Assembly (NCBI GenBank): GCA_964535735.1
Contig: CAZHTM010000005.1
Location: 13,017 to 77,016, forward strand
Direction of reading: 5' to 3'
Origin: an uncultured bacterium
GTDB taxonomy: Bacteria; Fidelibacterota; Marinisomatia; Marinisomatales; J089
Length of the DNA: 64,000 nucleotides
Shown one piece after another: positions 1 through 64,000 of the stretch; positions within the stretch are counted from its first letter, which is position 1; every line of letters starts with the position of its first letter. The notes beneath the pieces are model-generated. The model did not search any database, had not been told where the DNA came from, and saw only the letters and a list, made by a program, of their open reading frames with translations. The position numbers and the translations under genes were made by a program.

Positions 1-1529
1 TTTCGATGGGACAAAAATCTCCGGTATAAACTGTTGTCGGAGAGGGAGTAAAAAAATTCTTTCAGCAACGGTTCGTCGCTTATTTTTACCGGCCGGAGGA
101 ATATTTCCAGCCCGGTTTTGGTGGTCCGGAAGGTTTCCAACTCTGCGGGATATTCGCCGCCTTTCCCTGGGATGATGGCCTGATCCGAATAGATAAGATG
201 CCGCTCTTTAGCCTTCTGGATCAGTTCCGGACGAAATTTGGGATGGGCTATGGCTATCAATTCCATGGCTCGCTCCCGGATATTTTTTCCGTGAAGATAG
301 GCAATGCCATATTCCGTAACTACATACTGAATATCACCCCGATTCAGGGTCACACCGGCGCCCTCTTTCAAAAAGGGAACAATGCGTGAGACAGTACCAT
401 TCTCGGCAGTAGACGGTAAAGTTAGAATGGTTTTTCCCCGACGAGCCTGTACGGCTCCGCGCATGAAATCGGCCTGCCCCCCAATGCCACTATAAAAATA
501 TTCTCCCAGCGATTCCGCCGTGGATTGACCCGTGAGATCAATCTCCAGCGCGGAGTTGATGGCGGTCATGCGGTCGTGTTCGGCAATGACCCTGGGATCA
601 TTCGTGTAATCTACAGCTTTAAATTCAATCCCCGGATTGTCATGGAGATACGTGTAGGTCTCCCGTGACCCCATGCAGAAACTGGCAATCGTTTTACCCG
701 TATTGATGGTCTTTCGGGAATTGTCAATGACACCCCGTTTCATCAAATCCACGATTCCATCGCCTAGTAATTCGGTATGAACCCCCAGGTGGCGTTTATC
801 CCGCAAGTTTTTCAGAATGGCGTTGGGTAAACTGCCATATCCAACCTGGATGGTATCGCCGTCCTCAATCAGACTGGCGACATGATGGCCAATTTTTTGA
901 GCCAGGTCACTGTCAGGAAATTCCTGGTATTCCAACAGCGGTTCATCATGCGGAATGATGTAATCCACTTCCCGAATGTGAAGAAAACCGTCTCCATGAA
1001 TGCGAGGCATGTTGTGGTTTACCTGTGCTATGACGAGACGGGCATTTTCAGTCGCGGATTTAACAATATCCACGCTGATTCCCAAACTCATATATCCGTG
1101 GCGATCGGGACACGATGTTTGAATCAGGGCTACATCAATGGGAATCAGGTTGTCCCGAAAGAGGTCGGGAACCTTTGATAAAAATATCGGGGTGTAATCC
1201 GCCAGTCCACGATTTACTGCTTCCCGAGTGGTATTACCAATAAAAAAGGAATTATACCGGAAGTTTCGTTGGTATTTGGGATTGGTGTACGGGGCTACAC
1301 CCAGAGACCAGACATGGAAAACTTCGGAATCAAAAATGGACTTGGGATTGTGTTCCACATATTCCACCAGAGCGTTGACCAGAAATTGGGGCTCGCCACA
1401 CCCGGTATGAATGAAAATACGATCACCGCGATGAATCTTGGCGAATACATCTGCAACCGGAAGAAATTTGGGGGCCATCTGAGTCCGAAGATGGTCCAAT
1501 TGACATGGTGTTTCTTTGGGTCTATCCAT
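1..1529 (-). CDS. Acetyl-CoA hydrolase/transferase family protein (4-hydroxybutyrate CoA-transferase-like) with the start of a GNAT-like C-terminal extension; 3-prime end runs off the window
   Basis: Absent from the ORF track because it leaves the window. My reverse-strand translation from the ATG (complement of 1527-1529) reads MDRPKETPCQLDHLRTQMAPKFLPVADVFAKIHRGDRIFIHTGCGEPQFLVNALVEYVEH and stays open to base 1. It contains YSGIGGQADFMRGA, typical of this family. The last codons (LFRPVKISDEPLLKEFFYSLSDNSLYRRF) resemble the start of a GNAT domain. Confidence 0.8.
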   Translation of the reverse strand, partial: MDRPKETPCQLDHLRTQMAPKFLPVADVFAKIHRGDRIFIHTGCGEPQFLVNALVEYVEHNPKSIFDSEVFHVWSLGVAPYTNPKYQRNFRYNSFFIGNTTREAVNRGLADYTPIFLSKVPDLFRDNLIPIDVALIQTSCPDRHGYMSLGISVDIVKSATENARLVIAQVNHNMPRIHGDGFLHIREVDYIIPHDEPLLEYQEFPDSDLAQKIGHHVASLIEDGDTIQVGYGSLPNAILKNLRDKRHLGVHTELLGDGIVDLMKRGVIDNSRKTINTGKTIASFCMGSRETYTYLHDNPGIEFKAVDYTNDPRVIAEHDRMTAINSALEIDLTGQSTAESLGEYFYSGIGGQADFMRGAVQARRGKTILTLPSTAENGTVSRIVPFLKEGAGVTLNRGDIQYVVTEYGIAYLHGKNIRERAMELIAIAHPKFRPELIQKAKERHLIYSDQAIIPGKGGEYPAELETFRTTKTGLEIFLRPVKISDEPLLKEFFYSLSDNSLYRRFLSHR

Positions 1530-1632
1530 TGACCTTTGCATCCCCCGGAATTGAACTATATGGTACGATTAACAGACGTGAAATTAGGGACCTTTACCCC
1601 AAGACTACACGACAATAAATTTAAAAGTAAGG

Positions 1633-2982
1633 TTATTTTTCTTTGGGAGGAAGGGTCTTGAATTCCAGTGTGAACGTGGTTCCCACCCCTTTTTCACTGG
1701 TCACGCCGATGGTCCCGCCATTCAGATCCACATACCGCTTTGCCAAGGATAGCCCCAGACCAATGCCCTGGTACTTTTTGGTGTAGCCCTGACTTTCCTG
1801 GGAAAAAGTGTCAAAAACTTTCTCCAAATATTCCCGACTCATTCCGATACCTGTATCCTGGATAATAACCTGTGCTTTATGACGTCGAGAGAGCAGGGTT
1901 ATGTCCACTCGGCCCCGGTCCGTATATTTGATACCGTTTCCTACCAGATTGGAAACTGCCTGATAAACGGAGTACCGATCCGCACGGATGAATAACGGTT
2001 CCGATTGTTGATGTAATTGGTATACAAGGCCCTTGTCTTTCGCCTGAGGCCGATGTTCCCGATAAACTTCGTTAACCAGCTCCGTCAAATTCAAACGGAC
2101 AGGTTTAATCTGAAATGTTCCGGCTTCAATTTGCGAGATATCTAATATTTCATGAACGGTATTCATAAGCCGTTCACTGCTCATTTCAATAATGTTAAAA
2201 TGATCCTTTTGATCGGGTGTCAAAAATGAATCTACCTCCTGTTTCACAACCTGGATAAATCCAAGTATCGAATTCAGCGGTGTCCGAATTTCATGGGACA
2301 TGTTCGCCAAAAATAATGTTTTTACTTTTTCCGATTGTTCCGCTTTCTCTTTGGCAACGCGTAATGCTTTATTCAATCGTATTAAATCTTTAACATAAAG
2401 TGTTCCAACGAATTCCCTTCTGAAAAAAAATGCAGCTAAAATAGAGGCCAATTCACAGATAATAAGTAGAAGAACTTCATCACCAAGATTTTCATTAATA
2501 AACGGAATGAGTAATAAAATAATGGACGTAATCAGGTTCAGTACATATTGTTCTTTCCAAAACCGATTATAAAAAAACGTGATAAAAAATATAGCCATGA
2601 GATTGGCGATAAAAACGGTATTGTGAGCCGGACCTGTCGTGGTGGTCAACCAGTACAAATAAATACCAATGAAGACAATTCCCGGAAGGAGTAAAATTGG
2701 AAAGACGCCCTCGCTTAAGCGGTCAAGATCGCGGATTTTCCAGACGCTAAGACCGTAGAGATTAAGTGTGAGCAGAACAATGACAAAAATCCGGATTCGA
2801 GAAAAGGTGTAACCATCTTCAAACAATAAAAAGTCAAATGGGATTAATAACGCCATAAATACAATTGACAGGATGGAAAAATATTTTGCGTAGTTAAGTT
2901 TATTTTCACGTAACCATATACGATAAATGCCCACGAGATTTTCGCGGTCAGCGGCGGGTTGGAAATACTTTTGTTCGTTCAA
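1633..2982 (-). CDS. Membrane-bound sensor histidine kinase (polytopic N-terminal sensor, HisKA + HATPase_c)
   Basis: N-terminal ~190 aa are hydrophobic helices. H-box [20 protein letters not shown]/G boxes [20 protein letters not shown]. TTG start with no obvious SD, so the start is uncertain. Confidence 0.85.
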   Translation of the reverse strand: [449 protein letters not shown]

Positions 2983-3074
2983 GGAAATTGAAGAAAGAGA
3001 GAGGGTTCGCGTGTAACGAAAATTATATAGTAATTAAATCATAAACAAAAAATTTAGACAATAATTACCCAAAA

Positions 3075-3098
3075 AATTTGTGAACAAGATCACAAATT
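3075..3098. promoter_or_regulatory. Perfect palindrome AATTTGTGA-N6-TCACAAATT (CRP/FNR-type TGTGA-N6-TCACA core); alternatively a weak AT-rich terminator hairpin for the upstream minus-strand gene
   Basis: 9-bp perfect inverted arms at 3075-3083 and 3090-3098. It lies about 105 nt upstream of the kinase start (2982) and 29 nt past the stop of 3127-3687. On the minus strand it is followed by TTTT. Confidence 0.45.
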
Positions 3099-3126
3099 CA
3101 GGGAGATATTTATGAATTGTAAGGGT

Positions 3127-3687
3127 TTAAGAGTCCAGTCGAATTACCAGCGCTTGCCCATTCACCGTCACCCTATTTTCCACAGATGAATCGGCTGTGA
3201 TCATAAATTGTTTGGGCCGGAGTTCAATCACAGATTTGATTTTTAATAGATGTCGAATATGTTGGTGTTTGGTGATCAATTTAGGCATCGAAATATCCAG
3301 CTGTGTTGGCCAAACTTTCAGTAGTTCAGGTCCAAATGGATCATATTTTATCCCACAATAGTGGCACATATAGACATAGAGCATTTTTTGTAAGTGTACC
3401 AGAATTGTGAGGAAAATCAGGTGGTTGGGACTTTTTTCCATCGTGCTGAAATATTCACGATCGAATTCGGCTTCAATGGCATCATCCCAGACCCGATATT
3501 GCCGCATCTTTAATTTTTCCTGGACCGGCCTATTGGGCAACACATTGAAAGAAATGGTGTTTTCAACTGTATCCTCGATGATCAGCCCTTCCGATCCGGA
3601 TAAAAAAGCCCCGGGTTGCTGATAAGAATACAAGTTCTTATTTGGATATAATCCCGGCTGGGGTATAGATAGCTGTTGTGGTTCCAT
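3127..3687 (-). CDS. Hypothetical protein (186 aa), family not recognised
   Basis: Clean ORF co-directional with its neighbours. I see no diagnostic motif; a hotdog-like fold is only a guess. Confidence 0.5.
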   Translation of the reverse strand: MEPQQLSIPQPGLYPNKNLYSYQQPGAFLSGSEGLIIEDTVENTISFNVLPNRPVQEKLKMRQYRVWDDAIEAEFDREYFSTMEKSPNHLIFLTILVHLQKMLYVYMCHYCGIKYDPFGPELLKVWPTQLDISMPKLITKHQHIRHLLKIKSVIELRPKQFMITADSSVENRVTVNGQALVIRLDS

Positions 3688-3746
3688 AAATTGTCCTTCG
3701 AAAGAATGTAGACATCGGGTTCCCGAACCCGACGTCGTTTATCTAA

Positions 3747-4532
3747 TTAATGACTGACCTGTTTTTTATATTCGTTTCTAAACCAGATCCGATAACTGGG
3801 AAACAGCATATTTGTCCGAGCAACATATTCCCGATAGGCTGGGAACCGTTGTCGTAGTGCAGTTTCTTCTTCCTGGGCAGATCGAATATAATAGATCGTA
3901 AGCACAACCAGATTAAGGGCAATCCAGAGAGAACCTGTGGATATGAACATTCCGGTCAACAATAAAATATTTGACATATAGATTGGATGCCGAATATACC
4001 GATATAACCCCTCCTGGATTATATCTTTGGGCATGTAGGAGTCAAAGCACGGACTGTAATGTTCTCCTAAATTGAGCTTGGCTGTAACGAATAACGCAAT
4101 CGCAATTGCGGCCACCGCCAATCCCAGGTAAAACAACATTAAGCTCTGATGGACAAGCAGAAAAATGGAACCGTGAGTTAGGTACGTCCCTATGGATGCA
4201 ACGATAGTGGTAAGTTGGATGTAGCGATATACAAACCGGAAACTGGCCGGAGAGTGGATTCGCTCATGTTTCCCCTTGGCGTAGCGACCATCTTTATGAT
4301 TATAGAAATGAGCAGATATGAAAGCCATGGTCAATGCAAACAGCGTTCCAATCAAACCATCCACTCCTACGTAACTCACCAATGATTTTAAGGACGCAAA
4401 GGGTGTCACCTGGACCATGGCCTCTTCTGTTTCAGCCAAAGCGATGCCACTGGTAAATAATACCAGTAACACCCAAGCAAACAAGAATCGCATAAGGATT
4501 CGTTGGGTTTTAGAATACATAATGCCCTCCAT
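3747..4532 (-). CDS. Isoprenylcysteine carboxyl methyltransferase (ICMT)/phospholipid methyltransferase family membrane protein
   Basis: Multi-TM protein with a C-terminal YRYIRHPIYMSNILLLTGMFISTGSLW motif (RHPxY...) typical of the ICMT/PEMT superfamily. Confidence 0.7.
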   Translation of the reverse strand: MEGIMYSKTQRILMRFLFAWVLLVLFTSGIALAETEEAMVQVTPFASLKSLVSYVGVDGLIGTLFALTMAFISAHFYNHKDGRYAKGKHERIHSPASFRFVYRYIQLTTIVASIGTYLTHGSIFLLVHQSLMLFYLGLAVAAIAIALFVTAKLNLGEHYSPCFDSYMPKDIIQEGLYRYIRHPIYMSNILLLTGMFISTGSLWIALNLVVLTIYYIRSAQEEETALRQRFPAYREYVARTNMLFPSYRIWFRNEYKKQVSH

Positions 4533-4555
4533 GCTATTATGTATAAAATTGTGAA

Positions 4556-4756
4556 TCAGGAACTGGATCCGGTTTCTTCGAAGGTCGTCCGTTCCGAATC
4601 TTCCAGATACCCACGATCAACCATCCAGTCTTCGACAATTTTCAAGAATTGATTATTCAATGACCGATAATTCCGATTGGCCAACTTCCGCGTGATTGTC
4701 CATATCCTCGACGGTAATCGAATGGAATGAACCTTCATTTCATTGGTCTTTTTCAT
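4556..4756 (-). CDS. Arc/MetJ-type ribbon-helix-helix DNA-binding protein (66 aa)
   Basis: N-terminal beta-strand region (HSIRLPSRIW) followed by SLNNQFLKIVEDWM, resembling Arc-like RHH domains. Confidence 0.5.
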   Translation of the reverse strand: MKKTNEMKVHSIRLPSRIWTITRKLANRNYRSLNNQFLKIVEDWMVDRGYLEDSERTTFEETGSSS

Positions 4757-4975
4757 TACCGGTCGTCTAATATAACATAATTTAACATTATGAAACAGTA
4801 TTTATCATATTTGTTTTCATTATGACGTGAGATGAGCTTGAACTAATCCGAAAAACCACGCATTGGAGTTGTGATTTCTACGTGAGTATTTCTCTGATCA
4901 GTCGGGGAAGTTTAAAACGAAAGTATAACTGATTGGAACGAAATTAAACATTAGTTAACAGTTTTATTTGATCAA

Positions 4976-5743
4976 TCAGGGAATCTTATTTTTTCTTGCG
5001 GTTTTCTCCTTGTTCTTATTCTGCGCACTACTTTGATTAATCAAATTCTGTGCTTTCTGCAAATCGTAATCGTTTGGATCAATTTCTTCCAGCTGTTTTT
5101 TTAATACATCCATGGTGGGGTTTTCAGTTCCTCCCATGAATTGTTGAATCTGTTTCAAAGACTCTTCCTGGGCTTCGGTTCCACTTACTCCACTCATTTT
5201 GGTTAACGAACCCATGGAAGGAAAACTTTCTTTCAATTTTGCGGCAAATGATTTCGATCCAGGAAAGATACGCCCCAATACATTATACACTTGTGGTGCG
5301 AATCCATTTAAATAATGATACGCCAATGATTGACGACGAATTTCTTTCACGTGGGGCACCGAGTCCGGCATAATGGCCAGAAGTGGCATAAGAGAACTGA
5401 TAATTAAGGCTCCTTTGATTCCTCCCAAGAGGGTCCCTCCTGAGTGATCCAACCAGCCAAGCAGTACTAACTTCATTATTTTTTTAACAAAACTGGCGAT
5501 AATAAATGACAATAACATGACACCTATAAAAACCAGAATAAATCCCAACGCTTTCTCTCCATTGGCTCCGATGGGATAAATCTGATGAATTAATCCTGAA
5601 GAGGATGGAATAGTTTGCAACCCAAGAATCAATCCAGCTACCACGCCGATTATTTTAAATAACTCGGTAATAAGCCCCTTTCGCAGACCGTTGAATGCAA
5701 AAAAGCCAATCACAACAAGTGCAACGATATCAAAGGCAATCAA
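4976..5743 (-). CDS. cvpA: CvpA family membrane protein with low-complexity C-terminal tail
   Basis: MIAFDIVALVVIGFFAFNGLRKGLITELFKIIGVVAGLILG and four TM helices match the CvpA architecture. Confidence 0.75.
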   Translation of the reverse strand: MIAFDIVALVVIGFFAFNGLRKGLITELFKIIGVVAGLILGLQTIPSSSGLIHQIYPIGANGEKALGFILVFIGVMLLSFIIASFVKKIMKLVLLGWLDHSGGTLLGGIKGALIISSLMPLLAIMPDSVPHVKEIRRQSLAYHYLNGFAPQVYNVLGRIFPGSKSFAAKLKESFPSMGSLTKMSGVSGTEAQEESLKQIQQFMGGTENPTMDVLKKQLEEIDPNDYDLQKAQNLINQSSAQNKNKEKTARKNKIP

Positions 5744-5863
5744 TGGTTACTCCTTTCAGTCTCCAGGTCTCAGGTACCTGGTTGGTACAGCATCCAAAAT
5801 CAGGATAGAAATTGGATCAGGACGATCAATTTTGCCACACCAAATTCATTAGAAAATTTATAT

Positions 5864-5892
5864 TTGACTTAATACAGATATAATTGTATACT
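5864..5892 (+). promoter_or_regulatory. Sigma-70-type promoter candidate TTGACT-N17-TATACT for the pilus operon
   Basis: TTGACT at 5864-5869, a 17-nt spacer, and TATACT at 5887-5892, in the divergent cvpA / merR-like intergenic region. Confidence 0.5.
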
Positions 5893-5911
5893 ACTCAACC
5901 GAGGTAAGGTT

Positions 5912-6025
5912 ATGAATCTTAGTTATCTTCATTCAAACGTGGGAGTTGTGTACCCAAAACCACTCAATGGTTGTACACCTTACTCTATAACCATTGAGTT
6001 AACGACACTGTCTACCATCCTATGA
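5912..6025 (+). CDS. Candidate 37-aa leader ORF (MNLSYLHSNVGVVYPKPLNGCTPYSITIELTTLSTIL) whose stop overlaps the merR-like ATG
   Basis: GAGGTAAGG lies 2-11 nt upstream of ATG 5912. Its TGA (6023-6025) overlaps ATG 6022 (ctATGA). It is below the ORF-track size cutoff and I translated it by hand. Confidence 0.25.
   Translation: MNLSYLHSNVGVVYPKPLNGCTPYSITIELTTLSTIL
5962..5999. promoter_or_regulatory. 11-bp perfect inverted repeat ACTCAATGGTT-N16-AACCATTGAGT in the leader upstream of the merR-like gene
   Basis: Arms at 5962-5972 and 5989-5999. It could be an operator or an RNA hairpin in the 5-prime leader. Confidence 0.4.
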
Positions 6026-6252
6026 CTACGTATCTAATCGGCGATTTAGCCATGAAAACCGGATTATCACTCCATACCCTCAATTACTATCTCCGAATAG
6101 GACTGATTAAAGAAGTGGGGCGTAGCGAAAGCAGTAATTATCGATATTTTAATGACCAGACCGTTGAAGAATTAACGCGGATTATTGACCTGCGCCTCAA
6201 GCATGTCCCTCTCCGTGAAATCAAATGGAGAAAAGAAAATGGAATATTATGA
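6022..6252 (+). CDS. Short MerR-family HTH transcriptional regulator (76 aa, no effector domain)
   Basis: IGDLAMKTGLSLHTLNYYLRIGLI...YRYFNDQTVEELTRIIDLR matches the MerR N-terminal winged HTH. It is the first gene of the co-directional pilus cluster. Confidence 0.75.
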   Translation: MTTYLIGDLAMKTGLSLHTLNYYLRIGLIKEVGRSESSNYRYFNDQTVEELTRIIDLRLKHVPLREIKWRKENGIL

Positions 6253-7069
6253 ACATTTGGGGCTAACCAAAGAACCTTTCTCCAATACTCCCGACCCGGA
6301 GTTTTTCTACCATTCCCATGAACATCAAGAAGCATTATATCGGTTAGAGATTGCTATTCGCATGCGGCGGGGGTTGAGCGTAATTCTGGGCGCGGTTGGC
6401 ACTGGAAAAACCACCTTGTCACGCATTCTTCTACAGCAATTTGATGGAGATCGCGACAAATTTGTGTTTCGGTTGATCTTAGATCCTAACTTTCAGTCCG
6501 AATACGAATTTATCAAAGCGATCATGGAAGTTTTCGATATTCGGTCAATTCCCAATTCTACTATTGAATGTAAAAATGTGCTTCAGAATCATTTATATAA
6601 AATTTCATTGATCGAGGAACGAAATCCTGTACTAATCCTGGACGAAGGACAAATGTTAACGCCTACGTTTATGGAAGTATTACGCAATCTTTTGAATTAC
6701 GAAACCAATAAACAAAAATTGTTACAGGTGGTCATTTTTGCCCAACCGGAGTTTCTGCTCAAATTAAAAAAGAAACCCAATTTCAATGATCGCATCGCAT
6801 TGGGATATTCCATCAATCCTCTAAATCAAGAAGAGACGGACGAATTAATTCGATTTCGATTGCAACAGGCTGGTGCAAACGGGAAAACAATCTTTAATGA
6901 AGAGGCTATTGAACACATTTATTTTTATACCAAAGGATCACCACGTCAGATTATCAATGTATGCCATGAGGCGCTCATCACCATGATCCGCAACGATAAA
7001 TCCTTGGTGGACGGCCCAGTGATTCAAGGTATTATTAAGCAAAGAGAAAAGTGGGACGCCCTTGTCTGA
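6239..7069 (+). CDS. ExeA/GspA/MshM-like AAA ATPase (secretin-assembly-associated family)
   Basis: MEYYEHLGLTKEPFSNTPDPEFFYHSHEHQEALYRLEIAI...GAVGTGKTTL matches the ExeA N-terminal consensus. I moved the start from 6185 to ATG 6239, where the family homology begins. Confidence 0.8.
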   Translation: MEYYEHLGLTKEPFSNTPDPEFFYHSHEHQEALYRLEIAIRMRRGLSVILGAVGTGKTTLSRILLQQFDGDRDKFVFRLILDPNFQSEYEFIKAIMEVFDIRSIPNSTIECKNVLQNHLYKISLIEERNPVLILDEGQMLTPTFMEVLRNLLNYETNKQKLLQVVIFAQPEFLLKLKKKPNFNDRIALGYSINPLNQEETDELIRFRLQQAGANGKTIFNEEAIEHIYFYTKGSPRQIINVCHEALITMIRNDKSLVDGPVIQGIIKQREKWDALV

Positions 7070-10000
7070 CTTTCAGGAAAATGCTACCAATCGACTTCTG
7101 GAAATCCTGAGAAAACAAGGGACGAAGTCACGGAAAAAGCCGAAACCGGCAGAACCGGATCCGAGTCCCAAAACGAAATCGGAGAGTCCAGAATCACAGT
7201 CCACCTCAATATCTTCTGCACAGGTCCATAAAGATCATGTGATAGACTTCCTACTAAGTGATCTGGAATTGGAACCAGCGGTTGAGGACTCCATTCCTGA
7301 AAAGGAATCTGTCGATGTTCCCGAAATACCGATAGAACCAATTGAGGAGCCTCGAGACACTGCACCTGAGATAACCATCGACGAATCGCCTGAAGATGAC
7401 GCGGCCGAACTGGTATTTCAAGCTGAACAACCGGAGCAGATTGAACCGGATGTTGCCTCCAGTTCACCGGCCGATGAAGACGACCAAGAATTAACATTTA
7501 TCCCGGATGATGAAGAAGGCGTGGGACCTCCCAAATTTGATGAATCTTCACCGCCCTCTGAAACCGGCGAAAAAGATGATCAAGAGGACTTCTCACTCAC
7601 GTTCAGGGATGAACAGGGCGTCGAACCGGCTGTTACAGAGGGCGACAGCGAAACAGCGGAACTCCCCTCGACGGAAGACTCTGAATTAAATCTGGAATTA
7701 GAGCCCTCACCTGCACCCTCTTCCTTAAAGGAGGAAGCGCCAGCAACAGATTTATCTCCGGATAGTGAAGATTCTGTCCTTGAATCCGATGAATTATTTG
7801 ACGAGACACTCGATTCCGCAGACACTCCACCGGAGAAAGACACACCTGTAGAAGAAGTACAAACATCAACTGAGGCTGAAACCACCCCTGAAGCGTCGGA
7901 ACCGGCACCTGAATCAGATTCCCCCGAGGGAACTGACGATATTGAATTTGATTTTGAAGCGTTAACCGAATCCTTAAAAGCAAACAAAAAACAAGCCCCC
8001 CCAGAGGGTTCGACAGATTTTGATTTTAGTCCGCTGGAATCCACAGAACCGGCCGTCATCGAAGATACTTCTGATGCTGAGCCGGAGTCTTTACCGGACG
8101 AGGAGCCAAAAGCAGAGGTGCCCACCAGCACAAGTGAAGAATCGCCAGAAGCAGAAGAACCGGACCAAAAACAAACGGTGGAGCCAACTGACAGTGAAGA
8201 GGATCCGTTTGCCAATGTAGATTTTGGCGGTCGTGAGCCTATTTCAACGGAGGAGCAGGAATCGGATACAACGACGGAAATCCCCGTTGAAACCGAGGAA
8301 CCGGAAGAAGATGTTTTGGCGGAAAAAGAGGAACAGGAAGAACCGACTCCGGACGAAGAAGATAATTTTGATGACTTTGATGATGATCTGGAAGAATCGG
8401 ACACGGTCACGTTTTTCTATCAGAAAGAAAAGAAATTTTCCGTTAAATATCTCTTGTCGAAAATTCGTCCAAATCGTTCCCGAATCGGTCTGGACATTGG
8501 CAGCTATGCCATTAAATATGTTCTGGCCAATGATATTAGTGGAGAAATCTCAATTGAAGATTTCGGTTATGTAAAAATACCCAGCAATATTCGGGGGAAT
8601 AAAAAAGAAACAGCCACATTTATAAAAAATACCGTTCGGTCTATTCTAAGTGAAAACGAACTTAAAAAATCCAAGATCAACTTACTAATTAGCGGATCAG
8701 ACATTGGAATTAAGAATATTCAGATGCCCAAAGTTGGGAAAAAGGAGCTACAGGAAGCCGTAAGATGGTCAACAAAAAAGCACCTTTCCTTTTCCGCTGA
8801 CGAATCGGTTCTGGACTTTAAGGTTTTAAAAGAGACCGTTGTTGATGGCGTTCCCAAATTAGATATTTTAGTGGTAGCGGCTTTGGAATCACTGGTGGAA
8901 GATCAGATCAGTTTTCTTTCAGGTCTGAAAATACCCAGTAAAATTCTTCCCACCCCGCTGGCCATGTGGCGGTATTATGTGGGTCATTACCCTACCGAGA
9001 ATCTGCAGAATGTGATGGTGATAGACATTGGACATGAAACGACCATGATCAATGTGATTCATGATCAGGAATTGCGGTTTGCTCGGGAAATCGGCGTATC
9101 CGGAAAAGATTTAACGGAAGCCTTAATCGGATCTATGACCACTTCGCGGGGAGAACGCGTTAATGTAGAAGAAGACCAGGCCGAATTCTTCAAAATCAAA
9201 TACGGGTTTCCACTAAAAGAAACTGAAAATCGAGTTACGGATGAAGATATTCCTCTGGTGCAACTCTCGTCCCGGCTCCGATCTCCCTTAGAAAAACTCG
9301 CGAACGAAATCCAACGATCCATTCAATATTACGCGAAGGAATTCTCCTTCGGTCCTATTGATAAAATCTACCTTTGCGGTGGCACCGCTAGTATGATGAA
9401 TTTAGTGGATTTTCTGTCTGATTATTTAAATATGGACGTTCAGGTCAGTGATCCTTTGAGGATTTGGACCATTGAAAAATCGTTATCAAACCTGGAACTC
9501 CTGGAAGATAATTCAACCGCTTTAGCGACGCCGGCTGGCATCTCCATCGATATTTCGCCAGAACTCAACCTTCTTCCACAAAAATACGTTCAGGAAACTC
9601 AGACACGGACGTTAAAAACAGTATTTCGTCTCTTTCTGTTAGCAGCGGTTGTATCGGTAGTAAGTTTATCAACCACAGTCTCCATGAAAGGGAAAACCTA
9701 TACATCTGAACTGGAATCTTTAAAACAACGGGTCGGCCAGATGTCCTCCCTTGAGAAGCAAGTTGTCCAATTACAGGAAACAAAAAAAGACGCACAAAAG
9801 AAAGTGGGTGTGCTGAAAAAAATGTTTAATGAACCCACATTCAACGTTCAAGTTTTACGCATCATCAGCAATTTGCTACCAGAAAATGTATCGTTGGAGT
9901 CGCTGGAAAACATCGGTCATATCACATCATCTTCGCAGGCACAAATCCGCTTAGTCGGATATATTGAAACCACAAAATATGACGCCAATGTTCGGTTAGC

Positions 10001-10136
10001 AGAACTGGTTATGCGGTTGGAAAATTCAGGATACATGACAAATGTGGTCTTAAAAAATTCCCAACCCGTGGAGAATGATTATTTCACCGGATTGCAATTC
10101 GAAATTCAATGTCAGGTAAATGGTTATGAAGGTTAA
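7062..10136 (+). CDS. pilM: PilM-PilN fusion protein with ~450-aa acidic, Pro/Ser/Thr-rich N-terminal extension (1024 aa)
   Basis: aa ~470-830 have actin-like PilM features (IGLDIGSYAIKYV, VIDIGHETTMINV, LCGGTASM). An NLLP motif at 9567-9578 is followed by a TM helix (FRLFLLAAVVSVVSL) and a coiled coil, which equals PilN. The first ~445 aa are Asp/Glu-rich low complexity. TTG start. Confidence 0.8.
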   Translation: MSDFQENATNRLLEILRKQGTKSRKKPKPAEPDPSPKTKSESPESQSTSISSAQVHKDHVIDFLLSDLELEPAVEDSIPEKESVDVPEIPIEPIEEPRDTAPEITIDESPEDDAAELVFQAEQPEQIEPDVASSSPADEDDQELTFIPDDEEGVGPPKFDESSPPSETGEKDDQEDFSLTFRDEQGVEPAVTEGDSETAELPSTEDSELNLELEPSPAPSSLKEEAPATDLSPDSEDSVLESDELFDETLDSADTPPEKDTPVEEVQTSTEAETTPEASEPAPESDSPEGTDDIEFDFEALTESLKANKKQAPPEGSTDFDFSPLESTEPAVIEDTSDAEPESLPDEEPKAEVPTSTSEESPEAEEPDQKQTVEPTDSEEDPFANVDFGGREPISTEEQESDTTTEIPVETEEPEEDVLAEKEEQEEPTPDEEDNFDDFDDDLEESDTVTFFYQKEKKFSVKYLLSKIRPNRSRIGLDIGSYAIKYVLANDISGEISIEDFGYVKIPSNIRGNKKETATFIKNTVRSILSENELKKSKINLLISGSDIGIKNIQMPKVGKKELQEAVRWSTKKHLSFSADESVLDFKVLKETVVDGVPKLDILVVAALESLVEDQISFLSGLKIPSKILPTPLAMWRYYVGHYPTENLQNVMVIDIGHETTMINVIHDQELRFAREIGVSGKDLTEALIGSMTTSRGERVNVEEDQAEFFKIKYGFPLKETENRVTDEDIPLVQLSSRLRSPLEKLANEIQRSIQYYAKEFSFGPIDKIYLCGGTASMMNLVDFLSDYLNMDVQVSDPLRIWTIEKSLSNLELLEDNSTALATPAGISIDISPELNLLPQKYVQETQTRTLKTVFRLFLLAAVVSVVSLSTTVSMKGKTYTSELESLKQRVGQMSSLEKQVVQLQETKKDAQKKVGVLKKMFNEPTFNVQVLRIISNLLPENVSLESLENIGHITSSSQAQIRLVGYIETTKYDANVRLAELVMRLENSGYMTNVVLKNSQPVENDYFTGLQFEIQCQVNGYEG

Positions 10137-10680
10137 TCCACGCCAAATTATCCTCATTGGATTCGCTGCTATTATTTCAGGCCTCGTAGCTTGGTATTTT
10201 TTCATGTATCAGGGACAATTGGATAAAATCAAACAGGTCCAGGCGGAGATTAGTCGACTAAACGGACAGCTTAGCCGAGGAAAGATGTCTATAAACAATT
10301 TGCCAAAATTGAAATCTTCGGTTAATGAATTGGTAATGGAATTCGATTCCCTTTCAATGAAACTGCCCACAAAAGACCAGGTTTCCGCCATGACCAATGA
10401 TATTGTGGAGGCTGCGCTGGCTCAGGATTTAACGATTGATAAAATCCAGCCCTCGATTGACGCCATGCTTAAATCTCCTGATTATTTTGTGAAAGTACCT
10501 ATTGAAATTGTGCTTAGCGGAAGTTTTCTGAAATTTGGGGCTTTTCTGGAATCGCTGTATCAATTGCCTTTCAAAATATATGTCACTGATCTGTCTCTGA
10601 AACGTAAAGCTGACGCCATGTCCATTTCTGCTGAACTTAACGCTTATTTTTATGTTATCAATCCCGGAGGGAAAATTTAA
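10120..10680 (+). CDS. pilO: Type IV pilus assembly protein PilO
   Basis: N-terminal TM helix, a coiled coil, then KLPTKDQVSAMTNDIVEAA...YFVKVPIEIVLSGSFLKFGAFLESLYQLPF, typical of PilO. Confidence 0.75.
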   Translation: MVMKVNPRQIILIGFAAIISGLVAWYFFMYQGQLDKIKQVQAEISRLNGQLSRGKMSINNLPKLKSSVNELVMEFDSLSMKLPTKDQVSAMTNDIVEAALAQDLTIDKIQPSIDAMLKSPDYFVKVPIEIVLSGSFLKFGAFLESLYQLPFKIYVTDLSLKRKADAMSISAELNAYFYVINPGGKI

Positions 10681-10683
10681 GCA

Positions 10684-11214
10684 ATGGCCGAACGATCCAA
10701 ATCCCAGATAATTTTGCTGATCATACTGGTCGTCTCGTTATCCTATCTGGTTTATGACATGATGTTCAATAAAACGCCATCCACGAAAGAACTGATTCAA
10801 AAAATTAATTCGGAAGCTTCTCCTCCACCTCCGCAAACACAACCGGCAACGAATGCTTCGATACCTGCAATACGTCCCAAACAAATTCAACGGGCCAAAA
10901 CTGAAAAAATTCCCTCGTATGCTATGGTATGGGGACGAGATCCTTTTGTGGGATTAATCAGCGAGGTCCCGGCCGGGACAAACGAAGAAGAAAACGTGGT
11001 GGAAGAAGAACCAGTGTATATCGAAGACTATATTTTATCCGCTATCTCTTTCCGCGGGGACCGTCCGGCTGTTTTAATTAATGAATCCATTCTCAAAGTG
11101 GGAGATAAAATTGATGGACTGGTTTTAAAAGAAGTTCGTCCCGCCTCGGTGGTATTAGCATCTGCCAGCGGAAAGGAATATATTCTAAACCTACAAACCA
11201 CGTCGGAACAGTGA
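10684..11214 (+). CDS. PilP-like (GspC HR-domain-like) pilus assembly protein
   Basis: N-terminal TM helix, a Pro-rich linker and a C-terminal beta domain (YILSAISFRGDRPAVLINESILKVGDKIDGLVLKEVRPASVVL). It sits between pilO and the secretin gene. Confidence 0.55.
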   Translation: MAERSKSQIILLIILVVSLSYLVYDMMFNKTPSTKELIQKINSEASPPPPQTQPATNASIPAIRPKQIQRAKTEKIPSYAMVWGRDPFVGLISEVPAGTNEEENVVEEEPVYIEDYILSAISFRGDRPAVLINESILKVGDKIDGLVLKEVRPASVVLASASGKEYILNLQTTSEQ

Positions 11215-12578
11215 AATCATTTGCATCCATTGCCACGTCGATTCTGATGATCTTATGCCTCGGTTTCAGCCAGGACGGCTCATCGTCGCAATCCAAGCCG
11301 ACCACCGCTCGGTCAAAAGAACTGTTGACAATGGATTTTGTCAACGCAGATCTTCAGGGTGTACTACGGCTATTAGCGGAACAGAACAATATCAATTTGG
11401 TCGTCAATGAAAACATTAGCGGTACCGTGACGGTTCATTTCGTTAATGTCACTCTCAAAGGAGCTTTGGATGCCATTTTAAAATCCAATGGATTTGATTA
11501 CATCATTCAGGATAACATTTTAATTGTAAAACCGATTGATACTGAAATGGAAGGAGAAACGGACACCCGTGTTTTTCAGTTGGATTATATTTCAGCCAAT
11601 GATGCTATCGGCCCTCTAGAGGATATCCTGACCCCGAAGGGAGCGATTCAGGTTTTTCAGCGCTCATCTGAATTATCTCAAGGTGGCGATACCGAGTCCT
11701 CCACTCGGGCCGATGAACTGGTAATCACAGATATTCCCTCTAATTTTGATCGAATCGAGTCCTTAATCAAACAACTGGATGTACCGGTTCCTCAAGTGAT
11801 GATTAGCGTAAAGTTTATTGAAACAATTCTATCAGATAATGAAAACATGGGCATCGATTGGACAGCCAAGGCTACCGTGCAAGGTGGTCCGGTACAGGCT
11901 ACTTCAACCGGTTTGGTATCCGCCGGAGGTGCTACTGGAACGGCTGGCACGACGGGTGGAACCACTGGGGGTAGCGCGCTCTCGGGCCTGGGAATTGGTA
12001 AATTTAAGCAACTGAATTTGGCTATATTAACATTTCAGGAGTTTCAGGTTGTCTTGGACTATCTTAAATCTAAAGGAAATTCCAAGATTTTATCGGATCC
12101 CCGAATTACAACGCTGGACAACCATCGGGCTCAATTTACTACTGAGACAGAATTAACCGTAATCGTTCCCACGGTCGCCCAGGGCGCCACGGGAGCTTTG
12201 GCTACTGAGACCGCTGAAAAATACACTATCAAAATTGAATTGGTGGTCCTGCCTCACGTGCATAACAATGGCCAAATCACAATGGTTGTGGAACCGACTG
12301 TGGAAGGCATAACAGGATACTCGGGTCCAAATCTGGACCAACCGATAATTTCCCGACGGAATGCTCAGACGCAAGTCAGAGTTAATAATGGTGAGACAAT
12401 CGCTATGGGTGGTTTGATTAAGGAAGATGTGCGGGAGTTGGAACGCAAAGTACCGTTTTTAGGAAATATTCCGCTAATCGGGAAATTGTTTACATATCGT
12501 TCGAATGAAACCCAAAAAAGCGATTTGTTGATTTTCATTACTCCTCACCTGGTTTATTCAGATAGAAAAACGGAGTAA
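11211..12578 (+). CDS. pilQ: Secretin (PilQ/GspD family), short form with Gly/Thr-rich insert
   Basis: Signal peptide, an N0-like domain (MDFVNADLQGVLRLLAEQNNINLVV) and the C-terminal secretin signature VPFLGNIPLIGKLFTYRSNETQKSDLLIFITPHLV. The GTG start overlaps the upstream stop. Confidence 0.85.
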   Translation: MKSFASIATSILMILCLGFSQDGSSSQSKPTTARSKELLTMDFVNADLQGVLRLLAEQNNINLVVNENISGTVTVHFVNVTLKGALDAILKSNGFDYIIQDNILIVKPIDTEMEGETDTRVFQLDYISANDAIGPLEDILTPKGAIQVFQRSSELSQGGDTESSTRADELVITDIPSNFDRIESLIKQLDVPVPQVMISVKFIETILSDNENMGIDWTAKATVQGGPVQATSTGLVSAGGATGTAGTTGGTTGGSALSGLGIGKFKQLNLAILTFQEFQVVLDYLKSKGNSKILSDPRITTLDNHRAQFTTETELTVIVPTVAQGATGALATETAEKYTIKIELVVLPHVHNNGQITMVVEPTVEGITGYSGPNLDQPIISRRNAQTQVRVNNGETIAMGGLIKEDVRELERKVPFLGNIPLIGKLFTYRSNETQKSDLLIFITPHLVYSDRKTE

Positions 12579-12584
12579 AGACCT

Positions 12585-13691
12585 ATGGCATTGAATCTCA
12601 TTAAACTTCTTACAGCTGTATCCCGGAGCGGTGCTTCTGATTTCCACCTCAGTTCCGGTTATCCTCCGATCATCCGTAAAAATGGTGAAACACGTTGGTT
12701 GGATCAACCCGCCCTAACACCTCAAGAAGCCCACGATGCGATTTATGGGATTCTGACTGAGCGTCAAATCGCCATCTTTGAGGAATTTCATGAAGTCGAT
12801 TTAGGTTGGCATATTAAAGGTGTAGGCCGATTTCGTGTGAATGTATACAGTTTTGCCAATGGAATTGGGGCCGCCTTTCGGGTTATTCCGGATAAAATTT
12901 GGACCCTGGATGATATAAACGCGCCTCCCGCATTACAAAAACTCGCAAAAGCCCGTAAAGGTCTTATTTTGGTCACTGGCGCTACGGGTAGTGGGAAATC
13001 CACAACGCTAGCGGCGATTGTGGATTATATCAACAGTACTCGGCGGGGCCATATTTTAACCATTGAAGACCCAATTGAGTTTGTGCATAAAAGTAAAAAA
13101 TGTTTAATCACTCAGCGGGAAATCGGTACGCATAGCCATTCTTTCGCTAATGCCCTCCGGGCGGCTTTACGGGAAGACCCGGATGTCATTTTGGTTGGTG
13201 AAATGCGTGATCTCGACACCATCTCCCTGGCCTTAACGGCTGCCGAAACCGGGCACCTTGTTCTGGCAACATTGCATACTGGTAGTGCACCGGAAGCCGC
13301 TGACCGGGTCATTGATGTGTTTCCCTCCAGTCAACACAACCAGATTCGAGCGATTTTCTCCAGCACATTGGAAGGCGTAGTAGCCCAAAAACTGGTACGA
13401 ACCAAACACGGTGACGGACGGGTAGCCGCCATGGAAATCATGTTGGGAACCAATAGTATAAAAAACCTGATTCGGGAACGGAAATCACACCAGTTGCGGT
13501 CCGCCATTCAAACGTCCACCGAAGACGGGATGCAGACGAGCGATCAAGCCTTGATCCGATTACTGGACGAAGACGTCATTACTCTTGAAGAAGCCCAAAT
13601 GTATGCTGAAGAACTTCGGCCATTTGAAGAATGGGCCGGAAGTATCCGAAACGTCCTTCATTCCAAACGGAGAGCAAAGTCCACTATATGA
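12585..13691 (+). CDS. pilT: PilT-family retraction ATPase, copy 1
   Basis: GASDFHLSSGYPPIIRKNGE, Walker A GATGSGKST, and the AIRNLIRE-like motif SIKNLIRE. Confidence 0.85.
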   Translation: MALNLIKLLTAVSRSGASDFHLSSGYPPIIRKNGETRWLDQPALTPQEAHDAIYGILTERQIAIFEEFHEVDLGWHIKGVGRFRVNVYSFANGIGAAFRVIPDKIWTLDDINAPPALQKLAKARKGLILVTGATGSGKSTTLAAIVDYINSTRRGHILTIEDPIEFVHKSKKCLITQREIGTHSHSFANALRAALREDPDVILVGEMRDLDTISLALTAAETGHLVLATLHTGSAPEAADRVIDVFPSSQHNQIRAIFSSTLEGVVAQKLVRTKHGDGRVAAMEIMLGTNSIKNLIRERKSHQLRSAIQTSTEDGMQTSDQALIRLLDEDVITLEEAQMYAEELRPFEEWAGSIRNVLHSKRRAKSTI

Positions 13692-14923
13692 TTAAGCTCC
13701 TTCCCATCCTCGTCCTATCCGGGCTATTTGCTTCTAACAACGGCATGCCGGAGGATCGGAATGCCACCATCATTGGTCGCGTCTTTTATGAAACCAAAGG
13801 TAAGGCCTACGTGGTAAAACAATGCACGGTACGGGTTAATGGACCGGAAGAAGTTCTGCTAGATTACACGGATGATGAAGGCCGTTTTGCAATTCCCATT
13901 GAAATTACCAGTGACTTTCAGGCGTATAAGCTTCTATTCAATTTCGAATTCTCTCGCCGGATTACACCGACAAGTATTGCCCGCGCCACTCGCAATGTGA
14001 ATCCTCGGGCAGTGAAAGATTCGGTTTATAACCTGGGCAACATCTACCTAATCGCCAAGAAACCTCCACCCCGTCAATGGACAATATGGGATTTATTGGA
14101 AGATTCGTTGCAAGCCCTTTATTTCCAAAAACAGGCATTGGTCCAAGATTTAGATCAGATGCAGTTAAAACTAAGCGTCCTTCAACAGCGAAATCAAGAT
14201 TACATGAATAAATTGAAGGGACTGGAAGATAAAAATACGGATTACTATGCCCGGATTGAAGAATTGGAGCAACAAAACACCGATTTTGAAGCCGAATTGA
14301 TTCGCCTACGAAAGGATTTGAAGAAGCAAAAAATTTCCGGAAAGTTGTTCGATAATTTTTATCTCAATGAATATTTAAATTTGATCCAAATCCGCGACTC
14401 ACTCCTGGCCATCCTTGATGATAGTGTAGCGGTTATGCATAATCAGCTTCCCAATCTGGATATGATGCTGAAACAGCGTGATTTTTTCTTTTTCCGGTTG
14501 GACCTTTTTGCCAAGCATGTGGGACAGAAAGATACCAATGTTATATCCTATCAGGATTGGATTGATGACCGGGATTCCGTACTTCTAAAGCAATCTTTAC
14601 TACTATATACAACGCCGTTTGGCGAATTACAGCGGGATCTCTATCAGAAACTTACCCTCCAGCGTAATACCATTTTGGATACCCAGGACAGTCTTGTATT
14701 TTATGAATTAGCTGGATATAATGCTTTCCGTTATCATCTGGTAGTTCCCGGTGAACACCTCTGGAATATTGCTACCCAGGCTCCTGAATTGAAGAACCCG
14801 TACAGTTGGCGAATTCTATATTTGGCCAATAAAGACCAAATTGAAAATCCGGATTCCATTTATCCCGGACAAATAATAAAAATTCCGATCAGGAAAGAAT
14901 CTTCGGATATTGAAAAACCATGA
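13688..14923 (+). CDS. Secreted/anchored protein: CarboxypepD_reg-like domain + coiled coil + C-terminal LysM (TsaP/FimV-like role possible)
   Basis: I moved the start to ATG 13688 (ATGA overlap with the pilT stop). Signal/anchor MIKLLPILVLSGLFA; TIIGRVFYE...TDDEGRFAIPIE; a long heptad region; LysM YHLVVPGEHLWNIA...IYPGQIIKIP. Confidence 0.7.
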   Translation: MIKLLPILVLSGLFASNNGMPEDRNATIIGRVFYETKGKAYVVKQCTVRVNGPEEVLLDYTDDEGRFAIPIEITSDFQAYKLLFNFEFSRRITPTSIARATRNVNPRAVKDSVYNLGNIYLIAKKPPPRQWTIWDLLEDSLQALYFQKQALVQDLDQMQLKLSVLQQRNQDYMNKLKGLEDKNTDYYARIEELEQQNTDFEAELIRLRKDLKKQKISGKLFDNFYLNEYLNLIQIRDSLLAILDDSVAVMHNQLPNLDMMLKQRDFFFFRLDLFAKHVGQKDTNVISYQDWIDDRDSVLLKQSLLLYTTPFGELQRDLYQKLTLQRNTILDTQDSLVFYELAGYNAFRYHLVVPGEHLWNIATQAPELKNPYSWRILYLANKDQIENPDSIYPGQIIKIPIRKESSDIEKP

Positions 14924-15195
14924 CATTGACTAAAGAAATGATCTTCTGGGCTGCCGTCATGTTTGTCATGTTCCTGGCATTCTTCCTTAGCTGGCGGTTC
15001 TTTTTCTCTACCGAAGATGACACTTATCGGAGTAGGGTTCGGAAGTGTGCCAATTGTTCAAAATTCCAATCTACCCAATCGTTTTTTGATGGATATTGTC
15101 GGGTGTGGAAACGAAAGGTCATAAAAAAAAGCATTTGCAAACATTACTATCCTAATAATTTCTGGGTATCATTCCTTGAAAAAATGGGTTTCTAA
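14920..15195 (+). CDS. Small membrane protein with Cys-rich (CxxC...C...C) C-terminal region
   Basis: One TM helix, then KCANCSKF...YCRVW...SICKH. Start overlaps the upstream stop. Confidence 0.5.
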   Translation: MTLTKEMIFWAAVMFVMFLAFFLSWRFFFSTEDDTYRSRVRKCANCSKFQSTQSFFDGYCRVWKRKVIKKSICKHYYPNNFWVSFLEKMGF

Positions 15196-15210
15196 TAAAT
15201 TGAGGTTACG

Positions 15211-15576
15211 ATGTCAAAACGTGTCTTAGTCGTTGATGACGATCCCAATATTGTCAATCTTATCCGCGCATTTTTAACCAAAATTGGTTTTGAGGTTTTG
15301 GAAGCCAATGATGGCCTGGATGGTCTTCAAAAAGCCCGATCTGAAAATCCGGATCTGATTATTTTGGACGTGATGCTACCTAAATTGGATGGTTTTAAAT
15401 TCAGTCGCTTACTGAAATTCGATGAATCCCACCGCAATATTCCCATCCTTATGTTAACAGCTAAATCCGATGAAAAAGATGAAAAAATCGGACTAGCGAT
15501 GGGAGCCGATGCTTACCTAACGAAACCATTTAAAAACCAGGAATTAATAGACCAGGTGAAAGCCCTTGTTGCCTGA
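15211..15576 (+). CDS. Stand-alone CheY-like response regulator receiver
   Basis: VLVVDDDPNI, DLIILDVMLPKLDG, ILMLTAK and AYLTKP supply all canonical receiver residues. Confidence 0.85.
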   Translation: MSKRVLVVDDDPNIVNLIRAFLTKIGFEVLEANDGLDGLQKARSENPDLIILDVMLPKLDGFKFSRLLKFDESHRNIPILMLTAKSDEKDEKIGLAMGADAYLTKPFKNQELIDQVKALVA

Positions 15577-16354
15577 TTCACTTTGGATAGTTCTGGCGAT
15601 CATCCTGGGATTGATTGTTGGTTCTTTTCTCAATGTTGTCATTGCTCGTCTTCCTAAGGGCGAGTCCATTGTCTCTCCCCCGTCGCATTGCCCGGCATGT
15701 GAAACACCATTACGTTGGTGGCAAAACATTCCTGTCTTGAGTTTTTTTCTCCTGGGACGAAAGTGTTATTTCTGTCACGAACCCATTTCTTGGCGATACC
15801 CCTTAATTGAAAGTTTAACAGCTATCCTTTTTGGCTTGACGGCTGCACGTTATGGCTTTTCTGTGCAAACTCTTAGCACTTTTATTTTTATTGGCTACCT
15901 AATCCCGATTGCACTTATTGATTACGAACACTTTTTAATCTTCGACGCCATGTCTTATTCAGGAATGGGGTTGGGTCTCATTATAGCAGCGATTCCCCAC
16001 CAATATCCTCTTCTGTTCCCGGCGATTCTGGGAGGTGTAGTAGGGGCCGGCAGTTTATTCGTCATTCGAGGATTAGGAAATCTCCTGTTTCATAAGGAAT
16101 CCATGGGACTGGGAGATATTAAACTGGCAGGATTGATCGGTATTTTTTTAGGGTGGCAACTGACACTGATGAGCTTTTTTTCCGCCGCCGTCTTGATTGT
16201 TTTGGTCTATATAGTAAAAGCCGTGATCCGATCACAACCGCGCCCTGATGAGCGCTATCCTTTCGGATTTTATTTTTCGGTGGTTGCTGCCGGGATGCTA
16301 TTTTGGGGTAACAATCTCCTGGAAATCTATCTAAATTATCTACACATGCGATAA
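15566..16354 (+). CDS. pilD: Prepilin peptidase/N-methyltransferase (A24 family)
   Basis: CPACETPLRWWQNIPVLSFFLLGRKCYFC zinc motif, catalytic Asp contexts LIDYEH and GLGDIKLAG. TTG start. Confidence 0.85.
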   Translation: MLPDSLWIVLAIILGLIVGSFLNVVIARLPKGESIVSPPSHCPACETPLRWWQNIPVLSFFLLGRKCYFCHEPISWRYPLIESLTAILFGLTAARYGFSVQTLSTFIFIGYLIPIALIDYEHFLIFDAMSYSGMGLGLIIAAIPHQYPLLFPAILGGVVGAGSLFVIRGLGNLLFHKESMGLGDIKLAGLIGIFLGWQLTLMSFFSAAVLIVLVYIVKAVIRSQPRPDERYPFGFYFSVVAAGMLFWGNNLLEIYLNYLHMR

Positions 16355-16365
16355 CGTATCACATT

Positions 16366-18018
16366 ATGGCCAAGAAACGAATAGGTGAAATGCTGATTGA
16401 TGCTGGTGTGCTAACACCGGAGCAGTTGCATGAAGGTTTAAAAAAGCAAAAAGAAACTGGCGAACCTCTTGGTAAAGTCATCACCAAACTGGGATTTCTT
16501 ACCGAACATGATTTTATTATCGCCCTGAGTCAGCAACTTGATCTTCCTTATCTTTTTCTCAACAATTATAATTTTGATCCAGAAGTAAAATCGTTAATTC
16601 CGGAAGAATACGCCCGACATAATAAAATTATTCCACTCTTTAAAATTGGCTCAACTCTGATGATCGGTATTTCCGATCCCACCAATATTGACATTTTTGA
16701 TGAATTATCGCGCATGACCAAAATGGAAATTGAGCCCACCCTCTGCGCTGAAAGTGAAATTTTAGAATCTCTGGATGAAATATACGGGACGTCCCGTGAT
16801 ATGGACTCGGTCTTGCAGAAAATACGCACCATGGATCGGGATAAAAAACAACGGCCGGACGAAGAATCCCCCATGATCAAGCTGGTGGAATTGATGTTCG
16901 AACAAGCGGTAAAAATGAAAGCCAGTGACATCCATATTGAGCCGGAAGAATCCCTCCTGAGAGTTCGATACAGAATTGACGGTGTGATGCAAACCGTTTA
17001 TGAACATCCTGCAGATTTACAGGATGAAATCATTTCTCGCGTTAAGGTGATGTCAAATTTAAACATCACTGAAAAACGCACGCCTCAGGATGGTCGATTC
17101 AACATGGTTATTAGCGAAAAACCCTTTGATTTCCGGGTATCTACGCTCCCAACAGTCTATGGAGAAAATGTGGTGATCCGTATTTTGGATCAAAGTAGCA
17201 TTCAAATGAAACTGGCCGATTTGGGTATGGCACCGGAAATGTTAAAGGCGTTTAACCAGGCGCTCCATGAACCGAATGGCATTATTTTGGTCACCGGGCC
17301 TACCGGGTCTGGAAAATCCACAACACTATATGCTTCCCTGAATACTATTAATTCACCGGATAAAAATATCATTACGATTGAGGATCCGGTGGAATATCGG
17401 CTGCCTTTAATCCGGCAATCCAATGTCAATCCTAAGATCGGTCTCTCATTCGCCGCAGGATTGCGCTCCATTCTCCGGCAGGATCCAGATATTATAATGG
17501 TGGGTGAAATTCGTGACTCGGAAACCGCGACCGTTGCTGTGCAGGCGGCTATGACCGGTCACTTGGTTCTCAGTACCTTGCACACCAACGACACTGTCAG
17601 TTCGGCAACTCGGTTAATTGATATGGGTGTGGAACCATTTTTAGTGGCATCTTCTACAAAAGCCATACTGGCTCAACGACTGGTTCGAAAAATCTGTAAT
17701 CGGTGTAAAATGGCCTATGAGCCAGAAAAAGAAATTCTAGAAGAGTTGAATCTGGCCAACATTAAACAAAAAATAAAATTCTATAAAGGTAAGGGATGTA
17801 AAAACTGTCGGCACACCGGTTATAAAGGTCGAGTTGGACTTTATGAGATTTTGCTTATTACCGAAGGGGTACGACGATTAATTGTCGCGAAAGCCGGATA
17901 TGATAACCTTTTAGATAAAGCCTTGGAAGAAGGCCTGATTCAGTTAAAATATGATGGAATTCGAAAAGTTATCCAGGGAATAACCACTCTGGATGAAGTT
18001 TTGAGGGTATCGTCCTGA
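16366..18018 (+). CDS. pilB: Type IV pilus extension ATPase (PilB/MshE type) with N-terminal MshEN-like c-di-GMP-binding motifs
   Basis: Walker A GPTGSGKST and the tetracysteine CNRC...CKNC. The N-terminus has RIGEMLIDAGVLTPEQLHEGLKKQ, a 5-aa spacer, then LGKVITKLGFLTEHDFIIALSQQ. Confidence 0.9.
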   Translation: MAKKRIGEMLIDAGVLTPEQLHEGLKKQKETGEPLGKVITKLGFLTEHDFIIALSQQLDLPYLFLNNYNFDPEVKSLIPEEYARHNKIIPLFKIGSTLMIGISDPTNIDIFDELSRMTKMEIEPTLCAESEILESLDEIYGTSRDMDSVLQKIRTMDRDKKQRPDEESPMIKLVELMFEQAVKMKASDIHIEPEESLLRVRYRIDGVMQTVYEHPADLQDEIISRVKVMSNLNITEKRTPQDGRFNMVISEKPFDFRVSTLPTVYGENVVIRILDQSSIQMKLADLGMAPEMLKAFNQALHEPNGIILVTGPTGSGKSTTLYASLNTINSPDKNIITIEDPVEYRLPLIRQSNVNPKIGLSFAAGLRSILRQDPDIIMVGEIRDSETATVAVQAAMTGHLVLSTLHTNDTVSSATRLIDMGVEPFLVASSTKAILAQRLVRKICNRCKMAYEPEKEILEELNLANIKQKIKFYKGKGCKNCRHTGYKGRVGLYEILLITEGVRRLIVAKAGYDNLLDKALEEGLIQLKYDGIRKVIQGITTLDEVLRVSS

Positions 18019-18113
18019 GTTCCAGTAGGTCTTCAAAATCAGCCGATTCTTCCCCTAAAAATCTGCTGATTGTCGGAAAAGAAATAAAAGCCATTCAGAC
18101 TCTACTTCAGTCT

Positions 18114-19439
18114 TTGGATCATCCACCCGTTCGGATTCAAAAGGTTGATACGGGTTATGACGCCTTGAATTATTTACAATTGAATTCCGTGGATGGCGTA
18201 ATCGTGACCGATAAACTGGACCTGATTTCTCCTGTCGATACTATTAAGCGGCTTACAGCGCATCCTCATCGGTTTCCCATCTGGTTATGGATCACCCAAC
18301 CCACCATTCAAACTTTAAGTAATTATCTTAAGGCTGGTTGTGACCGCTGGTTATTGTCATCCTCATCAAAGGACATATTAATACAACTGATTAAAACCGG
18401 ATTAAACCAATTCGGGTCCTATTCAATTGTAGACCAGAAGCGCTTTCAAATACAAAAAATATACGGAATCAATAACCTGATCGGTTCGTCTGCCGTGATG
18501 ATGGACTTGTATTACGCTCTGGAACGAATCATCAATACCGAAATATCGGTTTTAATCCAGGGAGAAAGTGGCTCCGGGAAAGAACTTGTAGCCCGGTTAA
18601 TCCATTTAATAAGTCCCCGTGCCGACGAAAAAATGGTGAGTTTAAATTGCGCTGCTGTTCCTAGTAATCTCATGGAAAGTGAATTGTTCGGTTTCGAAAA
18701 AGGCGCTTTTACCGGCGCGAATACACAAAAAAAGGGGAAATTCGAATTTGCCCACAAAGGAACCCTGTTTTTAGATGAAATCGCCGACATGGACCTTTTG
18801 ATGCAAAGTAAAATCCTCCGTGTGCTGGAACTTCAAGAGTTCGAACGTATTGGAAGTAATGAGCCAAGGAAAGCCGATGTCCGCATCATTTCCGCCACCA
18901 ATAAAAACCTAGATAAAGCCATTCAAAAAAATCGATTCAGGTTAGATTTGTTTTACCGAATAAACAGCTTCACAATCTCCATACCACCTCTTCGTGAACG
19001 GTACGGGGATTTTTTACCCTTAATGGTATATTTTCTCCAGCAGTCCAACAAAAAAAACCATCGAAACATACAGACTTTCGACTCGGATGTACTATCCGTT
19101 CTCTATTCATATTCGTGGCCTGGTAATATTAGACAGTTTGAAAGTTTTTTGATCCGCGCGGCATTGTTTTCCGACGGACCCCATTTGAAAGCGGAGACCG
19201 TAGCCTCATTAATCAAGCCGCTTAAGAAAGCAAACTTTACAACCGGGCATATATCTTCAACAGAACGAAAGCCATCCGTATCGACCATAGAAGAGATGGA
19301 GCGGACAGCAATATTAAATGCCTTAAAAGAAGTGGGCGGAAATGTGACTGCTGCCGCTAAGAAATTAGGGTTGAGCCGTGTCACTGTTTGGCGTAAAATG
19401 GAACGCTATAAGATTAAAAACGAAGGACCACGAGCTTAG
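18114..19439 (+). CDS. pilR: Sigma-54-dependent transcriptional activator (PilR-like) with degenerate receiver domain
   Basis: AAA+ GESGSGKE, the GAFTGA motif (EKGAFTGA) and a C-terminal Fis-type HTH (AAKKLGLSRVTVWRKMERY). TTG start. Receiver-like sequence continues upstream in frame to 17997 with no canonical start. Confidence 0.8.
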   Translation: MDHPPVRIQKVDTGYDALNYLQLNSVDGVIVTDKLDLISPVDTIKRLTAHPHRFPIWLWITQPTIQTLSNYLKAGCDRWLLSSSSKDILIQLIKTGLNQFGSYSIVDQKRFQIQKIYGINNLIGSSAVMMDLYYALERIINTEISVLIQGESGSGKELVARLIHLISPRADEKMVSLNCAAVPSNLMESELFGFEKGAFTGANTQKKGKFEFAHKGTLFLDEIADMDLLMQSKILRVLELQEFERIGSNEPRKADVRIISATNKNLDKAIQKNRFRLDLFYRINSFTISIPPLRERYGDFLPLMVYFLQQSNKKNHRNIQTFDSDVLSVLYSYSWPGNIRQFESFLIRAALFSDGPHLKAETVASLIKPLKKANFTTGHISSTERKPSVSTIEEMERTAILNALKEVGGNVTAAAKKLGLSRVTVWRKMERYKIKNEGPRA

Positions 19440-19441
19440 CA

Positions 19442-20671
19442 ATGCCCACTTATACCTATAAAGCTATCGATGAATCCGGCCTTTTAGTTACTGGTGATTT
19501 TGAAGCTTCCAATTATGGCGAGGCTCTGGACTATTTGCAACATAGTCTGGAATACACCCCCATTAAGGTTAAGCAGAAAAAGGAATCGGCAATCCTTTCC
19601 TTCCTGCAACGGTTTCAAAAAGTTCCGGTTCAAGAAGTAATGAATTTCACGAAACAGCTTCATACATTGGAACATGCGGGTGTACCGGTGCTCACATCCA
19701 TCAGCGCATTGCGAGAACAAGCTGAGACAGCCGCCTTTAAAGCTGTTTTGGATTCAGTATACCACGATCTTGAGGGCGGATTGAGTTTTTCAGAGGCGCT
19801 ATCAAAACATCCAGATGTTTTTCCTGAATTTTATATTCATAGTGTCAGAGCCGGTGAAGAGGCTGGTGCCATGGAAGAAGTACTACTCAAGTTGAATGAT
19901 CAACTTGGCCGACAAGATGACATTCAACGCCGAATTAAAAAAGCGCTCCGCTATCCGATGATGGTTATGACGGCCATTGTCATCGCATTTGTGATTATCA
20001 TTACTTTTGTGCTTCCAAACTTCATTAAAATGTTTGCCATGGGTGGACAGGCAGCTTTACCACTGCCTACACGAATTCTTATCGGCATTAGTTATGTCTT
20101 TAAAAATTATTGGTATATGATATTCGGCGGGATTTTAGCAATTGGCTTTCTATTCAATTATTACATCCATACCGAACAAGGACGGTATAACTGGGACCGA
20201 TTTAAGCTGCACGTTGTTGTTTTTGGTAAACTATTTCATATGGTTTCTATCGCACGGTTTACATCCACCTTGCAAACATTGAATAAAAGTGGATTACCTA
20301 TTCTCCAATCACTTGAAATTGGTGCGAAGTCGACTGGGAATAGGGTTGTTGAAAAAGCAATCAATGAAATTGCTGTTGGTGTTAAGCAGGGACAGGGATT
20401 AACGATACCTTTCCGAAAAAGTAAAATGTTTCCACCATTAGTCATCCAAATGATTTCGGTAGGTGAAGAATCAGGTTCTTTGGATGAAATGCTTGTGAAT
20501 GTATCGGAACATTACGACAGTTTGGTTAATGATGCCGTTGACGGGTTGATGACAGCCTTAGAACCTATTATGACTGTGATAATCGGAAGTTTAGTGGCTC
20601 TCCTAGCAGCAGGAATGTTCTTGCCCATGTGGGGTATGATAGAAGCTTTCCAAGGGGCTCCCGGGGGTTAA
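19442..20671 (+). CDS. pilC: Type IV pilus platform protein PilC (GspF family)
   Basis: Two T2SSF repeats with three TM segments, 409 aa. Confidence 0.85.
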   Translation: MPTYTYKAIDESGLLVTGDFEASNYGEALDYLQHSLEYTPIKVKQKKESAILSFLQRFQKVPVQEVMNFTKQLHTLEHAGVPVLTSISALREQAETAAFKAVLDSVYHDLEGGLSFSEALSKHPDVFPEFYIHSVRAGEEAGAMEEVLLKLNDQLGRQDDIQRRIKKALRYPMMVMTAIVIAFVIIITFVLPNFIKMFAMGGQAALPLPTRILIGISYVFKNYWYMIFGGILAIGFLFNYYIHTEQGRYNWDRFKLHVVVFGKLFHMVSIARFTSTLQTLNKSGLPILQSLEIGAKSTGNRVVEKAINEIAVGVKQGQGLTIPFRKSKMFPPLVIQMISVGEESGSLDEMLVNVSEHYDSLVNDAVDGLMTALEPIMTVIIGSLVALLAAGMFLPMWGMIEAFQGAPGG

Positions 20672-20745
20672 CATTTGCCTGTAACACTGTTTCATTATGA
20701 AACGATGTTCGGTTTTTTCGCAAACTTATCCGACGGAGATAATAT

Positions 20746-20762
20746 TTGGCACAGTTATTGAG
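20746..20762 (+). promoter_or_regulatory. Sigma-54-type promoter candidate TGGCAC-N5-TTGA upstream of pilA
   Basis: TGGCAC at 20747-20752 and TTGA at 20758-20761, with correct GG-N10 spacing. The -12 element is GA rather than GC. It is about 50 nt upstream of the AGGAGA RBS/ATG 20823, next to a PilR-like activator gene. Confidence 0.55.
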
Positions 20763-20822
20763 ATAAGTTAAATTAGAATTAGATAAAATTTGCTAAACAA
20801 GACACAACCAGGAGAATACATA

Positions 20823-21233
20823 ATGAAACGCAACCAAGAAGGATTCACCCTGATTGAATTGGTCATGGTGATTGTGATTCTGGGTATCTTAGCCGCCGTG
20901 GCAATTCCGAAATTTGCTAATCTGACAACTCAGGCGAATGAAGCCGCTGAAGATGGTGTAATTGGAGGACTGAGATCCGGAGTATATACGTACAGTGTCA
21001 ATCAAATGGCTGCAGGATTTGGTCAATCATATCCTACGGATCCATTTGACGGTCTTGATCAAAAACCCACTGGATATACATCTACTTCCCCCACTCCCGC
21101 CGCTAACAATACCTGGGGCTTTAATTCAACAAGCAATTATATATACCACCAACGAAGTAATGGTGACAAATATTATTGGTCCTATTCTTCCGGCACGGGA
21201 ACTATTGGAACGCGGACAACTACTGCTCCATAA
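20823..21233 (+). CDS. pilA: Major type IVa pilin (136-aa precursor, 7-aa leader)
   Basis: MKRNQEG|[24 protein letters not shown] class III signal. AGGAGA RBS. I moved the start from 20790 to ATG 20823. Confidence 0.85.
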
Positions 21234-21250
21234 TTAGTATTTAAATCTAG

Positions 21251-21283
21251 AAAAAAGCCCACAGTGCTGTGGGCTTTTTTTTA
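21251..21283. terminator. Bidirectional rho-independent terminator between convergent pilA and LamG genes
   Basis: AAAAAA-GCCCACA-GTGC-TGTGGGC-TTTTTTTT: a 7-bp GC-rich stem flanked by an A-run and a T-run. Confidence 0.8.
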
Positions 21284-21322
21284 TAGTTCTTCGTCAGCGT
21301 TGACCGGGACAATCAATCAAGA

Positions 21323-22162
21323 TCACGTTTCGGGCAACTCTCCGTTGATCAAAGCCTTAATTTCGGCTCCATTTAAAGCTCGACTATAGATAAAAACGTC
21401 ATCAATTATTCCAATAAAACTTTCACCTCCAATTCCAATAGCTCTTCCAATAGCCGGCTGACTATATAATCGGAAATTTTTCGGTTTTTTCATATGGAAT
21501 TTTCCGGGAGCGGATTTAAGTCCAATTCGTTGACCGTTGAGGAATAAAGCCAGGTTTTGCCCGTCAAATGATAAAGCCACATGATACCATTGGTTTATTC
21601 TTAAACCCGTCGAACTTTCCAAATAGATGGATTGCCCATTATCTAAATAAACCTCACCAAGCAATAATCCCCGATAAATACCTAATACCCATTTGCCATC
21701 ATGGGACACAATCCCTCGTGGGCCACCATACGCCGATAAATTTATCCACGCCATAGCAGTAACGCCATCTTTAATCTGTTGAAAACTGGGACTATTCTTT
21801 ATCTCAATAAACGTATTGCGTGCGAACTGATAAGCATTGTCGGGATTTCCAAATCTATCTCTAGTTAATTTTACACCAATTAATCGACCATCATTTTTGT
21901 TCCGGGAGGCATCTTGGGGATTTTCCATAAAAGGGTAAAAAGCCACCAAGCCATTGGATAAATTTTTTGGTTCATTTACATAAGGCTGAATTATAGTTTT
22001 TTGAGTGGTCTTTTGTGTGTCGGCACTGGCTGATATTAATTGGGTTTCCGTCTTTTCTTTCCATTTCTCTATGTATTCTTCTCTTTGGAAATACAGGATC
22101 AAAATTGACATTGTGGTAAATAAAATAACCAGACGCGGAAGTAACCTATATTTTGTAGCCAT
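21323..22162 (-). CDS. Membrane-anchored LamG/concanavalin-A-like lectin domain protein
   Basis: N-terminal TM helix, then LVAFYPF...DASRNKNDG...GNPDNAYQF...WYHVALSFDG...LFLNG...IDDVFIYSRAL, typical of LamG-like jellyroll domains. Confidence 0.7.
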   Translation of the reverse strand: MATKYRLLPRLVILFTTMSILILYFQREEYIEKWKEKTETQLISASADTQKTTQKTIIQPYVNEPKNLSNGLVAFYPFMENPQDASRNKNDGRLIGVKLTRDRFGNPDNAYQFARNTFIEIKNSPSFQQIKDGVTAMAWINLSAYGGPRGIVSHDGKWVLGIYRGLLLGEVYLDNGQSIYLESSTGLRINQWYHVALSFDGQNLALFLNGQRIGLKSAPGKFHMKKPKNFRLYSQPAIGRAIGIGGESFIGIIDDVFIYSRALNGAEIKALINGELPET

Positions 22163-22330
22163 AGTTTTATTATTTCCTCATAGCCTTACAGTGATTTGTC
22201 CTATGTACTAATGAGCATTTTTCCGAGCCACCTATGAGTCGGTAACACTTTTACCGGTGGATTTTACCTTTTAAATACCATGGAAGAAACTCTAATATTT
22301 CATTAGCTTAAATTACCATCCGTAGCGACT

Positions 22331-24010
22331 ATGAATTCCAAACTCAACCATATCTCTGAAAAGATTCTCTTTCTGGCTCTTCTATTCTTTGGCTTTATCG
22401 TCAGCTACCATCGTATTCAAACCGGAGATATCTGGTGGAGTATGGCTGAAGGACGGTATATTTTTGAAAACGGGTATCTCCCGCAAGCAAATATCTTCTC
22501 TTATACAAATCCTGATGCCCCCTGGTCAACACCGCAATGGTTATTTTCACTATCTGCTTTTTTAATCTACCAATTGGGTGGAATTCCATTATTCATCATT
22601 TTGCGGATAATCCTTGTCGAAACAATTGTATTAACACTTTTCAAGACATTCCAAAATGAATTCAAAACTGTTTTATTGTCTGTTATAGGAATTGTTTGGG
22701 TTCTATTTGCTATCAATTTTAGACTTTTATTCAGAGCGCATTTATTTTCCGTGGTTTTTTTCACTTTGACAGTCTATTTTGTTTCTCGACCTGTTAAGAA
22801 AACCTCATACATAATATTATTTTTTATATTTCTCATCTGGAGCAATATTCATGCGGGTGTCTTATTCGGTTTATTCTTAATCCTATTTGTCTCGGTAGAA
22901 AACATAGCGAAAAATTTTCTTTTTAAACATATGACTTTTTATGAGTCCATTTTAAAGTCAAAATCTCTATTGATATTATTTTCAGTTTGTTTTCTTGGTG
23001 CTTTAGTCAACCCTCATCTTATTCAATTTATTACGTATCCCTATTCCCATCTCAATGTGAACGATCTCATATTGATCTCAGAATATATGCCCCCCAGTTA
23101 TTTTGGATTTGATAAGATGTTGTATTATTGGCTGACGATACCCATTTTTTTCTTATCCCTAGTGTTTTATGGAGTGAAAAAAAAGCAACTACCACCTTTT
23201 TTGTTATCAGCACTTTTTTTCCTTTTTCTCTCAATAAAATACAATCGGATAATCCCATATTTCGAAATCGTGGCAATAGGAATCATCCTGAAAACACCTA
23301 CTCAAGGGATTCTCCAGCGTTGGCACAATTTCCGATTTCAATGGATTTTGCATTTAGTTGCCATATATGCCCTGGTTATCGGTCCCTTAAACTTAATCAG
23401 TGGCGATAACAGAATCATGCCCACCTATAATTTTGGTATTGGTATTGACCCAACCGAGCTCCCTGTCCATGCAGTTCGCTTTTTAAATCAGCACCCGGCA
23501 CCTGATCCATATTTCAACGATTTTTTCTGGGGTGGATATTTAATCTGGAATAGTTATCCCGAAAAGAAAGTATTTATTGATGGTCGCATTCCCGCCTATC
23601 CTTCTGATTTTATCCATCTATACGAGGGCATGTCGTGGAATAAACAGATATTCGAAGCGGTTGATAGTTTATATAATTTTCAAACTCTTGTTATTATTAA
23701 CCCATATTCATTTCATTGGATGGACACCAGTCCCTTGGATAGAAACAATTGGGCATTAGTCTTTTGGAATAGTTACCAACACTCTGTCTATGTTAAACGC
23801 AATGAACAAAATCGGGCTTATATTAAAGAATTCGAATATAAACTTTACGATAAACCGTACACACCAGCAGGCTTGGCTCCCCTCATTCGTACAAAAGAAG
23901 ACACCTTACTTGCAATACAGGAAATCAAGCGACATAACTATTGGGCTCCTGATCCTATCGATAGATACTTGTTAAAATTATTGGACAATCCCCAGGCATC
24001 TGATGATTAG
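22331..24010 (+). CDS. Polytopic membrane protein (559 aa), GT-C-like glycosyltransferase architecture suspected
   Basis: At least 10 hydrophobic helices followed by a ~170-aa soluble C-terminal domain. I see no catalytic motif I can name, so the function is inferred from architecture and context only. Confidence 0.45.
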   Translation: MNSKLNHISEKILFLALLFFGFIVSYHRIQTGDIWWSMAEGRYIFENGYLPQANIFSYTNPDAPWSTPQWLFSLSAFLIYQLGGIPLFIILRIILVETIVLTLFKTFQNEFKTVLLSVIGIVWVLFAINFRLLFRAHLFSVVFFTLTVYFVSRPVKKTSYIILFFIFLIWSNIHAGVLFGLFLILFVSVENIAKNFLFKHMTFYESILKSKSLLILFSVCFLGALVNPHLIQFITYPYSHLNVNDLILISEYMPPSYFGFDKMLYYWLTIPIFFLSLVFYGVKKKQLPPFLLSALFFLFLSIKYNRIIPYFEIVAIGIILKTPTQGILQRWHNFRFQWILHLVAIYALVIGPLNLISGDNRIMPTYNFGIGIDPTELPVHAVRFLNQHPAPDPYFNDFFWGGYLIWNSYPEKKVFIDGRIPAYPSDFIHLYEGMSWNKQIFEAVDSLYNFQTLVIINPYSFHWMDTSPLDRNNWALVFWNSYQHSVYVKRNEQNRAYIKEFEYKLYDKPYTPAGLAPLIRTKEDTLLAIQEIKRHNYWAPDPIDRYLLKLLDNPQASDD

Positions 24011-26102
24011 AAATTTAGTGTCAATTCTTTGGGTGGGATTATTAATCATCCTACCCTTCGACCGGGGACCCGACACTCTGGGATTTAATACATTTTTAGT
24101 CTGTAGTGCGGCAGGTTTTTTATGGGTTTATTATATCGTAAGCATCAAGAAGACACACTACACAATCAGACAAGGATCAACCCTTTTAGCGTTTGGACTT
24201 TTTATTACTTGGATTTTGCTTTCCAACCTATGGACAATTGATGCATTTTCAACATATTACAAATCGCTGACCTACCTTTCAGCATTTATCATATTTTTTG
24301 TTACTATAAACTTACCAAAGTCGGACGTATCTGAATCATTCCTTATAAATACAGTTGTAGTCATCTTTGTAATAGAATTAGTCCACGGAGGAGTTCAATT
24401 TTTCTTCTCTGAAACAGGAGTCCCAATACAAGGTAGCGCCTTTCTTCGATCTCATGGAATTTTTGTCTGGCCCAACACTTTTGCCGGCTTCTTAGTCCTC
24501 ATCTGGCCACTGGTTTTTTGGATATTCCTGGAGTCAAAAAATAAAATAAAATCTGTCATCCTATATTTCGTTTTAATCACGGGAGTTTTCGTACTCGGTA
24601 CCACATATTCGCGTGGTGGTTGGTTAGCATTTTTTCTGTCATCCGGAGTCGTGAATCTTGTAATTATAATCTATTCCGGTCGATTCCGTTACTTTCTTAA
24701 CAAATTAAGGTGGGTAGGTTTCGGAATTGTCGTCGTTTTAATTTTGTTTAGTTTAATTCCAAACAGTCAGGTTGGCTCACGAATAACTTCATTCTCTGAT
24801 TTGGAATCTTTCGGTAGACTGGAAATATGGCAAAATACATTAACATTGGCGCTTGAAAAGATCTGGACCGGGTATGGTTTTCGCACCTTTCACATCACCA
24901 ATACACAATGGTTACCACCAGGAATACGCTTCGATTTTGCTCATAATGATTATCTCCAATTCCTTCTTGAATTGGGTGTCATTGGATTGGGACTATTCCT
25001 GGCTTTCCTGGCACTTCTGTCTTGGAAGGGGTGGACCTGGATCATATCACCAAACCAAAGCAATCTGAAATTCGCAACGATTACCGGCATGGGTGTAGGG
25101 GCATTAGGATTGTTGTTTCATACTTTTGTGGATTATCATCTATATATTCCAGGGAATCTGATGATCTTCCTCCTATTTATCGCCCTATTCCTTAAAAATC
25201 ATCCACAAACCACTACCCGGAAGTTTCCCATCACAGGAGAACATTTGTCCATCCCCTCTCAAAAATTTCTTGTAGCATTAACAATCATTATTCTTATCAT
25301 CCTAAGCTTGGTCCAACCGATCTCAAAATATTTTACTTCACTGGGTTTGCACGCGAAACAACTTCATCAATATGATCAGGCTTTGGAATATTACCGGTAC
25401 GCCTCCGCATTGGAACCACGTGTTGGCGACAATGCGGTTCATATTGGATCGGTTTACAGTACCCAAGCATTGTTAGAAGCTGATCACTTTACCAAGTGGA
25501 AATGGATGAATCTAGCGGAAAAGGAATTTCGCCACGCCACAACATTGGGTCCATTAACCTGGAATTACTGGCAGGCCCGGGGTGAGTTTTATAAACGCCA
25601 TTTATTGCAGTTTATCGCCAACGGTTTTCCATTGGAAAAACTTACGGTCCTTGATACCACTATGCCCGGCTGGGAGGACATGTGGCTCACTGTTCCAAAA
25701 ATGAATCGTTTTTTTCAGAAAGCGCTAAAATTATATCCCAATAATCCAGATTTGTGGATCGACCGCGCAGAAACGTGGCTCCAGTTTGAGCAACCGGAAT
25801 CATCACTCGTTTGGTTTGATAAATACATCGCACAAATGCCAAACGATTTATCGGCTAAGGTGGCCTACAGTGAAGCTCTATTGCAAATCGGGTGTTGGAA
25901 ACAATCTCTGAGTACGTTAAACAAGGTCATTGCAATCGATTCCTCTTACGGATATGCCTGGTATCTAAGAGGGCAAAATTTTTACCACCTTAATCAACTC
26001 GATTCTGCCCTGTTAAGTTTTAAATATGCAAAAAAAATTAATCCTGATGCACAACACATCACTTCATGGTTAGATTCTATTCTACTTAAAGGAATTTATT
26101 GA
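24003..26102 (+). CDS. O-antigen ligase (Wzy_C) family membrane protein with C-terminal TPR repeats; PglL/TfpO-like pilin O-oligosaccharyltransferase candidate
   Basis: SRGGWLAFFLS and FDFAHNDYLQFLLELGVIGLGLFLAF match the Wzy_C signature. The C-terminal ~250 aa are TPR-like (YDQALEYYRYASALEP...). Confidence 0.7.
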   Translation: MIRNLVSILWVGLLIILPFDRGPDTLGFNTFLVCSAAGFLWVYYIVSIKKTHYTIRQGSTLLAFGLFITWILLSNLWTIDAFSTYYKSLTYLSAFIIFFVTINLPKSDVSESFLINTVVVIFVIELVHGGVQFFFSETGVPIQGSAFLRSHGIFVWPNTFAGFLVLIWPLVFWIFLESKNKIKSVILYFVLITGVFVLGTTYSRGGWLAFFLSSGVVNLVIIIYSGRFRYFLNKLRWVGFGIVVVLILFSLIPNSQVGSRITSFSDLESFGRLEIWQNTLTLALEKIWTGYGFRTFHITNTQWLPPGIRFDFAHNDYLQFLLELGVIGLGLFLAFLALLSWKGWTWIISPNQSNLKFATITGMGVGALGLLFHTFVDYHLYIPGNLMIFLLFIALFLKNHPQTTTRKFPITGEHLSIPSQKFLVALTIIILIILSLVQPISKYFTSLGLHAKQLHQYDQALEYYRYASALEPRVGDNAVHIGSVYSTQALLEADHFTKWKWMNLAEKEFRHATTLGPLTWNYWQARGEFYKRHLLQFIANGFPLEKLTVLDTTMPGWEDMWLTVPKMNRFFQKALKLYPNNPDLWIDRAETWLQFEQPESSLVWFDKYIAQMPNDLSAKVAYSEALLQIGCWKQSLSTLNKVIAIDSSYGYAWYLRGQNFYHLNQLDSALLSFKYAKKINPDAQHITSWLDSILLKGIY

Positions 26103-26121
26103 ATCGCTTATTTAACTTAAT

Positions 26122-27123
26122 ATGCCACAAAAGCTAAATAGATTTGAACGATATTTAAGTTCCAATTTAGGGTATGGGTCATCTTCTTTTACTTATAAAG
26201 AACTATTATTATTTAATGAAAAACTATTAGCTCAAATCCGGGCAGGCCAAATTCTCTCGGATGCACTTGAAGCTGTATTTGATACCACGGGAAATCGCGT
26301 CCAGAGGATGGTGCTATTCAGTATTACAAACGCCGTAAAAGCCGGTGCCCCTCTCTCCCAGGCTATGCTTACATTTAAAGATATTTTCCCTAATTTTTAT
26401 ATTGCCATGATTATGGCGACGGAAAGAAGTGGAAAAATGATTCAGGGTCTGGAAGCCATGAGCTTACACCTGAAGAACGAAAATAAATTGTTCGATTATT
26501 ACAATGTCTCTATGTTTTACCTGAGACTTCTGATTTATCTATTTTTAGCGGGAATGGTCTATTTATTTGTACGCTTGGGGATTTTAACTCTCTCTCTTGA
26601 CAGCATTCTCTACTCCACCGGCACATTAGCCTTTCTTGCTTTAATAGGTAGTTGGGTTAGTCGTATTCTACAGAAAAATGAAGTACTGAAAGAAAATATA
26701 TTAAACATTATACCATTTGCCGGAAAGATTCATAACTTGGCCTTGATCAGCAGTTATTGTTTTCTTTTTAATGTTTTTCATAGATCAGGTGTCCCCATTT
26801 CCCAGATCAATGGTTTACTTGTCAATTATATTGGCGGAGCTCATTTAGCTCAGGATATCCAACGACTAGGAGAATTGAGCCAGTCCAATCCCGACCCCGA
26901 TCGTTTACCTAAATATTTCACAGTTCTTCCGGATACTCTGGCGCGTGAAATTATTCTCTTTGAACATGGTAAGACTAAGTTCAATACCATTCAAAATTAT
27001 TCTCAGTTTGTCAGCATTGAAATCGATGACATTGCTGCTCAGATTCTTAGCTTGGAAAAACGAATTTTAATGGGCTCTTTAAGTATTGGCGCTTTAGTTA
27101 TTTATTTGTCCTTGATCTATTAA
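26122..27123 (+). CDS. Divergent, short GspF/PilC-family platform-like protein (333 aa)
   Basis: One recognisable T2SSF repeat (LSDALEAVFD...VKAGAPLSQAMLTFKDIFPNFYIAMIMATERSGKMIQGLEAM) plus TM helices. The second repeat is weak. Confidence 0.6.
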   Translation: MPQKLNRFERYLSSNLGYGSSSFTYKELLLFNEKLLAQIRAGQILSDALEAVFDTTGNRVQRMVLFSITNAVKAGAPLSQAMLTFKDIFPNFYIAMIMATERSGKMIQGLEAMSLHLKNENKLFDYYNVSMFYLRLLIYLFLAGMVYLFVRLGILTLSLDSILYSTGTLAFLALIGSWVSRILQKNEVLKENILNIIPFAGKIHNLALISSYCFLFNVFHRSGVPISQINGLLVNYIGGAHLAQDIQRLGELSQSNPDPDRLPKYFTVLPDTLAREIILFEHGKTKFNTIQNYSQFVSIEIDDIAAQILSLEKRILMGSLSIGALVIYLSLIY

Positions 27124-27245
27124 CAATCAAAATGGGGAATAGAAATATTCCCGATTCCATTCTATATTTATTCTTATGAAACTTACTACGGACAGCCGAT
27201 TTCTACTCAAACTCAACCCACTATATTTAGACAAGAGGACTTAAC

Positions 27246-28286
27246 ATGGTCGATATTCTGGAATTGTTGAGATTTACTATTTCTTCCGGCGCTTCAGACC
27301 TCCATTTAAATGCGGGAGCCCCGCCCATGGTGAGAGTTGACGGAATGATGAAAAAAATTGATGTTCCTGATCTGCTACCAGAAGATATCCATCGTCTGAT
27401 TTATGATATCATGACTGACCAAGAACGAAAACGTTTTGAAGAAAATTGGGAATTGGATTTTTCTCGCGAAATCGGGTCCATAGGACGTTTTCGTGTAAAT
27501 GTTTATTACCAGAATGATGGAAAGGCTGCTGTCTTTCGTACCATTCCTACCAAAATTTTAACCATGGAAGAACTCAATTTACCCGATGTGATTAGAAAAT
27601 TATGCAATTTGGAGAAAGGGCTGGTCTTGGTTACCGGTCCAACCGGTAGTGGTAAATCCACAACCCTGGCAGCCATGGTAGACTATATCAATTCCGTTCA
27701 ACGATCCCATATCATTACTATTGAAGATCCGATTGAATTTGTTCATAAAAGTCGGTCTTGTCTAATTAGCCAACGGGAAGTGGGCCGCGATACTAAATCT
27801 TTTTCAAATGCTCTGCGGAGCGCATTGCGGGAAGATCCGGATGTAATCCTGGTAGGTGAAATGCGAGATCTGGAAACAATTGCATTGGCTATCAGCGCTG
27901 CGGAAACCGGACATCTTGTATTTGGAACGCTACACACCAATAGCGTGGCAAAAACCGTGGATCGAATCGTTGATGTATTTCCCACGAATCAGCAAGGACA
28001 AATCCGATCTATGTTTGCCGATTCTATTGAGGGTATCATTTCACAAATACTTTTACGTCGGAAAGAAGGGAAAGGTCGGGTGGCCGCTTTAGAAATATTA
28101 GTGGGAACAAATGCGATTCGAAGTTTGATCCGGGAAAATAAAACATACCAGATTGAATCAGCACTACAGACGGGATCATCCCTGGGTATGTGTACCATGG
28201 AACAAGCCCTTCGAAAGCTACTACAGGATGGAGCTATATCACGTGAAGCGGCCCAAGAAATTATTCCTAAAATGGACGTAACCTGA
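27246..28286 (+). CDS. pilT: PilT retraction ATPase, copy 2 (most canonical)
   Basis: GASDLHLNAGAPPMVRVDG, GPTGSGKST and AIRSLIRE, 346 aa. Confidence 0.9.
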   Translation: MVDILELLRFTISSGASDLHLNAGAPPMVRVDGMMKKIDVPDLLPEDIHRLIYDIMTDQERKRFEENWELDFSREIGSIGRFRVNVYYQNDGKAAVFRTIPTKILTMEELNLPDVIRKLCNLEKGLVLVTGPTGSGKSTTLAAMVDYINSVQRSHIITIEDPIEFVHKSRSCLISQREVGRDTKSFSNALRSALREDPDVILVGEMRDLETIALAISAAETGHLVFGTLHTNSVAKTVDRIVDVFPTNQQGQIRSMFADSIEGIISQILLRRKEGKGRVAALEILVGTNAIRSLIRENKTYQIESALQTGSSLGMCTMEQALRKLLQDGAISREAAQEIIPKMDVT

Positions 28287-28307
28287 TTTCACCCACGGGA
28301 GGTAACC

Positions 28308-29426
28308 ATGAATTTTAGCGATCTGATGAAATTAATGGTGGAAAAAGATGCCACCGACCTTTACATCTCAGTCGGAAATCCACCGATGTATCGAATTGGG
28401 CATGAAATCTATCCTGTAAGTTCTACCAAGCTTACTCCCGCTATGACCGAAAAAATTGCATATTCATTTTTAGATGAAAAACAGGCCAGGGAATTTCAAG
28501 AACATCATGAGATCGATATAGCCTATTCGGTACCGGGAGTTGGTCGGGTGCGGATAAATATTTTCCTGCAACGTGGATCAGTTGGATTAGTATTGAGACA
28601 TATCAAGTCGGAAATCCGCACTCTGGAAGACCTGGGCATGCCGGCTATTATCAGTAAAATTTGTGATACACCTCGTGGACTTGTTCTCATCACCGGTGCC
28701 ACCGGCAGTGGTAAATCCACAACGTTGGCAGCCATGATCGACCACATCAATTCAACCCGTACGGGGCACATCGTTACCATCGAAGACCCCATGGAATTTT
28801 TACATTACCATAAAAAATGTATTGTCACCCAACGTGAAGTGGGAATGGACACCGAATCCTATGCCGTCGCATTGAAAAGTGCCTTACGTCAGACACCGGA
28901 TGTTCTACTGATAGGAGAAATTCGAGATCGGGAGACCATGAAGGCGGCTTTAACTTTTGCAGAAACCGGTCATTTAGTTTTCAGTACCTTACATTCAGTC
29001 AATGCATCACAAACACTTGAACGGATCATGAATTTCTTTCCCGTTGATAATCACCCAATGATTCGTCAACACCTTTCATTAAACTTACGCGCGATCATCT
29101 CTCAGCGACTCGTCACTCGCAAGGATGGTTCCGGGATGGTAGCTGCCCTGGAGATTCTGGTGAATACATCACGAATTAGTGACTTGATGTATAAAGGTCT
29201 CATTGATGAAGTAAAAACAACCATTGGCGCATCCCGTGAGTCGGGAATGCAAACTTTTGATCAACATCTTTTTGACCTTTACAAGGAAGGGATAATTTCC
29301 ATGGATGATGCCCTCACAGCAGCAGACAGCGCCAATGATTTGAAACTACATATGAAAATGGAAGGTGCCGAAGTGGAAGCCGATCGTAATATGATGAATG
29401 AAACCATTACGTTTCGCGATGATTGA
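28308..29426 (+). CDS. pilU: PilU-like PilT-family ATPase
   Basis: DATDLYISVGNPPMYRIG and GATGSGKST. It lacks the AIRNLIRE motif (SRISDLMYKG) and has an extended C-terminus, as in PilU. Confidence 0.8.
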   Translation: MNFSDLMKLMVEKDATDLYISVGNPPMYRIGHEIYPVSSTKLTPAMTEKIAYSFLDEKQAREFQEHHEIDIAYSVPGVGRVRINIFLQRGSVGLVLRHIKSEIRTLEDLGMPAIISKICDTPRGLVLITGATGSGKSTTLAAMIDHINSTRTGHIVTIEDPMEFLHYHKKCIVTQREVGMDTESYAVALKSALRQTPDVLLIGEIRDRETMKAALTFAETGHLVFSTLHSVNASQTLERIMNFFPVDNHPMIRQHLSLNLRAIISQRLVTRKDGSGMVAALEILVNTSRISDLMYKGLIDEVKTTIGASRESGMQTFDQHLFDLYKEGIISMDDALTAADSANDLKLHMKMEGAEVEADRNMMNETITFRDD

Positions 29427-29638
29427 TCATGATTTCGATTATTATTATCGCCGTATTAGTGTTAGTCGTGGGTATGGCCTACTTACTTTTCCCCCAGTCG
29501 CTTTTCAAGTGGAACCAGTGGGCAAACCGGGTCATCTTCAAGGACGATATCTTCATCCGGAAAAACAGGGTTACAGGCGCCGGTCTGATCATAGCGGGTC
29601 TCTGGCTCCTGTGGATTTACTTCCACAGTCTCACCTAA
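29423..29638 (+). CDS. Small 2-TM membrane protein (71 aa), paralog of 36403-36609
   Basis: A hydrophobic hairpin with a conserved loop (FP...WN..ANRVI..DD......R.TGA). I chose it over the overlapping frame 29398-29685. ATG 29429 is an alternative start. Confidence 0.55.
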   Translation: MIMISIIIIAVLVLVVGMAYLLFPQSLFKWNQWANRVIFKDDIFIRKNRVTGAGLIIAGLWLLWIYFHSLT

Positions 29639-29689
29639 ATAACGCTGTGATTTTGGTCACAATACCCCAACCGCAGATAGTATAGGCTT

Positions 29690-30196
29690 ATGATGAAGAA
29701 AACAGGTAATCACGTGCAACAAAGATCATCAAAATCCGGATTCACCTTAATCGAACTAGTTATGGTCATTCTTTTATTAGGAATTTTATCCACTATTGCC
29801 ATTCCCAAAGTAACAGACATTATACAAACTGCCCGATTGAAAGCTACAAAAGGTGAGATGACGGAATTAAAAAAGGCCATTATGGGAGATCCATCTTCTG
29901 TGGCTGGTGGCGTCTTAATTGATAAGGGATTTAATGGCGATATTGGGCATCTTCCCGTAACTTTAGATGATCTTGTGAATCAGGGATCCTATCCCAATTG
30001 GAATCGATTTACCCAATCTGGATGGAACGGACCTTATATTTCTGAAGATTTTTCATCCGACAATGAATGGAAAATAGATGCCTGGGGAAACACATACGAA
30101 ATATTTAGTCCTGCCGCCGGAGATACCAGCCTGCTCAGCTATGGTCCGGATGGCACCAAAGGAACCAGTGATGATCTGAGCCTTCATCTTAAATAA
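29690..30196 (+). CDS. GspG-like major pseudopilin (168 aa)
   Basis: KSG|[22 protein letters not shown] class III signal and C-terminal DAWGNTYEI...SYGPDGTKGTSDD, typical of T2SS GspG. Confidence 0.8.
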   Translation: MMKKTGNHVQQRSSKSGFTLIELVMVILLLGILSTIAIPKVTDIIQTARLKATKGEMTELKKAIMGDPSSVAGGVLIDKGFNGDIGHLPVTLDDLVNQGSYPNWNRFTQSGWNGPYISEDFSSDNEWKIDAWGNTYEIFSPAAGDTSLLSYGPDGTKGTSDDLSLHLK

Positions 30197-30208
30197 AGGG
30201 GTCTCATC

Positions 30209-33046
30209 ATGGAAAAACATCACTTGATAAACACACCCAAAAAAGCATCTGGGTTTACCCTTTTTCAGCTCGTTGCACTGATTGTCGTGCTGGGAATCTT
30301 GGCAGCTACAGCTATCCAGGTAGTGGTGATACTGACCCCGTCAAGTTGGGAAGCCGAAGCATTAGCGGAAATGGAAAAAATACGTTGTGGGATTGTTGGA
30401 TGTACCGAAGGCGACTGCGGCTTTATTGGCGATAATGGAGCCATTCCATCTCAACTACAGGATTTACTGGAGGACCCGGGTTCTGGTCAATATTGTAACT
30501 GGCTAGGCCCCTATTTGGATGTAACCTTCGTTGACAACCCCTATGATTATCTCTATGATCCGTGGGGGAACCCTTATATCTGGGACACACAAAACTTAAC
30601 GCTAACTTCGACCTCTGGAGGAAATGGCGCCGAACCCCTAACCATTTCACTGGCCAATGAAGTTACCGATCTATTAAGTAATACCGTTCAATATCAATTC
30701 ACTGATGCCAATGGTTTGCCATTAGATTCATCATCCATTGATGTCTATGTGAATTACGGTTGTGGAGACATTAAACTTGACTATAGCGCTTCCCTTGGTT
30801 TTTATGGAGAAGGATTTCCAACGTGTGGACTGGAAGTCGTTGTCGTGTCTGGTGTCGATACGCTTCATCCACCTGCTTGTCCTGACCCGCCCTGTGATCC
30901 AGCGCCAATAACTTGTGATTACGGAACGATACAATATTCAGGATCAGCAGCCTTAAGCGGAACCATGAATGACGTCATCTCTTTTCAGGCCAGCGCCACA
31001 GGAGATTGTCAGTTCGATATTAAGAGTTTGTCCTTCGAATGGTCAGGTTCCAACTGGTGTAACCAAACACCTTATTTAGAAACATTTAAAGTAGGTGGTA
31101 GCACTTATTGGGATTATCAAGTCGATAACAACGGCGTTCGCGCTGTGTCTGGTCAAGAGATGGTCTTGAGAAGTACTCTTATTGCAAACCCCGGCACTAC
31201 ATTGAATATTACTGAAGTAAAATATGCCGATGCTCGCACCGGGTCAGCAAATCCCATTCAATTAGATGGGACCACATTCAATTTCTTTCTTTATTCTGAT
31301 TTAGCGCCCACTCAGTTGATTTCTTTCACCGCACCGGGGACTCCCCCGACGGCCGGTTCTTTGATCTATTCGAGTGGGACGCTTGAAACTTCCGGGAGTG
31401 ACCGCCAAAATATTTCCTTCGATATTACTAATCCAGGTGAATGTTGCGTCACAATCAGTGGAATGATCGTTTCTTGGGACACAACATCCACAATTTCCTA
31501 TCTGGAAGAAATTAAAATCGGAGGAACTACGTATTGGAAAGATAAGGAATGCAGAATTGCCTCCGGTCAATATTTAGCATTGGATGATATTGTCACTATT
31601 TGTGATGCCACCAAAACTATAGAATTAAAAAGTTTCACTACCGATCGTGGTTCAGATTGGGGGGACTATTATTCCGATCCCACAAGCACCTCTACAGTAA
31701 GCGGGTCAATTAACATCAATCCTAATAATAGCACATATAATCAATTCTATCTTGTGAAAACTGATGGTAGTCTGATTACCCGGGATGATTTAACCCAATC
31801 GGCTTCTGATTTCCAGGGAAGCGCTATCTGGGTTCATGTTAAACCCAAAGGAAATGGTAACCAGAACGGCCTCACGGTCAATGGATCATCCTATGCCGTG
31901 GATAACGGAAAACAATATGATATTTCTTCCAGCAATATGACCGTGAATCTCTACAACGATAATCGTTCCGGGGGACTGGCATTAGGTCAGTGGTGGATCG
32001 ATATAACCGCCACCGACGCCGTTATCGCTGAAAATGGCCATGGCTATTACTTGGATGATGAATCCAATTCATATTCAGAATACATCCATCGATATGCGTG
32101 TGAAAATCTGGAGGGCGGCGGCGGCGACCATGGGGATCATAATGACCATGGAGATCATGATGATCATGATGATCATGGGGATCATAACGACCATGGAGAT
32201 CACGACGACCACGGTGATCACAATGATCATGGGGATCATAGTGGTAGTTCCGGTTCATATTATTCACCTCCTGATTGTCCTGATGACGACGGAGATGGTA
32301 AAATTACCATAACGCATTATCCTTCCGGGGATACAGACCATCCTCAGGTTATCTGTATTTCAACCGATGCCTGGGACGCACATAAAGCCCATGGTGACGA
32401 GTGCGGAACACCGGCTCAAGAAGATAGCTATGAATGTTCAACAGAGAAAGATCATGTAAGCGGGAACGGAGATAAAGTGGATATGCGGGGACATCAAATT
32501 GAAGTCACCTTCATCGCTACAGATGGTACCCAGTATCCTTTTGTATTCAATACCGAATCCCGGAACGGACCTAATCTTGTTATTTACAATAACAATATCG
32601 ATGTCTCCGGGTCTGGACATTATACTGTGGAATTCGACGTGAAAAACACAGGAGATAGCCCCTTACAAATCAAACAAATAACGGCATCGTGGGATAAATC
32701 CAATGCCTATGCCTCCAAATTCAAAGTTGGTAGTACAACCTACTGGAATGCGGGTAAAGATGAACGGTTATCCAGTGGTGGCGTTTTGGATCTTGATAAT
32801 TATCTATATTTGGAAGCCAATAAACGCGTTACACTGAAGTACTATAAATTCAAAGACAGTCTAACCGGTGGAGACTATACAGACATGCGCGGTGTTGATT
32901 TCACGGTCATTTTTACAGGTGTTGGAGATGATAATGACTATACTCTTTCCTTCACAACACCCGGTACCAGTGGAGATGATCACAACGATCATGGGGACCA
33001 CGATGACCATGGAGACCATGGTGACCACGATGATGATGATCATTAA
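30209..33046 (+). CDS. Giant pseudopilin-like protein P1 (945 aa): prepilin signal with Gln at +5, GspG-like head, three copies of an unnamed beta domain, two Asp-His repeat tracts
   Basis: KKASG|FTLFQLVALIVVLGILAA; GFIGDNGAIPSQLQDL; DPWGNPYIWD; repeat units around aa 241-376, 385-478 and 795-918; DH tracts at aa 640-677 and 923-945. Confidence 0.8.
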   Translation: MEKHHLINTPKKASGFTLFQLVALIVVLGILAATAIQVVVILTPSSWEAEALAEMEKIRCGIVGCTEGDCGFIGDNGAIPSQLQDLLEDPGSGQYCNWLGPYLDVTFVDNPYDYLYDPWGNPYIWDTQNLTLTSTSGGNGAEPLTISLANEVTDLLSNTVQYQFTDANGLPLDSSSIDVYVNYGCGDIKLDYSASLGFYGEGFPTCGLEVVVVSGVDTLHPPACPDPPCDPAPITCDYGTIQYSGSAALSGTMNDVISFQASATGDCQFDIKSLSFEWSGSNWCNQTPYLETFKVGGSTYWDYQVDNNGVRAVSGQEMVLRSTLIANPGTTLNITEVKYADARTGSANPIQLDGTTFNFFLYSDLAPTQLISFTAPGTPPTAGSLIYSSGTLETSGSDRQNISFDITNPGECCVTISGMIVSWDTTSTISYLEEIKIGGTTYWKDKECRIASGQYLALDDIVTICDATKTIELKSFTTDRGSDWGDYYSDPTSTSTVSGSININPNNSTYNQFYLVKTDGSLITRDDLTQSASDFQGSAIWVHVKPKGNGNQNGLTVNGSSYAVDNGKQYDISSSNMTVNLYNDNRSGGLALGQWWIDITATDAVIAENGHGYYLDDESNSYSEYIHRYACENLEGGGGDHGDHNDHGDHDDHDDHGDHNDHGDHDDHGDHNDHGDHSGSSGSYYSPPDCPDDDGDGKITITHYPSGDTDHPQVICISTDAWDAHKAHGDECGTPAQEDSYECSTEKDHVSGNGDKVDMRGHQIEVTFIATDGTQYPFVFNTESRNGPNLVIYNNNIDVSGSGHYTVEFDVKNTGDSPLQIKQITASWDKSNAYASKFKVGSTTYWNAGKDERLSSGGVLDLDNYLYLEANKRVTLKYYKFKDSLTGGDYTDMRGVDFTVIFTGVGDDNDYTLSFTTPGTSGDDHNDHGDHDDHGDHGDHDDDDH
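32126..32239 (+). repeat. In-frame imperfect 9/18-nt tandem repeat encoding (DHx)n: DHGDHNDHGDHDDHDDHGDHNDHGDHDDHGDHNDHGDH
   Basis: 13 consecutive Asp-His dipeptides spaced by G/N/D. The DNA units gaccatggRgatcataaY recur with synonymous wobble differences. Confidence 0.9.
32975..33043 (+). repeat. C-terminal Asp-His tract DDHNDHGDHDDHGDHGDHDDDDH ending P1
   Basis: Read directly from the ORF. It immediately precedes the stop codon at 33044-33046. Confidence 0.9.
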
Positions 33047-33066
33047 ATCCTAATCTATGTATCTTG

Positions 33067-33098
33067 TCCTGGTCGGGGAACATCTTCCTTGACCAGGA
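33067..33098 (+). terminator. Extended hairpin between P1 and P2 (possible attenuator/partial terminator)
   Basis: TCCTGGTC-GG-GGAA-CATC-TTCC-TT-GACCAGGA followed by TTATTCTATTC. It lies in the 63-nt gap before ATG 33110. Confidence 0.35.
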
Positions 33099-33109
33099 TT
33101 ATTCTATTC

Positions 33110-34732
33110 ATGACATCCAAATCACATAGCATCGTGGCCTCCAACATCAAAAAATCCGGTTTTACTCTCATTGAACTTGTGATCGTAATCATTATCATGG
33201 GCATTCTAGCAGGCATTGCCGTGCGCACCACAACCCGGATTGCCCTGAATGCCAAATTCAATGAAACGTATGAAGAAATGCAATTGTTGGTAAAAGCCAT
33301 TATTGGGGATTCCAATATTATTCAGAATGACGTTCGTACCAGCTTCGGTTATGTAGGCGACACTGGCGTGATGCCACCGACACTGGACGACTTAATGTCT
33401 AATGTATCAGGCAAAACAGGTTGGGCCGGGCCGTATATGGACGCGGGTTATACTCAAGATCCTGACTTTTATAAACGGGATGCCTTCGGAAAACAATACC
33501 GATATGTTTTACCCACTGTAGGTACCGAGGCTCCTAAGATTTGGACACCTACGGATGGTGATACAATTACTGTAAAGATTGCCACTAGTTTAAACGCCAT
33601 TTTAAATAATACAATTAAATTGCGATTATACAGCGAAAATGGCGTCGAAATTAACGGGACAAATGGATCAGTGGCAGTTAGCTACAGTGGAGCCTGGCAT
33701 CCCCTGACGTATAGTTCATCAACAGGATTTAAAATTAACACTGTTCCTATCGGATTGCGTCAACTCCGTGCAATTTCCGCGGGAGATACTGTCTATAAGA
33801 CAATTTCAGTAGAAGAGGCAAACGGAACAACGGGAAATACTTTAACAATGACGGTATACCCTGATTATGGTAATTTGACATATGTTTCCGGATCGGCTTC
33901 TATCTCCGGCGCGGGAAATAACCAGGTTTCCTTTACGGTGACTAACACCGGAACGCCTACGTTTGATATTGATAGAATGACTATTACCTGGGAAGCATTA
34001 CCAAACGATTGCTGGAATTGTAAAAAGGCTTACTTGGCCGAAGTCCAGAAAACCTCGACATACTGGAAATGGAATACCAATGGTCGGTCAGCTTTGGTTC
34101 CCAGTGGCGCTCAGATCGTTTTAGATGGTACTATGTCCCTCTATACCGGACCTAATTCCATCGGTCCACTCATATTTTTGGATGGCACCGATGGTACCAC
34201 GGCCAATACTATCAATATGAACGCCACACGTTTTACGATCCGGTTTGAATCATCCACCGCTCCTTCACAGACAATCACCTTTGATAACGCAACAACGTGT
34301 GCTGCACCCAGTCTATCCCAAAATGGAGCCGCCACCCTGATCGACGGAGCGCGTTTATCGGTACCAGTACAAAATCCCGGTGTATTGCCCGTCACGATTA
34401 CATCCATGACCGTATCCACTGATATTACCACATCGACCGCCTATCTGGATCGTATTCGTTTCGATGGCGCAGATGTCTGGCTGGCCAACGTAACCGCCTG
34501 TAGCAATGTGGCTCGTCCCACGGTAGCAAACAACGCTACGGGAACAGCCGATTTTCTCATTTGCACCTATGCCCTCCCGACAATTAACGCCGGATCAACC
34601 GCTACTGTAGAAATACGGCTAAGGAAAGATCCTACTGGAACAACAAATGTTCCTGTTGCTGTCGGTCAAAGTTATATCCTGGTGTTTAATCTCCAGTGTG
34701 GTAGCTCCCAAACGATTGCCTTCACGTTGTAA
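33110..34732 (+). CDS. Giant pseudopilin-like protein P2 (540 aa)
   Basis: KKSG|FTLIELVIVIIIMGILAGIAV; GYVGDTGVMPPTLDDL; DAFGKQYRY; two C-terminal repeat domains with CWNC at 34010-34021. I moved the start from TTG 33089 to ATG 33110. Confidence 0.8.
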   Translation: MTSKSHSIVASNIKKSGFTLIELVIVIIIMGILAGIAVRTTTRIALNAKFNETYEEMQLLVKAIIGDSNIIQNDVRTSFGYVGDTGVMPPTLDDLMSNVSGKTGWAGPYMDAGYTQDPDFYKRDAFGKQYRYVLPTVGTEAPKIWTPTDGDTITVKIATSLNAILNNTIKLRLYSENGVEINGTNGSVAVSYSGAWHPLTYSSSTGFKINTVPIGLRQLRAISAGDTVYKTISVEEANGTTGNTLTMTVYPDYGNLTYVSGSASISGAGNNQVSFTVTNTGTPTFDIDRMTITWEALPNDCWNCKKAYLAEVQKTSTYWKWNTNGRSALVPSGAQIVLDGTMSLYTGPNSIGPLIFLDGTDGTTANTINMNATRFTIRFESSTAPSQTITFDNATTCAAPSLSQNGAATLIDGARLSVPVQNPGVLPVTITSMTVSTDITTSTAYLDRIRFDGADVWLANVTACSNVARPTVANNATGTADFLICTYALPTINAGSTATVEIRLRKDPTGTTNVPVAVGQSYILVFNLQCGSSQTIAFTL

Positions 34733-36345
34733 TGAACACCCGTCGATATTCCCCTGTCCCCGGATTTACTCTGATAGAGCTGGTAATGGTTATCGTAATT
34801 ATGGCCATTGTTAGTGCCGTGGGGATTCGTACGATTGCCCGAGTAAATGCAAACCGGAACTTCAATATTACCATGGAAAACATGCTTAATTTAAAGTATG
34901 CCATCGTAGGTAATCCCAAAATGGTAGAAAACGGTGTCAGGATTGATTACGGTTATGTAGGTGATACAGGCCAACTACCAACCAGTTTGAATGACCTTAT
35001 GACTGACCCCGGCGTTGCCGGTTGGGATGGACCTTATGGGGACTATACCGGAATTCAAGAAGATCCTACTGCCATATTTCGGGATGGTTGGGGAAAGACC
35101 ATCACGTATACTGTACCAAACAACAATACCGATCCCATTACACTGTCCAGTGCCGGAGGAGGATCACCTATTGAATTGATCGTCGCTAACAATAAAAATG
35201 AAATTTTAAACAACACTGTTGCCCTTCGGGTTAGAAATAAAGATGGATATCCGCTCAGAGGTGATGATGCTACTGTCCAAATCCAATACGGTGGCGGCAC
35301 CTGGCAAACCCTATCGTACGCAACAACTTTAGGCTATTATATTGATACCGTTCCGATTGGCATGGCCACCTTACGGTTTATTGTGGCGGGCGATACGACC
35401 CTTCGCCAGCTCAGCGTGGGTCCCAACAATTCCACGACTAGCCCTAACGAAGGATTGGAATACACCGTAAATCCCGTTTTTGGAACACTAAACTACGTGG
35501 CCGGTTCCGCAAGTCTAGGAGGCACCAATAACTCGGAATTAACCTTTACAGTGAATAATTCTGGTAGTACGATTATGGAAATCGACCAAATCAGTGTTGG
35601 TTGGTCGAATTCATCCTGTTGGGAATGCGATTACGCTTATCTGGCGAACATCACGGTTAATGGAACCGATTATTGGCGCTGGAATACAACGAATCGTAAT
35701 GCTTTGGCATCTACTGACGCTCGGTTGGTGTTGGACCAGAAACTCTCCCTTTCATCCGGAAATACAACCATTGGTCCCCTTGCTTTCCAGGATCTGGTAG
35801 ATGGTACCGGTTCGCCCCAACCTATGAATGCGGTCACGTTTCAGATTACGTTTTTATCGGATCTGACGCCGAATCAAATTGTTAGTTTTTCTACGGGAGG
35901 CACCTGTTCGCCGGCAGTCATTTCCTATTCGAATTTATCCAAACCACTGAATTATCGCGTACGGTGTCAGCTGGATAATACGGGGAATGCTAAAGCCACC
36001 ATCACCGGTATGAATATTAAGTGCGATGTGAGTCCTTCACCTTACCTAGATGTTATTTCTTTTGTAGACTTAACAAACATTTACTGGCAAGCCAATCAGT
36101 CCTGGTGTGGTAATCAATCCCGACAATTGGTTGATAATTTGAACGGAGCTGAGATCACATTCTGCAAAACACAACCGCCAGTAACGGTCCCAGGAGGGAG
36201 TTACATATTGTTAAATCGGATGGACTTTTATACGAGTGCTCAAGCGGATGATAACACTAAAGCAGATGTTACCGGTGGAAATTTCACGTTAACACTCCAT
36301 TTCAAATGCGGATCTGATCAAACGATCTCTTTCACCATGCCTTAA
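34732..36345 (+). CDS. Giant pseudopilin-like protein P3 (537 aa)
   Basis: MNTRRYSPVPG|[16 protein letters not shown]; GYVGDTGQLPTSLNDL; DGWGKTITY; CWEC at 35617-35628. The ATG overlaps the P2 stop by 1 nt (TAATG). Confidence 0.8.
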   Translation: MNTRRYSPVPGFTLIELVMVIVIMAIVSAVGIRTIARVNANRNFNITMENMLNLKYAIVGNPKMVENGVRIDYGYVGDTGQLPTSLNDLMTDPGVAGWDGPYGDYTGIQEDPTAIFRDGWGKTITYTVPNNNTDPITLSSAGGGSPIELIVANNKNEILNNTVALRVRNKDGYPLRGDDATVQIQYGGGTWQTLSYATTLGYYIDTVPIGMATLRFIVAGDTTLRQLSVGPNNSTTSPNEGLEYTVNPVFGTLNYVAGSASLGGTNNSELTFTVNNSGSTIMEIDQISVGWSNSSCWECDYAYLANITVNGTDYWRWNTTNRNALASTDARLVLDQKLSLSSGNTTIGPLAFQDLVDGTGSPQPMNAVTFQITFLSDLTPNQIVSFSTGGTCSPAVISYSNLSKPLNYRVRCQLDNTGNAKATITGMNIKCDVSPSPYLDVISFVDLTNIYWQANQSWCGNQSRQLVDNLNGAEITFCKTQPPVTVPGGSYILLNRMDFYTSAQADDNTKADVTGGNFTLTLHFKCGSDQTISFTMP

Positions 36346-36402
36346 TGTTTTCCGTTTTTCCTCTAGTTATTTGTAATATGTTACTTCAAGATACCACACA
36401 TA

Positions 36403-36609
36403 ATGAATCCAATTAATTTCATTTTAATAATCGCTATCCTCGCCCTGGTCTTCGGTCTCTTATTGATGTTTAATCCCGAGTTTGTAAAAGAATTAAATGA
36501 ACTGGGAAATAAGATTATTGCCACCGATGAACAAATGCTGGCACATCGCTACATTACTGGTGCTGTTTTAGTGATCTTGAGTCTGATTCTGATTGTTATT
36601 AGTTGGTGA
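36403..36609 (+). CDS. Small 2-TM membrane protein (68 aa), paralog of 29423-29638
   Basis: MNPINFILIIAILALVFGLLLMFNPEFVKELNELGNKIIATDEQMLAHRYITGAVLVILSLILIVISW aligns with the 71-aa protein at G, P, N, N-[RK]-[VI]-I, D-[DE] and TGA. Confidence 0.55.
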   Translation: MNPINFILIIAILALVFGLLLMFNPEFVKELNELGNKIIATDEQMLAHRYITGAVLVILSLILIVISW

Positions 36610-36638
36610 ACAACAGGAAACGGAAGACCCTGTAATTC

Positions 36639-39080
36639 ATGCCCAGGGGGAACCATCCATCTGCACTAGACTCCTCCCTCACCCAACGTGAAATATATCT
36701 TCCGGTTTTAACCGGATTTCATTTTGGTCTAATCCAAGTATCCAGTTATTTCCTGTTTCAATGTTATTACACAGCCACATTTATGGGGTATTTTTTCTTG
36801 GGCGTGGCTTGGATTGTAGGCGTCTGGTTAAATCTTCGGTTTGGAAAACCATTAACATTACGACATAGTCTCTATTTATCTGCCGTATTCTATCTGCTCC
36901 TAGCTTTGGCTTTGGTTCGGGGAACTCCGAACGGATTTTTCATTCCTATTTACGAATTTCTGATTCTCGGAATAGCCGCACCTGCTGGAGCTCTTTTTCG
37001 GACACGGGCATCCACACAACCCACAGCCCACCTGTTTTTCCATGAAAACAACGGGTTTGTCATGGGATTTGTGGTTAGTCTTCTAGGATTTGTCCATTGG
37101 GGTGTCCGTTCACCGTTTATTCTTCCTGTAATCTCTTTTATTCTAATTCTACTTATATACCGTTATGGTTCTTTAAAATATCCATTAATCGTTCTGGGAA
37201 CAGGAACAATCCTTTTACTTTCCCAAGGTCTCTTTGATATAGCATTTATGATAGGATTTTTTATCTTGATCCTGTTTTTCGCACGCAAATTCACAATCCC
37301 GGTTGTAAATCAGAATCAGGAAATTTCTGCTCCGGCTATTTCTGTTTCGGGAAAAAAAATGATTCTTTTTCTCTCCGGATTTAATTTAATCATACTTCAA
37401 TTTTTTATAACCCGGGAATTTTCAACATTGTTATCCGCTTCTGAATTGTCAATACTCATCGTGGCTACAGCCTATTTCACAGGTTATTCCATCGGCTATC
37501 TCGTGGCTCCTCGTATCCCCGAAAAGTTGATTCCATTTTTAGGGTGGTTCATCCTCTTCCTCCATCTGGATATCTTTCTCTTCCTGCGATATTTTGCCGC
37601 TCTTTTAGTATATCTCGGGGCCGGATGGTGGGTGCTCATGGGACTATTGTTTATAACATCCCTTTTTACCTCAGCATTTTATTCCCTGTTTCTTCCGCGG
37701 TTGACCGATAACCGTACATTACACTTGAAATTAACTTCTACCTATTCACTGGAATTGGCAGGAGCAGTTGTAGGTACAATTTTCTTGGTCATTCACACTC
37801 TTTCGGGAGCCCGGTGGATTCAACCTGTATATTTTTTCATCCTGCTAAGCATCCTTTATCTTCTTCAACCTCGGGGCCGATGGAAGTTCACACCTCTGAT
37901 TGGAGCGTTGGGTATACTCCCTTTTCTGATATTCTATGGCCCGAAATTAAACCAAACTGTCATCCGGGATTATTATGCCCTGCGGGGGTACAGTAATCCC
38001 ACAATTTGCTATCAAACAAATAGCCTATATCATACCATCGAAATTTTAGACACCCACCCGCAGCCGGGCTTCCCTGCCGATGGTCGTTGGTCATTTATTA
38101 ACGGTGTCCTGTACTTTGGGTACCAAACTGACACTTCCGGTGCTTTTATCCAGGAAACAGGATTATCTGAATTCACTTATTTTTTAGCAGAACTCCCTGC
38201 TCGTTACCAGGTCATAAGTACTGGTCGAAAACTCAACATTCTGATTTTAGGATGTGGATCGATGTATTCCATTGGTCGTGTGGGACCTTATGCCGATAAG
38301 ATCCAAATGGTGGAAATTGACCCTGAAATCGTCCGGTCTGCTAAAGCTTGTTGGAGCCAACTGAATCAATATGATCAATGGCCCAATGCTCAAATCATCA
38401 TTGATGACGCTAAGCACTTTATTCGTACCCAAGACACGGTTTACGATTTAATCATCATGGATATTTCAGCACCTTATACTCTGGGAACTTTACTTTTACA
38501 CAATCAGGATTTTTTCCGAATCCTGAAGGATCGACTGGCTCCCGGTGGTTTGTTCGCCGAATCCACGCAAGGACGAGCCGATCCTGACTATCCCGAAAGC
38601 CAGGGGATGAAAATCCTAGCAGGTGTTGTCAATGAATATTCTGAAACTCTGGTACTAAATACCTATGGAAGTGGTCATGGTAACCATGGATTTGTCTATT
38701 CCTCCCAAGATGATTCTATCGATTGGAAACGCATGGATTCACTTCTTATCGCAGATAATATGCGATCCGGTGTTCGACTTGAAACAGACTGGGATACAAA
38801 AGTGGACTGGACCACAATCCGACCGTTTACCTATTCGAACATGGAAACACTTTTATCAGGAAACATCTGGCGCTTGACTGACCGGTTAGAACTGGATCGA
38901 ACATTTCTGGACCTAGACTGGTTACGTCGACGTTGGTCGCGATTAGCTACCTTTCATTTACAATTACCCCAAGAACTCCGTCAGCTTTTCCGGTCCCCGT
39001 GGTTTTGGGTTTGGTTTGCTTCTTTTGGTGTGACGTTTATTTGGTCTTACGGACCTTTTACTTCTAAGCGCCAAAGCTGA
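36639..39080 (+). CDS. Polytopic membrane domain fused to spermidine-synthase-like (class I MTase fold) C-terminal domain (813 aa)
   Basis: About 12 TM helices in the first ~430 aa, then YHTIEILD, ILILGCGSMYSIGRV, VEIDPEIVRSAK, IIIDDAKHFI, YDLIIMDISAP and LKDRLAPGGLF, co-linear with SpeE-family motifs. The glycine-rich loop is GCGSM rather than GGGDG. Start uncertain. Confidence 0.65.
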   Translation: MPRGNHPSALDSSLTQREIYLPVLTGFHFGLIQVSSYFLFQCYYTATFMGYFFLGVAWIVGVWLNLRFGKPLTLRHSLYLSAVFYLLLALALVRGTPNGFFIPIYEFLILGIAAPAGALFRTRASTQPTAHLFFHENNGFVMGFVVSLLGFVHWGVRSPFILPVISFILILLIYRYGSLKYPLIVLGTGTILLLSQGLFDIAFMIGFFILILFFARKFTIPVVNQNQEISAPAISVSGKKMILFLSGFNLIILQFFITREFSTLLSASELSILIVATAYFTGYSIGYLVAPRIPEKLIPFLGWFILFLHLDIFLFLRYFAALLVYLGAGWWVLMGLLFITSLFTSAFYSLFLPRLTDNRTLHLKLTSTYSLELAGAVVGTIFLVIHTLSGARWIQPVYFFILLSILYLLQPRGRWKFTPLIGALGILPFLIFYGPKLNQTVIRDYYALRGYSNPTICYQTNSLYHTIEILDTHPQPGFPADGRWSFINGVLYFGYQTDTSGAFIQETGLSEFTYFLAELPARYQVISTGRKLNILILGCGSMYSIGRVGPYADKIQMVEIDPEIVRSAKACWSQLNQYDQWPNAQIIIDDAKHFIRTQDTVYDLIIMDISAPYTLGTLLLHNQDFFRILKDRLAPGGLFAESTQGRADPDYPESQGMKILAGVVNEYSETLVLNTYGSGHGNHGFVYSSQDDSIDWKRMDSLLIADNMRSGVRLETDWDTKVDWTTIRPFTYSNMETLLSGNIWRLTDRLELDRTFLDLDWLRRRWSRLATFHLQLPQELRQLFRSPWFWVWFASFGVTFIWSYGPFTSKRQS

Positions 39081-40681
39081 AACTTTTTGCATCGCGCGCC
39101 CAAAACTGGACTCGCTTTTACTTTCAAACGTTCAAGAATCGAGAATGGCGGGCCAGGATCATTTGTTAGAAAAAACATCGGAACGCCTCTATCAACCATC
39201 GTTTTTAGTTCCGCCGTAGTTAATGGTGGTTTATAAATGGCCATACTCAGTTGACTTAACAAATACTGATTTCGTAAAACATCATTACTCTTGTCCAGAT
39301 AAGTTATCACTATCGGAGTTGCCGTTGTATAAATCCTAAAATGATTCGCCAAGTGACGACGATCTACTAGTACAATGGCTTTATCAGGCAAAAACGAACG
39401 TAATCCCATGACTAAATTGGGATACGGTGTTCCCCGAAGATAATACCCGCTAAACCCCGTCATCTCTTTACTATGATAACGCCTGAAATTTGTATAAGGT
39501 ATCACTGATTTATAGGCCTGGATATATTGATACCCATTAACAAAAATTAAAAATGTAAATACGGCGCCTAAAGTCAGAATTTTCCGTCGGCTCCCGTCTG
39601 TAAACCAGCCCAAGCCTACCAATACCATCCCGGCGAATATGGTAGGAATCCATTGCTCTGGATCCCAGGGAAGCCAGAAGAAAAAATGAAAAGAAATCAA
39701 TCCTAAATACAGAGTAAAAAATGCGGTAATTCCCGGTCGTTTTTTCCAAGCCTTTTTAATAGTCATAATCATGAATACGGTTCCAAGGACCATTTCTCCC
39801 AACATCCAAGGTCCTTCACCGGTTTCACCGATCAACATACGCCGAAAGCCCGTCCATGCTTCTACAGCCTGGTCAAGAATATGTGGGGTCACTGAAAAAA
39901 ATTCGCCAGTCACATGGTACTCAAAAAGCCATTGGAGTGCCCCCGCAACAGTGGTAATGCCATTGATCCCTACAATCAGAAATCCGAACCAAACCAAACC
40001 CGTCATCAGTGCCGAGACACCGATCAGCAGGAATTGCTTCCATGATAGTTTCCTTTTCAATACATGACCGCCTAAAACAGACACAATGGTTAAGACCATA
40101 ATCCCGTTTTCGAGATGTGCCATAACGGAGAGGGCCAGGGTAAACCCCAATATTCCTTCTGGTCCATAGAATACATAGTGTCGGATATTGGGTAAGCCAT
40201 GTTTTATCCATCCCAGATAAGCAAAGGTGAGGTAAACACAGATCTGTTGGAAAAAGAGCAGAATTTCTTTTTCTTCACCCTGAGTGGCAAACATCCAGCG
40301 ACCATGAAAGATAATCGTTAGGGATGTTAACAGAAATGCTATGCGCTTAAGCTTCAGAATACGGTATAACCCCCAATACATGAGAGCTGAATTCAAAGCG
40401 GCAAAAATAATTTCCCGAATACTCACCACCACATGTGGATCCGTACCCGGAAGCATTAGACTAACCAATCGGGTTAATGGAAGCACCAGTGTATGGGCAA
40501 AAAAGAATATGACAGTAGAGGGCATCGTGGACCAGTCCTGCACAATGGTTGCCGACATAAGGCTGTCCCAACGACGAAATCCCGGCATTGGGAAAATCAA
40601 ATATAGAATCGCTGTACAAAGCGCTAATACGAGAGCCGGGAATCCGGGACTAATATGAATATTCCTTGGTTTCATTTCCAT
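39047..40681 (-). CDS. Polytopic membrane protein (544 aa), GT-C-like glycosyltransferase architecture suspected
   Basis: About 12 hydrophobic helices plus a ~150-aa soluble C-terminus. It is the only minus-strand gene inside the pseudopilin block, and its 3-prime end overlaps 36639-39080 by 34 bp. Confidence 0.45.
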   Translation of the reverse strand: MEMKPRNIHISPGFPALVLALCTAILYLIFPMPGFRRWDSLMSATIVQDWSTMPSTVIFFFAHTLVLPLTRLVSLMLPGTDPHVVVSIREIIFAALNSALMYWGLYRILKLKRIAFLLTSLTIIFHGRWMFATQGEEKEILLFFQQICVYLTFAYLGWIKHGLPNIRHYVFYGPEGILGFTLALSVMAHLENGIMVLTIVSVLGGHVLKRKLSWKQFLLIGVSALMTGLVWFGFLIVGINGITTVAGALQWLFEYHVTGEFFSVTPHILDQAVEAWTGFRRMLIGETGEGPWMLGEMVLGTVFMIMTIKKAWKKRPGITAFFTLYLGLISFHFFFWLPWDPEQWIPTIFAGMVLVGLGWFTDGSRRKILTLGAVFTFLIFVNGYQYIQAYKSVIPYTNFRRYHSKEMTGFSGYYLRGTPYPNLVMGLRSFLPDKAIVLVDRRHLANHFRIYTTATPIVITYLDKSNDVLRNQYLLSQLSMAIYKPPLTTAELKTMVDRGVPMFFLTNDPGPPFSILERLKVKASPVLGARCKKFQLWRLEVKGP

Positions 40682-40799
40682 TTCTCAACTCAAATTAAGT
40701 CATCTATGAACATGTTTAAGCCGAAAAAATATCCTTTGTTTAGCATGACTTGCAGGGTTGCGAAATAATACCGGGTGGTTTAGTTTCTGCAACATTCCC

Positions 40800-42413
40800 A
40801 TGGTTACAATAACAAAATCCCATCGCCATCAATATTCGGGTTTTTCACTCATGGAACTCGTAATGGTCATGATCATTATCGCGATCCTTAGCGGCATTGG
40901 TGCTCGGTCGCTAATGCGTGTTTTTGACAATGCCAATGTGAACGGAACAATTGCTGAAATGCGTATTTTGGCCGAAGGGATCGTTGGAAATCCCGATATT
41001 ATGGAAAATAATATTCGAACCAATTATGGATACGTTGGCGATACGGGTCAACTCCCCCCTACTCTTAGGGATTTGGTATCCAATGAATCCGGTGTCACAG
41101 GATGGGATGGTCCGTATATCGATGTCGGTTTTTCTGATGATCCTGATTATTACCTGACCGATGCCTGGGGTAATAATTATGTGTATGTTGTACCCTCTGA
41201 CCCCACGCAACCTCCAATTATCTACACCCCTGCCGACGGGGATACCATCACTAAAAAAATCGGGAATAGTGTAAATGAACTGCTGAACAACACGATAAAA
41301 ATCAGACTATTAACTTCGAAGGATGTGGAAATAGACGACTCATCGGGTAAGGTGGAAGTGAAATATGCAGGTTCTTACCATACATTGAGTTTTAATTCGA
41401 CCGAAGGCAATTTCACGGGTTCGGTACCGATAGGAATTCATTTAATCCGGGCGATATCTGCCGGCGATACGGTGTATAAATCAGTATCCGTCTCACCGGG
41501 AAATCGAACCACCAACAACAGTATTGAAATCACAGTCTATGCCAGTTATGGTCATGTCACGTATGTTGATGGATCAGCTTCGGTGGAAACAACTACTCAA
41601 AACGAAGTGTACTTTGATGTGCATAATTCAGGAAGCACCACGATGCCCATCAATAAAATGACCCTCACCTGGGAAGCAGCCACCCAAAATTGCTGGAATT
41701 GTGCCACACCCTATTTGGAAGAAGTCAAAGTGGCAGGCACTTCTCACTGGAAATGGGATGTGAATAGTACCGCTTTATCCCCCAGCGATGCGCAAATAGT
41801 TCTGGGTGCCAAAATCCAAATCTATTCCGGCGATATGACCTTGGGTCCCTTTATTTTTAAAGATGCCGCCGATGGGACGGGCGCAGCCGTTGATATGCGG
41901 GGCACGACGTTTACCATTAAACTTCAGTCCCAGATCGCTCCAACTCAAACCATCATATTTACAACTGAAGGAGTGTGTTCTGACCCTAATCTTTCACTCT
42001 CTGGAACCGTCACTAGTGATACACGCAACGTGTATTTTCCTTTAAAAAACACGGGTTTTGTGACCACCGAATTGACCAGTATCCAAGTTAGTACAAATAT
42101 TTCCGCCTCCACCGCCTACCTGGAAACCGTGTTTCTAGCGGGAAACACGGTGTGGCAAGCTGATAATGCCAATTGTGGTTCGGTCCCCCGCCAACGGATA
42201 GATAGCAATATACAGGCGACTATTCCGTTTTCTAGTTGTAGTTATACTAATCCCAGTTGGACTGCGGGCCAGTCACAAACTCTGCGTATGCGGATTTATG
42301 ACGGCACTACTGGAACGGCCGCGGTGACCGGCGGCTTCTCAGGAATTGTCTTTGATATCACCTATAATTATGCCTGTGGTGCCTCACAGACAACATCCAT
42401 TCCGATCCCATAA
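40800..42413 (+). CDS. Giant pseudopilin-like protein P4 (537 aa)
   Basis: MVTITKSHRHQYSG|FSLMELVMVMIIIAIL; GYVGDTGQLPPTLRDL; DAWGNNYVY; CWNC at 41691-41702. It is co-linear with P2 along its full length. I moved the start from 40758 to ATG 40800. Confidence 0.8.
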   Translation: MVTITKSHRHQYSGFSLMELVMVMIIIAILSGIGARSLMRVFDNANVNGTIAEMRILAEGIVGNPDIMENNIRTNYGYVGDTGQLPPTLRDLVSNESGVTGWDGPYIDVGFSDDPDYYLTDAWGNNYVYVVPSDPTQPPIIYTPADGDTITKKIGNSVNELLNNTIKIRLLTSKDVEIDDSSGKVEVKYAGSYHTLSFNSTEGNFTGSVPIGIHLIRAISAGDTVYKSVSVSPGNRTTNNSIEITVYASYGHVTYVDGSASVETTTQNEVYFDVHNSGSTTMPINKMTLTWEAATQNCWNCATPYLEEVKVAGTSHWKWDVNSTALSPSDAQIVLGAKIQIYSGDMTLGPFIFKDAADGTGAAVDMRGTTFTIKLQSQIAPTQTIIFTTEGVCSDPNLSLSGTVTSDTRNVYFPLKNTGFVTTELTSIQVSTNISASTAYLETVFLAGNTVWQADNANCGSVPRQRIDSNIQATIPFSSCSYTNPSWTAGQSQTLRMRIYDGTTGTAAVTGGFSGIVFDITYNYACGASQTTSIPIP

Positions 42414-42452
42414 CATCCCATTTATAGTGATCTTGACATCTCTTTATCAGAT

Positions 42453-42581
42453 TTACATATTATTTATCACGATATAGAAAACAACAGCGTAGATTACGGT
42501 AATAAGAAGTAAAACCCAGAGCGGATATTTACGTTTAAATAATATTTCTTTCCAGAGTGGTTGAATGCTTTCCTGTCCCAA
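42453..42581 (-). CDS. Candidate 42-aa single-TM miniprotein (MGQESIQPLWKEILFKRKYPLWVLLLITVIYAVVFYIVINNM)
   Basis: TTG start 6 nt downstream of a perfect AGGAGG (complement of 42588-42593). It is below the ORF-track cutoff and I translated it by hand. Confidence 0.3.
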   Translation of the reverse strand: MGQESIQPLWKEILFKRKYPLWVLLLITVIYAVVFYIVINNM

Positions 42582-42666
42582 ATTTTTCCTCCTAATTCTG
42601 TTTTTACCTTAAAGTGTACCTAGTAACAGGATCATTTGCAAGCATTGACTCGTGACATAGGATTCG

Positions 42667-42696
42667 TTGAAAGTCATCTATTTTTTACAGTAATAT
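42667..42696 (+). promoter_or_regulatory. Sigma-70-type promoter candidate TTGAAA-N18-TAATAT upstream of the Hpt gene
   Basis: TTGAAA at 42667-42672 and TAATAT at 42691-42696, about 60 nt upstream of GTG 42757 (RBS AGAGG). Confidence 0.35.
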
Positions 42697-42756
42697 CAAC
42701 AGGTATTAATATTACCTCAATAAAAAGTACAACACGTCATATCTCAGAGGTGCATC

Positions 42757-43056
42757 GTGGAAAATGATTATCTAAAAGATCCGGAATTCCAAGAACTTAT
42801 AAGACAATATCTTGAATTTTTAAATAATGCCTTACCCGATGTCAAATCCAATCTCAGCAACAAAAACTTTTTAGAAGTCCAAAAATTTGGTCACAATATG
42901 AAAGGCAGCGGTGGTGGATACGGCCTGGATGAATTCTCAGAGTTTGGCGCTCAAATAGAAAAAGCCGCTATGGTTCAGGATCAACTCACCCTGGACAGCT
43001 TGTTGACTTCTTTTGAGAAAAAACTCAAAGAAACATTTGAGCGTTTCGCCGACTGA
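42757..43056 (+). CDS. Histidine phosphotransfer (Hpt) protein
   Basis: HNMKGSGGGYGL matches the HxxKG Hpt phosphorylation motif, in a 99-aa helical protein. GTG start with an AGAGG RBS. Confidence 0.8.
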   Translation: MENDYLKDPEFQELIRQYLEFLNNALPDVKSNLSNKNFLEVQKFGHNMKGSGGGYGLDEFSEFGAQIEKAAMVQDQLTLDSLLTSFEKKLKETFERFAD

Positions 43057-43100
43057 TAAACTGTTTCGCTAAAACCGACAAAAACAGGAACGGGAATTCC

Positions 43101-44003
43101 ATGCAAAAAACGGTCAAGGTTCTTATTCTCGAAGACGACCATTTTTTTATCGCCCCCATTCGCTACCACTTAGAAAAGGCGGGTTATAAGGTCTTTGTCC
43201 TGGATGTATTGGAAAATGCTGAATCTGCACAAGAACTGGTTTTTCAGCATTCACCCAACATCATTCTATGTGATATCCAAATGCGGCCCAATGGGTTTGA
43301 GATACTTAAGACGATTAAAAGTCATTCCCAATTACGACTGATTCCCTTCATTTTCATGACCGGGATTGAATCCCTGCCGGAACGAATCCGTGCCTATCTT
43401 GGTGGGGTGGATGATTTTATAATCAAACCCATTAACCGGGATGAAATGCTGGCAAAAATCAGTTCTATTTTGAAACGACAGGACGATTTAGAGCATGCGA
43501 TTTATTTAGACCCGCTTACTCAAATTTACAACCGTCGGTTTTTCCAAAAAGAATTGGTGCGCCAGATCAAATTGCACCGCCGCCACGGAGATGGCTTTAC
43601 CCTGGTGTTAATGGATTTGGACCATTTTAAATCCATTAACGACACTTACGGTCATTCCTGCGGAGACCAGGTACTCATTGCCTTTACCCGCTTTATCCAA
43701 AATAATATTCGGACAACGGATATTTTATCCCGGTGGGGCGGTGAAGAATTCTTCCTGATTATGGAGCGATCGGAAATTGATGGCGCTGTGAAAACAGTGG
43801 AACTTCTTCTTAAGAACCTCCAGGAACAAGTTAAAGTCCGCTGGAATGATCAGGTAATCAGTTTCACCTTTAGCGCCGGTGTCGCCCAATTTCCCACTCA
43901 TGGTGAAGATCCCCAAGTGCTGATTGACACTGCTGACCGAGGGCTATACAAAGCCAAAGAATCTGGCCGTTGCCGTGTGGAAATCGGAACGCCGGAGCCT
44001 TAA
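43101..44003 (+). CDS. Response regulator with GGDEF diguanylate cyclase output (PleD/WspR-like)
   Basis: Receiver (ILEDD, ILCDIQM, FMTG, IIKP). The GGDEF domain has an intact GGEEF and an RxxD I-site (RTTD) 5 residues upstream. Confidence 0.9.
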   Translation: MQKTVKVLILEDDHFFIAPIRYHLEKAGYKVFVLDVLENAESAQELVFQHSPNIILCDIQMRPNGFEILKTIKSHSQLRLIPFIFMTGIESLPERIRAYLGGVDDFIIKPINRDEMLAKISSILKRQDDLEHAIYLDPLTQIYNRRFFQKELVRQIKLHRRHGDGFTLVLMDLDHFKSINDTYGHSCGDQVLIAFTRFIQNNIRTTDILSRWGGEEFFLIMERSEIDGAVKTVELLLKNLQEQVKVRWNDQVISFTFSAGVAQFPTHGEDPQVLIDTADRGLYKAKESGRCRVEIGTPEP

Positions 44004-46105
44004 GAGGCCCGACGTTCCGCCGCGTCTTTCAGATCTGGTTTAACGATAATCCGCCCTTCTTCCAGCGCGATCACCGCTCGATGCGCTTCCGGATACTCCA
44101 GCATTACCCGCGATAATTCCGCCAGAATCTCCCGTTTAATAAGTCGTTTCACTGGCCGGGCACCATATTCCGGATCATACCCATGTTCTGTCAGGTAATC
44201 CCGCACTTCATCGTTTATTACGATCTCCATGTTCGATTCTTTCACCTGTTTCAGCATACGGTTTAACTGAATATCCACAATTCCACGAATCACGGATTGA
44301 TCCAAATCGTTGAACTGGATCAGTTCATCAATTCGATTCAGGAATTCCGGACGTAGAACCGATTTCAGGTTTTCCTGTGCCAGGTTGGATGTCATAATGA
44401 TAATGGTATTCTTGAAATTCACGGTGCGACCCTTGGCATCCGTCAATCGACCGTCATCCAGAATCTGGAGCAGAATATTGAGCACATTGGGATGGGCTTT
44501 TTCAATTTCATCAAACAGGATTACGGCATAGGGCCGGCGCCGAATTTTTTCCGTGAGTTGGCCTCCTTCATCATAGCCCACATATCCCGGTGGTGCCCCA
44601 ATTAATTTGGCCACGGAATGGAGTTCCATATATTCACTCATATCGACACGGATCAGGGCCCGCTCATCATCAAATAGGGCTTCCGCCAGGGCTTTAGCGC
44701 ATTCTGTTTTTCCTACTCCCGTATTCCCAGTAAAGAGGAAGGAACCCAGCGGCCGATTCTGGTCCAACACACCCATCTTCGACATGCGAATCACATCGGC
44801 AACCTTGGTCAAGGCCAAATCATGTCCCACCACGCGGTTCCGGAGTTGATCCTCTAAATGGAGTAATTTTTCTTTCTCACCACTAAGCATTTTCGTGGTG
44901 GGGATTCCGGTCCATTTGGATACTATTTCGGCGATATCTTCTTCATCCACTTCCATTTTCAAGAAGTGGTGTTCCCGGGTGATCCGTTCGGTAGCCGCTT
45001 CAATCTCCCGTTCCAGTTTGGGTATTTCATCATAGAGAATGCGAGCTGACGTCTGGTAATCCCCGTTGCGTTGCGCCTGGTCACTTTGATTCTGGAGCTC
45101 TTCTACACGGGACTTCAACGATTGTATTTGATTGACCGTCTCTTTTTCCCGTTCCCAGATTTTAGTCAAACTTTCCAACTCAGCTTTCAAGGCTTTAATC
45201 TCTGATTTGACCTGTTCCAACCGTTCCCGGGATTTGGCATCCTTTTCTTTTTTCAGCGCTTCCCGCTCCACTTCTAATTGTAGAAGTTTCCGCCGTTTAT
45301 CGTCAATTTCCGCCGGCGCCGAATTCATTTCAATTTTCAGTTTAGCAGCGGCTTCATCCACCAAATCCACGGCTTTATCCGGTAGAAACCGATCCGATAT
45401 GTATCGGTCAGAAAGACTTGCTGCTGCAATTAGGGCCGAATCTTTAATATGGAGTCCGTGATGGATTTCGTATTTATCCTTGATTCCACGTAAAATAGTA
45501 ATCGTGTCTTCAACGCCTGGTTCTGCTATGTATACCTGTTGGAACCGGCGTTCAAGCGCAGCATCTTTTTCGATATATTTTTGATACTCATTGAGAGTGG
45601 TGGCCCCAATCACCTTCATCCGGCCTCGGGCTAGCTCCGGCTTAATCATGTTGGATACATCCATTTGACCTTCACCACCTCCGGCACCTACAATCATATG
45701 TAATTCATCAATGAATAAAATGATTTCGCCATCACTTTCGACAATTTTTTTAACAAAATTTTTCAACCGTTCTTCAAACTGTCCACGATACATGGCCCCA
45801 GCAACCATAGCGCTGAGGTCCAATGCAATCAAGCGTTTACGTTTCAGGTTTTCCGGGACATCCCCTTCGATAATGCGACGGGCCAATCCTTCCACCACGG
45901 TAGTTTTTCCGGTTCCTGGTTCTCCAATCAGGACAGGATTATTTTTTGTCCGCCGCGTTAAAATTTGTATGATACGACGAATTTCATTTTCACGACCAAT
46001 TACGGGATCCACCTTGCCTTGACGAGCCAATTCCGTAAGGTCAACGCCATATTTTTCCAGAGGGTTTACCCCTTCTTCAGGATTCATAGTTTGTTGCATA
46101 TTCAT
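44000..46105 (-). CDS. clpB: ClpB-type AAA+ disaggregase lacking the N-terminal domain
   Basis: Two NBDs ([16 protein letters not shown]) and a long coiled-coil middle domain. The protein begins just before NBD1 ([29 protein letters not shown]). I prefer ATG 46105, which follows GGAGAGG, over GTG 46132. Confidence 0.85.
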
Positions 46106-46213
46106 ATTGCCTCTCCTTTTTCGTCCTTCCACCTTGCCAAGGATATACCAAACCCGAATCTGCGACAGTCCGGTTCCGGTACTGGTCAGAGTGGCATCGT
46201 TCTAATGTAGGGG

Positions 46214-46230
46214 TGGCACATGTATCGCCA
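46214..46230. promoter_or_regulatory. Palindromic sigma-54-like element TGGCACATGTATCGCCA between divergent clpB and pepF
   Basis: The plus strand reads TGGCAC-N5-TCGC and the minus strand reads TGGCGA-N5-GTGC. Both have GG-N10-GC spacing. Confidence 0.35.
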
Positions 46231-46364
46231 ATCTGTCAGGGGATATTTAAATCAAAAACGAATAAAAAAAACTATGATCAAAAGAAACCTTTCACTTGTT
46301 CAATGCACCCAATATTGAGCATTTTCACCCGGTTTTTATTCATCTGAAACGTAAGAGAGACATC

Positions 46365-48248
46365 ATGAAAAATTCCTATCGATTAACTTGTGTTTTAACA
46401 GTCCTGTGCATCACCAGTTTATTGGTGGGCAAACCAAAAACACTCAAACGTTCTGAAATTCCCGATAAGTATAAGTGGAATCTTACCGATATTTATTCTG
46501 ATTGGACCGCCTGGGAGGCCGATTATCAACGTCTTCAGGATATTATGGACCAATATTCAGCTTTGAAAGGAACGTTGAATCAAGGCCCCGACGCTATTTT
46601 AAACGCTTATAAACTCTCCGATGAATTGGGCATCCTGGCTGAAAAAGTGTATAGCTACGCATCCTTAAATCGTGACGTGGACAGCCGGAATAATGACAAC
46701 GCCGCAAAACTTCAACAGGTACAAATTCTCTTTTCCAAGTTTGGAACCGCAACGGCCTGGTTCGATCCTGAACTCCTGAGCATTCCCTGGGAAACCATGT
46801 CGACCTGGTTGGATCAAACGCCTGATCTGGCGCCCTATCGGTTCTCCATCGAAAACCTGTATCGTCAACAAAAACACGTTTTGGATGAAGAAGGTGAACG
46901 ACTGCTCTCCTACTTTTCCCGTTTTAACAGCACGCCGCGGTCCATACATTCTGAATTATCCACATCTGACATCAAATTCCCGGATGTTGTATTGTCCACC
47001 GGAGATTCCGTTACCATCACCCCGGGTCAATATCGGTTGATCTTAAGCACCAACCGTAATCAGGATGACCGGCGTTTGGCCTTTGAAACCCGTAACGGAC
47101 TCTATAATGCCAACATTAATACTTACGCGGCCATTTATAATGGGATTTGTCAGCGAGATTGGGCTGTGGCTCAGGCCCGTAATTACTCCTCCACACTGGA
47201 GGCCGCTTTAGACAATAACAATATTCCCATGGACGTCTATCTTAATCTGATTCAGGAAGTCAAGAAAGGAACCGAATCGCTGAGAAAATATCACCGGCTG
47301 CGAAAGCAGGCTCTGGGACTTGATGAATATCACCTTTATGACAGCAGCATTCCAGTAGTGGATTTCAACAAGACCTATGAATATGATGAAGTGGCAGACA
47401 TCATTCAACACGGTGTTAAGATTCTGGGAAAAGATTATGGAAAGAAGCTAAAAGCAGCCTTTGAAGGCGGTTGGGTCGATGTCTATGAAAATGAGGGTAA
47501 ACGAGGCGGCGCCTACTCATCCGGTGTCTATGGCGTTCATCCGTATATGCTTCTAAACTACAGCGACACCATGGATGATATGTTTACGGTCGCCCACGAA
47601 ATGGGGCATTCCATGCACACCATGTATGCCAATGAAAATCAACCCTACGCCACAGCCGATTACACGATCTTCGTTGCGGAAGTGGCATCCACTCTTAACG
47701 AAGCGTTGCTTCTGGATTATCTTTTGGAAAAATCCAAAGACCCCAAAGAACGTATTGCACTTTTATCCTTAGCGATAGATAATATTGCAGGAACCTTTTT
47801 TACACAGGTCATGTTTGCTGATTTTGAATTACAAGCCCATAAACTGGCAGAAGAGGGAAAGCCTATTACAGCAGATGTTCTGAATGGCATTTATCGACAG
47901 CTTCTTCAAGAATATTATGGTGACGACGTGGCGCATGACGACCTCTATGACATCACCTGGGCCCGGATACCTCATTTCTATTTCGCACCCTACTATGTGT
48001 TCCAATACGCCACCTGTTTTGCATCCTCAGCAAAAATTGTCTCGGATATCAAGGCAGCAAAAGGTCGGAAGCGGAAAAAAGTCGTGGAACGCTACCTAAA
48101 TCTTTTGAAATCCGGCGGCAACGACTATCCTATGGAACAGTTGAAAGCTGCGGGTGTCGATCTCAGCAAGCCAGAGACCATCCAAGCTGTGCTGAAGCAA
48201 ATGGAGTCACTAGTAGATCAGTTTGAAAAAGAAGTCAGCCAACTCTGA
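46365..48248 (+). CDS. pepF: Oligoendopeptidase F (M3B family), secreted/lipoprotein-like
   Basis: HEMGHSMH zinc motif and M3B-like length. I moved the start to ATG 46365, which gives the signal peptide MKNSYRLTCVLTVLCITSLLVG. Confidence 0.85.
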   Translation: MKNSYRLTCVLTVLCITSLLVGKPKTLKRSEIPDKYKWNLTDIYSDWTAWEADYQRLQDIMDQYSALKGTLNQGPDAILNAYKLSDELGILAEKVYSYASLNRDVDSRNNDNAAKLQQVQILFSKFGTATAWFDPELLSIPWETMSTWLDQTPDLAPYRFSIENLYRQQKHVLDEEGERLLSYFSRFNSTPRSIHSELSTSDIKFPDVVLSTGDSVTITPGQYRLILSTNRNQDDRRLAFETRNGLYNANINTYAAIYNGICQRDWAVAQARNYSSTLEAALDNNNIPMDVYLNLIQEVKKGTESLRKYHRLRKQALGLDEYHLYDSSIPVVDFNKTYEYDEVADIIQHGVKILGKDYGKKLKAAFEGGWVDVYENEGKRGGAYSSGVYGVHPYMLLNYSDTMDDMFTVAHEMGHSMHTMYANENQPYATADYTIFVAEVASTLNEALLLDYLLEKSKDPKERIALLSLAIDNIAGTFFTQVMFADFELQAHKLAEEGKPITADVLNGIYRQLLQEYYGDDVAHDDLYDITWARIPHFYFAPYYVFQYATCFASSAKIVSDIKAAKGRKRKKVVERYLNLLKSGGNDYPMEQLKAAGVDLSKPETIQAVLKQMESLVDQFEKEVSQL

Positions 48249-48282
48249 TACTTCGGACATTTCGTCCTATAGAAATAAGTAG

Positions 48283-49125
48283 TTAATACAGCGCTTTTTC
48301 GATCGATATGGCTGTATCGAGGAATTGGCGACAGAGCTTATCCTGGTTTTCTTCCTCTTTCCAGATTTGAGAGCCTAGCAGTACCGCACCGAACCAACCC
48401 TCTTTGTGCCAATGGCCGCCGGATGGTAATTCATCCTCAGGAGGAGTTTCAGGACGAGGATAAGGATTTACGTACCAGTAGGGCTCCGGGTACACCTCAT
48501 CCCCCGGAGAAAGTCCTAGCCCAATCGATTGGGAAAAATCATAGGACTTTCCCATGGAAATCAACGCGCCGATATCAAAATGATGCGGCCAACACCTGGG
48601 ATGGGTAGCGTCTTCTTCCCAATCTACGACTGATTCTAAGAGGGCAAATCCGTTGTGAAACCAGTGAGCCAATTCCTGTAGTGCTTCAGGATCAGAACGA
48701 TCAAACGAAGCTCCATTACCCACTGGATGAGCTGGCATTTCATAATCCCGCAAAATGGGTTCACGCTCCATGGGTCGGCCTGTTAAGCGTTCTATAGCCC
48801 CCGCGACCCATTGAAGCGCTTCTTCGATCGATTTTCCAGCCAAAGGCAATGAGGCAAACTCTTTTCCGAAGGCATCCAAAAAACTAATGGTTAAATAGGG
48901 TATTTTTAGCGCCAGGTGAAAGCCATCCGGTGTCTCCTGACCCACTAAGGCTTCCAGATCGGCTCGCCATGACAAATTGGTATGACTGTCGTCTGGTTTA
49001 GGGGATATACATACATCCGCCACAGCTGATAAAATTTGGGTAGCCCAATGGCATTGCAAACGGGCATTGACCAATCGTTCCACCTCTATTTCGTCGACTG
49101 TTTTCCAGCTTACAGAGTCACTCAT
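48283..49125 (-). CDS. Hypothetical protein (280 aa)
   Basis: Clean ORF whose start overlaps the upstream gene's stop. Family not recognised. Confidence 0.5.
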   Translation of the reverse strand: MSDSVSWKTVDEIEVERLVNARLQCHWATQILSAVADVCISPKPDDSHTNLSWRADLEALVGQETPDGFHLALKIPYLTISFLDAFGKEFASLPLAGKSIEEALQWVAGAIERLTGRPMEREPILRDYEMPAHPVGNGASFDRSDPEALQELAHWFHNGFALLESVVDWEEDATHPRCWPHHFDIGALISMGKSYDFSQSIGLGLSPGDEVYPEPYWYVNPYPRPETPPEDELPSGGHWHKEGWFGAVLLGSQIWKEEENQDKLCRQFLDTAISIEKALY

Positions 49126-50755
49126 ACGAGATTCCTTCCTGGTTTAGAACAACACCACCATAAGATACACCTGTTAAATACATCATTTCCCGTTTAAAGG
49201 TGGTCAAATCGTTGATGTTAAATTTTTTCAAAGCCTCATGACCACAGGCCCGGGCCAGAATTTTCATGAGCTCCACAGAGGAGCGAAAAAACCGATTCAG
49301 TCGTTCCGCCGCCTCCTGGACCGGAAGTCGAGCCCTCAAATCCTCTTTTTGAGTGGCGATTCCCACGGGGCAATTATTGGTATGACAGGCCCGCATCCCA
49401 ATACATCCTATCGCCTGAAGGGCCGCGTTGGAAACGGCTATGCCATCAGCTCCCAGCGCCAAGGCTTTAGCAAAATCTGCCGGTGTTCGTAATCCACCGG
49501 TAATAATCAGCGTAACATCTTGACGTTGGCGTCGATCCAGATGTCGCCGGGCTCGTGCTAATGCCGGTATTGTTGGTACGGAGATATGATCCCTGAAAAT
49601 CAGGGGCGCAGCACCGGTACCACCTCCCCGGCCGTCTAAAATGATATAGTCTACGCCGACTTCCAAAGCCGCATCCACGTCCTCTTCAATATGCTGGGCC
49701 GATAATTTGAATCCAATGGGTATACCTCCAGTCCGTTCCCGGACCTCGTCCGCAAAATCGCGGTAATCAGAAAGGTTTTCCCAGTCGGGAAACCGAGCGG
49801 GAGAAATAGCGGGCTCACCTTCCGGAAGTCCTCGTACCTGGGCAATTTTTCCCTGAACTTTCTCTCCTGGAAGATGTCCTCCGGTTCCGGTTTTTGCTCC
49901 CTGTCCACCTTTGAAATGAAAAGCCTGGACACGGGTCACTTTATCCCAACTCCATCCAAACCGACCTGATGCCAATTCATAGAAATATCGGGAATTGGCG
50001 GCCTGTTCTTCTGGAAGCATCCCTCCTTCCCCGGAACAAATCCCTGTACCCGCCAGTTCGGCGCCCGTTGCCAGGGCGATCTTGGCTTCTTCCGACAATG
50101 CGCCATAACTCATATCTGAGACAAACAAAGGAATCTCCAGACGGAGAGGTTTCCTAGCATTGGGACCAATCACCAACTCCGTAGCCACCGGTTCATCGTC
50201 TAGTCGGGGAAGGGTATGCAATTGCGCCACAACAAACTGCAAATCATCCCAGGAAGGTAATTCCTGGCGAGGAACACCCATAGCTTCCGTAGGGCCATGG
50301 TGACCGGTTCGGGAAAGCCCGTAGCCCGCTAACTCCCGGATCATTCCTACATGGGGTTCTACCTCCGTACCGTGAGGATCCTGAAACGCGCCTTGATACT
50401 CTTTCCGATTCCAGGATTGAGGATGACGAGATTGCCAGTCCACTATTTCTGTTTCATCCACCCACAAGGCGCCCTCTTCTACCCAGGAAGTAAACTTCTT
50501 TAATTGTTCCTGGTTGTTGTATTCACTGATCCCGGAATCGATGCGGTAATCCCAGCGATGGAGGCCGCAAATAAGGTTTCGGCCTTCGATAGTTCCATCG
50601 GATAATAGAGCGCCCCGATGTAAACACCGGCCATACAGAACATGAAATTGGTCGCCATCCCGAATAATGACCAAATCGACCTCGCCCACAATCGCATGTT
50701 GCGGCATCTGATTAGGTACATCCTGAACGTAACTTAACTTTATTGGTTTTTTCAA
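49118..50755 (-). CDS. Rieske [2Fe-2S] domain fused to glutamate-synthase-related FMN-binding (GltB domain 2-like) protein
   Basis: CLHRG...CGLHRWDY Rieske ligands at the N-terminus. The rest has GltS-like motifs (GEGGMLPEE, GGQGAKTGTGGHLPG, GRGGGTGAAP). Confidence 0.8.
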   Translation of the reverse strand: MKKPIKLSYVQDVPNQMPQHAIVGEVDLVIIRDGDQFHVLYGRCLHRGALLSDGTIEGRNLICGLHRWDYRIDSGISEYNNQEQLKKFTSWVEEGALWVDETEIVDWQSRHPQSWNRKEYQGAFQDPHGTEVEPHVGMIRELAGYGLSRTGHHGPTEAMGVPRQELPSWDDLQFVVAQLHTLPRLDDEPVATELVIGPNARKPLRLEIPLFVSDMSYGALSEEAKIALATGAELAGTGICSGEGGMLPEEQAANSRYFYELASGRFGWSWDKVTRVQAFHFKGGQGAKTGTGGHLPGEKVQGKIAQVRGLPEGEPAISPARFPDWENLSDYRDFADEVRERTGGIPIGFKLSAQHIEEDVDAALEVGVDYIILDGRGGGTGAAPLIFRDHISVPTIPALARARRHLDRRQRQDVTLIITGGLRTPADFAKALALGADGIAVSNAALQAIGCIGMRACHTNNCPVGIATQKEDLRARLPVQEAAERLNRFFRSSVELMKILARACGHEALKKFNINDLTTFKREMMYLTGVSYGGVVLNQEGISYE

Positions 50756-50816
50756 AACATCCTCTTCCTGGAGAGATACATAACCGGAAACCAGGATATG
50801 TTAATTATTTAATCGG

Positions 50817-51695
50817 TCACATGACTGTCATTTTTTCTGATGATACGATCAGGGAATCGAGAAAAGCTTCCAATTTCCAGACCATCGATGGGCTATGAGT
50901 ATTGGAATTCGTGCCCATATCCAGATATTGGCCATTGGGGAGGAGGGTTTCCATGATCTCCAGGTTATTGGGCTCATGCAAAATATCTTGAGACCCACCC
51001 ATGATAAGCACTGGACACGTGATGTCCGGAAGCCGATCCCATACTGTGTAATGTGCCAACTCTCGGGCAGCTTGTTTTAATCGTACTGGATCGGCTTCAT
51101 CCAATGCAGCACAATATTTTTCATATTGAGTCCGGTCATGATCCACATCTAACCGGAATGTTCGGAGGTACCATTTCACAAAAGGTTTCATAATGAAATA
51201 TAGAATCGGAGGAAAACAGGCAATCAAGGCTTGTCCCCAAAGAGGTATCCTAAATTCGGCATTCGGTCCTACCAATGCTAATGCTCGTGGCAACGAATCC
51301 AGATACTGCATGGCTTCCAGAATGGCCGTGGCTCCTAATGAGCTGCCAAACCAGACGGTTGTTTCCGGATTAAGATCCAAATGTCGGGCAACATTTATAA
51401 GGTCAGCAGCAATGGCTTCCACACCAAAAGAAACGTCGGATTTTACTACTGCCGATTGTTTCTCCCGTGTTTCCAGATAGATTACCGGCCAGATTGCGGT
51501 CATTTCCTGAAGGACAGTTTTCCAACCTTCTATCCTCGATATCCATCCAGGGATGAAGAAAATGGTAACAGGATTGGGCTGGGAAGGTGTAAAGCGATAG
51601 GCTCTCAATGTTATACCTTGGTCCACTGAAATGGATAATGTTTCCACAGTGGTACCCGGGGCACAATACGACTTCAGGTTCAGGGAATCTGTCAT
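50817..51695 (-). CDS. Alpha/beta hydrolase
   Basis: Nucleophile elbow GSSLGA and typical length. Confidence 0.7.
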   Translation of the reverse strand: MTDSLNLKSYCAPGTTVETLSISVDQGITLRAYRFTPSQPNPVTIFFIPGWISRIEGWKTVLQEMTAIWPVIYLETREKQSAVVKSDVSFGVEAIAADLINVARHLDLNPETTVWFGSSLGATAILEAMQYLDSLPRALALVGPNAEFRIPLWGQALIACFPPILYFIMKPFVKWYLRTFRLDVDHDRTQYEKYCAALDEADPVRLKQAARELAHYTVWDRLPDITCPVLIMGGSQDILHEPNNLEIMETLLPNGQYLDMGTNSNTHSPSMVWKLEAFLDSLIVSSEKMTVM

Positions 51696-52633
51696 ACAAT
51701 CACCTTGAGCATTTTAGGAAGGATGGAATACCGGGCGGGCGTGGTTCCCGCGATTTGACCGTCGGCTTCGATTACCATGGGAACCTCGGTTTCAACCTTT
51801 ACATTTTTAGTTTCACGGTAATACGCTTCCGGATAGTCCAACACCGTTCCAGTATACAGCGTGGGAATCAGTCGCATAAGCCGTCGGCGGGTTGCCGCTT
51901 CCAGCCAGGCCACCCCCAACTTTCCGTCATCTTGTTCCGGAGCGCGACCATATCTCATCCCACCACCAAAATAAGGCGTTTTATACACCGTGAGATTGGA
52001 AAAGGCCGCTACAGGATAAGATTGACCATCTAAGGTTAGCGTAACTTCCGTGGGAATATAGTTCCGAATTGCCTGAAGACCGGCTAAAATTGCGGCTCCA
52101 TCTACAGTCAGACGTTTGAGCGTTAACTCCCAACCGGACATGGCATTGAATTTATCGTTGGCCAGGCTGATGACACCAATGCTGGAATTATTGGCAAAGT
52201 AGAATTCTTTCTGGTTTCCATTAGCATCATCCAGAATAATCCGCCCCACATCAATACGTCGCTCGTCTGTTCCCAGAACTTTATCAATAGACGATCGACC
52301 CGTAGTGAATTTTTTCTCGAAATCGCAACTGCTTCCAGCGGCTAAATAAAGCCATTGGCAATCGGGATTTGTTAAGGTTCCATCTGAGAAAGCGCCATTT
52401 AACGCTTCATTAAACGTGCCATCGCCTCCAACGATGCCTAAACGATCAATTCCGTGGGTCATCCACTCCCGGACAATATCGGTGGCATGTCCAGGGTATT
52501 CAGTTTTTCGAACTTCATAAGGAATTCCTCTGGCATCCAGGTGGTTTTTCAGATCTAACCACCGTTGTTCTCCCCGATATCCACCTGCAGCAGGATTCCA
52601 AAGGATCTTCAATGATCTAAATGGCAGATTCAC
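51692..52633 (-). CDS. Diacylglycerol/lipid kinase family protein (YegS-like)
   Basis: GGDGTFNEALNG catalytic-domain motif, 313 aa. Confidence 0.8.
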   Translation of the reverse strand: MNLPFRSLKILWNPAAGGYRGEQRWLDLKNHLDARGIPYEVRKTEYPGHATDIVREWMTHGIDRLGIVGGDGTFNEALNGAFSDGTLTNPDCQWLYLAAGSSCDFEKKFTTGRSSIDKVLGTDERRIDVGRIILDDANGNQKEFYFANNSSIGVISLANDKFNAMSGWELTLKRLTVDGAAILAGLQAIRNYIPTEVTLTLDGQSYPVAAFSNLTVYKTPYFGGGMRYGRAPEQDDGKLGVAWLEAATRRRLMRLIPTLYTGTVLDYPEAYYRETKNVKVETEVPMVIEADGQIAGTTPARYSILPKMLKVIV

Positions 52634-52699
52634 GATTCAGGCAACCCTATTCACCCTAAATAGGATCATTTCCTGAGGTTATAAATGTGGTATTGAAGA

Positions 52700-55600
52700 T
52701 CAGTCCTCCTGTGAACTTACTTGGCGGATTCGTTTCAGCAATGCGGCTTGTTTCACGGGTTTGGATAGATAATCAGTACAACCGGCCTTAATGCACTGTT
52801 CACGATCGGATACAAACGCATGGGCCGTAAGAGCAATCACGGGAATTGATTTCCATTCCTTGGATTTACGCATATCCCGAACCAAGTTTAGTCCATCTTC
52901 CTGTCCGGCTAAGGAAAGATCCAGTAGGACGACTTTGGGTTTAATTTTTTTCAAAACGTCTTTGGCTTCCTGGACACTGACTGCATAATACAAATTATAC
53001 CGCGATTTCAGGAAATATTCCATGAGTAATTGAGATGAGGGATCGTCTTCAACCACCAGAATATCGTCTAAAATTTCCTCAGAGATCAATTCTTCCATCT
53101 GAACGCTATCCGAGGATGAAGGACGGGATGCGGTACTGTGAGTTACCGGAATAAATTCCAAACGAAACGTGGTTCCCACATCCTTTTCACTTTCCACAGA
53201 AATCTCTACAGAGTTCATATCCAGACATCGCTTTGTGATGGATAAGCCTAGACCCAACCCCTGATATTTTTTTGTAAAACCGGTGCTTTCTTGAGAAAAA
53301 ACGTCGTACATATGTTTCATATATTCCCGGGAAATACCGATACCGGTATCCTTAATATATAGCGCGTAGCGATCCTTCTCGGATTTTAAATAAACTTGAA
53401 TCGTCCCTGACGGTGTGTATTTAATCGCATTATCCACCAAATTGGAAATTGCTTTCAGGATACTTTCCTTATCCCCGTGTATGATGGGCTTGCGGACCTC
53501 TGAAAGATTTACCAATTCCAGATCGCGCATTTTGATGGTGGCGCTGTGCTCTTTAACCACCTGATTGATTATTTCGTTCAAATCCAGGTCTTCCGGATTA
53601 AGAGTAAACGTGCCGGCTTCAATTTGAGAAATATCTAATACTTCATGTACGGTGCGCATAAGACGCTCACCACTAGCCTGGATAATATCAATCACCTCAT
53701 TACGTTCTTCGGGGGATTTAATGGCATCATCTTTCCGAAGTAAATCCACAAATCCCAGAACCGAATTCAGAGGAGTACGAATTTCATGGGACATATTAGC
53801 CAAGAACAGCGTTTTTACCCGTTCCCCCTCCTGGGCTTTTTCCAAGGCTTCTTCCAGGCGTTGTCGATCTTTTTCCCGTTCCGTGATGTCATGAATCAAT
53901 CCTGAAAACACCGGGCTTTCCTGATCTTCCGTCTGAACCACCTTGGCCGTCATGAGACACGTCATGGCGCTTCCATCTTTTTTCTTTAATACCACTTTAA
54001 AATCCCGTACAAATCCCTCCTTTTCGATTTGCTCCATAAAGGCCTTCGTGGCTTCAGGATTTACGTAGAAATCGTGGATATTAAGCCTTAGTAATTCTTC
54101 CCGACTATATCCGAACAAAGCTTCACCGGCGGGATTAATATCCAGAATTTGTCCGTCGGGTGCACTGAGATAGATCGTATCAAGGGATTCTTCAAAAAGA
54201 GATCGGAATTTTGCTTCACTTTCTTCCAACTTGGCCAAGGTTTCCTTTTTCTCGGTAATATCTTCTTTGACGGCTAAAAAGTGCTGCGTTTTTCCTTGAT
54301 CATCCACCACCGGCGATATAATGACACTTTCCCAGTATAAGCTGCCATCCTTCCGTTTATTACGAAATTCTCCTTGCCATATTTTCCCTGCTGAAATCGT
54401 GGTCCATAATTCCTGGTACTCTTCCTGAGTGGTATGTCCCGATTTCAATATATTGGCTTTTTTCCCAATCACTTCCTCACTTTTCCAACCAGTGACTTCC
54501 GTGAATTTGGGATTTACATATTCAATGTTGCCGTCCAAACCCGTTATCATTACAATCGAGGGGCTTTGTTGGACCGCTTTATTCAGAATTTGAATTTCGC
54601 TTTCTGCTTCTTTTAGCGCCGTAATATCTACGGCAATGACTTGATACGCCGTATCCCCTTTATATTGAATAGGGGTGGATGTCACCAGTGCATAGACCGT
54701 GTTCCCATCCCGTCGAAGGAGTTTTTCTTCCGCCAATACCAATGGTTTTCCGGTTTTTATCATGGATTCAATTCGCTTCAGTACAAAATCCCGGCTATCG
54801 GGATGCACCACATCCAATACCGACTGACCTACTAGTTCCTCGTAGGAGTCGTACCCCATCAATCGCACCGCCTCCTTATTGATAAAACGCCAAACACCCT
54901 TCGAATGAATACCGATTGCCACCGGCGCAAGATCTACTAATTTCCGGTAACGTGTTTCGCTTTCCATTAATCGGATTTCATCCTGTTTACGATCTTCGAT
55001 ATCCCGGGTAATGGATAAAATATGAGGCTCACCATTCATATTGATTATCCTGGCCGACATGAGCCCGGTATGAACCCTCCCATCTTTGAACCTGAATTTT
55101 GCTTCCAAATTGTTGCAGACTCTATTTTTCATTAGACCGGCCACCAATCGGTTCCGATCTTCAGGATTATACCACATATTTAATTCATCAGAGGTTTTAC
55201 CTTCTACATCTTCCCATGTATAACCCGTTATAGCCGTAAATCCTTCATTAATTTCTACATACAGTCCGTCGGAAAGTCGGTTGATATTGACCGCATCCGG
55301 ACTGGTTCTAAAAGCTATGCGGAACTTTTCTTCCGATTCTCGAATTTTCTCATAGGCTATCCGTCGCTCCAGTTCCGACCCTGCCCGGACCGCAAATACC
55401 TTTAACAACGATTCCACCAGCCATTCATTCTTCATGGCCTGACGGGACATAACCACGACAATTCCCAGGGGCTCATTTTGAGTGGAAAAAAGGGGCATGC
55501 CGTAGTAGCAAGCGATACCCATCTCGCGTAACAAGTGATCATCCGGAAACTGATCCTGCACATGATTCGAATAATGTTGATAGCATTGCCCCACCACATT

Positions 55601-58333
55601 CTCACATGGCGTATTCTTTAAATCATACACGAAATTAGGAGATAGTTTTCTGTCCTGCGCAAAAGCCACAGTCTGAATTTGTTCCGGTTCCTGATTGATG
55701 AGTTCCCCCACAAAGGCAAAGTCACAATTCAGAACAAGACTTAGCTCCAGTACTAAAGATTCGAAAAATGATTCTTCCGGTGTAACCGAGACACTTTCCG
55801 CTAGGTGTTTAAGCGCCGCATCGGATATATCTCGTTGAATGGAACTTCCCAGAAGATTAGCAGCGATTGTTAGGGATTCCACTTCGACTTCAGACCAGTG
55901 TCGGTCGGATCGCCCGTCGTCAAAACGTAATAACCCCCACCATTCAGAGCCCGTATAGATCGGAATAGCTAATAAGCTCTTTGATTTATTTTTCTTGAAA
56001 TAGATTTGATCCTTGGGCGACATATCAGAGATTCGGGCAACTATTTTTTCTCCCTTTTCCAGCAGCCTTTCCCAACGATCAAGTCCTATATTTCGGAACG
56101 ACTGGGCCTTCTTACGATCTTTGAATCCAAACCCCTTGGCAGCCCATTCCCCTCGTATCGTGGTCAACCGTTCACCAGATTCAGATATTTGATTTTCAAA
56201 TAACGTAACTCGAGTGACCCCCACGGCTTCACCCAATTTGGCCAGCACCGGATCAACACAATCGGACCAGGATTCTGCCCGGAGTACTTGTTCGGCAGCC
56301 TCGGTGATGACCGAAAGAATCCGGTCACGTTGCCTTAATTCGGCTTCCACTCGTTTACGTTCAGTAATATCTCGATGAATCACTAAAATGCCATCTTCAC
56401 CATTAGGCAAGGGGACTTTTACCTCGTGAAGTTCCAGAAAAACAGTGGATCCATCCCGTCGTTTATTCTCTACATCGTGGCGTAGGTATCCGGTTTTAAG
56501 AATAGCCTTGATATTAGCTCTGACTTTGGATCTGTTTTCAGGGGAGGTTAACTCCTGAACATTCATCCCCACCAATTCATCGGGATCAAACCCCAAAATC
56601 CGACAACTAGCAGGATTACAATCGATAATCGTTCCGTCTTTATTTTCGAGAATAAAACCATCCGGCGAAGCTTGAAATAATGTAGCATATCGTTTCTGTG
56701 TCTCTTCCAGATTTCGGGCTGTTTGAACTACTTCCGTTTCATCCCGGAAAAATCCTACTAATCCATATCTGGTCTCTGTTCGGAAAGTCGTTATTATTTG
56801 TTGGACGATCTTTTCTTCACCCTGCGCCGTCTTAATGGGAACTCTGATTGATTGTTCAACTGAAGTCAAATCTCCCGTTTCCAAAATAGATTGAATCCGG
56901 TTGGCAATCTGTTCCATTTTTGCCGAAGATTTTTTATTAGTGGTCATGAAATCCATTTGTACGTCCCAAATGGGTCGCCCAATGACATCGTCCGCGGGTA
57001 CACCGGTAATCTCTTCCATGCCTTGGCTCCATTCCACCAGTTTCCCTGATTCATCCGTAACGATAATACCTTCCAGAGCCTGCTTTAGAACATTTCGGAT
57101 CAGGCGGTCTTTTCGCACTAAATCCTGACTCAGGGTGACCATCTCGGTAATTTCGGTAATATATCCCACAAAAGATTTGATCTGGTCATGACGGTCCCGA
57201 ACAATCATCGTCAAATCATGGACCCAATGTTCTTTACCACGAGCGTCTAAAATGCGGTACCGTTGACTGAAGTGGGTGGAGCCAGCTTTGATATAATCTT
57301 CAACTTCCTGAATCACCCGTTTGAAATCTTCCGGATGAATCAAGTCCGAATATGTGATTTCGCCCTCTATGAGTTGTTGTACCGAATATCCATAGAGCTG
57401 CGTCACATTGGGAGATACATATTTCACGGGTATGCGGTCCTCACCCGCCGCCCATTTAAATATTACTGTGGGTCCTGCCCGAAATAGTTGGCGTTCTTCC
57501 TGAAGCGCTTGACGGATTTTCCGCTCTCGGGTGATATCCTCTACCGTGCCTTCGAAGTAAAGAACTTCACCGGCGTGGTCCCGGACTAACGAGACACTTT
57601 CCCGAACATAAATCTCTTCACCATCTTTTCGCTTCCAAATAGCTTCCAACCCCTGAATATGACCTTCTTTTTTAAGCTTTTCAATAAACTCTGTTCGGTC
57701 ATATTGAGGTTCATATTTCTCATCATTCAGATTCCGCCCAGCGATTTCCTCAAAAGAATCATAACCCAACAAGCGAATCAAGGCCTCATTGGCTATTAAA
57801 ACTTCCCCTTCTGGTGTAGTACGATAAAGTCCTACGGTCAGATTGTTGAATAAAAATCTGAATTGGGATTCATTCTCCAAAAGATGAATTGCTTGTTCCC
57901 GTACTTTAGTTTCTAAGTCTTTCCGCTGATATAGGACTTGGTCTTCTAAAGCTTTTATCCGCAACATGGCTCGTACCTGAGCGACCAATTCACCCTGATC
58001 AATGGGTTTGGCTAAATACACATCACCGCCAGCATTTAAACCTTTGATCTTGTCTTGCGATTCAAGGTGGACACCAGTAAGAATAACAATGGGAATATAG
58101 GATGTGGTTTGAGACAATCGTATTTGGCGGCAAACTTCAAGACCGTCTATTCCGGGTAAAGCCAGATCAACAATTACCACATCCGGAGGTGTTTTAGAAA
58201 GAATGTTTAGCCCTTCCTCACCGCTAGTAGCTGTGAGTAGTTTTAACCGGGGAAATTCTCTCTGCAGTACACGTTTAATCGTCGTTAACGTGTCAGAATG
58301 ATCATCTATAATTAATAGGGTAGACATGGGCAT
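52700..58333 (-). CDS. Giant hybrid sensor kinase (1877 aa): REC - multiple PAS/PAC - GAF - PAS - HisKA - HATPase_c - REC
   Basis: N-terminal receiver (LIIDDHSD...VIVDLALPG), many PAS-like repeats, H-box FLANMSHEIRTPLNSVLGF, G-box GLGLGLS, and a C-terminal receiver (ILVVEDD...VLLDLSL...YLSKP). Confidence 0.9.
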   Translation of the reverse strand: MPMSTLLIIDDHSDTLTTIKRVLQREFPRLKLLTATSGEEGLNILSKTPPDVVIVDLALPGIDGLEVCRQIRLSQTTSYIPIVILTGVHLESQDKIKGLNAGGDVYLAKPIDQGELVAQVRAMLRIKALEDQVLYQRKDLETKVREQAIHLLENESQFRFLFNNLTVGLYRTTPEGEVLIANEALIRLLGYDSFEEIAGRNLNDEKYEPQYDRTEFIEKLKKEGHIQGLEAIWKRKDGEEIYVRESVSLVRDHAGEVLYFEGTVEDITRERKIRQALQEERQLFRAGPTVIFKWAAGEDRIPVKYVSPNVTQLYGYSVQQLIEGEITYSDLIHPEDFKRVIQEVEDYIKAGSTHFSQRYRILDARGKEHWVHDLTMIVRDRHDQIKSFVGYITEITEMVTLSQDLVRKDRLIRNVLKQALEGIIVTDESGKLVEWSQGMEEITGVPADDVIGRPIWDVQMDFMTTNKKSSAKMEQIANRIQSILETGDLTSVEQSIRVPIKTAQGEEKIVQQIITTFRTETRYGLVGFFRDETEVVQTARNLEETQKRYATLFQASPDGFILENKDGTIIDCNPASCRILGFDPDELVGMNVQELTSPENRSKVRANIKAILKTGYLRHDVENKRRDGSTVFLELHEVKVPLPNGEDGILVIHRDITERKRVEAELRQRDRILSVITEAAEQVLRAESWSDCVDPVLAKLGEAVGVTRVTLFENQISESGERLTTIRGEWAAKGFGFKDRKKAQSFRNIGLDRWERLLEKGEKIVARISDMSPKDQIYFKKNKSKSLLAIPIYTGSEWWGLLRFDDGRSDRHWSEVEVESLTIAANLLGSSIQRDISDAALKHLAESVSVTPEESFFESLVLELSLVLNCDFAFVGELINQEPEQIQTVAFAQDRKLSPNFVYDLKNTPCENVVGQCYQHYSNHVQDQFPDDHLLREMGIACYYGMPLFSTQNEPLGIVVVMSRQAMKNEWLVESLLKVFAVRAGSELERRIAYEKIRESEEKFRIAFRTSPDAVNINRLSDGLYVEINEGFTAITGYTWEDVEGKTSDELNMWYNPEDRNRLVAGLMKNRVCNNLEAKFRFKDGRVHTGLMSARIINMNGEPHILSITRDIEDRKQDEIRLMESETRYRKLVDLAPVAIGIHSKGVWRFINKEAVRLMGYDSYEELVGQSVLDVVHPDSRDFVLKRIESMIKTGKPLVLAEEKLLRRDGNTVYALVTSTPIQYKGDTAYQVIAVDITALKEAESEIQILNKAVQQSPSIVMITGLDGNIEYVNPKFTEVTGWKSEEVIGKKANILKSGHTTQEEYQELWTTISAGKIWQGEFRNKRKDGSLYWESVIISPVVDDQGKTQHFLAVKEDITEKKETLAKLEESEAKFRSLFEESLDTIYLSAPDGQILDINPAGEALFGYSREELLRLNIHDFYVNPEATKAFMEQIEKEGFVRDFKVVLKKKDGSAMTCLMTAKVVQTEDQESPVFSGLIHDITEREKDRQRLEEALEKAQEGERVKTLFLANMSHEIRTPLNSVLGFVDLLRKDDAIKSPEERNEVIDIIQASGERLMRTVHEVLDISQIEAGTFTLNPEDLDLNEIINQVVKEHSATIKMRDLELVNLSEVRKPIIHGDKESILKAISNLVDNAIKYTPSGTIQVYLKSEKDRYALYIKDTGIGISREYMKHMYDVFSQESTGFTKKYQGLGLGLSITKRCLDMNSVEISVESEKDVGTTFRLEFIPVTHSTASRPSSSDSVQMEELISEEILDDILVVEDDPSSQLLMEYFLKSRYNLYYAVSVQEAKDVLKKIKPKVVLLDLSLAGQEDGLNLVRDMRKSKEWKSIPVIALTAHAFVSDREQCIKAGCTDYLSKPVKQAALLKRIRQVSSQED

Positions 58334-58673
58334 GCCCTGGTTTTATAGCGTTTACAACTACTCACAGCTCCTAAGAACTTACCTCCTCCTAATTCTACTT
58401 TTCTGCTACGGTTATATTATATAGAAATACCGAAACTTTGGCAGGAAAATTCCAGGAAATAGCTGCCATAAAATGGTAGGGCAAGCCCATGAAGTAACTT
58501 GGGAAAGCTTTATCACAATAGTGACTGCTTTCTCCTTTAGGTCACCAGATATTGGTCCTGATTACAATTTCTTTAGCTAGGATCTGAAAAGATCGTAGGC
58601 AATCATTGGTCTTTATTACCTGATGAAAGAAGGATACCTCGCACTTATGTTATAGAATTATTTCACTTCATAC

Positions 58674-59285
58674 TTATTTGACATGACAGGTCAAACAAAG
58701 AGTGCTTCCATTGGGTGTAATTTTTAATAACTCAGGGTTACTACTATAGCCATTATGGACATCATGACAAGAGGAGCATTCCAAGGTCAATCCAGCGCTA
58801 AGTAAATCTTCCTGAATCGTACCTCCCAAAGGTGTAACTGCTGTAGTGGGATCCTTCAATTCACCATCTTGATTGGCCAGAGTTTGATCATAAACAAAGG
58901 AAATGGGATGGTCATTCGTTAAATCCGTACCCATGTGTTCCCGACCAGTTATCAACCAAGTACCATTGGTAGTACCACCATAATTGTCCACGGCGGTCAA
59001 ACCATCATGGCAAGATAAACAAAGCTTGGACACACCGGACGGTTGTCCTACCGTAGCATCCAGAGTCGTCGTGGAATAGGGCGTAAACGTCTGACTTGTT
59101 ACCTGGTGATTCCAGAGCGGGGAGTTGGGAACGGTGGTATTGGCATTATGGGGAGTATGGCAGGGAACGCAGAGTTCCCCAGTAGCTGTATAATTTCGGA
59201 AATCATGACTCGTACCCTGAATGGTTTGAGCCCAGGAAAAGGAGAGCCACAGCAGGCCAATTAAAAGAGCGTAGAATCGTTTCAT
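58674..59285 (-). CDS. Periplasmic tetraheme c-type cytochrome, copy 1 (203 aa)
   Basis: Signal peptide ending AQT. Four CXXCH motifs: CVPCH, CLSCH, CSSCH, CLTCH. Confidence 0.85.
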   Translation of the reverse strand: MKRFYALLIGLLWLSFSWAQTIQGTSHDFRNYTATGELCVPCHTPHNANTTVPNSPLWNHQVTSQTFTPYSTTTLDATVGQPSGVSKLCLSCHDGLTAVDNYGGTTNGTWLITGREHMGTDLTNDHPISFVYDQTLANQDGELKDPTTAVTPLGGTIQEDLLSAGLTLECSSCHDVHNGYSSNPELLKITPNGSTLCLTCHVK

Positions 59286-59333
59286 GGTTTAGTCCTGTAC
59301 TTTATTCTCAAAGATTCAAATGAATGTAAAAGG

Positions 59334-59367
59334 AAGGCCCCCGCTCTCAGATGAAAACGGGGGCCTT
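59334..59367 (-). terminator. GC-rich hairpin between the two cytochrome genes (partial terminator/processing site candidate)
   Basis: AAGGCCCCCG-N14-CGGGGGCCTT, a 10-bp perfect stem, followed on the minus strand by CCTTTTAC. Confidence 0.5.
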
Positions 59368-59390
59368 CTACATAAAGCTATACCAATTGG

Positions 59391-60005
59391 TTATTTAGAA
59401 TGGCAGGTCAGGCAAAGAGCACTTCCAGAATTGCTTTTAACTAACAATTTTGTTCCATTGACAGCCACGGTATTGTGGACATCATGGCAGGAGGCACATT
59501 CCATTTTGCCGCCGATCAATAAATCTTCTGCAATGGTACCACCCAATCCACTCGTGCTGGATGGATCCTTCAGTTCACCATCGGCAGTTGCTAAAGTAGC
59601 ATCATAGGTAAATGAAATAGGATGATCATTGCTTAGATCGGTACCAAAATTCTTATTACCACCAACAAAATTGGTCCCATTAGTTTTTCCACCAAAGTTA
59701 TCCATAGCAACGGTTCCATCATGACAAGATAGACAAAGCTTAGAGGCTCCATCCGGTTGACCGGACGCGGCATCAAACGTGGAGCTGGTGTACACCGTAA
59801 ACGTTGCTGTTGTCACCTCGTGATTCCACAAAGGGGCACCATTCACACCAGTATCAGCATTATGTGGTGTATGACAAACTACACAGATCTCACCGGTTGT
59901 ATTCCAGTTTTTACCACTGAAATCATGATCAGATCCAACAATGGTCTGTGCGGAAACTATTCCAATGAGCGTCAGGCTTGTTATAATTGCGGTTAACGTA
60001 CGCAT
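59391..60005 (-). CDS. Periplasmic tetraheme c-type cytochrome, copy 2 (204 aa)
   Basis: CVVCH, CLSCH, CASCH, CLTCH. I moved the start to ATG 60005 (MRTLTAIITSLTLIGIVSAQT), which follows GAGAGG. It is co-linear with copy 1. Confidence 0.85.
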   Translation of the reverse strand: MRTLTAIITSLTLIGIVSAQTIVGSDHDFSGKNWNTTGEICVVCHTPHNADTGVNGAPLWNHEVTTATFTVYTSSTFDAASGQPDGASKLCLSCHDGTVAMDNFGGKTNGTNFVGGNKNFGTDLSNDHPISFTYDATLATADGELKDPSSTSGLGGTIAEDLLIGGKMECASCHDVHNTVAVNGTKLLVKSNSGSALCLTCHSK

Positions 60006-60067
60006 CGTATTACCTCTCTTTTTTCTTTTAAGTTTATTAGGTTCAAAAAACATTCACTTTCAAATAC

Positions 60068-60082
60068 ACAAATACCATGCCA
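60068..60082 (-). promoter_or_regulatory. Sigma-54-type promoter candidate TGGCAT-N5-TTGT upstream of the cytochrome genes
   Basis: The minus strand reads CTGGCATGGTATTTGTG with correct GG-N10 spacing and one mismatch at -12. It is about 50 nt upstream of ATG 60005 and downstream of a sigma-54 activator gene. Confidence 0.5.
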
Positions 60083-60257
60083 GTAAACGATAATAGGATG
60101 ATTTCATCCGATTTTACCAACTTAGGAGTGATATCAGTCACATACTGCTCTGGTTTCCCGACGATCAATGGCCTAAAGAGTCGCATGCGTTTTCTTGACT
60201 TACTGTAGATACGGTATCAAATATTTTCAAGGGTTATGGGCGTACAGAATACGTAAC

Positions 60258-60295
60258 TGTGTAAAATCACACATCAAATTGTGGAATATTCCACA
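60258..60295. promoter_or_regulatory. Two TGTG-N8-CACA palindromes 22 bp apart (TGTGTAAAATCACACA and perfect TGTGGAATATTCCACA): candidate enhancer/activator sites
   Basis: Sites at 60258-60273 and 60280-60295. Centre-to-centre spacing is 22 bp, and they lie about 200-230 bp upstream of the sigma-54-like promoter. Confidence 0.45.
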
Positions 60296-60311
60296 GATTC
60301 AGACATCTAAC

Positions 60312-61697
60312 TTAGAGGAGACCGTGTTTTTTCATTTTATATCTAATTTGGTCACGGGATAGTTTCAGGCGTTTAGCCGCATGAACCTGGTTACCATTTT
60401 CCTGGGTCAAGGCCCATTGGATGATCATATTCTCCAGTTCATCCCAACTTTTTCCAGCAAAAACGGAACCTGGCTCAACAGCGTTTACAACATTTTTATC
60501 ATTTGAGATGGGTTTGGATTCCGATTGGATGTGAACAGGTAAATGCCATGGTTCAATAACGGAGGTCCGCTCTAACAAGAATATCCGTTCCAACGTATTT
60601 TTTAACTCCCGAACATTTCCCGGCCATGGATATCCAATAATCAAATCCAAGGCGCTTTTTGAAATACCTTTCACCGATCGTCCAAATTCGGCATTAAATA
60701 AATCAATGAAGCGATTTACCAGCAAAGGAATATCTTCTTTTCGTTCACGGAGGGGTGGTAGCACCAGCGTAATCACATTGAGCCTATAATATAAATCTTC
60801 CCGGAAATTCCCGTCCTGCATTTCCTGTTTCAAGTCCCGATTGGTAGAGGCAATGATCCGGACATTAACTTTTATCTCCCGAGTTCCTCCGACCCGATAA
60901 AAGGATTGGGTCTCGATAAACCGCAACAATTTAGCCTGAAACCCGATGGGGATTTCCCCAATTTCATCCAGGAGGATGGTGCCCATATTGGCCATTTCCA
61001 CCTGACCGGGTTTCCTGGATTTCGCATCCGTAAAGGCTCCTTTTTCATAGCCGAATAATTCACTTTCCAGCAGGTTTTCTGATAATGAAGCACAGTTAAC
61101 AATAATAAAGGGTTTGTCTTTGCGAGGTCCCTGTTCGTGGATAACCCGGGCCAGGGTGTCTTTCCCAGTGCCTGTTTCACCCAGAAGTAGAATTGTGCCT
61201 GTATCAGTTTGAACCAGTTTTTGCGCGGTTTCCATCACTTCCCGCATTTTTTTAGATTGGCTGATATAGGTTCCCAATTGGAAGCGCTGTTCTTCCTGTT
61301 GTTTCAAAATCGAAATTTCGCGGGATTTCTCTTTTTCTTCAAGAGCCCGCCTGACCATAACGGTCACTTCATCAAAGTTGACCGGTTTATTCAAATATTC
61401 CCGGGCGCCCAATTTCAGCGCTTCCACTGATACTTCTTCGGTTCCATAAGCGGTCATGAAAAAGAATACGGTTTCCTCCCGAATTGGCTGTAGTTGGCGC
61501 AAAATTTCAATTCCATTCGTGTCAGGCAAACGATAATCCATAAAAATCACATCTGGTGGGTCATGCAGCGCCTGCTCGATACCGGGTTTCCCAAATTCAG
61601 AAATCGACGTGGCAAACCCCATCTTTTTCAAGTGCTCCGATAAGGACCAAGCTACCAGTTTTTCATCTTCGATAATTAGGGCGTGTGGAGTAGTCAT
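60312..61697 (-). CDS. NtrC-family sigma-54-dependent response regulator
   Basis: Receiver (LIIEDEK...IFMDYRLPD), AAA+ GETGTGKD, GAFTDA variant of the GAFTGA loop, and a C-terminal HTH (AAKRLKLSRDQIRYKMKKHGL). Confidence 0.9.
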   Translation of the reverse strand: MTTPHALIIEDEKLVAWSLSEHLKKMGFATSISEFGKPGIEQALHDPPDVIFMDYRLPDTNGIEILRQLQPIREETVFFFMTAYGTEEVSVEALKLGAREYLNKPVNFDEVTVMVRRALEEKEKSREISILKQQEEQRFQLGTYISQSKKMREVMETAQKLVQTDTGTILLLGETGTGKDTLARVIHEQGPRKDKPFIIVNCASLSENLLESELFGYEKGAFTDAKSRKPGQVEMANMGTILLDEIGEIPIGFQAKLLRFIETQSFYRVGGTREIKVNVRIIASTNRDLKQEMQDGNFREDLYYRLNVITLVLPPLRERKEDIPLLVNRFIDLFNAEFGRSVKGISKSALDLIIGYPWPGNVRELKNTLERIFLLERTSVIEPWHLPVHIQSESKPISNDKNVVNAVEPGSVFAGKSWDELENMIIQWALTQENGNQVHAAKRLKLSRDQIRYKMKKHGLL

Positions 61698-63193
61698 AAA
61701 GTCCCCCCTTCTGAATACATTAAAGCAGGCAATTCCACCTTGAATTCAGTCCATCCTTCGGGAGCGCTTCGCACCGAAATCGTCCCCCCGTGTTTTTCGA
61801 CAATGGACTTGGTCAGCGATAAACCTAAACCTGTGCCCTTATGTTTGGTGGTATAAAATGGTTTAAAGATCGTATCCTGCATGTCTTCGGGCACCCAACT
61901 CCCCGTATTTTTAACCGTGATCTCCAAAATGTCTTTCTCCGTATTGCAACGGGTACGGATTTCGATTGACCCACCGTCGGTTCCCACAGTGGCTTGATAG
62001 GCATTGAGAATCAAATTGGCAAAAACCTGCTTCAATAAATCACTATCCCCTTGTATAACTGAACAATCAGAAGCCAAATCTACTTCCAGTTTGATCTGAT
62101 CACTGTTAATCTTTGGGCGTTGCAAAGCGATGGATTGTTCCAGAACGTCATGGATATCAACCGGGGCGAATTTGGGATCACGTGGTTTAGCATAATCCAT
62201 CAAATCCCGAATGGTCTTGGTGACGCGATTAATTTGAGAGAACATTTCATCAAATATAGGTTTTTCCTTTAAATCGCTGTGCTCGTTCAAAATGATTTCC
62301 AGAGCGTTACGAATTCCGGAGATAGGGTTTTTAATTTCATGAGCAACGCTGGCCGCCAGTTCACCTACACTGGCTAATTGACTGGCTCGTTCGATCTGGT
62401 CCTGGTGCAAGATGTCCACTTCTTTTTGTGTGCGTTCCAACTGTTCCGTCATTTTTGTAATATATTCAGCCAGTCCACTTAATTCTCCGGGAGTATCCAA
62501 ATAAACTCGTGTAGAAAGATCTCCGGCCTTAATGCGTTCGATTCCTGCTTTCAGTTCCGTCAATGGTTTTTGGAAAATTCGATGGTGAACAACACCTAAA
62601 ATGAGAGAAAGAACGGCGATGAAAAAGAAAAAGGATAGAAAATCATACTTGAGCATCATGGCTTCCACTTTAATCTCGGCCGAATCATTAACACCAATTT
62701 CAATATAACCATTAACCTCATTTTCCGATCCATGGCATTTATGACAAAATTCATCGTTCGGAACACCAGAAATAATTCGTATAACGGGTAGTGAATCTCC
62801 CGATGTATACGCCGCCATATCTTCTATATTTAGTTCACTTACATCCTTTCCATTTAAGTTCGATATCTCGCCGATATATTTTTTATCATTGGCGAATACA
62901 ACCTTAAAGTTTGTATCTAAAACTTTTACCCATCGAATTTTTTCATTTGTCGATAATCCTTCCAGCAACAACTGAAAATGGTCAGGAGCATGGTATTTCA
63001 TGTTATGAATGATATTGTTCTCCAATAGGGCTTCGATAGGGCTCATTAGTTCAAACATATAGTCGTGAAAATGTTGCTCCCGATGTTTGTTTATAATGAG
63101 CGTAATGCCGCTTCCAAATACGAACAAAAAAATCAAGGACAGAATGATCATCTGACTGCGCCAAGTAATCCGTTTCGATAACGGGTTTTTCAT
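61694..63193 (-). CDS. Sensor histidine kinase with periplasmic domain carrying a CXXCH heme-c motif, HAMP, HisKA, HATPase_c
   Basis: Two TM helices flank a ~150-aa periplasmic domain with CHKCH (62732-62746). HAMP; H-box ASVAHEIKNP; G-boxes. A 4-nt overlap with the regulator gene. Confidence 0.85.
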   Translation of the reverse strand: MKNPLSKRITWRSQMIILSLIFLFVFGSGITLIINKHREQHFHDYMFELMSPIEALLENNIIHNMKYHAPDHFQLLLEGLSTNEKIRWVKVLDTNFKVVFANDKKYIGEISNLNGKDVSELNIEDMAAYTSGDSLPVIRIISGVPNDEFCHKCHGSENEVNGYIEIGVNDSAEIKVEAMMLKYDFLSFFFFIAVLSLILGVVHHRIFQKPLTELKAGIERIKAGDLSTRVYLDTPGELSGLAEYITKMTEQLERTQKEVDILHQDQIERASQLASVGELAASVAHEIKNPISGIRNALEIILNEHSDLKEKPIFDEMFSQINRVTKTIRDLMDYAKPRDPKFAPVDIHDVLEQSIALQRPKINSDQIKLEVDLASDCSVIQGDSDLLKQVFANLILNAYQATVGTDGGSIEIRTRCNTEKDILEITVKNTGSWVPEDMQDTIFKPFYTTKHKGTGLGLSLTKSIVEKHGGTISVRSAPEGWTEFKVELPALMYSEGGTL

Positions 63194-63208
63194 AACGCGA
63201 TCCTTTCG

Positions 63209-64000
63209 CTAAGGTAAAAAAGTTGAATGAATTTTTTTTGCTGATTGCACAGCGCTTTTGCGATATTCATCGCAGGCCCGGTCCGGCTGTCCCAATACCG
63301 TCAATACTTCTCCTTTCCAGAAATGTACACGATACATTTCCGGGATCGTTTTAATGGCCGATAAATACGCCAACGCCTGTTCCGGGTGGCCTTGATAATA
63401 ACTCAACAGCCCCAAACCAAAATTTCGATACCCCGAATAGGGGCGTTGATCCGGTAGTAACCGAAACATGGAATCCGCTTTTGTCCAATCCTCGAGATGT
63501 AAATACGTCATGGCCAACAATACTTGACCGCTCACTGACAGGGTGTCAATAGCCAAAAGTTGGTTTAAAGCTATCTGATAATGTTTTTTATCCACCAGTT
63601 TTCGCGCCAAATCTTCCTTACGCACTTTTCGCTTCGCGCTCCGGTCGTAGGATACAGTACTCGGTAGTGGAATATCATCCGGAAAATATGGATTTAGAGC
63701 CTTCGTAAGATGGGATTTTAACGTCGGAGTAAATCCCGGCATATAATTGAGGATTTCCCCTTTTGGTGACAGAATGAAGAGTGTTGGGAACACCCGAACA
63801 CCAAATTGAGCATATAATCCATGAAGGGTGTCGTCTATCCAGGGCCAGGGATGGGAACGCGTGGTATCCAACACCGTCCCTGGGAGCGGCGCCAGTATTT
63901 CCACTACCGGCATTTGTTGGCGAATTCCTTCTGGAATAAATTCATTTAGTTGATTTACAAACCGATCGGAATAGCGATGGTCCTCACGGGTGAAAACCAG
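63209..64000 (-). CDS. Thioredoxin-fold + TPR protein; 5-prime end runs off the window
   Basis: The reading frame stays open upstream of the tracked ATG (63913) to base 64000 (LVFTREDHRYSDRFVNQLNEFIPEGIRQQ...). FPTLFILSPKGEIL is thioredoxin-like, and the C-terminal half is TPR-like. Confidence 0.6.
   Translation of the reverse strand: MVFTREDHRYSDRFVNQLNEFIPEGIRQQMPVVEILAPLPGTVLDTTRSHPWPWIDDTLHGLYAQFGVRVFPTLFILSPKGEILNYMPGFTPTLKSHLTKALNPYFPDDIPLPSTVSYDRSAKRKVRKEDLARKLVDKKHYQIALNQLLAIDTLSVSGQVLLAMTYLHLEDWTKADSMFRLLPDQRPYSGYRNFGLGLLSYYQGHPEQALAYLSAIKTIPEMYRVHFWKGEVLTVLGQPDRACDEYRKSAVQSAKKIHSTFLP

Follow-up and report, generated by a model that had tools for sequence, protein, structure and literature searches.

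In the type IVa pilus models from T. thermophilus (2YCH), P. aeruginosa (5EOU/5EOX) and M. xanthus (3JC8), PilM and PilN are separate proteins and PilM clamps the free PilN N-terminus. The C. difficile PilM-PilN fusion cited in PMC6916266 and the Akkermansia Amuc_1101 family carry PilM-like, transmembrane (TM) and PilN-like parts in one chain, and monoderm PilN may use a different (C-terminal) PilM-interaction motif (PMC6916266). The PilMN complex is considered a GspL orthologue (PMC4471445), and in both GspL (T2SS) and MshI (MSHA pilus) one TM helix joins an actin-like domain in the cytoplasm to a ferredoxin-like domain in the periplasm. In the GspA/ExeA-GspB/ExeB and MshM-MshN pairs, an ExeA-family AAA+ ATPase has a membrane-anchored partner encoded directly downstream; GspA works with the membrane partner GspB, and GspA variants without the periplasmic part exist and have compensating partner changes (PMC9239104). 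An ExeA-like gene upstream of pilMNOPQ in P. aeruginosa affects twitching with PilQ multimers unchanged (PMC6321873).

The window analysed here, a 64-kb stretch of DNA, encodes an inner-membrane platform subunit of a Marinimicrobia (Fidelibacterota) type IV pilus machine with PilM and PilN in one chain, as in C. difficile PilMN and Amuc_1101. The features of the locus are the following:

6022..6252, + strand: small MerR-type HTH gene, 76 aa (Pfam MerR_1, 1.3e-11)
6239..7069, + strand: ExeA/GspA/MshM-like AAA+ ATPase, short form, 276 aa from ATG 6239 (AAA_22, 9.7e-19)
7062..7069, + strand: TTG start codon overlapping the upstream stop, 8 nt, TTGTCTGA
7062..10136, + strand: PilM-PilN gene, 1024 aa, TTG start, in the order helix, linker, PilM, anchor, TM, coiled coil, PilN
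7077..7118, + strand: motif 1, conserved N-terminal amphipathic helix, aa 6-19, ENATNRLLEILRKQ, proposed ExeA-docking peptide
7110..7181, + strand: short basic patch after the helix, aa 17-40, beginning RKQGTKSRKKPKP
7182..8411, + strand: polyacidic disordered linker, aa 41-450
7236..7274, + strand: motif 2, acidic-hydrophobic 'DLDFLL'-type short linear motif, aa 59-71, HVIDFLLSDLELE
8487..9542, + strand: PilM actin-like ATPase-fold domain, aa 476-827 (Pfam PF11104 PilM_2, 1.1e-36)
9561..9581, + strand: ELNLLPQ, the PilN N-terminal anchor motif as internal linker between PilM and TM, aa 834-840
9609..9686, + strand: single transmembrane helix, aa 850-875 (Kyte-Doolittle)
9849..10118, + strand: periplasmic PilN domain, aa 930-1019 (PF05137, 2e-6, 28.2 bits against a cut-off of 22.8)
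10120-10680, + strand: PilO (Pfam)
10684-11214, + strand: PilP/GspB-like bitopic protein (Pfam)
11211-12578, + strand: short secretin (Pfam)
12585-13691, + strand: PilT-type ATPase (Pfam)
16366-18018: PilB, with MshE-type c-di-GMP-binding N-terminus
27246-28286 and 28308-29426: further PilT-type ATPases

The gene at 7062-10136 is a genuine type IV pilus gene in which PilM is fused to PilN, and the initial annotation was right that one ORF encodes both, as the two Pfam domains are found within its 1024 aa. The PilM domain reaches 139 bits (cut-off 133) with NCBIfam TIGR01175 pilM, matches the PDB sequences 3jc8 (1.5e-30) and 2ych (1.9e-23), and has an AF2 pLDDT of mostly 81-98 in 10-residue blocks; Foldseek on the model finds 5eou (TMt 0.82) and 2ych (TMt 0.86), with TMt 0.80-0.86 across the type IVa PilM structures. 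The coordinates given earlier for ELNLLPQ, retained before the TM helix in a GspL-like topology, are exact; L835, N836, L837, L838 and P839 are invariant in seven orthologues, and aa 831-840 reach an AF2 pLDDT of 92. All 19-mers with a Kyte-Doolittle mean >1.6 start at aa 850-858, AF2 predicts one long helix spanning aa 840-891, and a coiled-coil stalk (aa ~876-925) lies ahead of the PilN domain, modelled as a ferredoxin-like beta-alpha-beta fold (block pLDDT 72-94). The protein shares the (E)LNLLP anchor, TM helix and PilN domain with the type IVa proteins, which are without its 450-aa N-terminal module, and keeps the diderm-type INLLP motif, in contrast to monoderm PilN. The disordered module is also absent from descriptions of C. 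difficile PilMN and Amuc_1101. Residues 472-950 can be aligned to the Amuc_1101 model (2.2e-37), and membership of that family was rejected at 129 bits against a cut-off of 650; Pfam GspL (PF05134) has no match in the protein, for which the PilM and PilN models are best.

The fusion itself is a known arrangement, and the acidic arm with a conserved helix is a new variation on it. In a survey of the 150 nearest 50%-identity cluster representatives, 140 are fused, defined as having 150 aa or more beyond the PilM domain; with the published C. difficile fusion (PMC6916266) and the NCBI model for fused Amuc_1101, this shows that the fusion is not unusual. N-terminal extensions are also common in the family, with at least 40 aa in 81/150 and at least 100 aa in 63/150 representatives.

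The neighbourhood resembles MSHA and T2SS loci in its ExeA/MshM-like ATPase, short secretin and PilB with an MshE-type N-terminus, with the order ExeA-PilMN-PilO-PilP-secretin rather than the msh order I-J-K-L-M-N, which is shown by the extension-less loci L011-L030. Unlike GspA with its TM helix and peptidoglycan-binding domain, the ExeA-like ATPase lacks any TM helix or periplasmic domain, and its downstream partner is a PilM-PilN platform subunit rather than a GspB/MshN-type protein. It matches TIGR03015 at 1.1e-51, under the cut-off, is 100% identical to the 276-aa protein P0195, and has homologues annotated as 'general secretion pathway protein A' or 'ExeA family protein'; homologous short forms stop 1-33 aa past the AAA+ domain and have no TM. 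The MerR gene, whose 3' end overlaps the ExeA-like start, opens a conserved MerR / ExeA-like / PilMN trio and is a weaker candidate partner, being in the same position in just 9/15 motif-1 loci tested. The PilO-PilP-secretin-PilT order is shared by L001, L002, L005, L007, L008, L089 and L093. The three PilT-type ATPases and PilB noted initially are all found in the window, which also encodes PilC, PilD and pilins. A LysM protein has its own gene at 13631-14923.

Comparative data indicate that the ~450-aa N-terminal extension is translated. Its frame is open for 360-490 codons in the window/L093, L001, L002, L005, L007 and L008 although synonymous differences are saturated (pS about 0.8, with pN lower at 0.46-0.57), and the long ORF is recovered by independent gene calls, including an independent call of the same 1024-aa gene in the identical locus of a JGI metagenome (L093). 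The contrary possibility, that translation starts near aa 450 and leaves the acidic region unexpressed, or that a frameshift or assembly error joined two genes, is highly improbable. It would fit the TTG start, the lack of any in-frame ATG up to codon 465, low-complexity shadow ORFs such as a Ser-rich 276-aa minus-strand ORF at 7580-8410, and the call of orthologue P0002 at merely 664 aa; this short call, however, is due to a run of N (scaffold gap) within the region, and the upstream part of the P0002 locus has the same N-terminal motif and 8-nt ExeA overlap. One frame is open across the extension in at least six divergent orthologues, which contradicts both a frameshift between two genes and a start near 8400, and two orthologues (L002, L005) start with ATG. 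TTG 7062 is the sole canonical start 5' of the conserved N-terminal motif, and within the extension the extreme N-terminus is the best conserved part. A start at the TTG of aa 419 would lose all conserved N-terminal features, and the nearest late start, the TTG at aa 465, comes only after the conserved VTFFYQKEKKFS (aa 449-460). The overlap of the TTG with the ExeA-like stop suggests translational coupling; it is also 8 nt in L001, L007 and L093, and 17 nt in L002.

That the extension consists of two functionally different parts, an N-terminal helix and a fast-evolving disordered linker, is strongly supported. Its conserved part is the helix at aa 6-17, a key element that the initial annotation missed. 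The 12-residue amphipathic helix ENATNRLLEILR, with the consensus E-x-A-T-N-[RK]-L-L-x-x-L-R, has one invariant face: across 12 diverse homologues A8, T9, L12, L13, L16 and R17 never vary, and N10 hardly does. Residues 9-18 form the only AF2-predicted helix in aa 1-458, the rest of which has pLDDT <50, and motif 1 occurs once in the window. The first 40 residues contain 25% K/R (net +5), and a similar Lys/Pro-rich stretch is found in P0001 and L007. Motif 2 is conserved in P0001, P0004 and L007.

The composition noted initially, a polyacidic region of about 445 aa with a third or more Asp/Glu, many Pro/Ser/Thr and few basic residues past the first 40, holds on measurement: aa 41-450 contain 34.6% D/E, 31% P/S/T and 3.7% K/R, with a net charge of -127, and disorder is predicted as suspected. 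The acidity is local and not proteome-wide, since the 17 other tabulated window proteins contain only 5-16.5% D/E. The linker has no DNA tandem repeats, and its identity between orthologues is only 23-35%. Acidity is nevertheless not the conserved feature of the module. Linkers in the window's own clade contain 30-38% D/E in four orthologues, and P0050, P0051 and P0056 also have acidic linkers, yet among motif-1 proteins linker length varies from 60 to 630 aa and net charge from -138 (L008) to +34 (L034), with +28 in L043 and +10 in L037 and L035; the Lys-rich linkers (net +28/+34) belong to a related Marinimicrobia lineage. This range argues against the proposed cation sink or any polyanion-specific core function, and high negative charge is most likely a lineage-specific solution.

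Motif 1 co-occurs with the upstream ATPase. All motif-1 loci (window, L001-5, L007-9, L034, L035, L037, L041, L043, L054, L080, L089, L090, L092, L093) are directly preceded by a gene for a short, TM-less ExeA-like protein of about 275 aa; this gene mostly overlaps or abuts the PilMN gene and is seen only as a truncated piece in L005 and L090. Conversely, loci with such a gene directly upstream all have motif 1 except L032 (Gemmatimonadota), in which it is not clear. In L011-L030 (Thermodesulfobacteriota, Nitrospina), the fused PilMN has no extension and the ExeA-like genes, located after the secretin, each have their own predicted TM helix. No ExeA gene is found immediately upstream in the annotated contexts of L088 and L091, both fetched for extended PilMN without motif 1 but with an N-terminal DLDFLL-type motif, and L010 has no ExeA match within 912 nt upstream. 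Other metagenomes contain a related peptide, [KR]LLxΦΦ[RK]G, at the N-terminus of unrelated GspC-like proteins whose genes follow ExeA-like genes. In Omnitrophota-type loci, a short ExeA is followed by a GspC/PilP-like bitopic protein (about 200 aa) beginning SPEE[KR]LL[RK]LI[RK]G, with a basic linker and then a TM helix behind this peptide, and in loci with TM-anchored ExeA the next gene encodes an MshN-like TM+TPR protein with the N-terminus MSLIIDALKKAQ. Of the 2504 ORFs with 100 aa or more across all loci collected, 89 match [KR]L[LM]x[LIV][LIV][RK] in their first 45 aa. The 22 matches in the window and L001-L096 each fall in the gene that immediately follows ExeA, and E. coli rplW, matched on the opposite strand, is a chance hit; the other 66, placed by strand only and not one by one, are from the ExeA-anchored loci L098-L177, all on the same strand as ExeA. 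The similarity between PilMN, GspC-like and MshN-like peptides covers 6-8 residues and may reflect convergent evolution of a generic amphipathic helix, e.g., for membrane binding.

From the gene structure, domain identity, composition, conservation and co-occurrence, we infer that the extension is, on balance, probably a long flexible leash presenting an ExeA-docking peptide that links the ExeA-like ATPase to the pilus machine. The N-terminal helix would dock the soluble, TM-less ATPase encoded directly upstream, and the disordered linker would keep it at high local concentration on the cytoplasmic side of the pilus platform while leaving the PilB/PilT/PilC site beneath the PilM ring uncrowded, substituting for the membrane anchor of ExeA-type ATPases in other lineages. 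Negative charge would most likely hold the leash expanded and off anionic membrane, DNA and ribosomes. Binding of the ATPase by an N-terminal peptide of the partner would not correspond to an established property of GspB. Of the earlier idea that the region docks PilT-type ATPases or PilB, the docking part comes closer, and comparative evidence points instead to the upstream ExeA-like ATPase as partner. Docking was modelled by AF2 as a single-chain chimera of motif 1, 40 aa of native linker and ExeA with a 64-sequence ExeA alignment; ExeA folded well and the helix was undocked, with pLDDT 41-44 against 56 in the native protein.

This undocked helix would fit a target other than ExeA, such as PilB/PilT/PilC, a neighbouring PilM domain in the ring or the membrane surface, in which case ExeA adjacency would be inherited operon order only. 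Shared ancestry and operon structure also confound the co-occurrence. Anchoring of the GspE ATPase by the PilM-like cytoplasmic domain of T2SS GspL (PMC4471445) is a precedent for ATPase recruitment by a PilM-type subunit, and amphipathic N-terminal helices are common membrane-targeting elements. We nevertheless consider a non-ExeA target decidedly unlikely: the related peptide also begins GspC-like and MshN-like proteins, which lack a PilM domain and are always encoded after an ExeA-like gene; this ties the peptide to ExeA rather than to PilM or PilB. Fused PilMN is without the peptide where ExeA carries a TM helix itself. Being already TM-anchored, the protein would moreover have no need of a membrane-targeting helix at the end of a 450-aa leash. 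The linker may instead be a multivalent acidic hub whose islands and DLDFLL-type motif recruit PilB, the three PilT-type ATPases or regulators, or drive clustering or condensation of pilus machines, the helix being just one docking site of several. Phe-centred islands (ELVF, ELTF, SLTF, IEFDFEAL, TDFDF, PFANVDF, NFDDFDDDLEE) align between orthologues in the otherwise divergent linker, with five [DES]-Φ-x-[FY] matches against 1.2 expected (P about 0.002), and suggest further partners outside the leash model. The DLDFLL-type motif recurs, often repeatedly, in many extended PilMN without motif 1 and stands at the extreme N-terminus in 35/150 related cluster representatives; acidity is kept in the window's clade and in P0050, P0051 and P0056, and the basic patch followed by the long acidic block gives strong charge segregation. 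Such a hub is nonetheless unlikely, and it cannot be the conserved role of the module because L034, L043, L037 and L035 share the helix and operon with basic or near-neutral linkers that have no islands; its clients are candidates only, and AF2 shows neither structure nor docking of the islands.

Two known designs are similar in function to the extension, and neither is a relative. FimV/HubP polar hubs, which the hub reading would resemble, are envelope-anchored proteins associated with type IV pili that have a large acidic cytoplasmic region; in contrast to them, the window protein has no periplasmic LysM domain, no acidic tandem repeats and a different architecture. The leash reading has the same logic as FtsZ, in which a short conserved terminal peptide is carried on a long disordered linker that is variable in length and sequence between lineages, although here the peptide is N-terminal (opposite polarity), the proteins are unrelated and the proposed partner is a candidate. 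PilM is a structural homologue of FtsA. The motif-1 PilMN loci derive from a few related phyla (FCB group and neighbours).

The open reading frame at window positions 7062-10136 lies where the initial annotation had placed it and encodes PilM and PilN as a single chain behind a long acidic N-terminal extension. The features of this gene and of the ATPase gene immediately upstream are listed below, with nucleotide coordinates referring to the window and residue numbers to the PilM-PilN protein.

6239-7069, plus strand: AAA_22 protein of the ExeA/GspA/MshM family, 276 aa, lacking both a TM helix and a periplasmic domain
7062-10136, plus strand: PilM-PilN open reading frame, 1024 codons, TTG start
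aa 6-17: motif 1, [E/D]-x-A-T-N-[R/K]-L-L-x-x-L-R, coinciding with the sole helix predicted by AlphaFold2 (AF2) in aa 1-458
aa 59-71: copy of motif 2, an acidic-hydrophobic motif of the D-L-D-F-L-L type
aa 476-827: PilM_2 domain (PF11104), E 1.1e-36, 126.9 bits against a cut-off of 27
aa 834-840 (nt 9561-9581): ELNLLPQ, the PilN anchor motif
aa 850-875: single TM helix, the sole hydrophobic segment of the protein
aa 930-1019: PilN domain (PF05137), 28.2 bits against a cut-off of 22.8

The PilM part scores above the curated cut-offs of both PF11104 and TIGR01175 (pilM, NCBIfam; 139 bits, cut-off 133), and the PilN part combines an INLLP-type motif, in which LNLLP (aa 835-839) is invariant, with one TM helix and a PF05137 match above cut-off. 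In an AF2 model built with 47 homologues, the PilM domain block has pLDDT values mostly of 81-98, the block containing ELNLLPQ adjoins it with a pLDDT of 92, aa 840-891 form one long TM and stalk helix, and the PilN domain is modelled confidently. The best Foldseek matches in the PDB are 5EOU (P. aeruginosa PilM:PilN(1-12)), 5eq6, 3JC8 (M. xanthus PilM) and 2YCH (T. thermophilus PilM-PilN), with TMt of 0.70-0.86 (0.80-0.86 for 5EOU, 3JC8 and 2YCH); PilM structures rank above FtsA and MreB, as befits an actin/FtsA-like fold of the PilM kind, and a PDB sequence search is concordant. The anchor motif is retained as an internal linker ahead of the TM helix, and the order of PilM domain, motif, one TM helix and PilN domain gives the GspL-like topology that had been proposed. 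According to reviews, GspL corresponds to the PilM-PilN complex (PMC4471445), but the likeness to it is one of topology and not of sequence, as PF05134 has no Pfam match in the window protein at E <= 0.01. The protein also resembles the fused PilM-like family Amuc_1101 (NF045709) without being a member, scoring 129.2 bits over aa 472-950 against an equivalog cut-off of 650. With FimV/HubP-type hubs it shares acidic composition alone, since it has no LysM domain in Pfam and its acidic region has no tandem repeats.

The fusion itself, emphasised in the initial annotation, is the usual state across a large family, and annotation does not need to flag it as unusual. A search with the PilM-PilN core against 1.84 billion cluster representatives returned 10,188 relatives at E <= 1e-3, and 140 of the best 150 are fused, their chains continuing for at least 150 residues beyond the PilM domain; a fusion has been published for C. 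difficile (PMC6916266), and an NCBI model exists for the Amuc_1101 family. Among the same best 150 of the 10,188 relatives, an N-terminal extension of at least 40 residues before PilM is present in 81, of at least 100 residues in 63 and of at least 300 residues in 18. Only five of these 150 have an extension of at least 100 aa with at least 30% Asp/Glu, all near the window's clade, and motif 1 is present in four of the five, the exception being the N-terminally truncated P0002. Judged from these sequences, extensions are common in the family and extreme acidity is not; the latter is a clade-level peculiarity.

The acidic composition that had been estimated by eye is borne out by counting. Residues 41-450 contain 34.6% Asp/Glu, 3.7% Lys/Arg and 31% Pro/Ser/Thr, with a net charge of -127, and follow a net basic segment (aa 1-40). 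Because 17 other window proteins have only 5-16.5% Asp/Glu, the acidity is local rather than proteome-wide. The region is predicted to be disordered, with AF2 pLDDT below 50 throughout aa 1-458 except for a short helix at aa 9-18 (pLDDT 56). The few aromatic residues of the linker are all Phe and are placed in conserved acidic-Φ-x-F islands, of which five are observed against 1.2 expected in the window linker (P about 0.002). DNA tandem repeats were considered as the origin of the acidic region and rejected, as none were found. A minus-strand open reading frame antisense to it (7580-8410, 276 aa, Ser-rich) is judged to be a compositional shadow of the Asp/Glu-rich, GAN-rich coding frame and not a gene.

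The first 465 codons contain no in-frame ATG, and the TTG at 7062 and the stop codon that ends the upstream gene overlap (TTGTCTGA). A start near 8400, which would leave the acidic region unexpressed, was weighed as the alternative. The closest relatives are metagenome bins of Marinimicrobia, Fidelibacterota and the FCB group, and independent gene callers give a similar long open reading frame in L001 (P0001, 989 aa), L002-4 (P0006, 936 aa), L005 (P0004, 948 aa), L008 and L093, the last identical to the window; each of these orthologous frames starts where the upstream gene ends, and ATG is the start codon in two. Both of the shorter calls have artefactual causes: the P0007 sequence starts at the edge of its contig, and P0002 is cut by a run of N, upstream of which the remaining piece has the same N-terminus and the same 8-nt overlap. 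Synonymous sites are saturated (pS about 0.8, ranging over 0.67-0.89, even against the closest orthologue), which leaves no usable dN/dS ratio for the extension, and the argument is made instead from open-frame conservation and pN < pS. The frame of the extension stays open for 360-490 codons in orthologues despite this saturation, pN is below pS, and the extreme N-terminus is the best conserved stretch of the whole extension. From these open frames, the substitution pattern, the independent long calls and the conserved N-terminus, we conclude that the extension is translated, in favour of the upstream start and against one near 8400. For annotation, such long TTG-initiated reading frames are to be taken as real. 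The run of N that cuts P0002 falls inside the acidic region in the public assembly of a close relative (L007:6300-6450) and leaves the gene divided between an N-terminal part without a call and a called 'PilM' of 664 aa, so that acidic linkers of low complexity seem to give rise to errors of assembly and annotation.

Two short motifs recur at the N-termini of the extensions, motif 1 and the acidic-hydrophobic motif 2. Across an alignment of 12 diverse proteins with motif 1, A8, T9, L12, L13, L16 and R17 are invariant and lie on one face of the helix. The linker between motif 1 and PilM ranges from about 60 to 630 residues across the family and from -138 to +34 in net charge. It is Lys-rich in two Neomarinimicrobiota bins (L034 and L043; 530-630 residues, net +34 and +28), opposite in charge to that of the window, and also net basic in L037 (Calditrichota) and L035, whereas four orthologues of the window's clade keep 30-38% Asp/Glu at 23-35% identity; composition is therefore conserved within this clade and not across the family. 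Both Neomarinimicrobiota loci (L034:4162-7419 and L043:3970-7209) share with the window the ExeA-PilM(N) arrangement and the N-terminal helix, which reads IATNRLLDLLR in these two bins. The linker series amounts to a natural experiment on disordered linkers, in which one terminal peptide is carried at lengths of 60-630 residues and at charges from strongly negative to positive, and it separates the selected part (the end motif and tethering) from the part that drifts or adapts locally (charge).

The gene upstream is, by its domain content, assigned to a short, cytoplasmic-only form of the ExeA/GspA family: an AAA_22 domain is present and homologues are named ExeA or GspA, while the TM segment and peptidoglycan-binding domain that GspA/ExeA normally bears, acting with GspB in secretin assembly (PMC9239104), are absent. 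GspA forms that lack the periplasmic part are known, with compensating changes in partners (PMC9239104). Four such short ATPases (P0198, P0219, P0262, P0310) are named 'transposase' in NCBI records, probably by mis-transfer from TniB/AAA_22-type annotations; partner ATPases of this kind are thus mislabelled in some cases. A locus survey, in which one genome per species was scanned and further contigs were looked up (the genome-scan alignment holding 12 sequences, with 35 diverse homologues too divergent), distinguishes three arrangements. In the first, PilM(N) is immediately preceded by a gene for a short TM-less ExeA-like protein, and the two genes mostly overlap or abut (the window, L001-5, L007-9, L034, L035, L037, L041, L043, L054, L080, L089, L090, L092 and L093; in L005 and L090 just a truncated piece of the ATPase gene is visible), and motif 1 is present on PilM(N) at every such locus except L032, a co-occurrence that is partly confounded by shared ancestry. 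In the exception (L032:5806-7785, Gemmatimonadota), the fused PilMN that directly follows the short ExeA-like gene bears an extension of 81 aa and no clear motif 1; a weakly similar LMKGLKDILRN adjoins the PilM domain. In the second arrangement (L011-L030, from Thermodesulfobacteriota, Syntrophaceae and Nitrospina), the fused PilMN has no extension (3-20 residues), and an ExeA-like gene with its own predicted TM helix follows the secretin as in msh operons and is itself followed by an MshN-like TM and TPR protein beginning MSLIIDALKKAQ. The gene order there is msh-like (PilMN, PilO, an unidentified gene, secretin, TM-anchored ExeA-like, MshN-like; e.g. L012:10494-12754), and the MshN-like start is always MSLI[IM][DE]ALKKAQ. 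In the third, extended PilMN proteins with motif 2 only (L088, L091) have no ExeA gene upstream in their annotated context; in L010, no ExeA match is found in the 912 nt upstream.

The peptide is also found away from PilM. In an Omnitrophota genome (L096; 6803-7342) and in 80 metagenome loci found with the ExeA of that lineage (L098-L177), the gene starting at the stop codon of the short ExeA-like ATPase encodes not PilM but a GspC/PilP-like bitopic protein of about 200 aa, whose N-terminus SPEE[KR]LL[RK]LI[RK]G leads into a basic linker, with a TM helix beyond it at about residue 50-65. A secretin gene comes after it in L096. Many PilMN proteins contain ELATNRLLEILRG, and the core common to both kinds of protein is [KR]-L-L-x-Φ-Φ-[RK]-G. 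As a control, this core was sought within the first 45 residues of all 2504 open reading frames of at least 100 aa, taken in six frames from the window and all loci collected. It occurs in 89. Each of the 22 matches in the window and L001-L096 is the gene that comes straight after ExeA; one opposite-strand match, in E. coli ribosomal protein L23, is by chance, and the remaining 66, placed by strand and locus only, all fall on the same strand as ExeA in L098-L177, the ExeA-anchored loci. By this distribution the peptide follows the ATPase gene rather than the PilM fold. GspB of E. coli K-12 does not start with a similar peptide (MFEFYIAAREQ...), and no claim of this kind is made for canonical GspB; the similar peptides are those of MshN-like and GspC-like proteins in the loci collected.

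These patterns bear on what the extension could do. Functions that depend on a polyanion as such, of the kind suggested in the initial annotation, are disfavoured by the presence of the same motif on linkers with net charges from -138 to +34. The suggestion of a docking region is upheld in its general idea and altered in its particulars, as the likely partner is the ExeA-like ATPase in place of PilT-type ATPases or PilB, and the key element would be the N-terminal helix and not the acidic stretch. The MerR protein encoded at 6022-6252 is a less likely partner for the helix, a MerR gene accompanying ExeA in 9 of 15 motif-1 loci and being absent from six. We propose that the soluble ATPase binds the helix as its docking peptide and that the disordered linker would serve as a leash holding it at the cytoplasmic face of the platform, in place of the TM helix that the ATPase itself bears elsewhere. 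Through its negative charge the leash would stay extended and clear of the membrane and of nucleic acids, and weak secondary contacts may come from the conserved Phe islands. We regard this model, taken as a whole, as moderately probable. In the full-length AF2 model, the N-terminal helix (pLDDT 56) and the Phe islands (below 50) are of low confidence and no docking on PilM is seen; in an AF2 chimera of peptide, native linker and ATPase, modelled as a nucleotide-free monomer with 63 additional ExeA homologues and an alignment that had no depth over the peptide, the ATPase folds well and the helix is not docked (pLDDT 41-44).

More tentatively, and with somewhat less confidence than in the leash model, [KR]-L-L-x-Φ-Φ-[RK](-G) might be a general adaptor coupling soluble ATPases of the ExeA/GspA/MshM type to envelope-spanning type IV filament machines, carried by whichever membrane protein directly follows the ATPase (PilM-PilN in the window, the GspC/PilP-like protein of Omnitrophota-type loci and, elsewhere, perhaps the MshN-like TPR protein), and moved in Marinimicrobia onto the pilus platform on a polyanionic leash of ~450 residues. 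The finding is of interest because it is not clear what ExeA/MshM-like ATPases do in type IV pili. In P. aeruginosa, deletion of the ExeA-like PA5037, next to pilMNOPQ, lowers twitching and pilus number with PilQ multimers unchanged (PMC6321873), and in V. cholerae MSHA piliation is normal in an mshM deletion (PMC4624765). A peptide-on-leash on PilM-PilN, linked to a membrane-less ExeA-like ATPase, suggests physical coupling and offers a testable handle; the adaptor reading, if true, would provide the first concrete handle on the target of these ATPases. With the fusion already known, what is new is the added peptide-on-leash module on the platform protein, and open-access papers and bioRxiv yielded no description of an N-terminal disordered module on PilM, of ExeA together with PilM in such a module, or of the peptide.

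For MSH systems, mshM is considered a mandatory marker (Denise et al., PMC6668835). In a comparison with MSHA, the window has an ExeA-like ATPase and a PilB with an MshE-related c-di-GMP motif; its secretin is closer to PilQ than to MshL (235.7 against 137.9 bits, both below cut-off), its gene order differs from msh, and the ATPase is not followed by an MshN-like TPR gene. The motif lies at the N-terminus of the PilB extension ATPase at 16366-18018 (NF053729, 60.7 bits against a cut-off of 38), and pilus extension may therefore be under c-di-GMP control. At 13631-14923, overlapping the end of the PilT gene in a position kept in all orthologous loci, is a gene for a 430-aa protein that starts with a signal or TM-like segment, continues in a long coiled-coil-like stretch and ends in a LysM domain; this protein may be the peptidoglycan-binding component missing from the short ExeA-like ATPase. 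A second partial pilus set is located at 26122-29426, with a PilC-like T2SSF protein of 333 aa, in which one repeat was detected, and after it two further ATPases of the PilT/PilU type, and a gene for a T2SSG-type pseudopilin is present at 29690-30196.

Follow-up and report, generated by a model that had tools for sequence, protein, structure and literature searches.

Control of pilus extension by c-di-GMP through an MshEN-type ATPase is already established in Vibrio, Thermus, Myxococcus and Clostridium. Binding of c-di-GMP is on record for MshE, PilB2, Myxococcus xanthus PilB and PilF, whose pilus functions depend on it (PMC5013675, PMC11656802, PMC11731258). For the PilB proteins of M. xanthus and Chloracidobacterium thermophilum, binding of c-di-GMP has been shown and affects piliation and biofilm (PMC6957770, PMC11656802), and the ATPase rate of Clostridium perfringens PilB2 is unchanged by c-di-GMP (PMC11656802). 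The repeated motif of the domain was given in relaxed form by Wang et al. 2016 as [RKPN]hGxxhhxx[GAS]hhxxxxhxxxhxx[QNKRYWST] (PMC5013675). The GSPII-B and GSPII-C domains of Thermus thermophilus PilF bind c-di-GMP (6 nM and about 460 nM, respectively), and the first motif residues of the PilF binders include residues other than arginine, namely K167, L196 and, in GSPII-C, P335 (PMC11731258). The N-terminus of X. citri PilB binds PilZ.

Here we describe a type IVa pilus cluster of Marinimicrobia (Neomarinimicrobiota) that lies in a 64,000-nucleotide stretch of DNA, referred to below as the window. Built on the observed domain identities, intact motifs, conservation and gene linkage, our main reading is that the MshEN domain of PilB serves as a c-di-GMP receptor and that an Hpt and REC-GGDEF pair at the cluster border is its likely dedicated source, fed by one or more hybrid kinases; we give this reading a probability of roughly 0.6. 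A search of one literature library found no paper that ties Marinimicrobia, type IV pili and c-di-GMP together.

The pilus cluster and its extension ATPase

Pfam and NCBIfam scans delimit the type IVa pilus genes to positions 6185–42413 of the forward strand. The cluster encodes an AAA_22 ATPase, a PilM-N fusion, PilO, a secretin, three PilT proteins, PilD, PilB, a sigma54 activator, PilC, a pilin and minor pilins, and the type IVa context around pilB is complete (PilC, PilD, PilM/N/O, secretin, PilT and pilin). The gene pilB (16366–18018, forward strand) encodes an extension ATPase of 550 amino acids in which an N-terminal MshEN domain (66.3 bits in Pfam) precedes a T2SSE ATPase domain (474.6 bits). 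Its top NCBIfam family is TIGR02538, type_IV_pilB, at 624.1 bits; this lies under the equivalog cutoff of 675.65, a shortfall that probably reflects phylum-level divergence. The GspE model TIGR02533 scores lower (596.4 bits), and on this order, together with the three PilT proteins, PilM/N/O and the pilin, a type II secretion GspE identity was rejected. The PDB sequence matches closest to the protein are PilF and PilB (E 1e-145 to 1e-152), and the closest full-length PDB matches are the PilB proteins of M. xanthus, C. thermophilum and Geobacter (E about 1e-139 to 1e-145). Walker A (residue 311), the Asp box (339), Walker B (373) and the His box (398) are all present, as are the CxxC motifs of the tetracysteine at residues 444 and 478. 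Judged from this complete catalytic motif set, PilB is predicted to be an active ATPase.

Directly upstream of pilD and pilB lies a gene for a single-domain receiver (15211–15576, forward strand; Pfam Response_reg, 102.7 bits). The same REC-PilD pair is present in the relative L004, and the receiver is a possible candidate for another phosphorelay endpoint.

The MshEN module of PilB

Residues 5–57 of PilB are encoded by 16378–16536 of the forward strand, whose translation reads RIGEMLIDAGVLTPEQLHEGLKKQ-KETGE-PLGKVITKLGFLTEHDFIIALSQQ. Motif I (residues 5–28, 16378–16449) and motif II (residues 34–57, 16465–16536) are tandem copies of 24 residues each, and the five-residue spacer KETGE (16450–16464) equals in length the KNTGR spacer of Vibrio cholerae MshE. 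This 24+5+24 module is followed by the alpha/beta subdomain MshEN_C (residues 58–144, 16537–16797; Pfam PF05157). The original prediction had proposed just such a tandem, with a well-fitting first copy, a slightly degenerate second copy after a five-residue spacer and an arrangement like that of Vibrio MshE, and it holds in each of these respects.

When compared to the strict 24-residue pattern RLGxx[LVI][LVI]xxG[LVI][LVI]xxxxLxxxLxxQ, motif I departs only at position 2 (L to I, I6) and includes the consensus residues R5, G7, L21, L25 and Q28. Motif II includes L35, G36, G43, L54 and Q57 and departs at position 1 (R to P, P34), position 7 ([LVI] to T, T40) and position 17 (L to F, F50), of which T40 belongs to the core rather than to the ligand-contacting positions. 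These motif II deviations count against predicted c-di-GMP binding. The relaxed pattern (PMC5013675) allows I6, P34 and F50, leaving T40 as the sole miss in the module. Each motif contacts the ligand through its Arg or equivalent at position 1, Leu at positions 2, 17 and 21, Gly at position 3 and Gln at position 24; nine of these 12 positions are identical to the consensus, and the exceptions, I6, P34 and F50, are each either a conservative change or one seen before.

Alignment to V. cholerae MshE (PDB 5HTL) runs without a gap through both motifs (E 4e-20). The curated 53-residue NCBIfam model NF053729, ‘c-di-GMP_motif, MshE-related’, matches residues 5–57 over its full length (1–53 of 53) at 60.7 bits, its cutoff being 38 bits. 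On the strength of the gapless alignment and the full-length model match, the resemblance of PilB to the MshEN motif is one of homology and not of chance. The scores obtained for the module (60.7 and 65.7 bits) fall within the range of the proven binders PilF GSPII-B (63.1 bits), PilF GSPII-C (61.9 bits) and MshE (85.9 bits).

Conservation among homologs follows the contact residues. In the 12 closest sequences, PilB of the window included, G7 and L25 are invariant, Q28 is found in 11 and position 5 is always R or K. Proline is the commonest residue at the first position of motif II (14 of 40 homologs), and the contact residues are kept among homologs that are 46–89% identical over the first 160 residues. 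Both relaxed motifs were recovered by regular expression in 19 of 118 PilB homologs; such counts, strict or relaxed, proved too brittle to gauge binding competence, and HMM scores and per-position conservation were used instead.

An AlphaFold2 model of the PilB N-terminus (pLDDT 86) places helices at residues 6–12, 18–31, 35–41 and 47–58, and the modelled fold has the expected four-helix-bundle N-subdomain and alpha/beta C-subdomain. The best PDB match found by Foldseek is 5HTL, ‘MshE with cdg’ (TM 0.77/0.87, rmsd 2.0 Å). Other strong matches are the PilF GSPII-A structure, XpsE and the X. citri PilB N-terminus; 7LKM, 9G1W and 2D28 are the PDB entries matched in this group. The MshEN fold is common to non-binders and is thus necessary, and insufficient, for c-di-GMP binding.

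The NF053729 score also fails to discriminate binders from non-binders. The non-binding GSPII-A domain of PilF passes the model at 55 bits, and binding by PilB therefore stays a prediction. The N-terminus could then be a structural or docking domain that no longer binds c-di-GMP, like those of PilF GSPII-A, XpsE and X. citri PilB, a reading with which the passing HMM scores and matching folds of these non-binders and the residues P34, T40 and F50 agree. We consider it quite improbable, as Q28, Q57 and the glycines at position 3 of both motifs are retained along with all but one of the six triad leucines, and the changes that inactivate XpsE (G11V, L29R, G40L, L54H, L58C and Q61V; PMC5013675) are absent. 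Also absent are the changes of GSPII-A, in which motif I ends in H and motif II retains 45% of the consensus. The preservation of the contact residues among the homologs described above, and the lack of any PilZ gene among the window's principal open reading frames that were scanned, likewise argue against a docking role. PilB, with its complete and conserved MshEN_N module, is supported as a good candidate for a c-di-GMP receptor.

The Hpt and REC-GGDEF genes at the cluster border

The original prediction further described an Hpt protein and a receiver-GGDEF protein at the end of the locus, and both genes are borne out. The first (42757–43056, forward strand) encodes a stand-alone Hpt phosphotransfer protein of 99 amino acids with His46 in the motif HNMKGSGGGYG. 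Its Pfam score is marginal (PF01627, 26.0 bits, cutoff 24.6). Its orthologs in the relatives L001, L008, L010 and L094 share an invariant FGHNxKGSGGGYGL, a further ortholog that had not been called as a gene is present in L003, and the protein resembles Hpt domains that are fused to REC-GGDEF in distant homologs.

The second gene (43101–44003, forward strand) encodes a REC-GGDEF protein of 300 amino acids, identified by Pfam (GGDEF 156.8 bits, REC 64 bits) and NCBIfam matches and by the positions of its motifs. The receiver has the acceptor D58, T87 and K109. The predicted active site GGEEF (residues 213–217) is preceded at the canonical spacing of five residues by an RxxD I-site, RTTD (R204 to D207). 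The guanine-specificity region INDTYGHSCGD (179–189) has Asp at the position of PleD D344. A Hypr-GGDEF (cGAMP synthase) reading, in which this residue would be Ser, was rejected, and the Asp indicates that the predicted product is c-di-GMP and not cGAMP. The best NCBIfam matches, the PleD family (200 bits) and DgcR (160 bits), are both under their equivalog cutoffs. By its motifs, the protein has what is expected of an active diguanylate cyclase of the PleD/WspR type.

The gap between the last pilin-like gene and the Hpt gene is 343 bp and contains promoter-like sites. A promoter and terminator scan of 42300–44300 placed these sites in the gap and found no terminator. The cyclase gene lies 25 kb from pilB, and this distance, with the gap and its promoter-like sites, counts against assuming that the two are co-regulated.

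In the window, as in L010, L001, L008 and L094, the pair comes after the minor-pilin block and lies at the cluster's 3' border; in L003 it sits at the end of a contig. Linkage to the pilus cluster is seen in five or more genomes, at 66–85% identity. L004 has a divergently oriented REC-GGDEF gene, 55% identical, at the opposite end of its pilus cluster, so that the association survives rearrangement. In L001, L008 and L094 the pair is convergently adjoined by a gene for a hybrid histidine kinase of 770–800 amino acids that has a C-terminal REC but lacks an internal Hpt domain. These adjacent kinases, together with the Hpt-REC-GGDEF fusions found in distant homologs of other lineages, support a relay of the type hybrid kinase to Hpt to REC-GGDEF. 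The conserved linkage supports a phosphorelay-driven cyclase linked to pili.

More distant REC-GGDEF homologs (44–53% identity) in L006, L011 and L092 occur without Hpt. No pilus genes lie within 10 kb of those in L011 and L092, and near that of L006 only the cluster-associated spermine-synthase-like gene was found, with no other genes of the pilus cluster. These homologs without Hpt count against a dedicated pilus circuit. Searching genome contigs with the REC-GGDEF protein returned a single true ortholog (L012, which is the same as L010) and 79 unrelated GGDEF proteins of 26–45% identity, too few orthologs for synteny statistics.

PilB may bind c-di-GMP through MshEN, and the pair may still be a general source or control a different process, exopolysaccharide or adhesion for example, in which case the place of the cyclase beside the pilus cluster would have no functional meaning for PilB. 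The diffusion of c-di-GMP fits this reading, as do the promoter-like sites before Hpt, the distant cyclase homologs that are not beside a pilus cluster and the reported second role of M. xanthus PilB in signalling to EPS production (PMC5544727). However, the recurrence of the linkage, including its rearranged form at 55% identity, argues against it, as does the content of the window, where the principal open reading frames that were scanned encode, besides the MshEN domain of PilB, no c-di-GMP receptor domain of the PilZ, EAL or HD-GYP kind. On balance we regard a general source as rather unlikely. With a diffusible messenger, other cyclases and receivers are possible in the rest of the genome, which counts against a dedicated circuit.

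The original prediction named a plausible upstream phosphodonor, a hybrid kinase of 1877 amino acids with a C-terminal receiver. The gene (52700–58333, reverse strand) has the architecture REC-PASxN-GAFx2-PAS-HisKA-HATPase-REC by Pfam and sequence, as described. It lies 8.7 kb from the cyclase gene and runs in the opposite direction, with six unrelated genes in between, among them a ClpB-like gene, PepF, a GltS-like gene, a hydrolase and DAGK. Its core and REC are 36–38% identical to the syntenic kinases of 770–800 amino acids that neighbour the pair in L001 and L008, versus 48–53% to other Marinimicrobia paralogs, and it was rejected as the ortholog of the neighbouring kinases in L001, L008 and L094. 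The window contains no ortholog of those smaller kinases. As closer paralogs occur elsewhere, two of them on the contig of L001 itself, the hybrid-kinase family has evidently expanded.

A circuit running from this kinase through Hpt and REC-GGDEF to PilB would draw on its being the nearest hybrid kinase, with an intact C-terminal receiver (D, T and K) and without a built-in Hpt domain. Its position, 6–9 kb from the REC-GGDEF gene, is kept only in the close relative L010, which at 85% identity has diverged too little to be informative. Since it is not the ortholog of the neighbouring kinase, the evidence for its donor role is proximity, and its strand, the intervening genes and the paralogy speak against it. 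We consider the full circuit as first proposed to be unlikely. The type of relay that it invoked stands, but not the assignment of this donor, and the 1877-residue kinase is only a candidate, one phosphodonor among several.

Proposed circuit and comparison with known systems

According to the main reading, c-di-GMP bound to the MshEN domain would license or stabilise PilB. Pilus assembly would then track the cellular amount of c-di-GMP, in the manner of V. cholerae MshE, T. thermophilus PilF and M. xanthus PilB. The REC-GGDEF protein, as the likely dedicated source, would probably be activated by phosphorylation of D58 via the adjacent Hpt, which would itself receive phosphate from at least one hybrid histidine kinase, and its activity would be limited through product feedback at the RxxD I-site.

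More tentatively, the border module of PAS-rich hybrid kinase, Hpt and REC-GGDEF might be dedicated, across Marinimicrobia, to supplying PilB's MshEN domain with locally made c-di-GMP; the lineage of the window would have lost the original neighbouring kinase, and other paralogous hybrid kinases, all feeding into this one Hpt, would have taken over its role. Were this so, pilus extension, and with it attachment to particles, would be gated directly by environmental signals that PAS/GAF kinases sense, in an ocean lineage that is abundant and uncultured.

The finding of an intact MshEN module in Marinimicrobia carries a known mechanism into an uncultured, globally abundant marine phylum. As an extension of the regulatory scheme of MshEN-type PilB and c-di-GMP to a new phylum it is sensible but ordinary, and the current understanding of c-di-GMP signalling is unchanged by it. 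The border module of Hpt and REC-GGDEF, possibly with a hybrid kinase, offers a concrete and testable wiring for pilus deployment, for example in attachment to sinking particles.

The window protein resembles V. cholerae MshE (PDB 5HTL; PMC5013675) in its 24+5+24 layout, its two-subdomain fold, the fusion to a T2SSE/PilB-type ATPase and the contact residues (Q/Q, G/G and the Leu triad) that it keeps. The cluster also has MSHA-like features, the PilM-N fusion and an ExeA/MshM-like AAA_22 ATPase. It differs from MshE in that the domains are 32% identical, with I6, P34 and F50 in place of L10, R38 and L54. Moreover, its best full-length family is PilB (TIGR02538), its cluster has three PilT proteins and a sigma54 activator, and its host belongs to the Marinimicrobia. 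With PilF GSPII-C it shares the proline at the first motif position (P34 in the window PilB), and GSPII-B and GSPII-C score 62–63 bits with NF053729 against 61–66 bits here. In contrast, PilF has three tandem GSPII domains where the window PilB has one, and in GSPII-B motif II is one residue shorter and a D266-R268 contact comes from the C-terminal subdomain.

The PilB proteins of M. xanthus, C. thermophilum and Geobacter (PMC6957770, PMC11656802) likewise combine one MshEN domain with the ATPase. That of Geobacter differs in a seven-residue spacer and in N at the turn Gly position. We know of no dedicated cyclase at the edge of the pil clusters of these three organisms.

The cyclase of the window is like PleD, WspR and Leptospira DgcR in having a receiver with an acceptor Asp upstream of a GGEEF domain with an RxxD I-site. 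It has a single REC, unlike PleD, which has two, and the module lacks the CheA-type kinase of the Wsp system. Hybrid-kinase and Hpt relays to c-di-GMP with a stand-alone Hpt, as proposed for the window, are found in Caulobacter HmrABCX (PMC11481889) and in the Pseudomonas aeruginosa HptB network. Unlike PleD, WspR and DgcR, and unlike HmrABCX and HptB, the module of the window is physically attached to a type IV pilus cluster.

Tandem MshEN motifs at the N-terminus of PilB

Translation of window positions 16378-16536 (+) gives RIGEMLIDAGVLTPEQLHEGLKKQ, the spacer KETGE and PLGKVITKLGFLTEHDFIIALSQQ, which form residues 5-57 of a 550-aa PilB open reading frame (16366-18018). Pfam places a T2SSE domain at residues 165-547 (474.6 bits) and MshEN (PF05157) at residues 58-144; the two motifs sit just upstream of the latter match, indicating that the current Pfam model covers only the C-terminal subdomain. 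The dedicated NCBIfam model of the motif pair, NF053729 (“cyclic di-GMP-binding domain, MshE-related”, 53 positions), matches residues 5-57 end to end with 60.7 bits (cutoff 38 bits). In a phmmer search of PDB sequences, residues 3-140 aligned with V. cholerae MshE (5HTL; E 4e-20) with no gap across both motifs and the spacer. Together these matches confirm the motif pair described in the original prediction, and its resemblance to MshE reflects homology rather than chance.

Wang et al. (2016) defined six key residues per MshEN motif, including Arg at position 1, which stacks on guanine, Leu at position 2, which forms a Leu triangle with residues 17 and 21 of its partner motif, Gly at position 3, with its backbone NH bonding the Hoogsteen edge, and Gln at position 24, which bonds ribose and phosphate (PMC5013675). 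At the six positions motif I of PilB has R5, I6, G7, L21, L25 and Q28, motif II has P34, L35, G36, F50, L54 and Q57, and nine of these 12 residues match the consensus. I6, P34 and F50 are each permitted by the relaxed search pattern of the same authors (PMC5013675), and the sole residue outside that pattern, T40, occupies a bundle-core position that makes no ligand contact. P34 has a precedent in PilF, in which GSPII-C binds with a KD of about 460 nM and P335 at position 1 is “the only deviation”; GSPII-B, whose two first positions are K and L, has a KD of 6 nM (PMC11731258). None of the changes blamed for lost binding in XpsE (G11V, L29R, G40L, L54H, L58C and Q61V; PMC5013675) was found in the window PilB; the R38 position alone differs, being P34 in PilB and Gly in XpsE.

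The contact positions are strongly conserved across an alignment of 40 PilB N-termini, with no variation at G7, L25, G36, G43 or Q57 in the 12 closest sequences (window PilB included). An AlphaFold2 model built on this alignment (pLDDT 86) has helices at residues 6-12, 18-31, 35-41 and 47-58 and, after them, an alpha/beta subdomain; its top PDB match in Foldseek is 5HTL, “MshE with cdg” (TM 0.77/0.87, rmsd 2.0 Å, 32% identity).

NF053729 was calibrated on known domains. V. cholerae MshE, a binder (KD about 0.5 µM), scored 85.9 bits and Geobacter PilB 68.0 bits, followed by the window PilB N-terminus, a predicted binder (65.7 bits), the binders GSPII-B (63.1 bits) and GSPII-C (61.9 bits) and the non-binder GSPII-A of PilF (55.0 bits). 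The non-binders GSPII-A, XpsE and X. citri PilB-N were also good fold matches to the PilB model in Foldseek. HMM or fold membership is thus necessary but insufficient for binding, and c-di-GMP binding by PilB is a sequence-based prediction supported by its contact residues, which are intact and conserved.

The type IVa pilus cluster around pilB

PilB carries Walker A, Asp box, Walker B, His box and two CxxC pairs, and its best NCBIfam family is TIGR02538 PilB (624 bits, just below the equivalog cutoff of 675.65), with GspE second. The gene lies inside a type IVa pilus cluster of ~36 kb (6185-42413) that encodes an ExeA/MshM-like AAA_22 ATPase (6185-7069, +; TIGR03015-like, 175 bits), a 1024-aa PilM-PilN fusion (7062-10136, +), PilO, a secretin, PilD, PilC, a pilin, three PilT/PilU-family retraction ATPases (12585-13691, 27246-28286 and 28308-29426, all +; TIGR01420, 455-498 bits), several 540-550-aa N-methyl proteins and a spermine-synthase-like membrane protein. 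PilB has its closest homologs in proteins annotated as Neomarinimicrobiota/Marinimicrobia, and the GC content of the window is 43%.

The PilM-PilN fusion, whose N-terminal ~470 aa form an extension without any Pfam match, and the AAA_22 ATPase represent MSHA-like gene content (MshI/MshM) in an otherwise PilB/PilT-type cluster. A half-length PilC-like T2SSF gene (26122-27123) adjoins the second PilT pair. Between pilB and pilC lies a sigma54-dependent activator (18114-19439, +), with no PilS-like kinase adjoining it; its truncated N-terminal receiver (Pfam REC 18 bits, below cutoff, profile positions 24-110 only) is probably a pseudo-receiver. Directly upstream of pilB, a single-domain CheY-like REC gene (15211-15576, +) overlaps the pilD start and could encode a second or alternative Hpt acceptor; the REC-PilD pairing recurs in locus L004 (581-949), a relative at the 55% level. 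Not far from the pilin gene (20790-21233), an O-antigen-ligase (Wzy_C) and TPR protein (24003-26102, +) is a possible enzyme of pilin glycosylation. The region 30209-42413 (+/-) contains N-methyl “minor pilin” proteins that are unusually large (537-551 aa; 33089, 34732 and 40758), a 945-aa open reading frame in which no domains were found, and the 813-aa spermine-synthase-like protein (36639-39080), which also occurs near the cluster in loci L001, L006 and L008.

Linkage of Hpt and REC-GGDEF to the pilus cluster

The Hpt gene (42757-43056) follows a 343-bp gap, and the REC-GGDEF gene (43101-44003) starts 45 bp after it. Hpt has a marginal Pfam score (26.0 bits, cutoff 24.6 bits), and its H46, within HNMKGSGGGYG, is invariant across five orthologs, the window included. 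In the REC-GGDEF receiver, the acidic pocket is present together with D58, T87 and K109. RTTD lies exactly five residues ahead of GGEEF. Asp occupies the PleD-D344 specificity position; therefore c-di-GMP, rather than cGAMP, is the expected product.

Homologs of REC-GGDEF were traced to their contigs, giving nine loci. L010 (85% identity) has the gene order of the window. In L001 (66%) and L008 (67%) a minor-pilin/spermine-synthase block is followed by Hpt and REC-GGDEF, with a 770-800-aa hybrid kinase convergent to them; L094 (68%) is similar, with Hpt directly after the minor pilins. The L003 contig (68%) begins just upstream and includes an uncalled Hpt open reading frame. The remaining four are without Hpt: in L004 (55%) REC-GGDEF is divergent from the other end of the pilus cluster, L006 (47%) has only the spermine-synthase-like gene nearby, and L011 (53%) and L092 (44%) have no pilus genes within 10 kb. 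The linkage is not universal, but it is consistent in the clade at at least 55% identity and survives one rearrangement, which argues for a functional tie between cyclase and pilus cluster.

In distant homologs of about 510 aa (P0220, P0151, P0154 and P0198) Hpt is fused to REC-GGDEF, in the order Hpt-REC-GGDEF-REC, as in P0220 from Fidelibacterota, or Hpt-REC-REC-GGDEF. These fusions support coupling of Hpt to REC-GGDEF, a Rosetta-stone style hint from sequence that cyclases of this type function with Hpt.

Candidate kinases and the proposed relay

The 1877-aa protein (52700-58333, -), put forward in the original prediction as phosphate donor, is a genuine hybrid kinase with REC at both ends, many PAS and two GAF domains; no Hpt domain was found in it. 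It lies 8.7 kb from REC-GGDEF on the opposite strand, with six unrelated genes between. The syntenic kinases of L001, L008 and L094 are PAS-PAS-HisKA-HATPase-REC proteins, and their position is taken by a ClpB-like gene in the window and L010. The kinase core and REC of the 1877-aa protein are only 36-38% identical to the syntenic kinases of L001 and L008, but share 48-53% identity with other hybrid kinases of Marinimicrobia, among them P0248 and P0256 on the L001 contig. We therefore reject it as their ortholog and assign it to an expanded paralog family. The relay architecture is plausible. Synteny backs the receptor, the cyclase and the Hpt coupling, all of them plausible, but not the 1877-aa kinase, which is one candidate donor among several.

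On Marinimicrobia/Fidelibacterota contigs the hybrid-kinase core (HisKA-HATPase-REC) has many paralogs at 45-53% identity, with several on a single contig, a pattern that points to a lineage-specific expansion of PAS-rich hybrid kinases, which may converge on few Hpt proteins. Near the 1877-aa gene, at 58674-60053 and 60312-63193 (both -), two small multihaem c-type cytochromes with paired CXXCH and weak MtrC/MtrF-like matches adjoin a HAMP kinase of NtrC type paired with a sigma54 response regulator; L092 has a similar small cytochrome near its distant REC-GGDEF homolog.

We propose that one or more hybrid kinases would autophosphorylate and pass phosphate through the C-terminal receiver to H46 of Hpt and on to D58 of REC-GGDEF. 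As its motifs suggest, the activated cyclase would make c-di-GMP, capped by I-site feedback. The nucleotide is predicted to bind the MshEN_N bundle of PilB and, on the model of MshE, PilF and M. xanthus PilB (PMC11656802), may promote or stabilise the extension-competent ATPase. Piliation would thus follow the signal.

A full-text search turned up no paper that connects Marinimicrobia with type IV pili and c-di-GMP. PleD, WspR and DgcR are REC-GGDEF cyclases driven by phosphorylation, and HptB of P. aeruginosa belongs to a hybrid-kinase/Hpt relay that influences c-di-GMP. Caulobacter Hmr is another such relay (PMC11481889). PilB/MshE ATPases with an MshEN domain have been described as widespread (PMC5013675), and biochemical validation exists for several; the window PilB is a further member of this kind, from a phylum without cultured models. 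What is modestly new is the conserved physical attachment of an Hpt/REC-GGDEF-type module to a type IV pilus cluster.

Follow-up and report, generated by a model that had tools for sequence, protein, structure and literature searches.

A stretch of DNA of 64,000 nucleotides from an uncultured member of the Fidelibacterota (the window) carries, downstream of pilA and a pilus machine, a block of genes that probably provides the minor, tip-adhesin pilins, the retraction ATPases and candidate modification enzymes of the adjacent pilus rather than an independent machine. This reading is favoured because PilA is the only pilin of the upstream machine, which lacks minor ones (six-frame scan of the window), there is one assembly set, the gene order is conserved, and P1, the largest pilin of the block, lacks Glu5. 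The same observations speak against the separate accessory filament proposed in the preliminary description, as does the position of the block, which adjoins pilA and the only PilB/PilC/PilD/secretin set in a close lineage and in one of ~50% identity. The presentation of modular pilins at pilus tips is established (PMC8179133). The features of the locus and its context are as follows.

11211-12578, plus strand: sole secretin of the window (context)
12585-13691, plus strand: third PilT, inside the upstream machine (context)
15566-16354, plus strand: PilD, the only one (context)
16366-18018, plus strand: PilB with MshEN c-di-GMP domain (context)
19442-20671, plus strand: full-length PilC (context)
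20823-21233, plus strand: PilA major pilin, 136 aa from ATG (context)
22331-24010, plus strand: polytopic membrane protein, 559 aa, no family match
24003-26102, plus strand: Wzy_C and TPR protein, 699 aa (Pfam Wzy_C, 70.4 bits)
26122-27123, plus strand: compact GspF/PilC-like platform paralogue, 333 aa (T2SSF, 52 bits)
27246-28286, plus strand: PilT retraction ATPase, 346 aa (TIGR01420, 498 bits)
28308-29426, plus strand: PilU-type second PilT-family ATPase, 372 aa (TIGR01420, 455 bits)
29429-29638, plus strand: 2-TM miniprotein 1, ~69 aa, paralogue of miniprotein 2, kept in other lineages
29690-30196, plus strand: GspG-like pilin, 168 aa, Glu5 (T2SSG and N_methyl matches)
30209-33046, plus strand: P1, 945-aa modular pilin (class III signal motif, predicted architecture)
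33110-34732, plus strand: P2, 540-aa modular pilin from ATG (orthology group b)
34732-36345, plus strand: P3, 537-aa modular pilin (orthology group c)
36403-36609, plus strand: 2-TM miniprotein 2, 68 aa; orthologues match DUF6199 weakly
36639-39080, plus strand: polytopic membrane protein, 813 aa, with spermidine-synthase-like domain (Pfam Spermine_synth, 43 bits)
39047-40681, minus strand: polytopic membrane protein, 544 aa, no family match, conserved neighbour
40800-42413, plus strand: P4, 537-aa modular pilin from ATG (orthology group a)
42757-44003, plus strand: Hpt protein and response-regulator diguanylate cyclase (context)

ORF calls place the genes of 26122-42413 where the preliminary description had them; the co-directional array, however, begins at 22331 and not at 26122, with the gene of the 559-aa protein as its first member. 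A strong terminator (21248-21283) lies just after the PilA gene and a stem-loop (33066-33099) between P1 and P2, and the P2 reading frame taken from TTG 33089 would encode 547 aa. The upstream stretch 11211-20671 (plus strand) also includes a sigma-54 activator. The Hpt and diguanylate cyclase genes follow the module in a related locus (L023) as well.

In the proposed mechanism, the five GspG-headed prepilins would be cleaved by the single PilD of the locus and would form a priming complex on the PilC/PilB platform that is retained at the pilus tip. P1 would occupy the apex, with P4, P2 and P3 below it, presumably in that order, and the small G-like pilin would connect these giants to the PilA fibre. 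The long tandem beta-sandwich tails could then jut from the tip as adhesins, perhaps for particles or polymers, while the fibre would be retracted by PilT and PilU of the same array. Modification of the pilins, possibly glycosylation, may be carried out by the Wzy_C/TPR protein and the other membrane proteins.

Class III signals and GspG-type heads

A regex scan of the six frames of the 64 kb returned exactly six class III signals, those of PilA and of the five block pilins, with leaders of 17, 15, 17, 11 and 14 aa for the G-like pilin and P1-P4 and of 7 aa for PilA (ATG 20823), in line with the preliminary description. N_methyl scores above the cut-off for the G-like pilin (27.9 bits), P2 (30.8) and P4 (22.9). 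P3 reaches 19.9 bits, below Pfam's 21.2, and 23.0 bits on TIGR02532 (cut-off 16.3); the P1 signal has no HMM match and fits the motif as GFTLFQLV. By N-terminal motif and hydrophobic helix, all five are predicted members of the type IV pilin class.

The motif G[FY]xGDxGxxPxxLxDL, said earlier to be shared by the five, occurs once in each of them and nowhere else in the six-frame translation of the window, whereas the second shared motif, D[APG][WF]G..Y, holds for four; P3 carries DGWGKTITY instead. Pfam T2SSG matches the G-like pilin at 30.2 bits (cut-off 21) and P4 at 20.2, just under. The five score 51, 22, 23, 17 and 24 bits on TIGR01710, for which the cut-off is 88.85, and the globular parts of their heads match GspG-type models only, GspH matches being confined to the N-terminal helix. 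Judged by these profiles, the five heads are GspG-like and no block pilin is a GspG equivalog; that the proteins are genuine GspG-headed prepilins is supported. In P1, and in all six homologues, the motif reads GFTLFQLV and so has Gln at +5; every other pilin has Glu5. Glu5 is likewise absent from GspK and PilX, which have been proposed to be the ultimate tip subunits (PMC7541494). In the JGI annotation, the 168-aa pilin is named 'general secretion pathway protein G' and a P3 fragment 'TadG'.

Assembly genes and linkage to pilA

The 333-aa platform-like protein contains one clear T2SSF repeat (Pfam, 8e-14, 52 bits); by eye, another, degenerate repeat and three TM segments can be made out. The N-terminal ~70 aa of GspF/PilC are missing, and the protein is 27-32% identical to both repeats of the PilC of the locus. 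It does not classify as GspF or PilC, as one repeat is detected, equivalog scores fall far under the cut-offs and the length is not ~400 aa. Only seven close relatives were found (319-337 aa), and those with a source name (P0160, contig-mates of P0156) are from Marinimicrobia/FCB. The two ATPases that follow belong to PilT/PilU, their TIGR01420 scores of 498 and 455 bits exceeding the cut-off of 319, and the third PilT is 56% identical to the PilT of the block. The conserved unit pairs a divergent platform-like protein with retraction-type ATPases only, as had been claimed.

Further, profile scans bear out that the block has no extension ATPase or secretin of its own; PilMNO and a prepilin peptidase are likewise absent from it, and in the window all of these occur only in the upstream machine. 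The pilins of the block would have to share the upstream PilD, PilB, PilC and secretin, since the one PilD, one PilB, one full PilC and one secretin there are the sole set in the window. Matches to GspE, D, C, L, M, H, I, J and K are missing from the block, which does not classify as a T2SS; to our knowledge, T2SS operons lack retraction-type ATPases. Pfam and NCBIfam gave no matches to FimU/PilV/PilW/PilX (GspH/I/J/K-type) or PilY1 in the scanned ORFs of the window, namely all except those before 6185, at 48283-49125 and at 63209-63913.

The gene-neighbourhood survey called for by the preliminary description found the block, with all its genes, conserved in at least six contigs from Marinimicrobia; wherever upstream DNA is available, pilA and the one pilus machine precede it. 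The conserved order runs pilA, LamG, membrane/GT-C, Wzy_C, GspF-like, PilT, PilU, miniprotein, G-like pilin, giant pilin, three ~540-aa pilins, miniprotein and membrane enzymes. It is complete in L024, from a lineage of ~50% identity; L025, whose P1 is identical to that of the window, has the part from pilA to P3, and L021 (a 72-79% relative) extends through the second ~540-aa pilin and miniprotein 2 to the start of Spermine_synth, where the locus ends. The block itself is present in L001, L003, L004, L022 and L023. P4 directly follows the giant pilin in other lineages and has been relocated downstream in the window. Among the pilins of the locus, conservation is highest in the 168-aa G-like protein (68%, PilA 59%), and the PilT of the block is 80% identical to its L024 orthologue. 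More distant relatives of the pilins form a stand-alone four-pilin operon (L002), and in another phylum (L005) an ordinary complete filament operon has as its second pilin a 268-aa protein that shares the head motifs.

A second, distinct filament or pseudopilus, an adhesive fibre or a secretion piston, would have the 168-aa pilin as major subunit on the 333-aa platform, P1-P4 as cap, and PilB, PilD and secretin borrowed. The combination of a platform-like protein, a GspG-like pilin and four further pilins, one without Glu5, does resemble GspF, GspG and GspH-K of the T2SS; the platform paralogue is lineage-specific, constant in length and invariant in position, and the G-like protein outranks PilA in conservation. 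However, an extension ATPase, alignment complex, secretin and peptidase of its own are absent here and in related loci, its ATPases are all retraction-type, and the block is always physically joined to pilA. Relatives of the pilin family, moreover, are bare minor-pilin operons or the second pilin of an ordinary machine. We consider such a filament unlikely, and it is simpler to read the block as the part of the PilA pilus system that supplies minor pilins, retraction and modification. The 168-aa pilin is proposed as a connector or minor pilin, or else as the major subunit of a second fibre. It should be noted that in the minor-pilin reading the conserved platform paralogue of the block is superfluous. 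Further, none of the five pilins fits GspH/I/J/K, FimU/PilV/W/X or PilY1, and a canonical set could sit elsewhere in the genome.

The giant pilins and their relation to known systems

The claim of four unusually large paralogues was confirmed, P2, P3 and P4 being 38-46% identical to each other over their full length and P1 having the first ~420 residues of the architecture in common with them. P2, P3 and P4 form three one-to-one orthologue groups older than the lineage split, which suggests that each has a set role not filled by the others, as expected for a heteromeric complex. All four giants are one-to-one in every complete array (the window, L001/L024, L003/L004 and L023), and no lineage-specific gain, loss or recent duplication of P1-P4 was seen across these arrays.

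AlphaFold models predict that a pilin module is followed by an Ig-like domain and by a beta-sandwich of ~140 aa repeated two to three times. In the P3 model (AF2, pLDDT 86) the pilin module (1-140) precedes three beta domains, one Ig-like (145-232) and two beta-sandwiches (240-388 and 395-537); in that of P1 (pLDDT 71) it precedes at least five. P1 is predicted to have a GspG-type head, an Ig-like domain and three beta-sandwich copies, the second interrupted by a beta domain inserted into it, a disordered stretch rich in H/D and a Cys/His mini-domain. Comparison by hhalign shows D2 and D3 to be homologous (99.5%, E 7e-23). The closest structures to the AF2 models are adhesin- or stalk-like Ig strings. 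As stated in the preliminary description, the C-terminal regions belong to no named family in Pfam, NCBIfam or PDB sequences, and Foldseek returns generic Ig strings only.

The ~140-aa beta-sandwich is rare, with 131 clusters found in 1.84 billion representatives, and is mostly joined to pilin-type N-termini, archaeal ones included: the fusion partners in 74 representatives comprise N_methyl (26), T2SSG (10), TadE (3) and PilX_N (3), as well as archaeal pilin/archaellin families. Its profile finds two CBM3 structures as the best PDB sequence matches, with a similar ~140-150-aa beta-sandwich and a strand pair of the 'xNtGxxxxxIxxixixw' type; the E-values of 0.07-0.1 are sub-threshold and not significant, and this similarity is the sole hint at a ligand.

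As modelled, P1 and P3 fit the modular pilins sensu Raynaud et al. 2021 (PMC8179133), exemplified by PilB and PilC of Streptococcus sanguinis, in which a class III signal and small pilin module are followed by bulky C-terminal modules, a tip site and a role in adhesion are proposed, and several can occur per locus. The size class had been thought undescribed. It is not: more than 1,200 modular pilins in 264 architectures of up to 860 aa are documented, and the large tip pilins CofB, ComZ, GspK and TadG/CpaL were already known (PMC8179133). The block is therefore no new system. Regardless, P1 exceeds the 860-aa extreme of that survey, the extra modules are tandem beta-sandwiches without a Pfam or NCBIfam signature, four paralogues and a small pilin share the same GspG-type head, and the bacterium, a member of the FCB group, is a diderm. 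The set formed by the small pilin and the four giants is conserved and specific to the lineage.

The small GspG-like pilin with four others also recalls the priming complexes of the T2SS (GspG with GspH/I/J/K) and T4aP (FimU/PilV/W/X, with PilY1), in which the largest subunit, GspK or PilX, lacks Glu5; these too are encoded beside a gene of GspF type, and their presumed function is likewise to prime and to cap the fibre. In contrast, the heads of the block are all GspG-derived paralogues and not four distinct families, its pilins have no HMM match to GspH-K, PilV/W/X or PilY1 and are 3-5 times larger, and PilT/PilU take the place of the T2SS GspE. CofB/TcpB (T4b), ComZ (Thermus) and TadG/CpaL (Tad), which are tip-located with a role in initiation (PMC8179133), similarly carry beta-rich domains behind one pilin-like N-terminus and, for CofB and ComZ, added modules that are no named functional domain. 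Neither sequence nor specific fold matches link them to the block pilins; their systems have one such subunit where the block has four, and the T4b and Tad machinery is absent here. Four bulky subunits at one tip are without structural precedent. It is conceivable, if rather doubtful, that Fidelibacterota use a tip complex made wholly of GspG-derived paralogues in place of GspH-K/PilVWX-PilY1, with a mini-platform coupled to PilT/PilU and the beta-sandwich as an unnamed, possibly CBM3-like binding domain borne on filaments and common to archaeal and Tad-type pilins as well.

A less probable alternative is that P1-P4 are tip adhesins of the PilA pilus used singly or by condition for different substrates, with no single complex. 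They are paralogues of the same architecture, a stem-loop separates P1 from P2 and P4 stands apart, both of which could permit differential expression, and the multiple PilY1/minor-pilin sets of Myxococcus offer a precedent (PMC7541494); the one-to-one retention of all four, however, is typical of obligate partners and not of a variable repertoire, and Glu5 is missing from P1 alone. That P1-P4 are instead inner-membrane-anchored or released surface proteins, such as substrates or envelope proteins using a pilin-type signal, is very improbable: the pilin identity of P1 is a motif match with no HMM match and bulky C-termini may, we reason, pass a secretin with difficulty, but the heads are complete GspG-type globular modules beyond the signals, linkage to PilT/PilU and pilA is conserved, and the same beta-sandwich is joined to pilin, TadE and archaeal pilin N-termini elsewhere.

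Marinimicrobia are abundant, almost entirely uncultured and thought to live on particulate organic matter. If the minor-pilin reading is true, a five-pilin tip with strings of unnamed beta-sandwiches in four of its subunits is a molecular candidate for their attachment to particles or polymers. It raises the questions of whether a tip or priming complex can be built from paralogues of one GspG-type fold instead of an I/J/K-type trio, and what role a truncated PilC-like protein always encoded with PilT/PilU plays. Further, the analysis defines a rare domain family found repeatedly on pilin-like proteins, be they bacterial, Tad-type or archaeal.

Candidate modification enzymes

Wzy_C is the O-antigen ligase or PglL/TfpO-type fold. 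The 699-aa protein matches it at 70.4 bits (cut-off 31.7), its gene lies 2.8 kb downstream of pilA, and a Wzy_C/TPR gene is found at the same position in L021, L022, L024 and L025. The protein is a candidate pilin O-oligosaccharyltransferase, an activity for which there are precedents (PMC3643930, PMC9829042). The place of the 559-aa protein is taken in L024 by a minus-strand gene for a 548-aa PMT_2 (GT-C glycosyltransferase) and TPR protein. The spermidine-synthase-like domain of the 813-aa protein has a class I SAM-dependent transferase fold, and the protein, kept with the pilin array in L001, L003, L004, L021, L022 and L023, may act in pilin or envelope modification. Counterparts of the 544-aa protein, of 532-571 aa, occur in L001, L003, L004 and L023.

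The pilin array and the adjacent pilus machine

Upstream of the array lies a single, complete machine for a retractile type IV pilus (6185-21233), itself lacking minor pilins. The array itself (22331-39080) consists of genes that all run in the same direction with short gaps between them.

Genes of the pilus machine, the array and their flanks (window coordinates; strand where recorded)
Pilus machine, 6185-21233:
ExeA/MshM-like AAA ATPase
7062-10136, PilM-PilN fusion, 1024 aa
PilO
Small protein, weak T2SSB (GspB) match below cut-off
Secretin
Third PilT, 56% identical to the PilT of the block
LysM protein
Response regulator
PilD
16366-18018, PilB with MshEN c-di-GMP-binding N-terminus (NF053729, 60.7 bits against 38)
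Sigma-54 activator, upstream of pilA
PilC
PilA, ending the machine at 21233, followed by a strong 16-bp terminator (21248-21283)
Between machine and array:
21323-22162, minus strand, LamG/concanavalin-like protein, directly after pilA
Array, 22331-39080, plus strand:
From 22331, gene 1, polytopic membrane protein, 559 aa, no family match
Gene 2, Wzy_C and TPR protein, 699 aa
Gene 3, GspF-like protein, 333 aa, a single clear T2SSF repeat
Genes 4 and 5, two PilT-family ATPases (TIGR01420, 498 and 455 bits; cut-off 319)
29429-29638, 2-TM miniprotein 1, ~69 aa
G-like pilin, 168 aa, T2SSG and N_methyl domains
30209-33046, P1 pilin, 945 aa
P2 pilin, 540 aa
P3 pilin, 537 aa
36403-36609, 2-TM miniprotein 2, paralogue of miniprotein 1
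Last gene, to 39080, membrane protein with spermidine-synthase-like domain, 813 aa
Beyond the array:
Opposite strand, membrane protein, 544 aa, before P4
From ATG at 40800, plus strand, P4 pilin, 537 aa
42757-44003, Hpt protein and response-regulator diguanylate cyclase, after P4

The ORFs and positions given for the block in the preliminary description were borne out. A six-frame scan of the 64 kb found exactly six class III (prepilin-type N-terminal) signals, those of PilA, the G-like pilin and P1-P4, and the leaders are indeed 11-17 aa long in the five block pilins against 7 in PilA. Each block pilin carries the motif G[FY]xGDxGxxPxxLxDL once, and these five are its sole occurrences in the six-frame translation; the motif D[APG][WF]G..Y, which had been claimed for all five, is present in four and deviates in P3. 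The signal scan and motif counts thus confirm the original observation with minor corrections. The other ORFs scanned in the window, that is, all but those before 6185 and at 48283-49125 and 63209-63913, hold no pilus or secretion genes.

The two paralogous miniproteins (~68 aa) bracket the pilin array. They are kept in five related loci (L001, L003, L021, L022 and L023), where the residues G, P, N, I, D and G do not vary. Miniprotein 2 orthologues show a weak match to DUF6199. On the related contigs L025/L026, gene callers give a different, non-conserved 88-aa frame in place of the first. The gap between P1 and P2 contains a 15-bp stem-loop and, after it, a T-rich tract (33066-33099), together a possible attenuator within the pilin array. 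PDB sequence searches with the 559-aa and 544-aa membrane proteins gave no match. In the PilM-PilN fusion, an N-terminal extension of ~470 aa is without a domain match, and the protein resembles the NCBIfam Amuc_1101-family PilM-like model below cut-off (129 bits).

Conservation and anatomy of the large pilins

Only 27 homologues of P3 were found among 5.8 billion clusters, and those with a source name all come from Fidelibacterota, Neomarinimicrobiota or FCB-group MAGs. P1 has seven homologues, and the GspF-like protein seven close relatives of 319-337 aa. The same block recurs in L021, L022, L001/L024, L003/L004, L023 and L025/L026 in the order GspF-like, PilT, PilU, miniprotein, G-like, giant, three ~540-aa pilins, miniprotein and membrane enzymes. 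Wherever upstream DNA is available (L021, L025 and L024), pilA, the LamG gene at its post-pilA position and the Wzy_C/TPR gene directly precede the block. L024 shares this linkage at only ~50% identity and carries a PMT_2 (GT-C glycosyltransferase) and TPR gene between LamG and Wzy_C. The ~540-aa pilins sort cleanly into three groups of one-to-one orthologues, all older than the split of these lineages. Elsewhere the orthologue of P4 comes straight after the giant, so P4 has moved in the lineage of the window. Mature position 5 is Gln in P1 and all its homologues, and Glu in all other pilins. A genome-collection scan with the family alignment was dominated by the generic pilin-helix pattern; the matches listed were head-module matches in other phyla alone, with no Marinimicrobia loci among them. 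Literature searches on pili or pilins in Marinimicrobia and Fidelibacter found nothing specific.

The AF2 model of P3 (pLDDT 86) comprises a pilin module (1-140; long alpha-1 helix, small GspG-like head), an Ig-like domain (145-232) and two ~140-aa beta-sandwiches (240-388 and 395-537) that are homologous to each other (hhalign 99.5%, E 7e-23). P1 (pLDDT 71) has three sandwich copies. Inserted into the second are a further beta domain, a disordered run rich in H/D and a small Cys/His domain that is conserved (CPDDDGDGKITITHYP...ICIS..AWDAHKAHGDECG); the protein ends in another H/D-rich tail (aa 921-945). These low-complexity runs (aa ~610-760 and 921-945; GDHNDHGDHDDH...) vary among orthologues; they and the Cys/His mini-domain could possibly bind metal. 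A match of the runs to a His-Xaa-Ser repeat model reflected low complexity only and was discarded. Distant P1 orthologues carry an additional C-terminal DUF7467.

The C-terminal regions had been described as belonging to no nameable family, and Pfam and NCBIfam indeed give none. Comparison of the AF2 models with the PDB by Foldseek likewise returned generic multi-Ig strings only, including integrin legs, macroglobulin domains, S-layers and Gram-positive pilins. Against PDB sequences, the full-length family profile matched pilin N-terminal helices alone; the domain profile placed two CBM3 modules on top at a non-significant E of 0.07-0.1. Two Pfam candidates for the repeated domain were rejected as falling under the gathering score, namely Arch_flagellin (three of the eight window copies, best 7e-4) and DUF1573.

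When 1.84 billion representatives were searched exhaustively by HMM, the domain turned up in 131 clusters at E ≤ 1e-3, of which 35 pass E ≤ 1e-10. About half have recognisable class III-type N-termini, including archaeal-style 'DRAQSVQVGAVILF' leaders and TadE-like leaders, and many others are fragments. The most frequent Pfam partners among 74 representatives were N_methyl (26), T2SSG (10), TadE (3), PilX_N (3), Arch_flagellin (2) and archaeal Pilin_N (1), with no family spanning the domain itself. In six representatives (P0072, P0078, P0120, P0129, P0142 and P0152) the sandwich stands at the C-terminus of archaeal-type class III (…DRAQSVQVGAVILFGF…) and TadE-like proteins. L002 has a stand-alone operon of four pilins (253, 414, 384 and 245 aa) that are more distantly related. 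In another phylum, the 'Proteobacteria bacterium' MAG locus L005 holds a compact, ordinary complete filament operon (5103-13075) with a GspG-like pilin, ATPase, GspF, 268-aa pilin, PilM/N-like and PilO-like proteins and secretin; its second pilin, of 268 aa, shares the head motifs (FGYVGEYGQLPTDLSEL, DAWGNNFIY) and carries a C-terminal extension. From the domain partners and these two loci, the family consistently represents filament subunits. The preliminary description had named homologues lying commonly away from pilus genes as a finding that would refute it; this is not the pattern seen.

Role of the block

The most economical reading is that the block provides the adjacent pilus with minor pilins, extra retraction ATPases and probable pilin-modifying enzymes. 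The large pilins and the G-like pilin would serve as priming and tip pilins, the PilT-family ATPases of the block would act as additional retraction ATPases, and the membrane enzymes of the array would probably modify pilins. This reading is favoured because the window has a single PilD, PilB, PilC and secretin, the adjacent machine is otherwise devoid of minor pilins, the block stays attached to pilA across lineages and the five pilins have fixed orthology. Further, Glu5 is missing from the largest subunit, P1, and its absence marks GspK and PilX, the proposed ultimate tip subunits (PMC7541494). The strings of beta-sandwiches resemble adhesin stalks and, from sub-threshold CBM3 similarity and ecology only, we infer that the large pilins might bind polysaccharide or particulate substrates. 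Pilin O-oligosaccharyltransferases of the Wzy_C type, encoded beside pilin genes, are already on record (PMC3643930, PMC9829042), which makes the Wzy_C/TPR protein a candidate for this activity by analogy.

The truncated, conserved GspF-like protein is the oddest component and is not explained by the minor-pilin model. A second, separate fibre, in which the G-like protein is assembled on this mini-platform with other machine parts borrowed, would fit the pattern of F, G and four pilins; it is unlikely, however, because no extension ATPase or secretin belonging to such a fibre is present in any locus compared and the block is linked to pilA. Less probable still is that P1-P4 are a repertoire of alternative tip adhesins, since all four are retained strictly one-to-one. 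That they are surface proteins outside any filament is very improbable given their full pilin heads.

The statement in the preliminary description that nothing like this is known was too strong, because large modular pilins (>1,200 proteins, 264 architectures, up to 860 aa, with CofB, ComZ and GspK cited as further examples; PMC8179133), TadG/CpaL-type large tip subunits and the I/J/K licensing complex have already been described. What is new is the set of four ancient giant paralogues and one small pilin with a GspG-type head in all, none of which matches canonical initiator families by HMM; the unnamed repeated domain that also occurs in archaeal and Tad-type subunits; the dedicated mini-platform encoded beside PilT/PilU; and the flanking of the array by two conserved 2-TM miniproteins. 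It is doubtful that the block pilins form a truly non-canonical initiation complex.

Control signals and neighbouring genes

The Hpt and diguanylate cyclase genes that follow the module, together with the MshEN motif in PilB, suggest that pilus extension may be under c-di-GMP control, as in MSHA pili. The same pair follows the module in L023 (19828-21040). Further downstream in the window (52700-60053) lie a hybrid kinase of 1877 aa, rich in PAS/GAF domains, and a pair of small multihaem cytochromes (58674-59285 and 59391-60053), none with an evident tie to the pilus block. Overall totals in sigma-70 and terminator scans of the window were not above chance, sigma-54 promoters were not enriched (26 matches against 23.8 expected from shuffles), and no sigma-54 site precedes the G-like gene. 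The one sigma-54 candidate plausible by position is a -24/-12-like element, TGGCAC-N5-TTGAG (20747-20762), just upstream of pilA and downstream of the sigma-54 activator gene.
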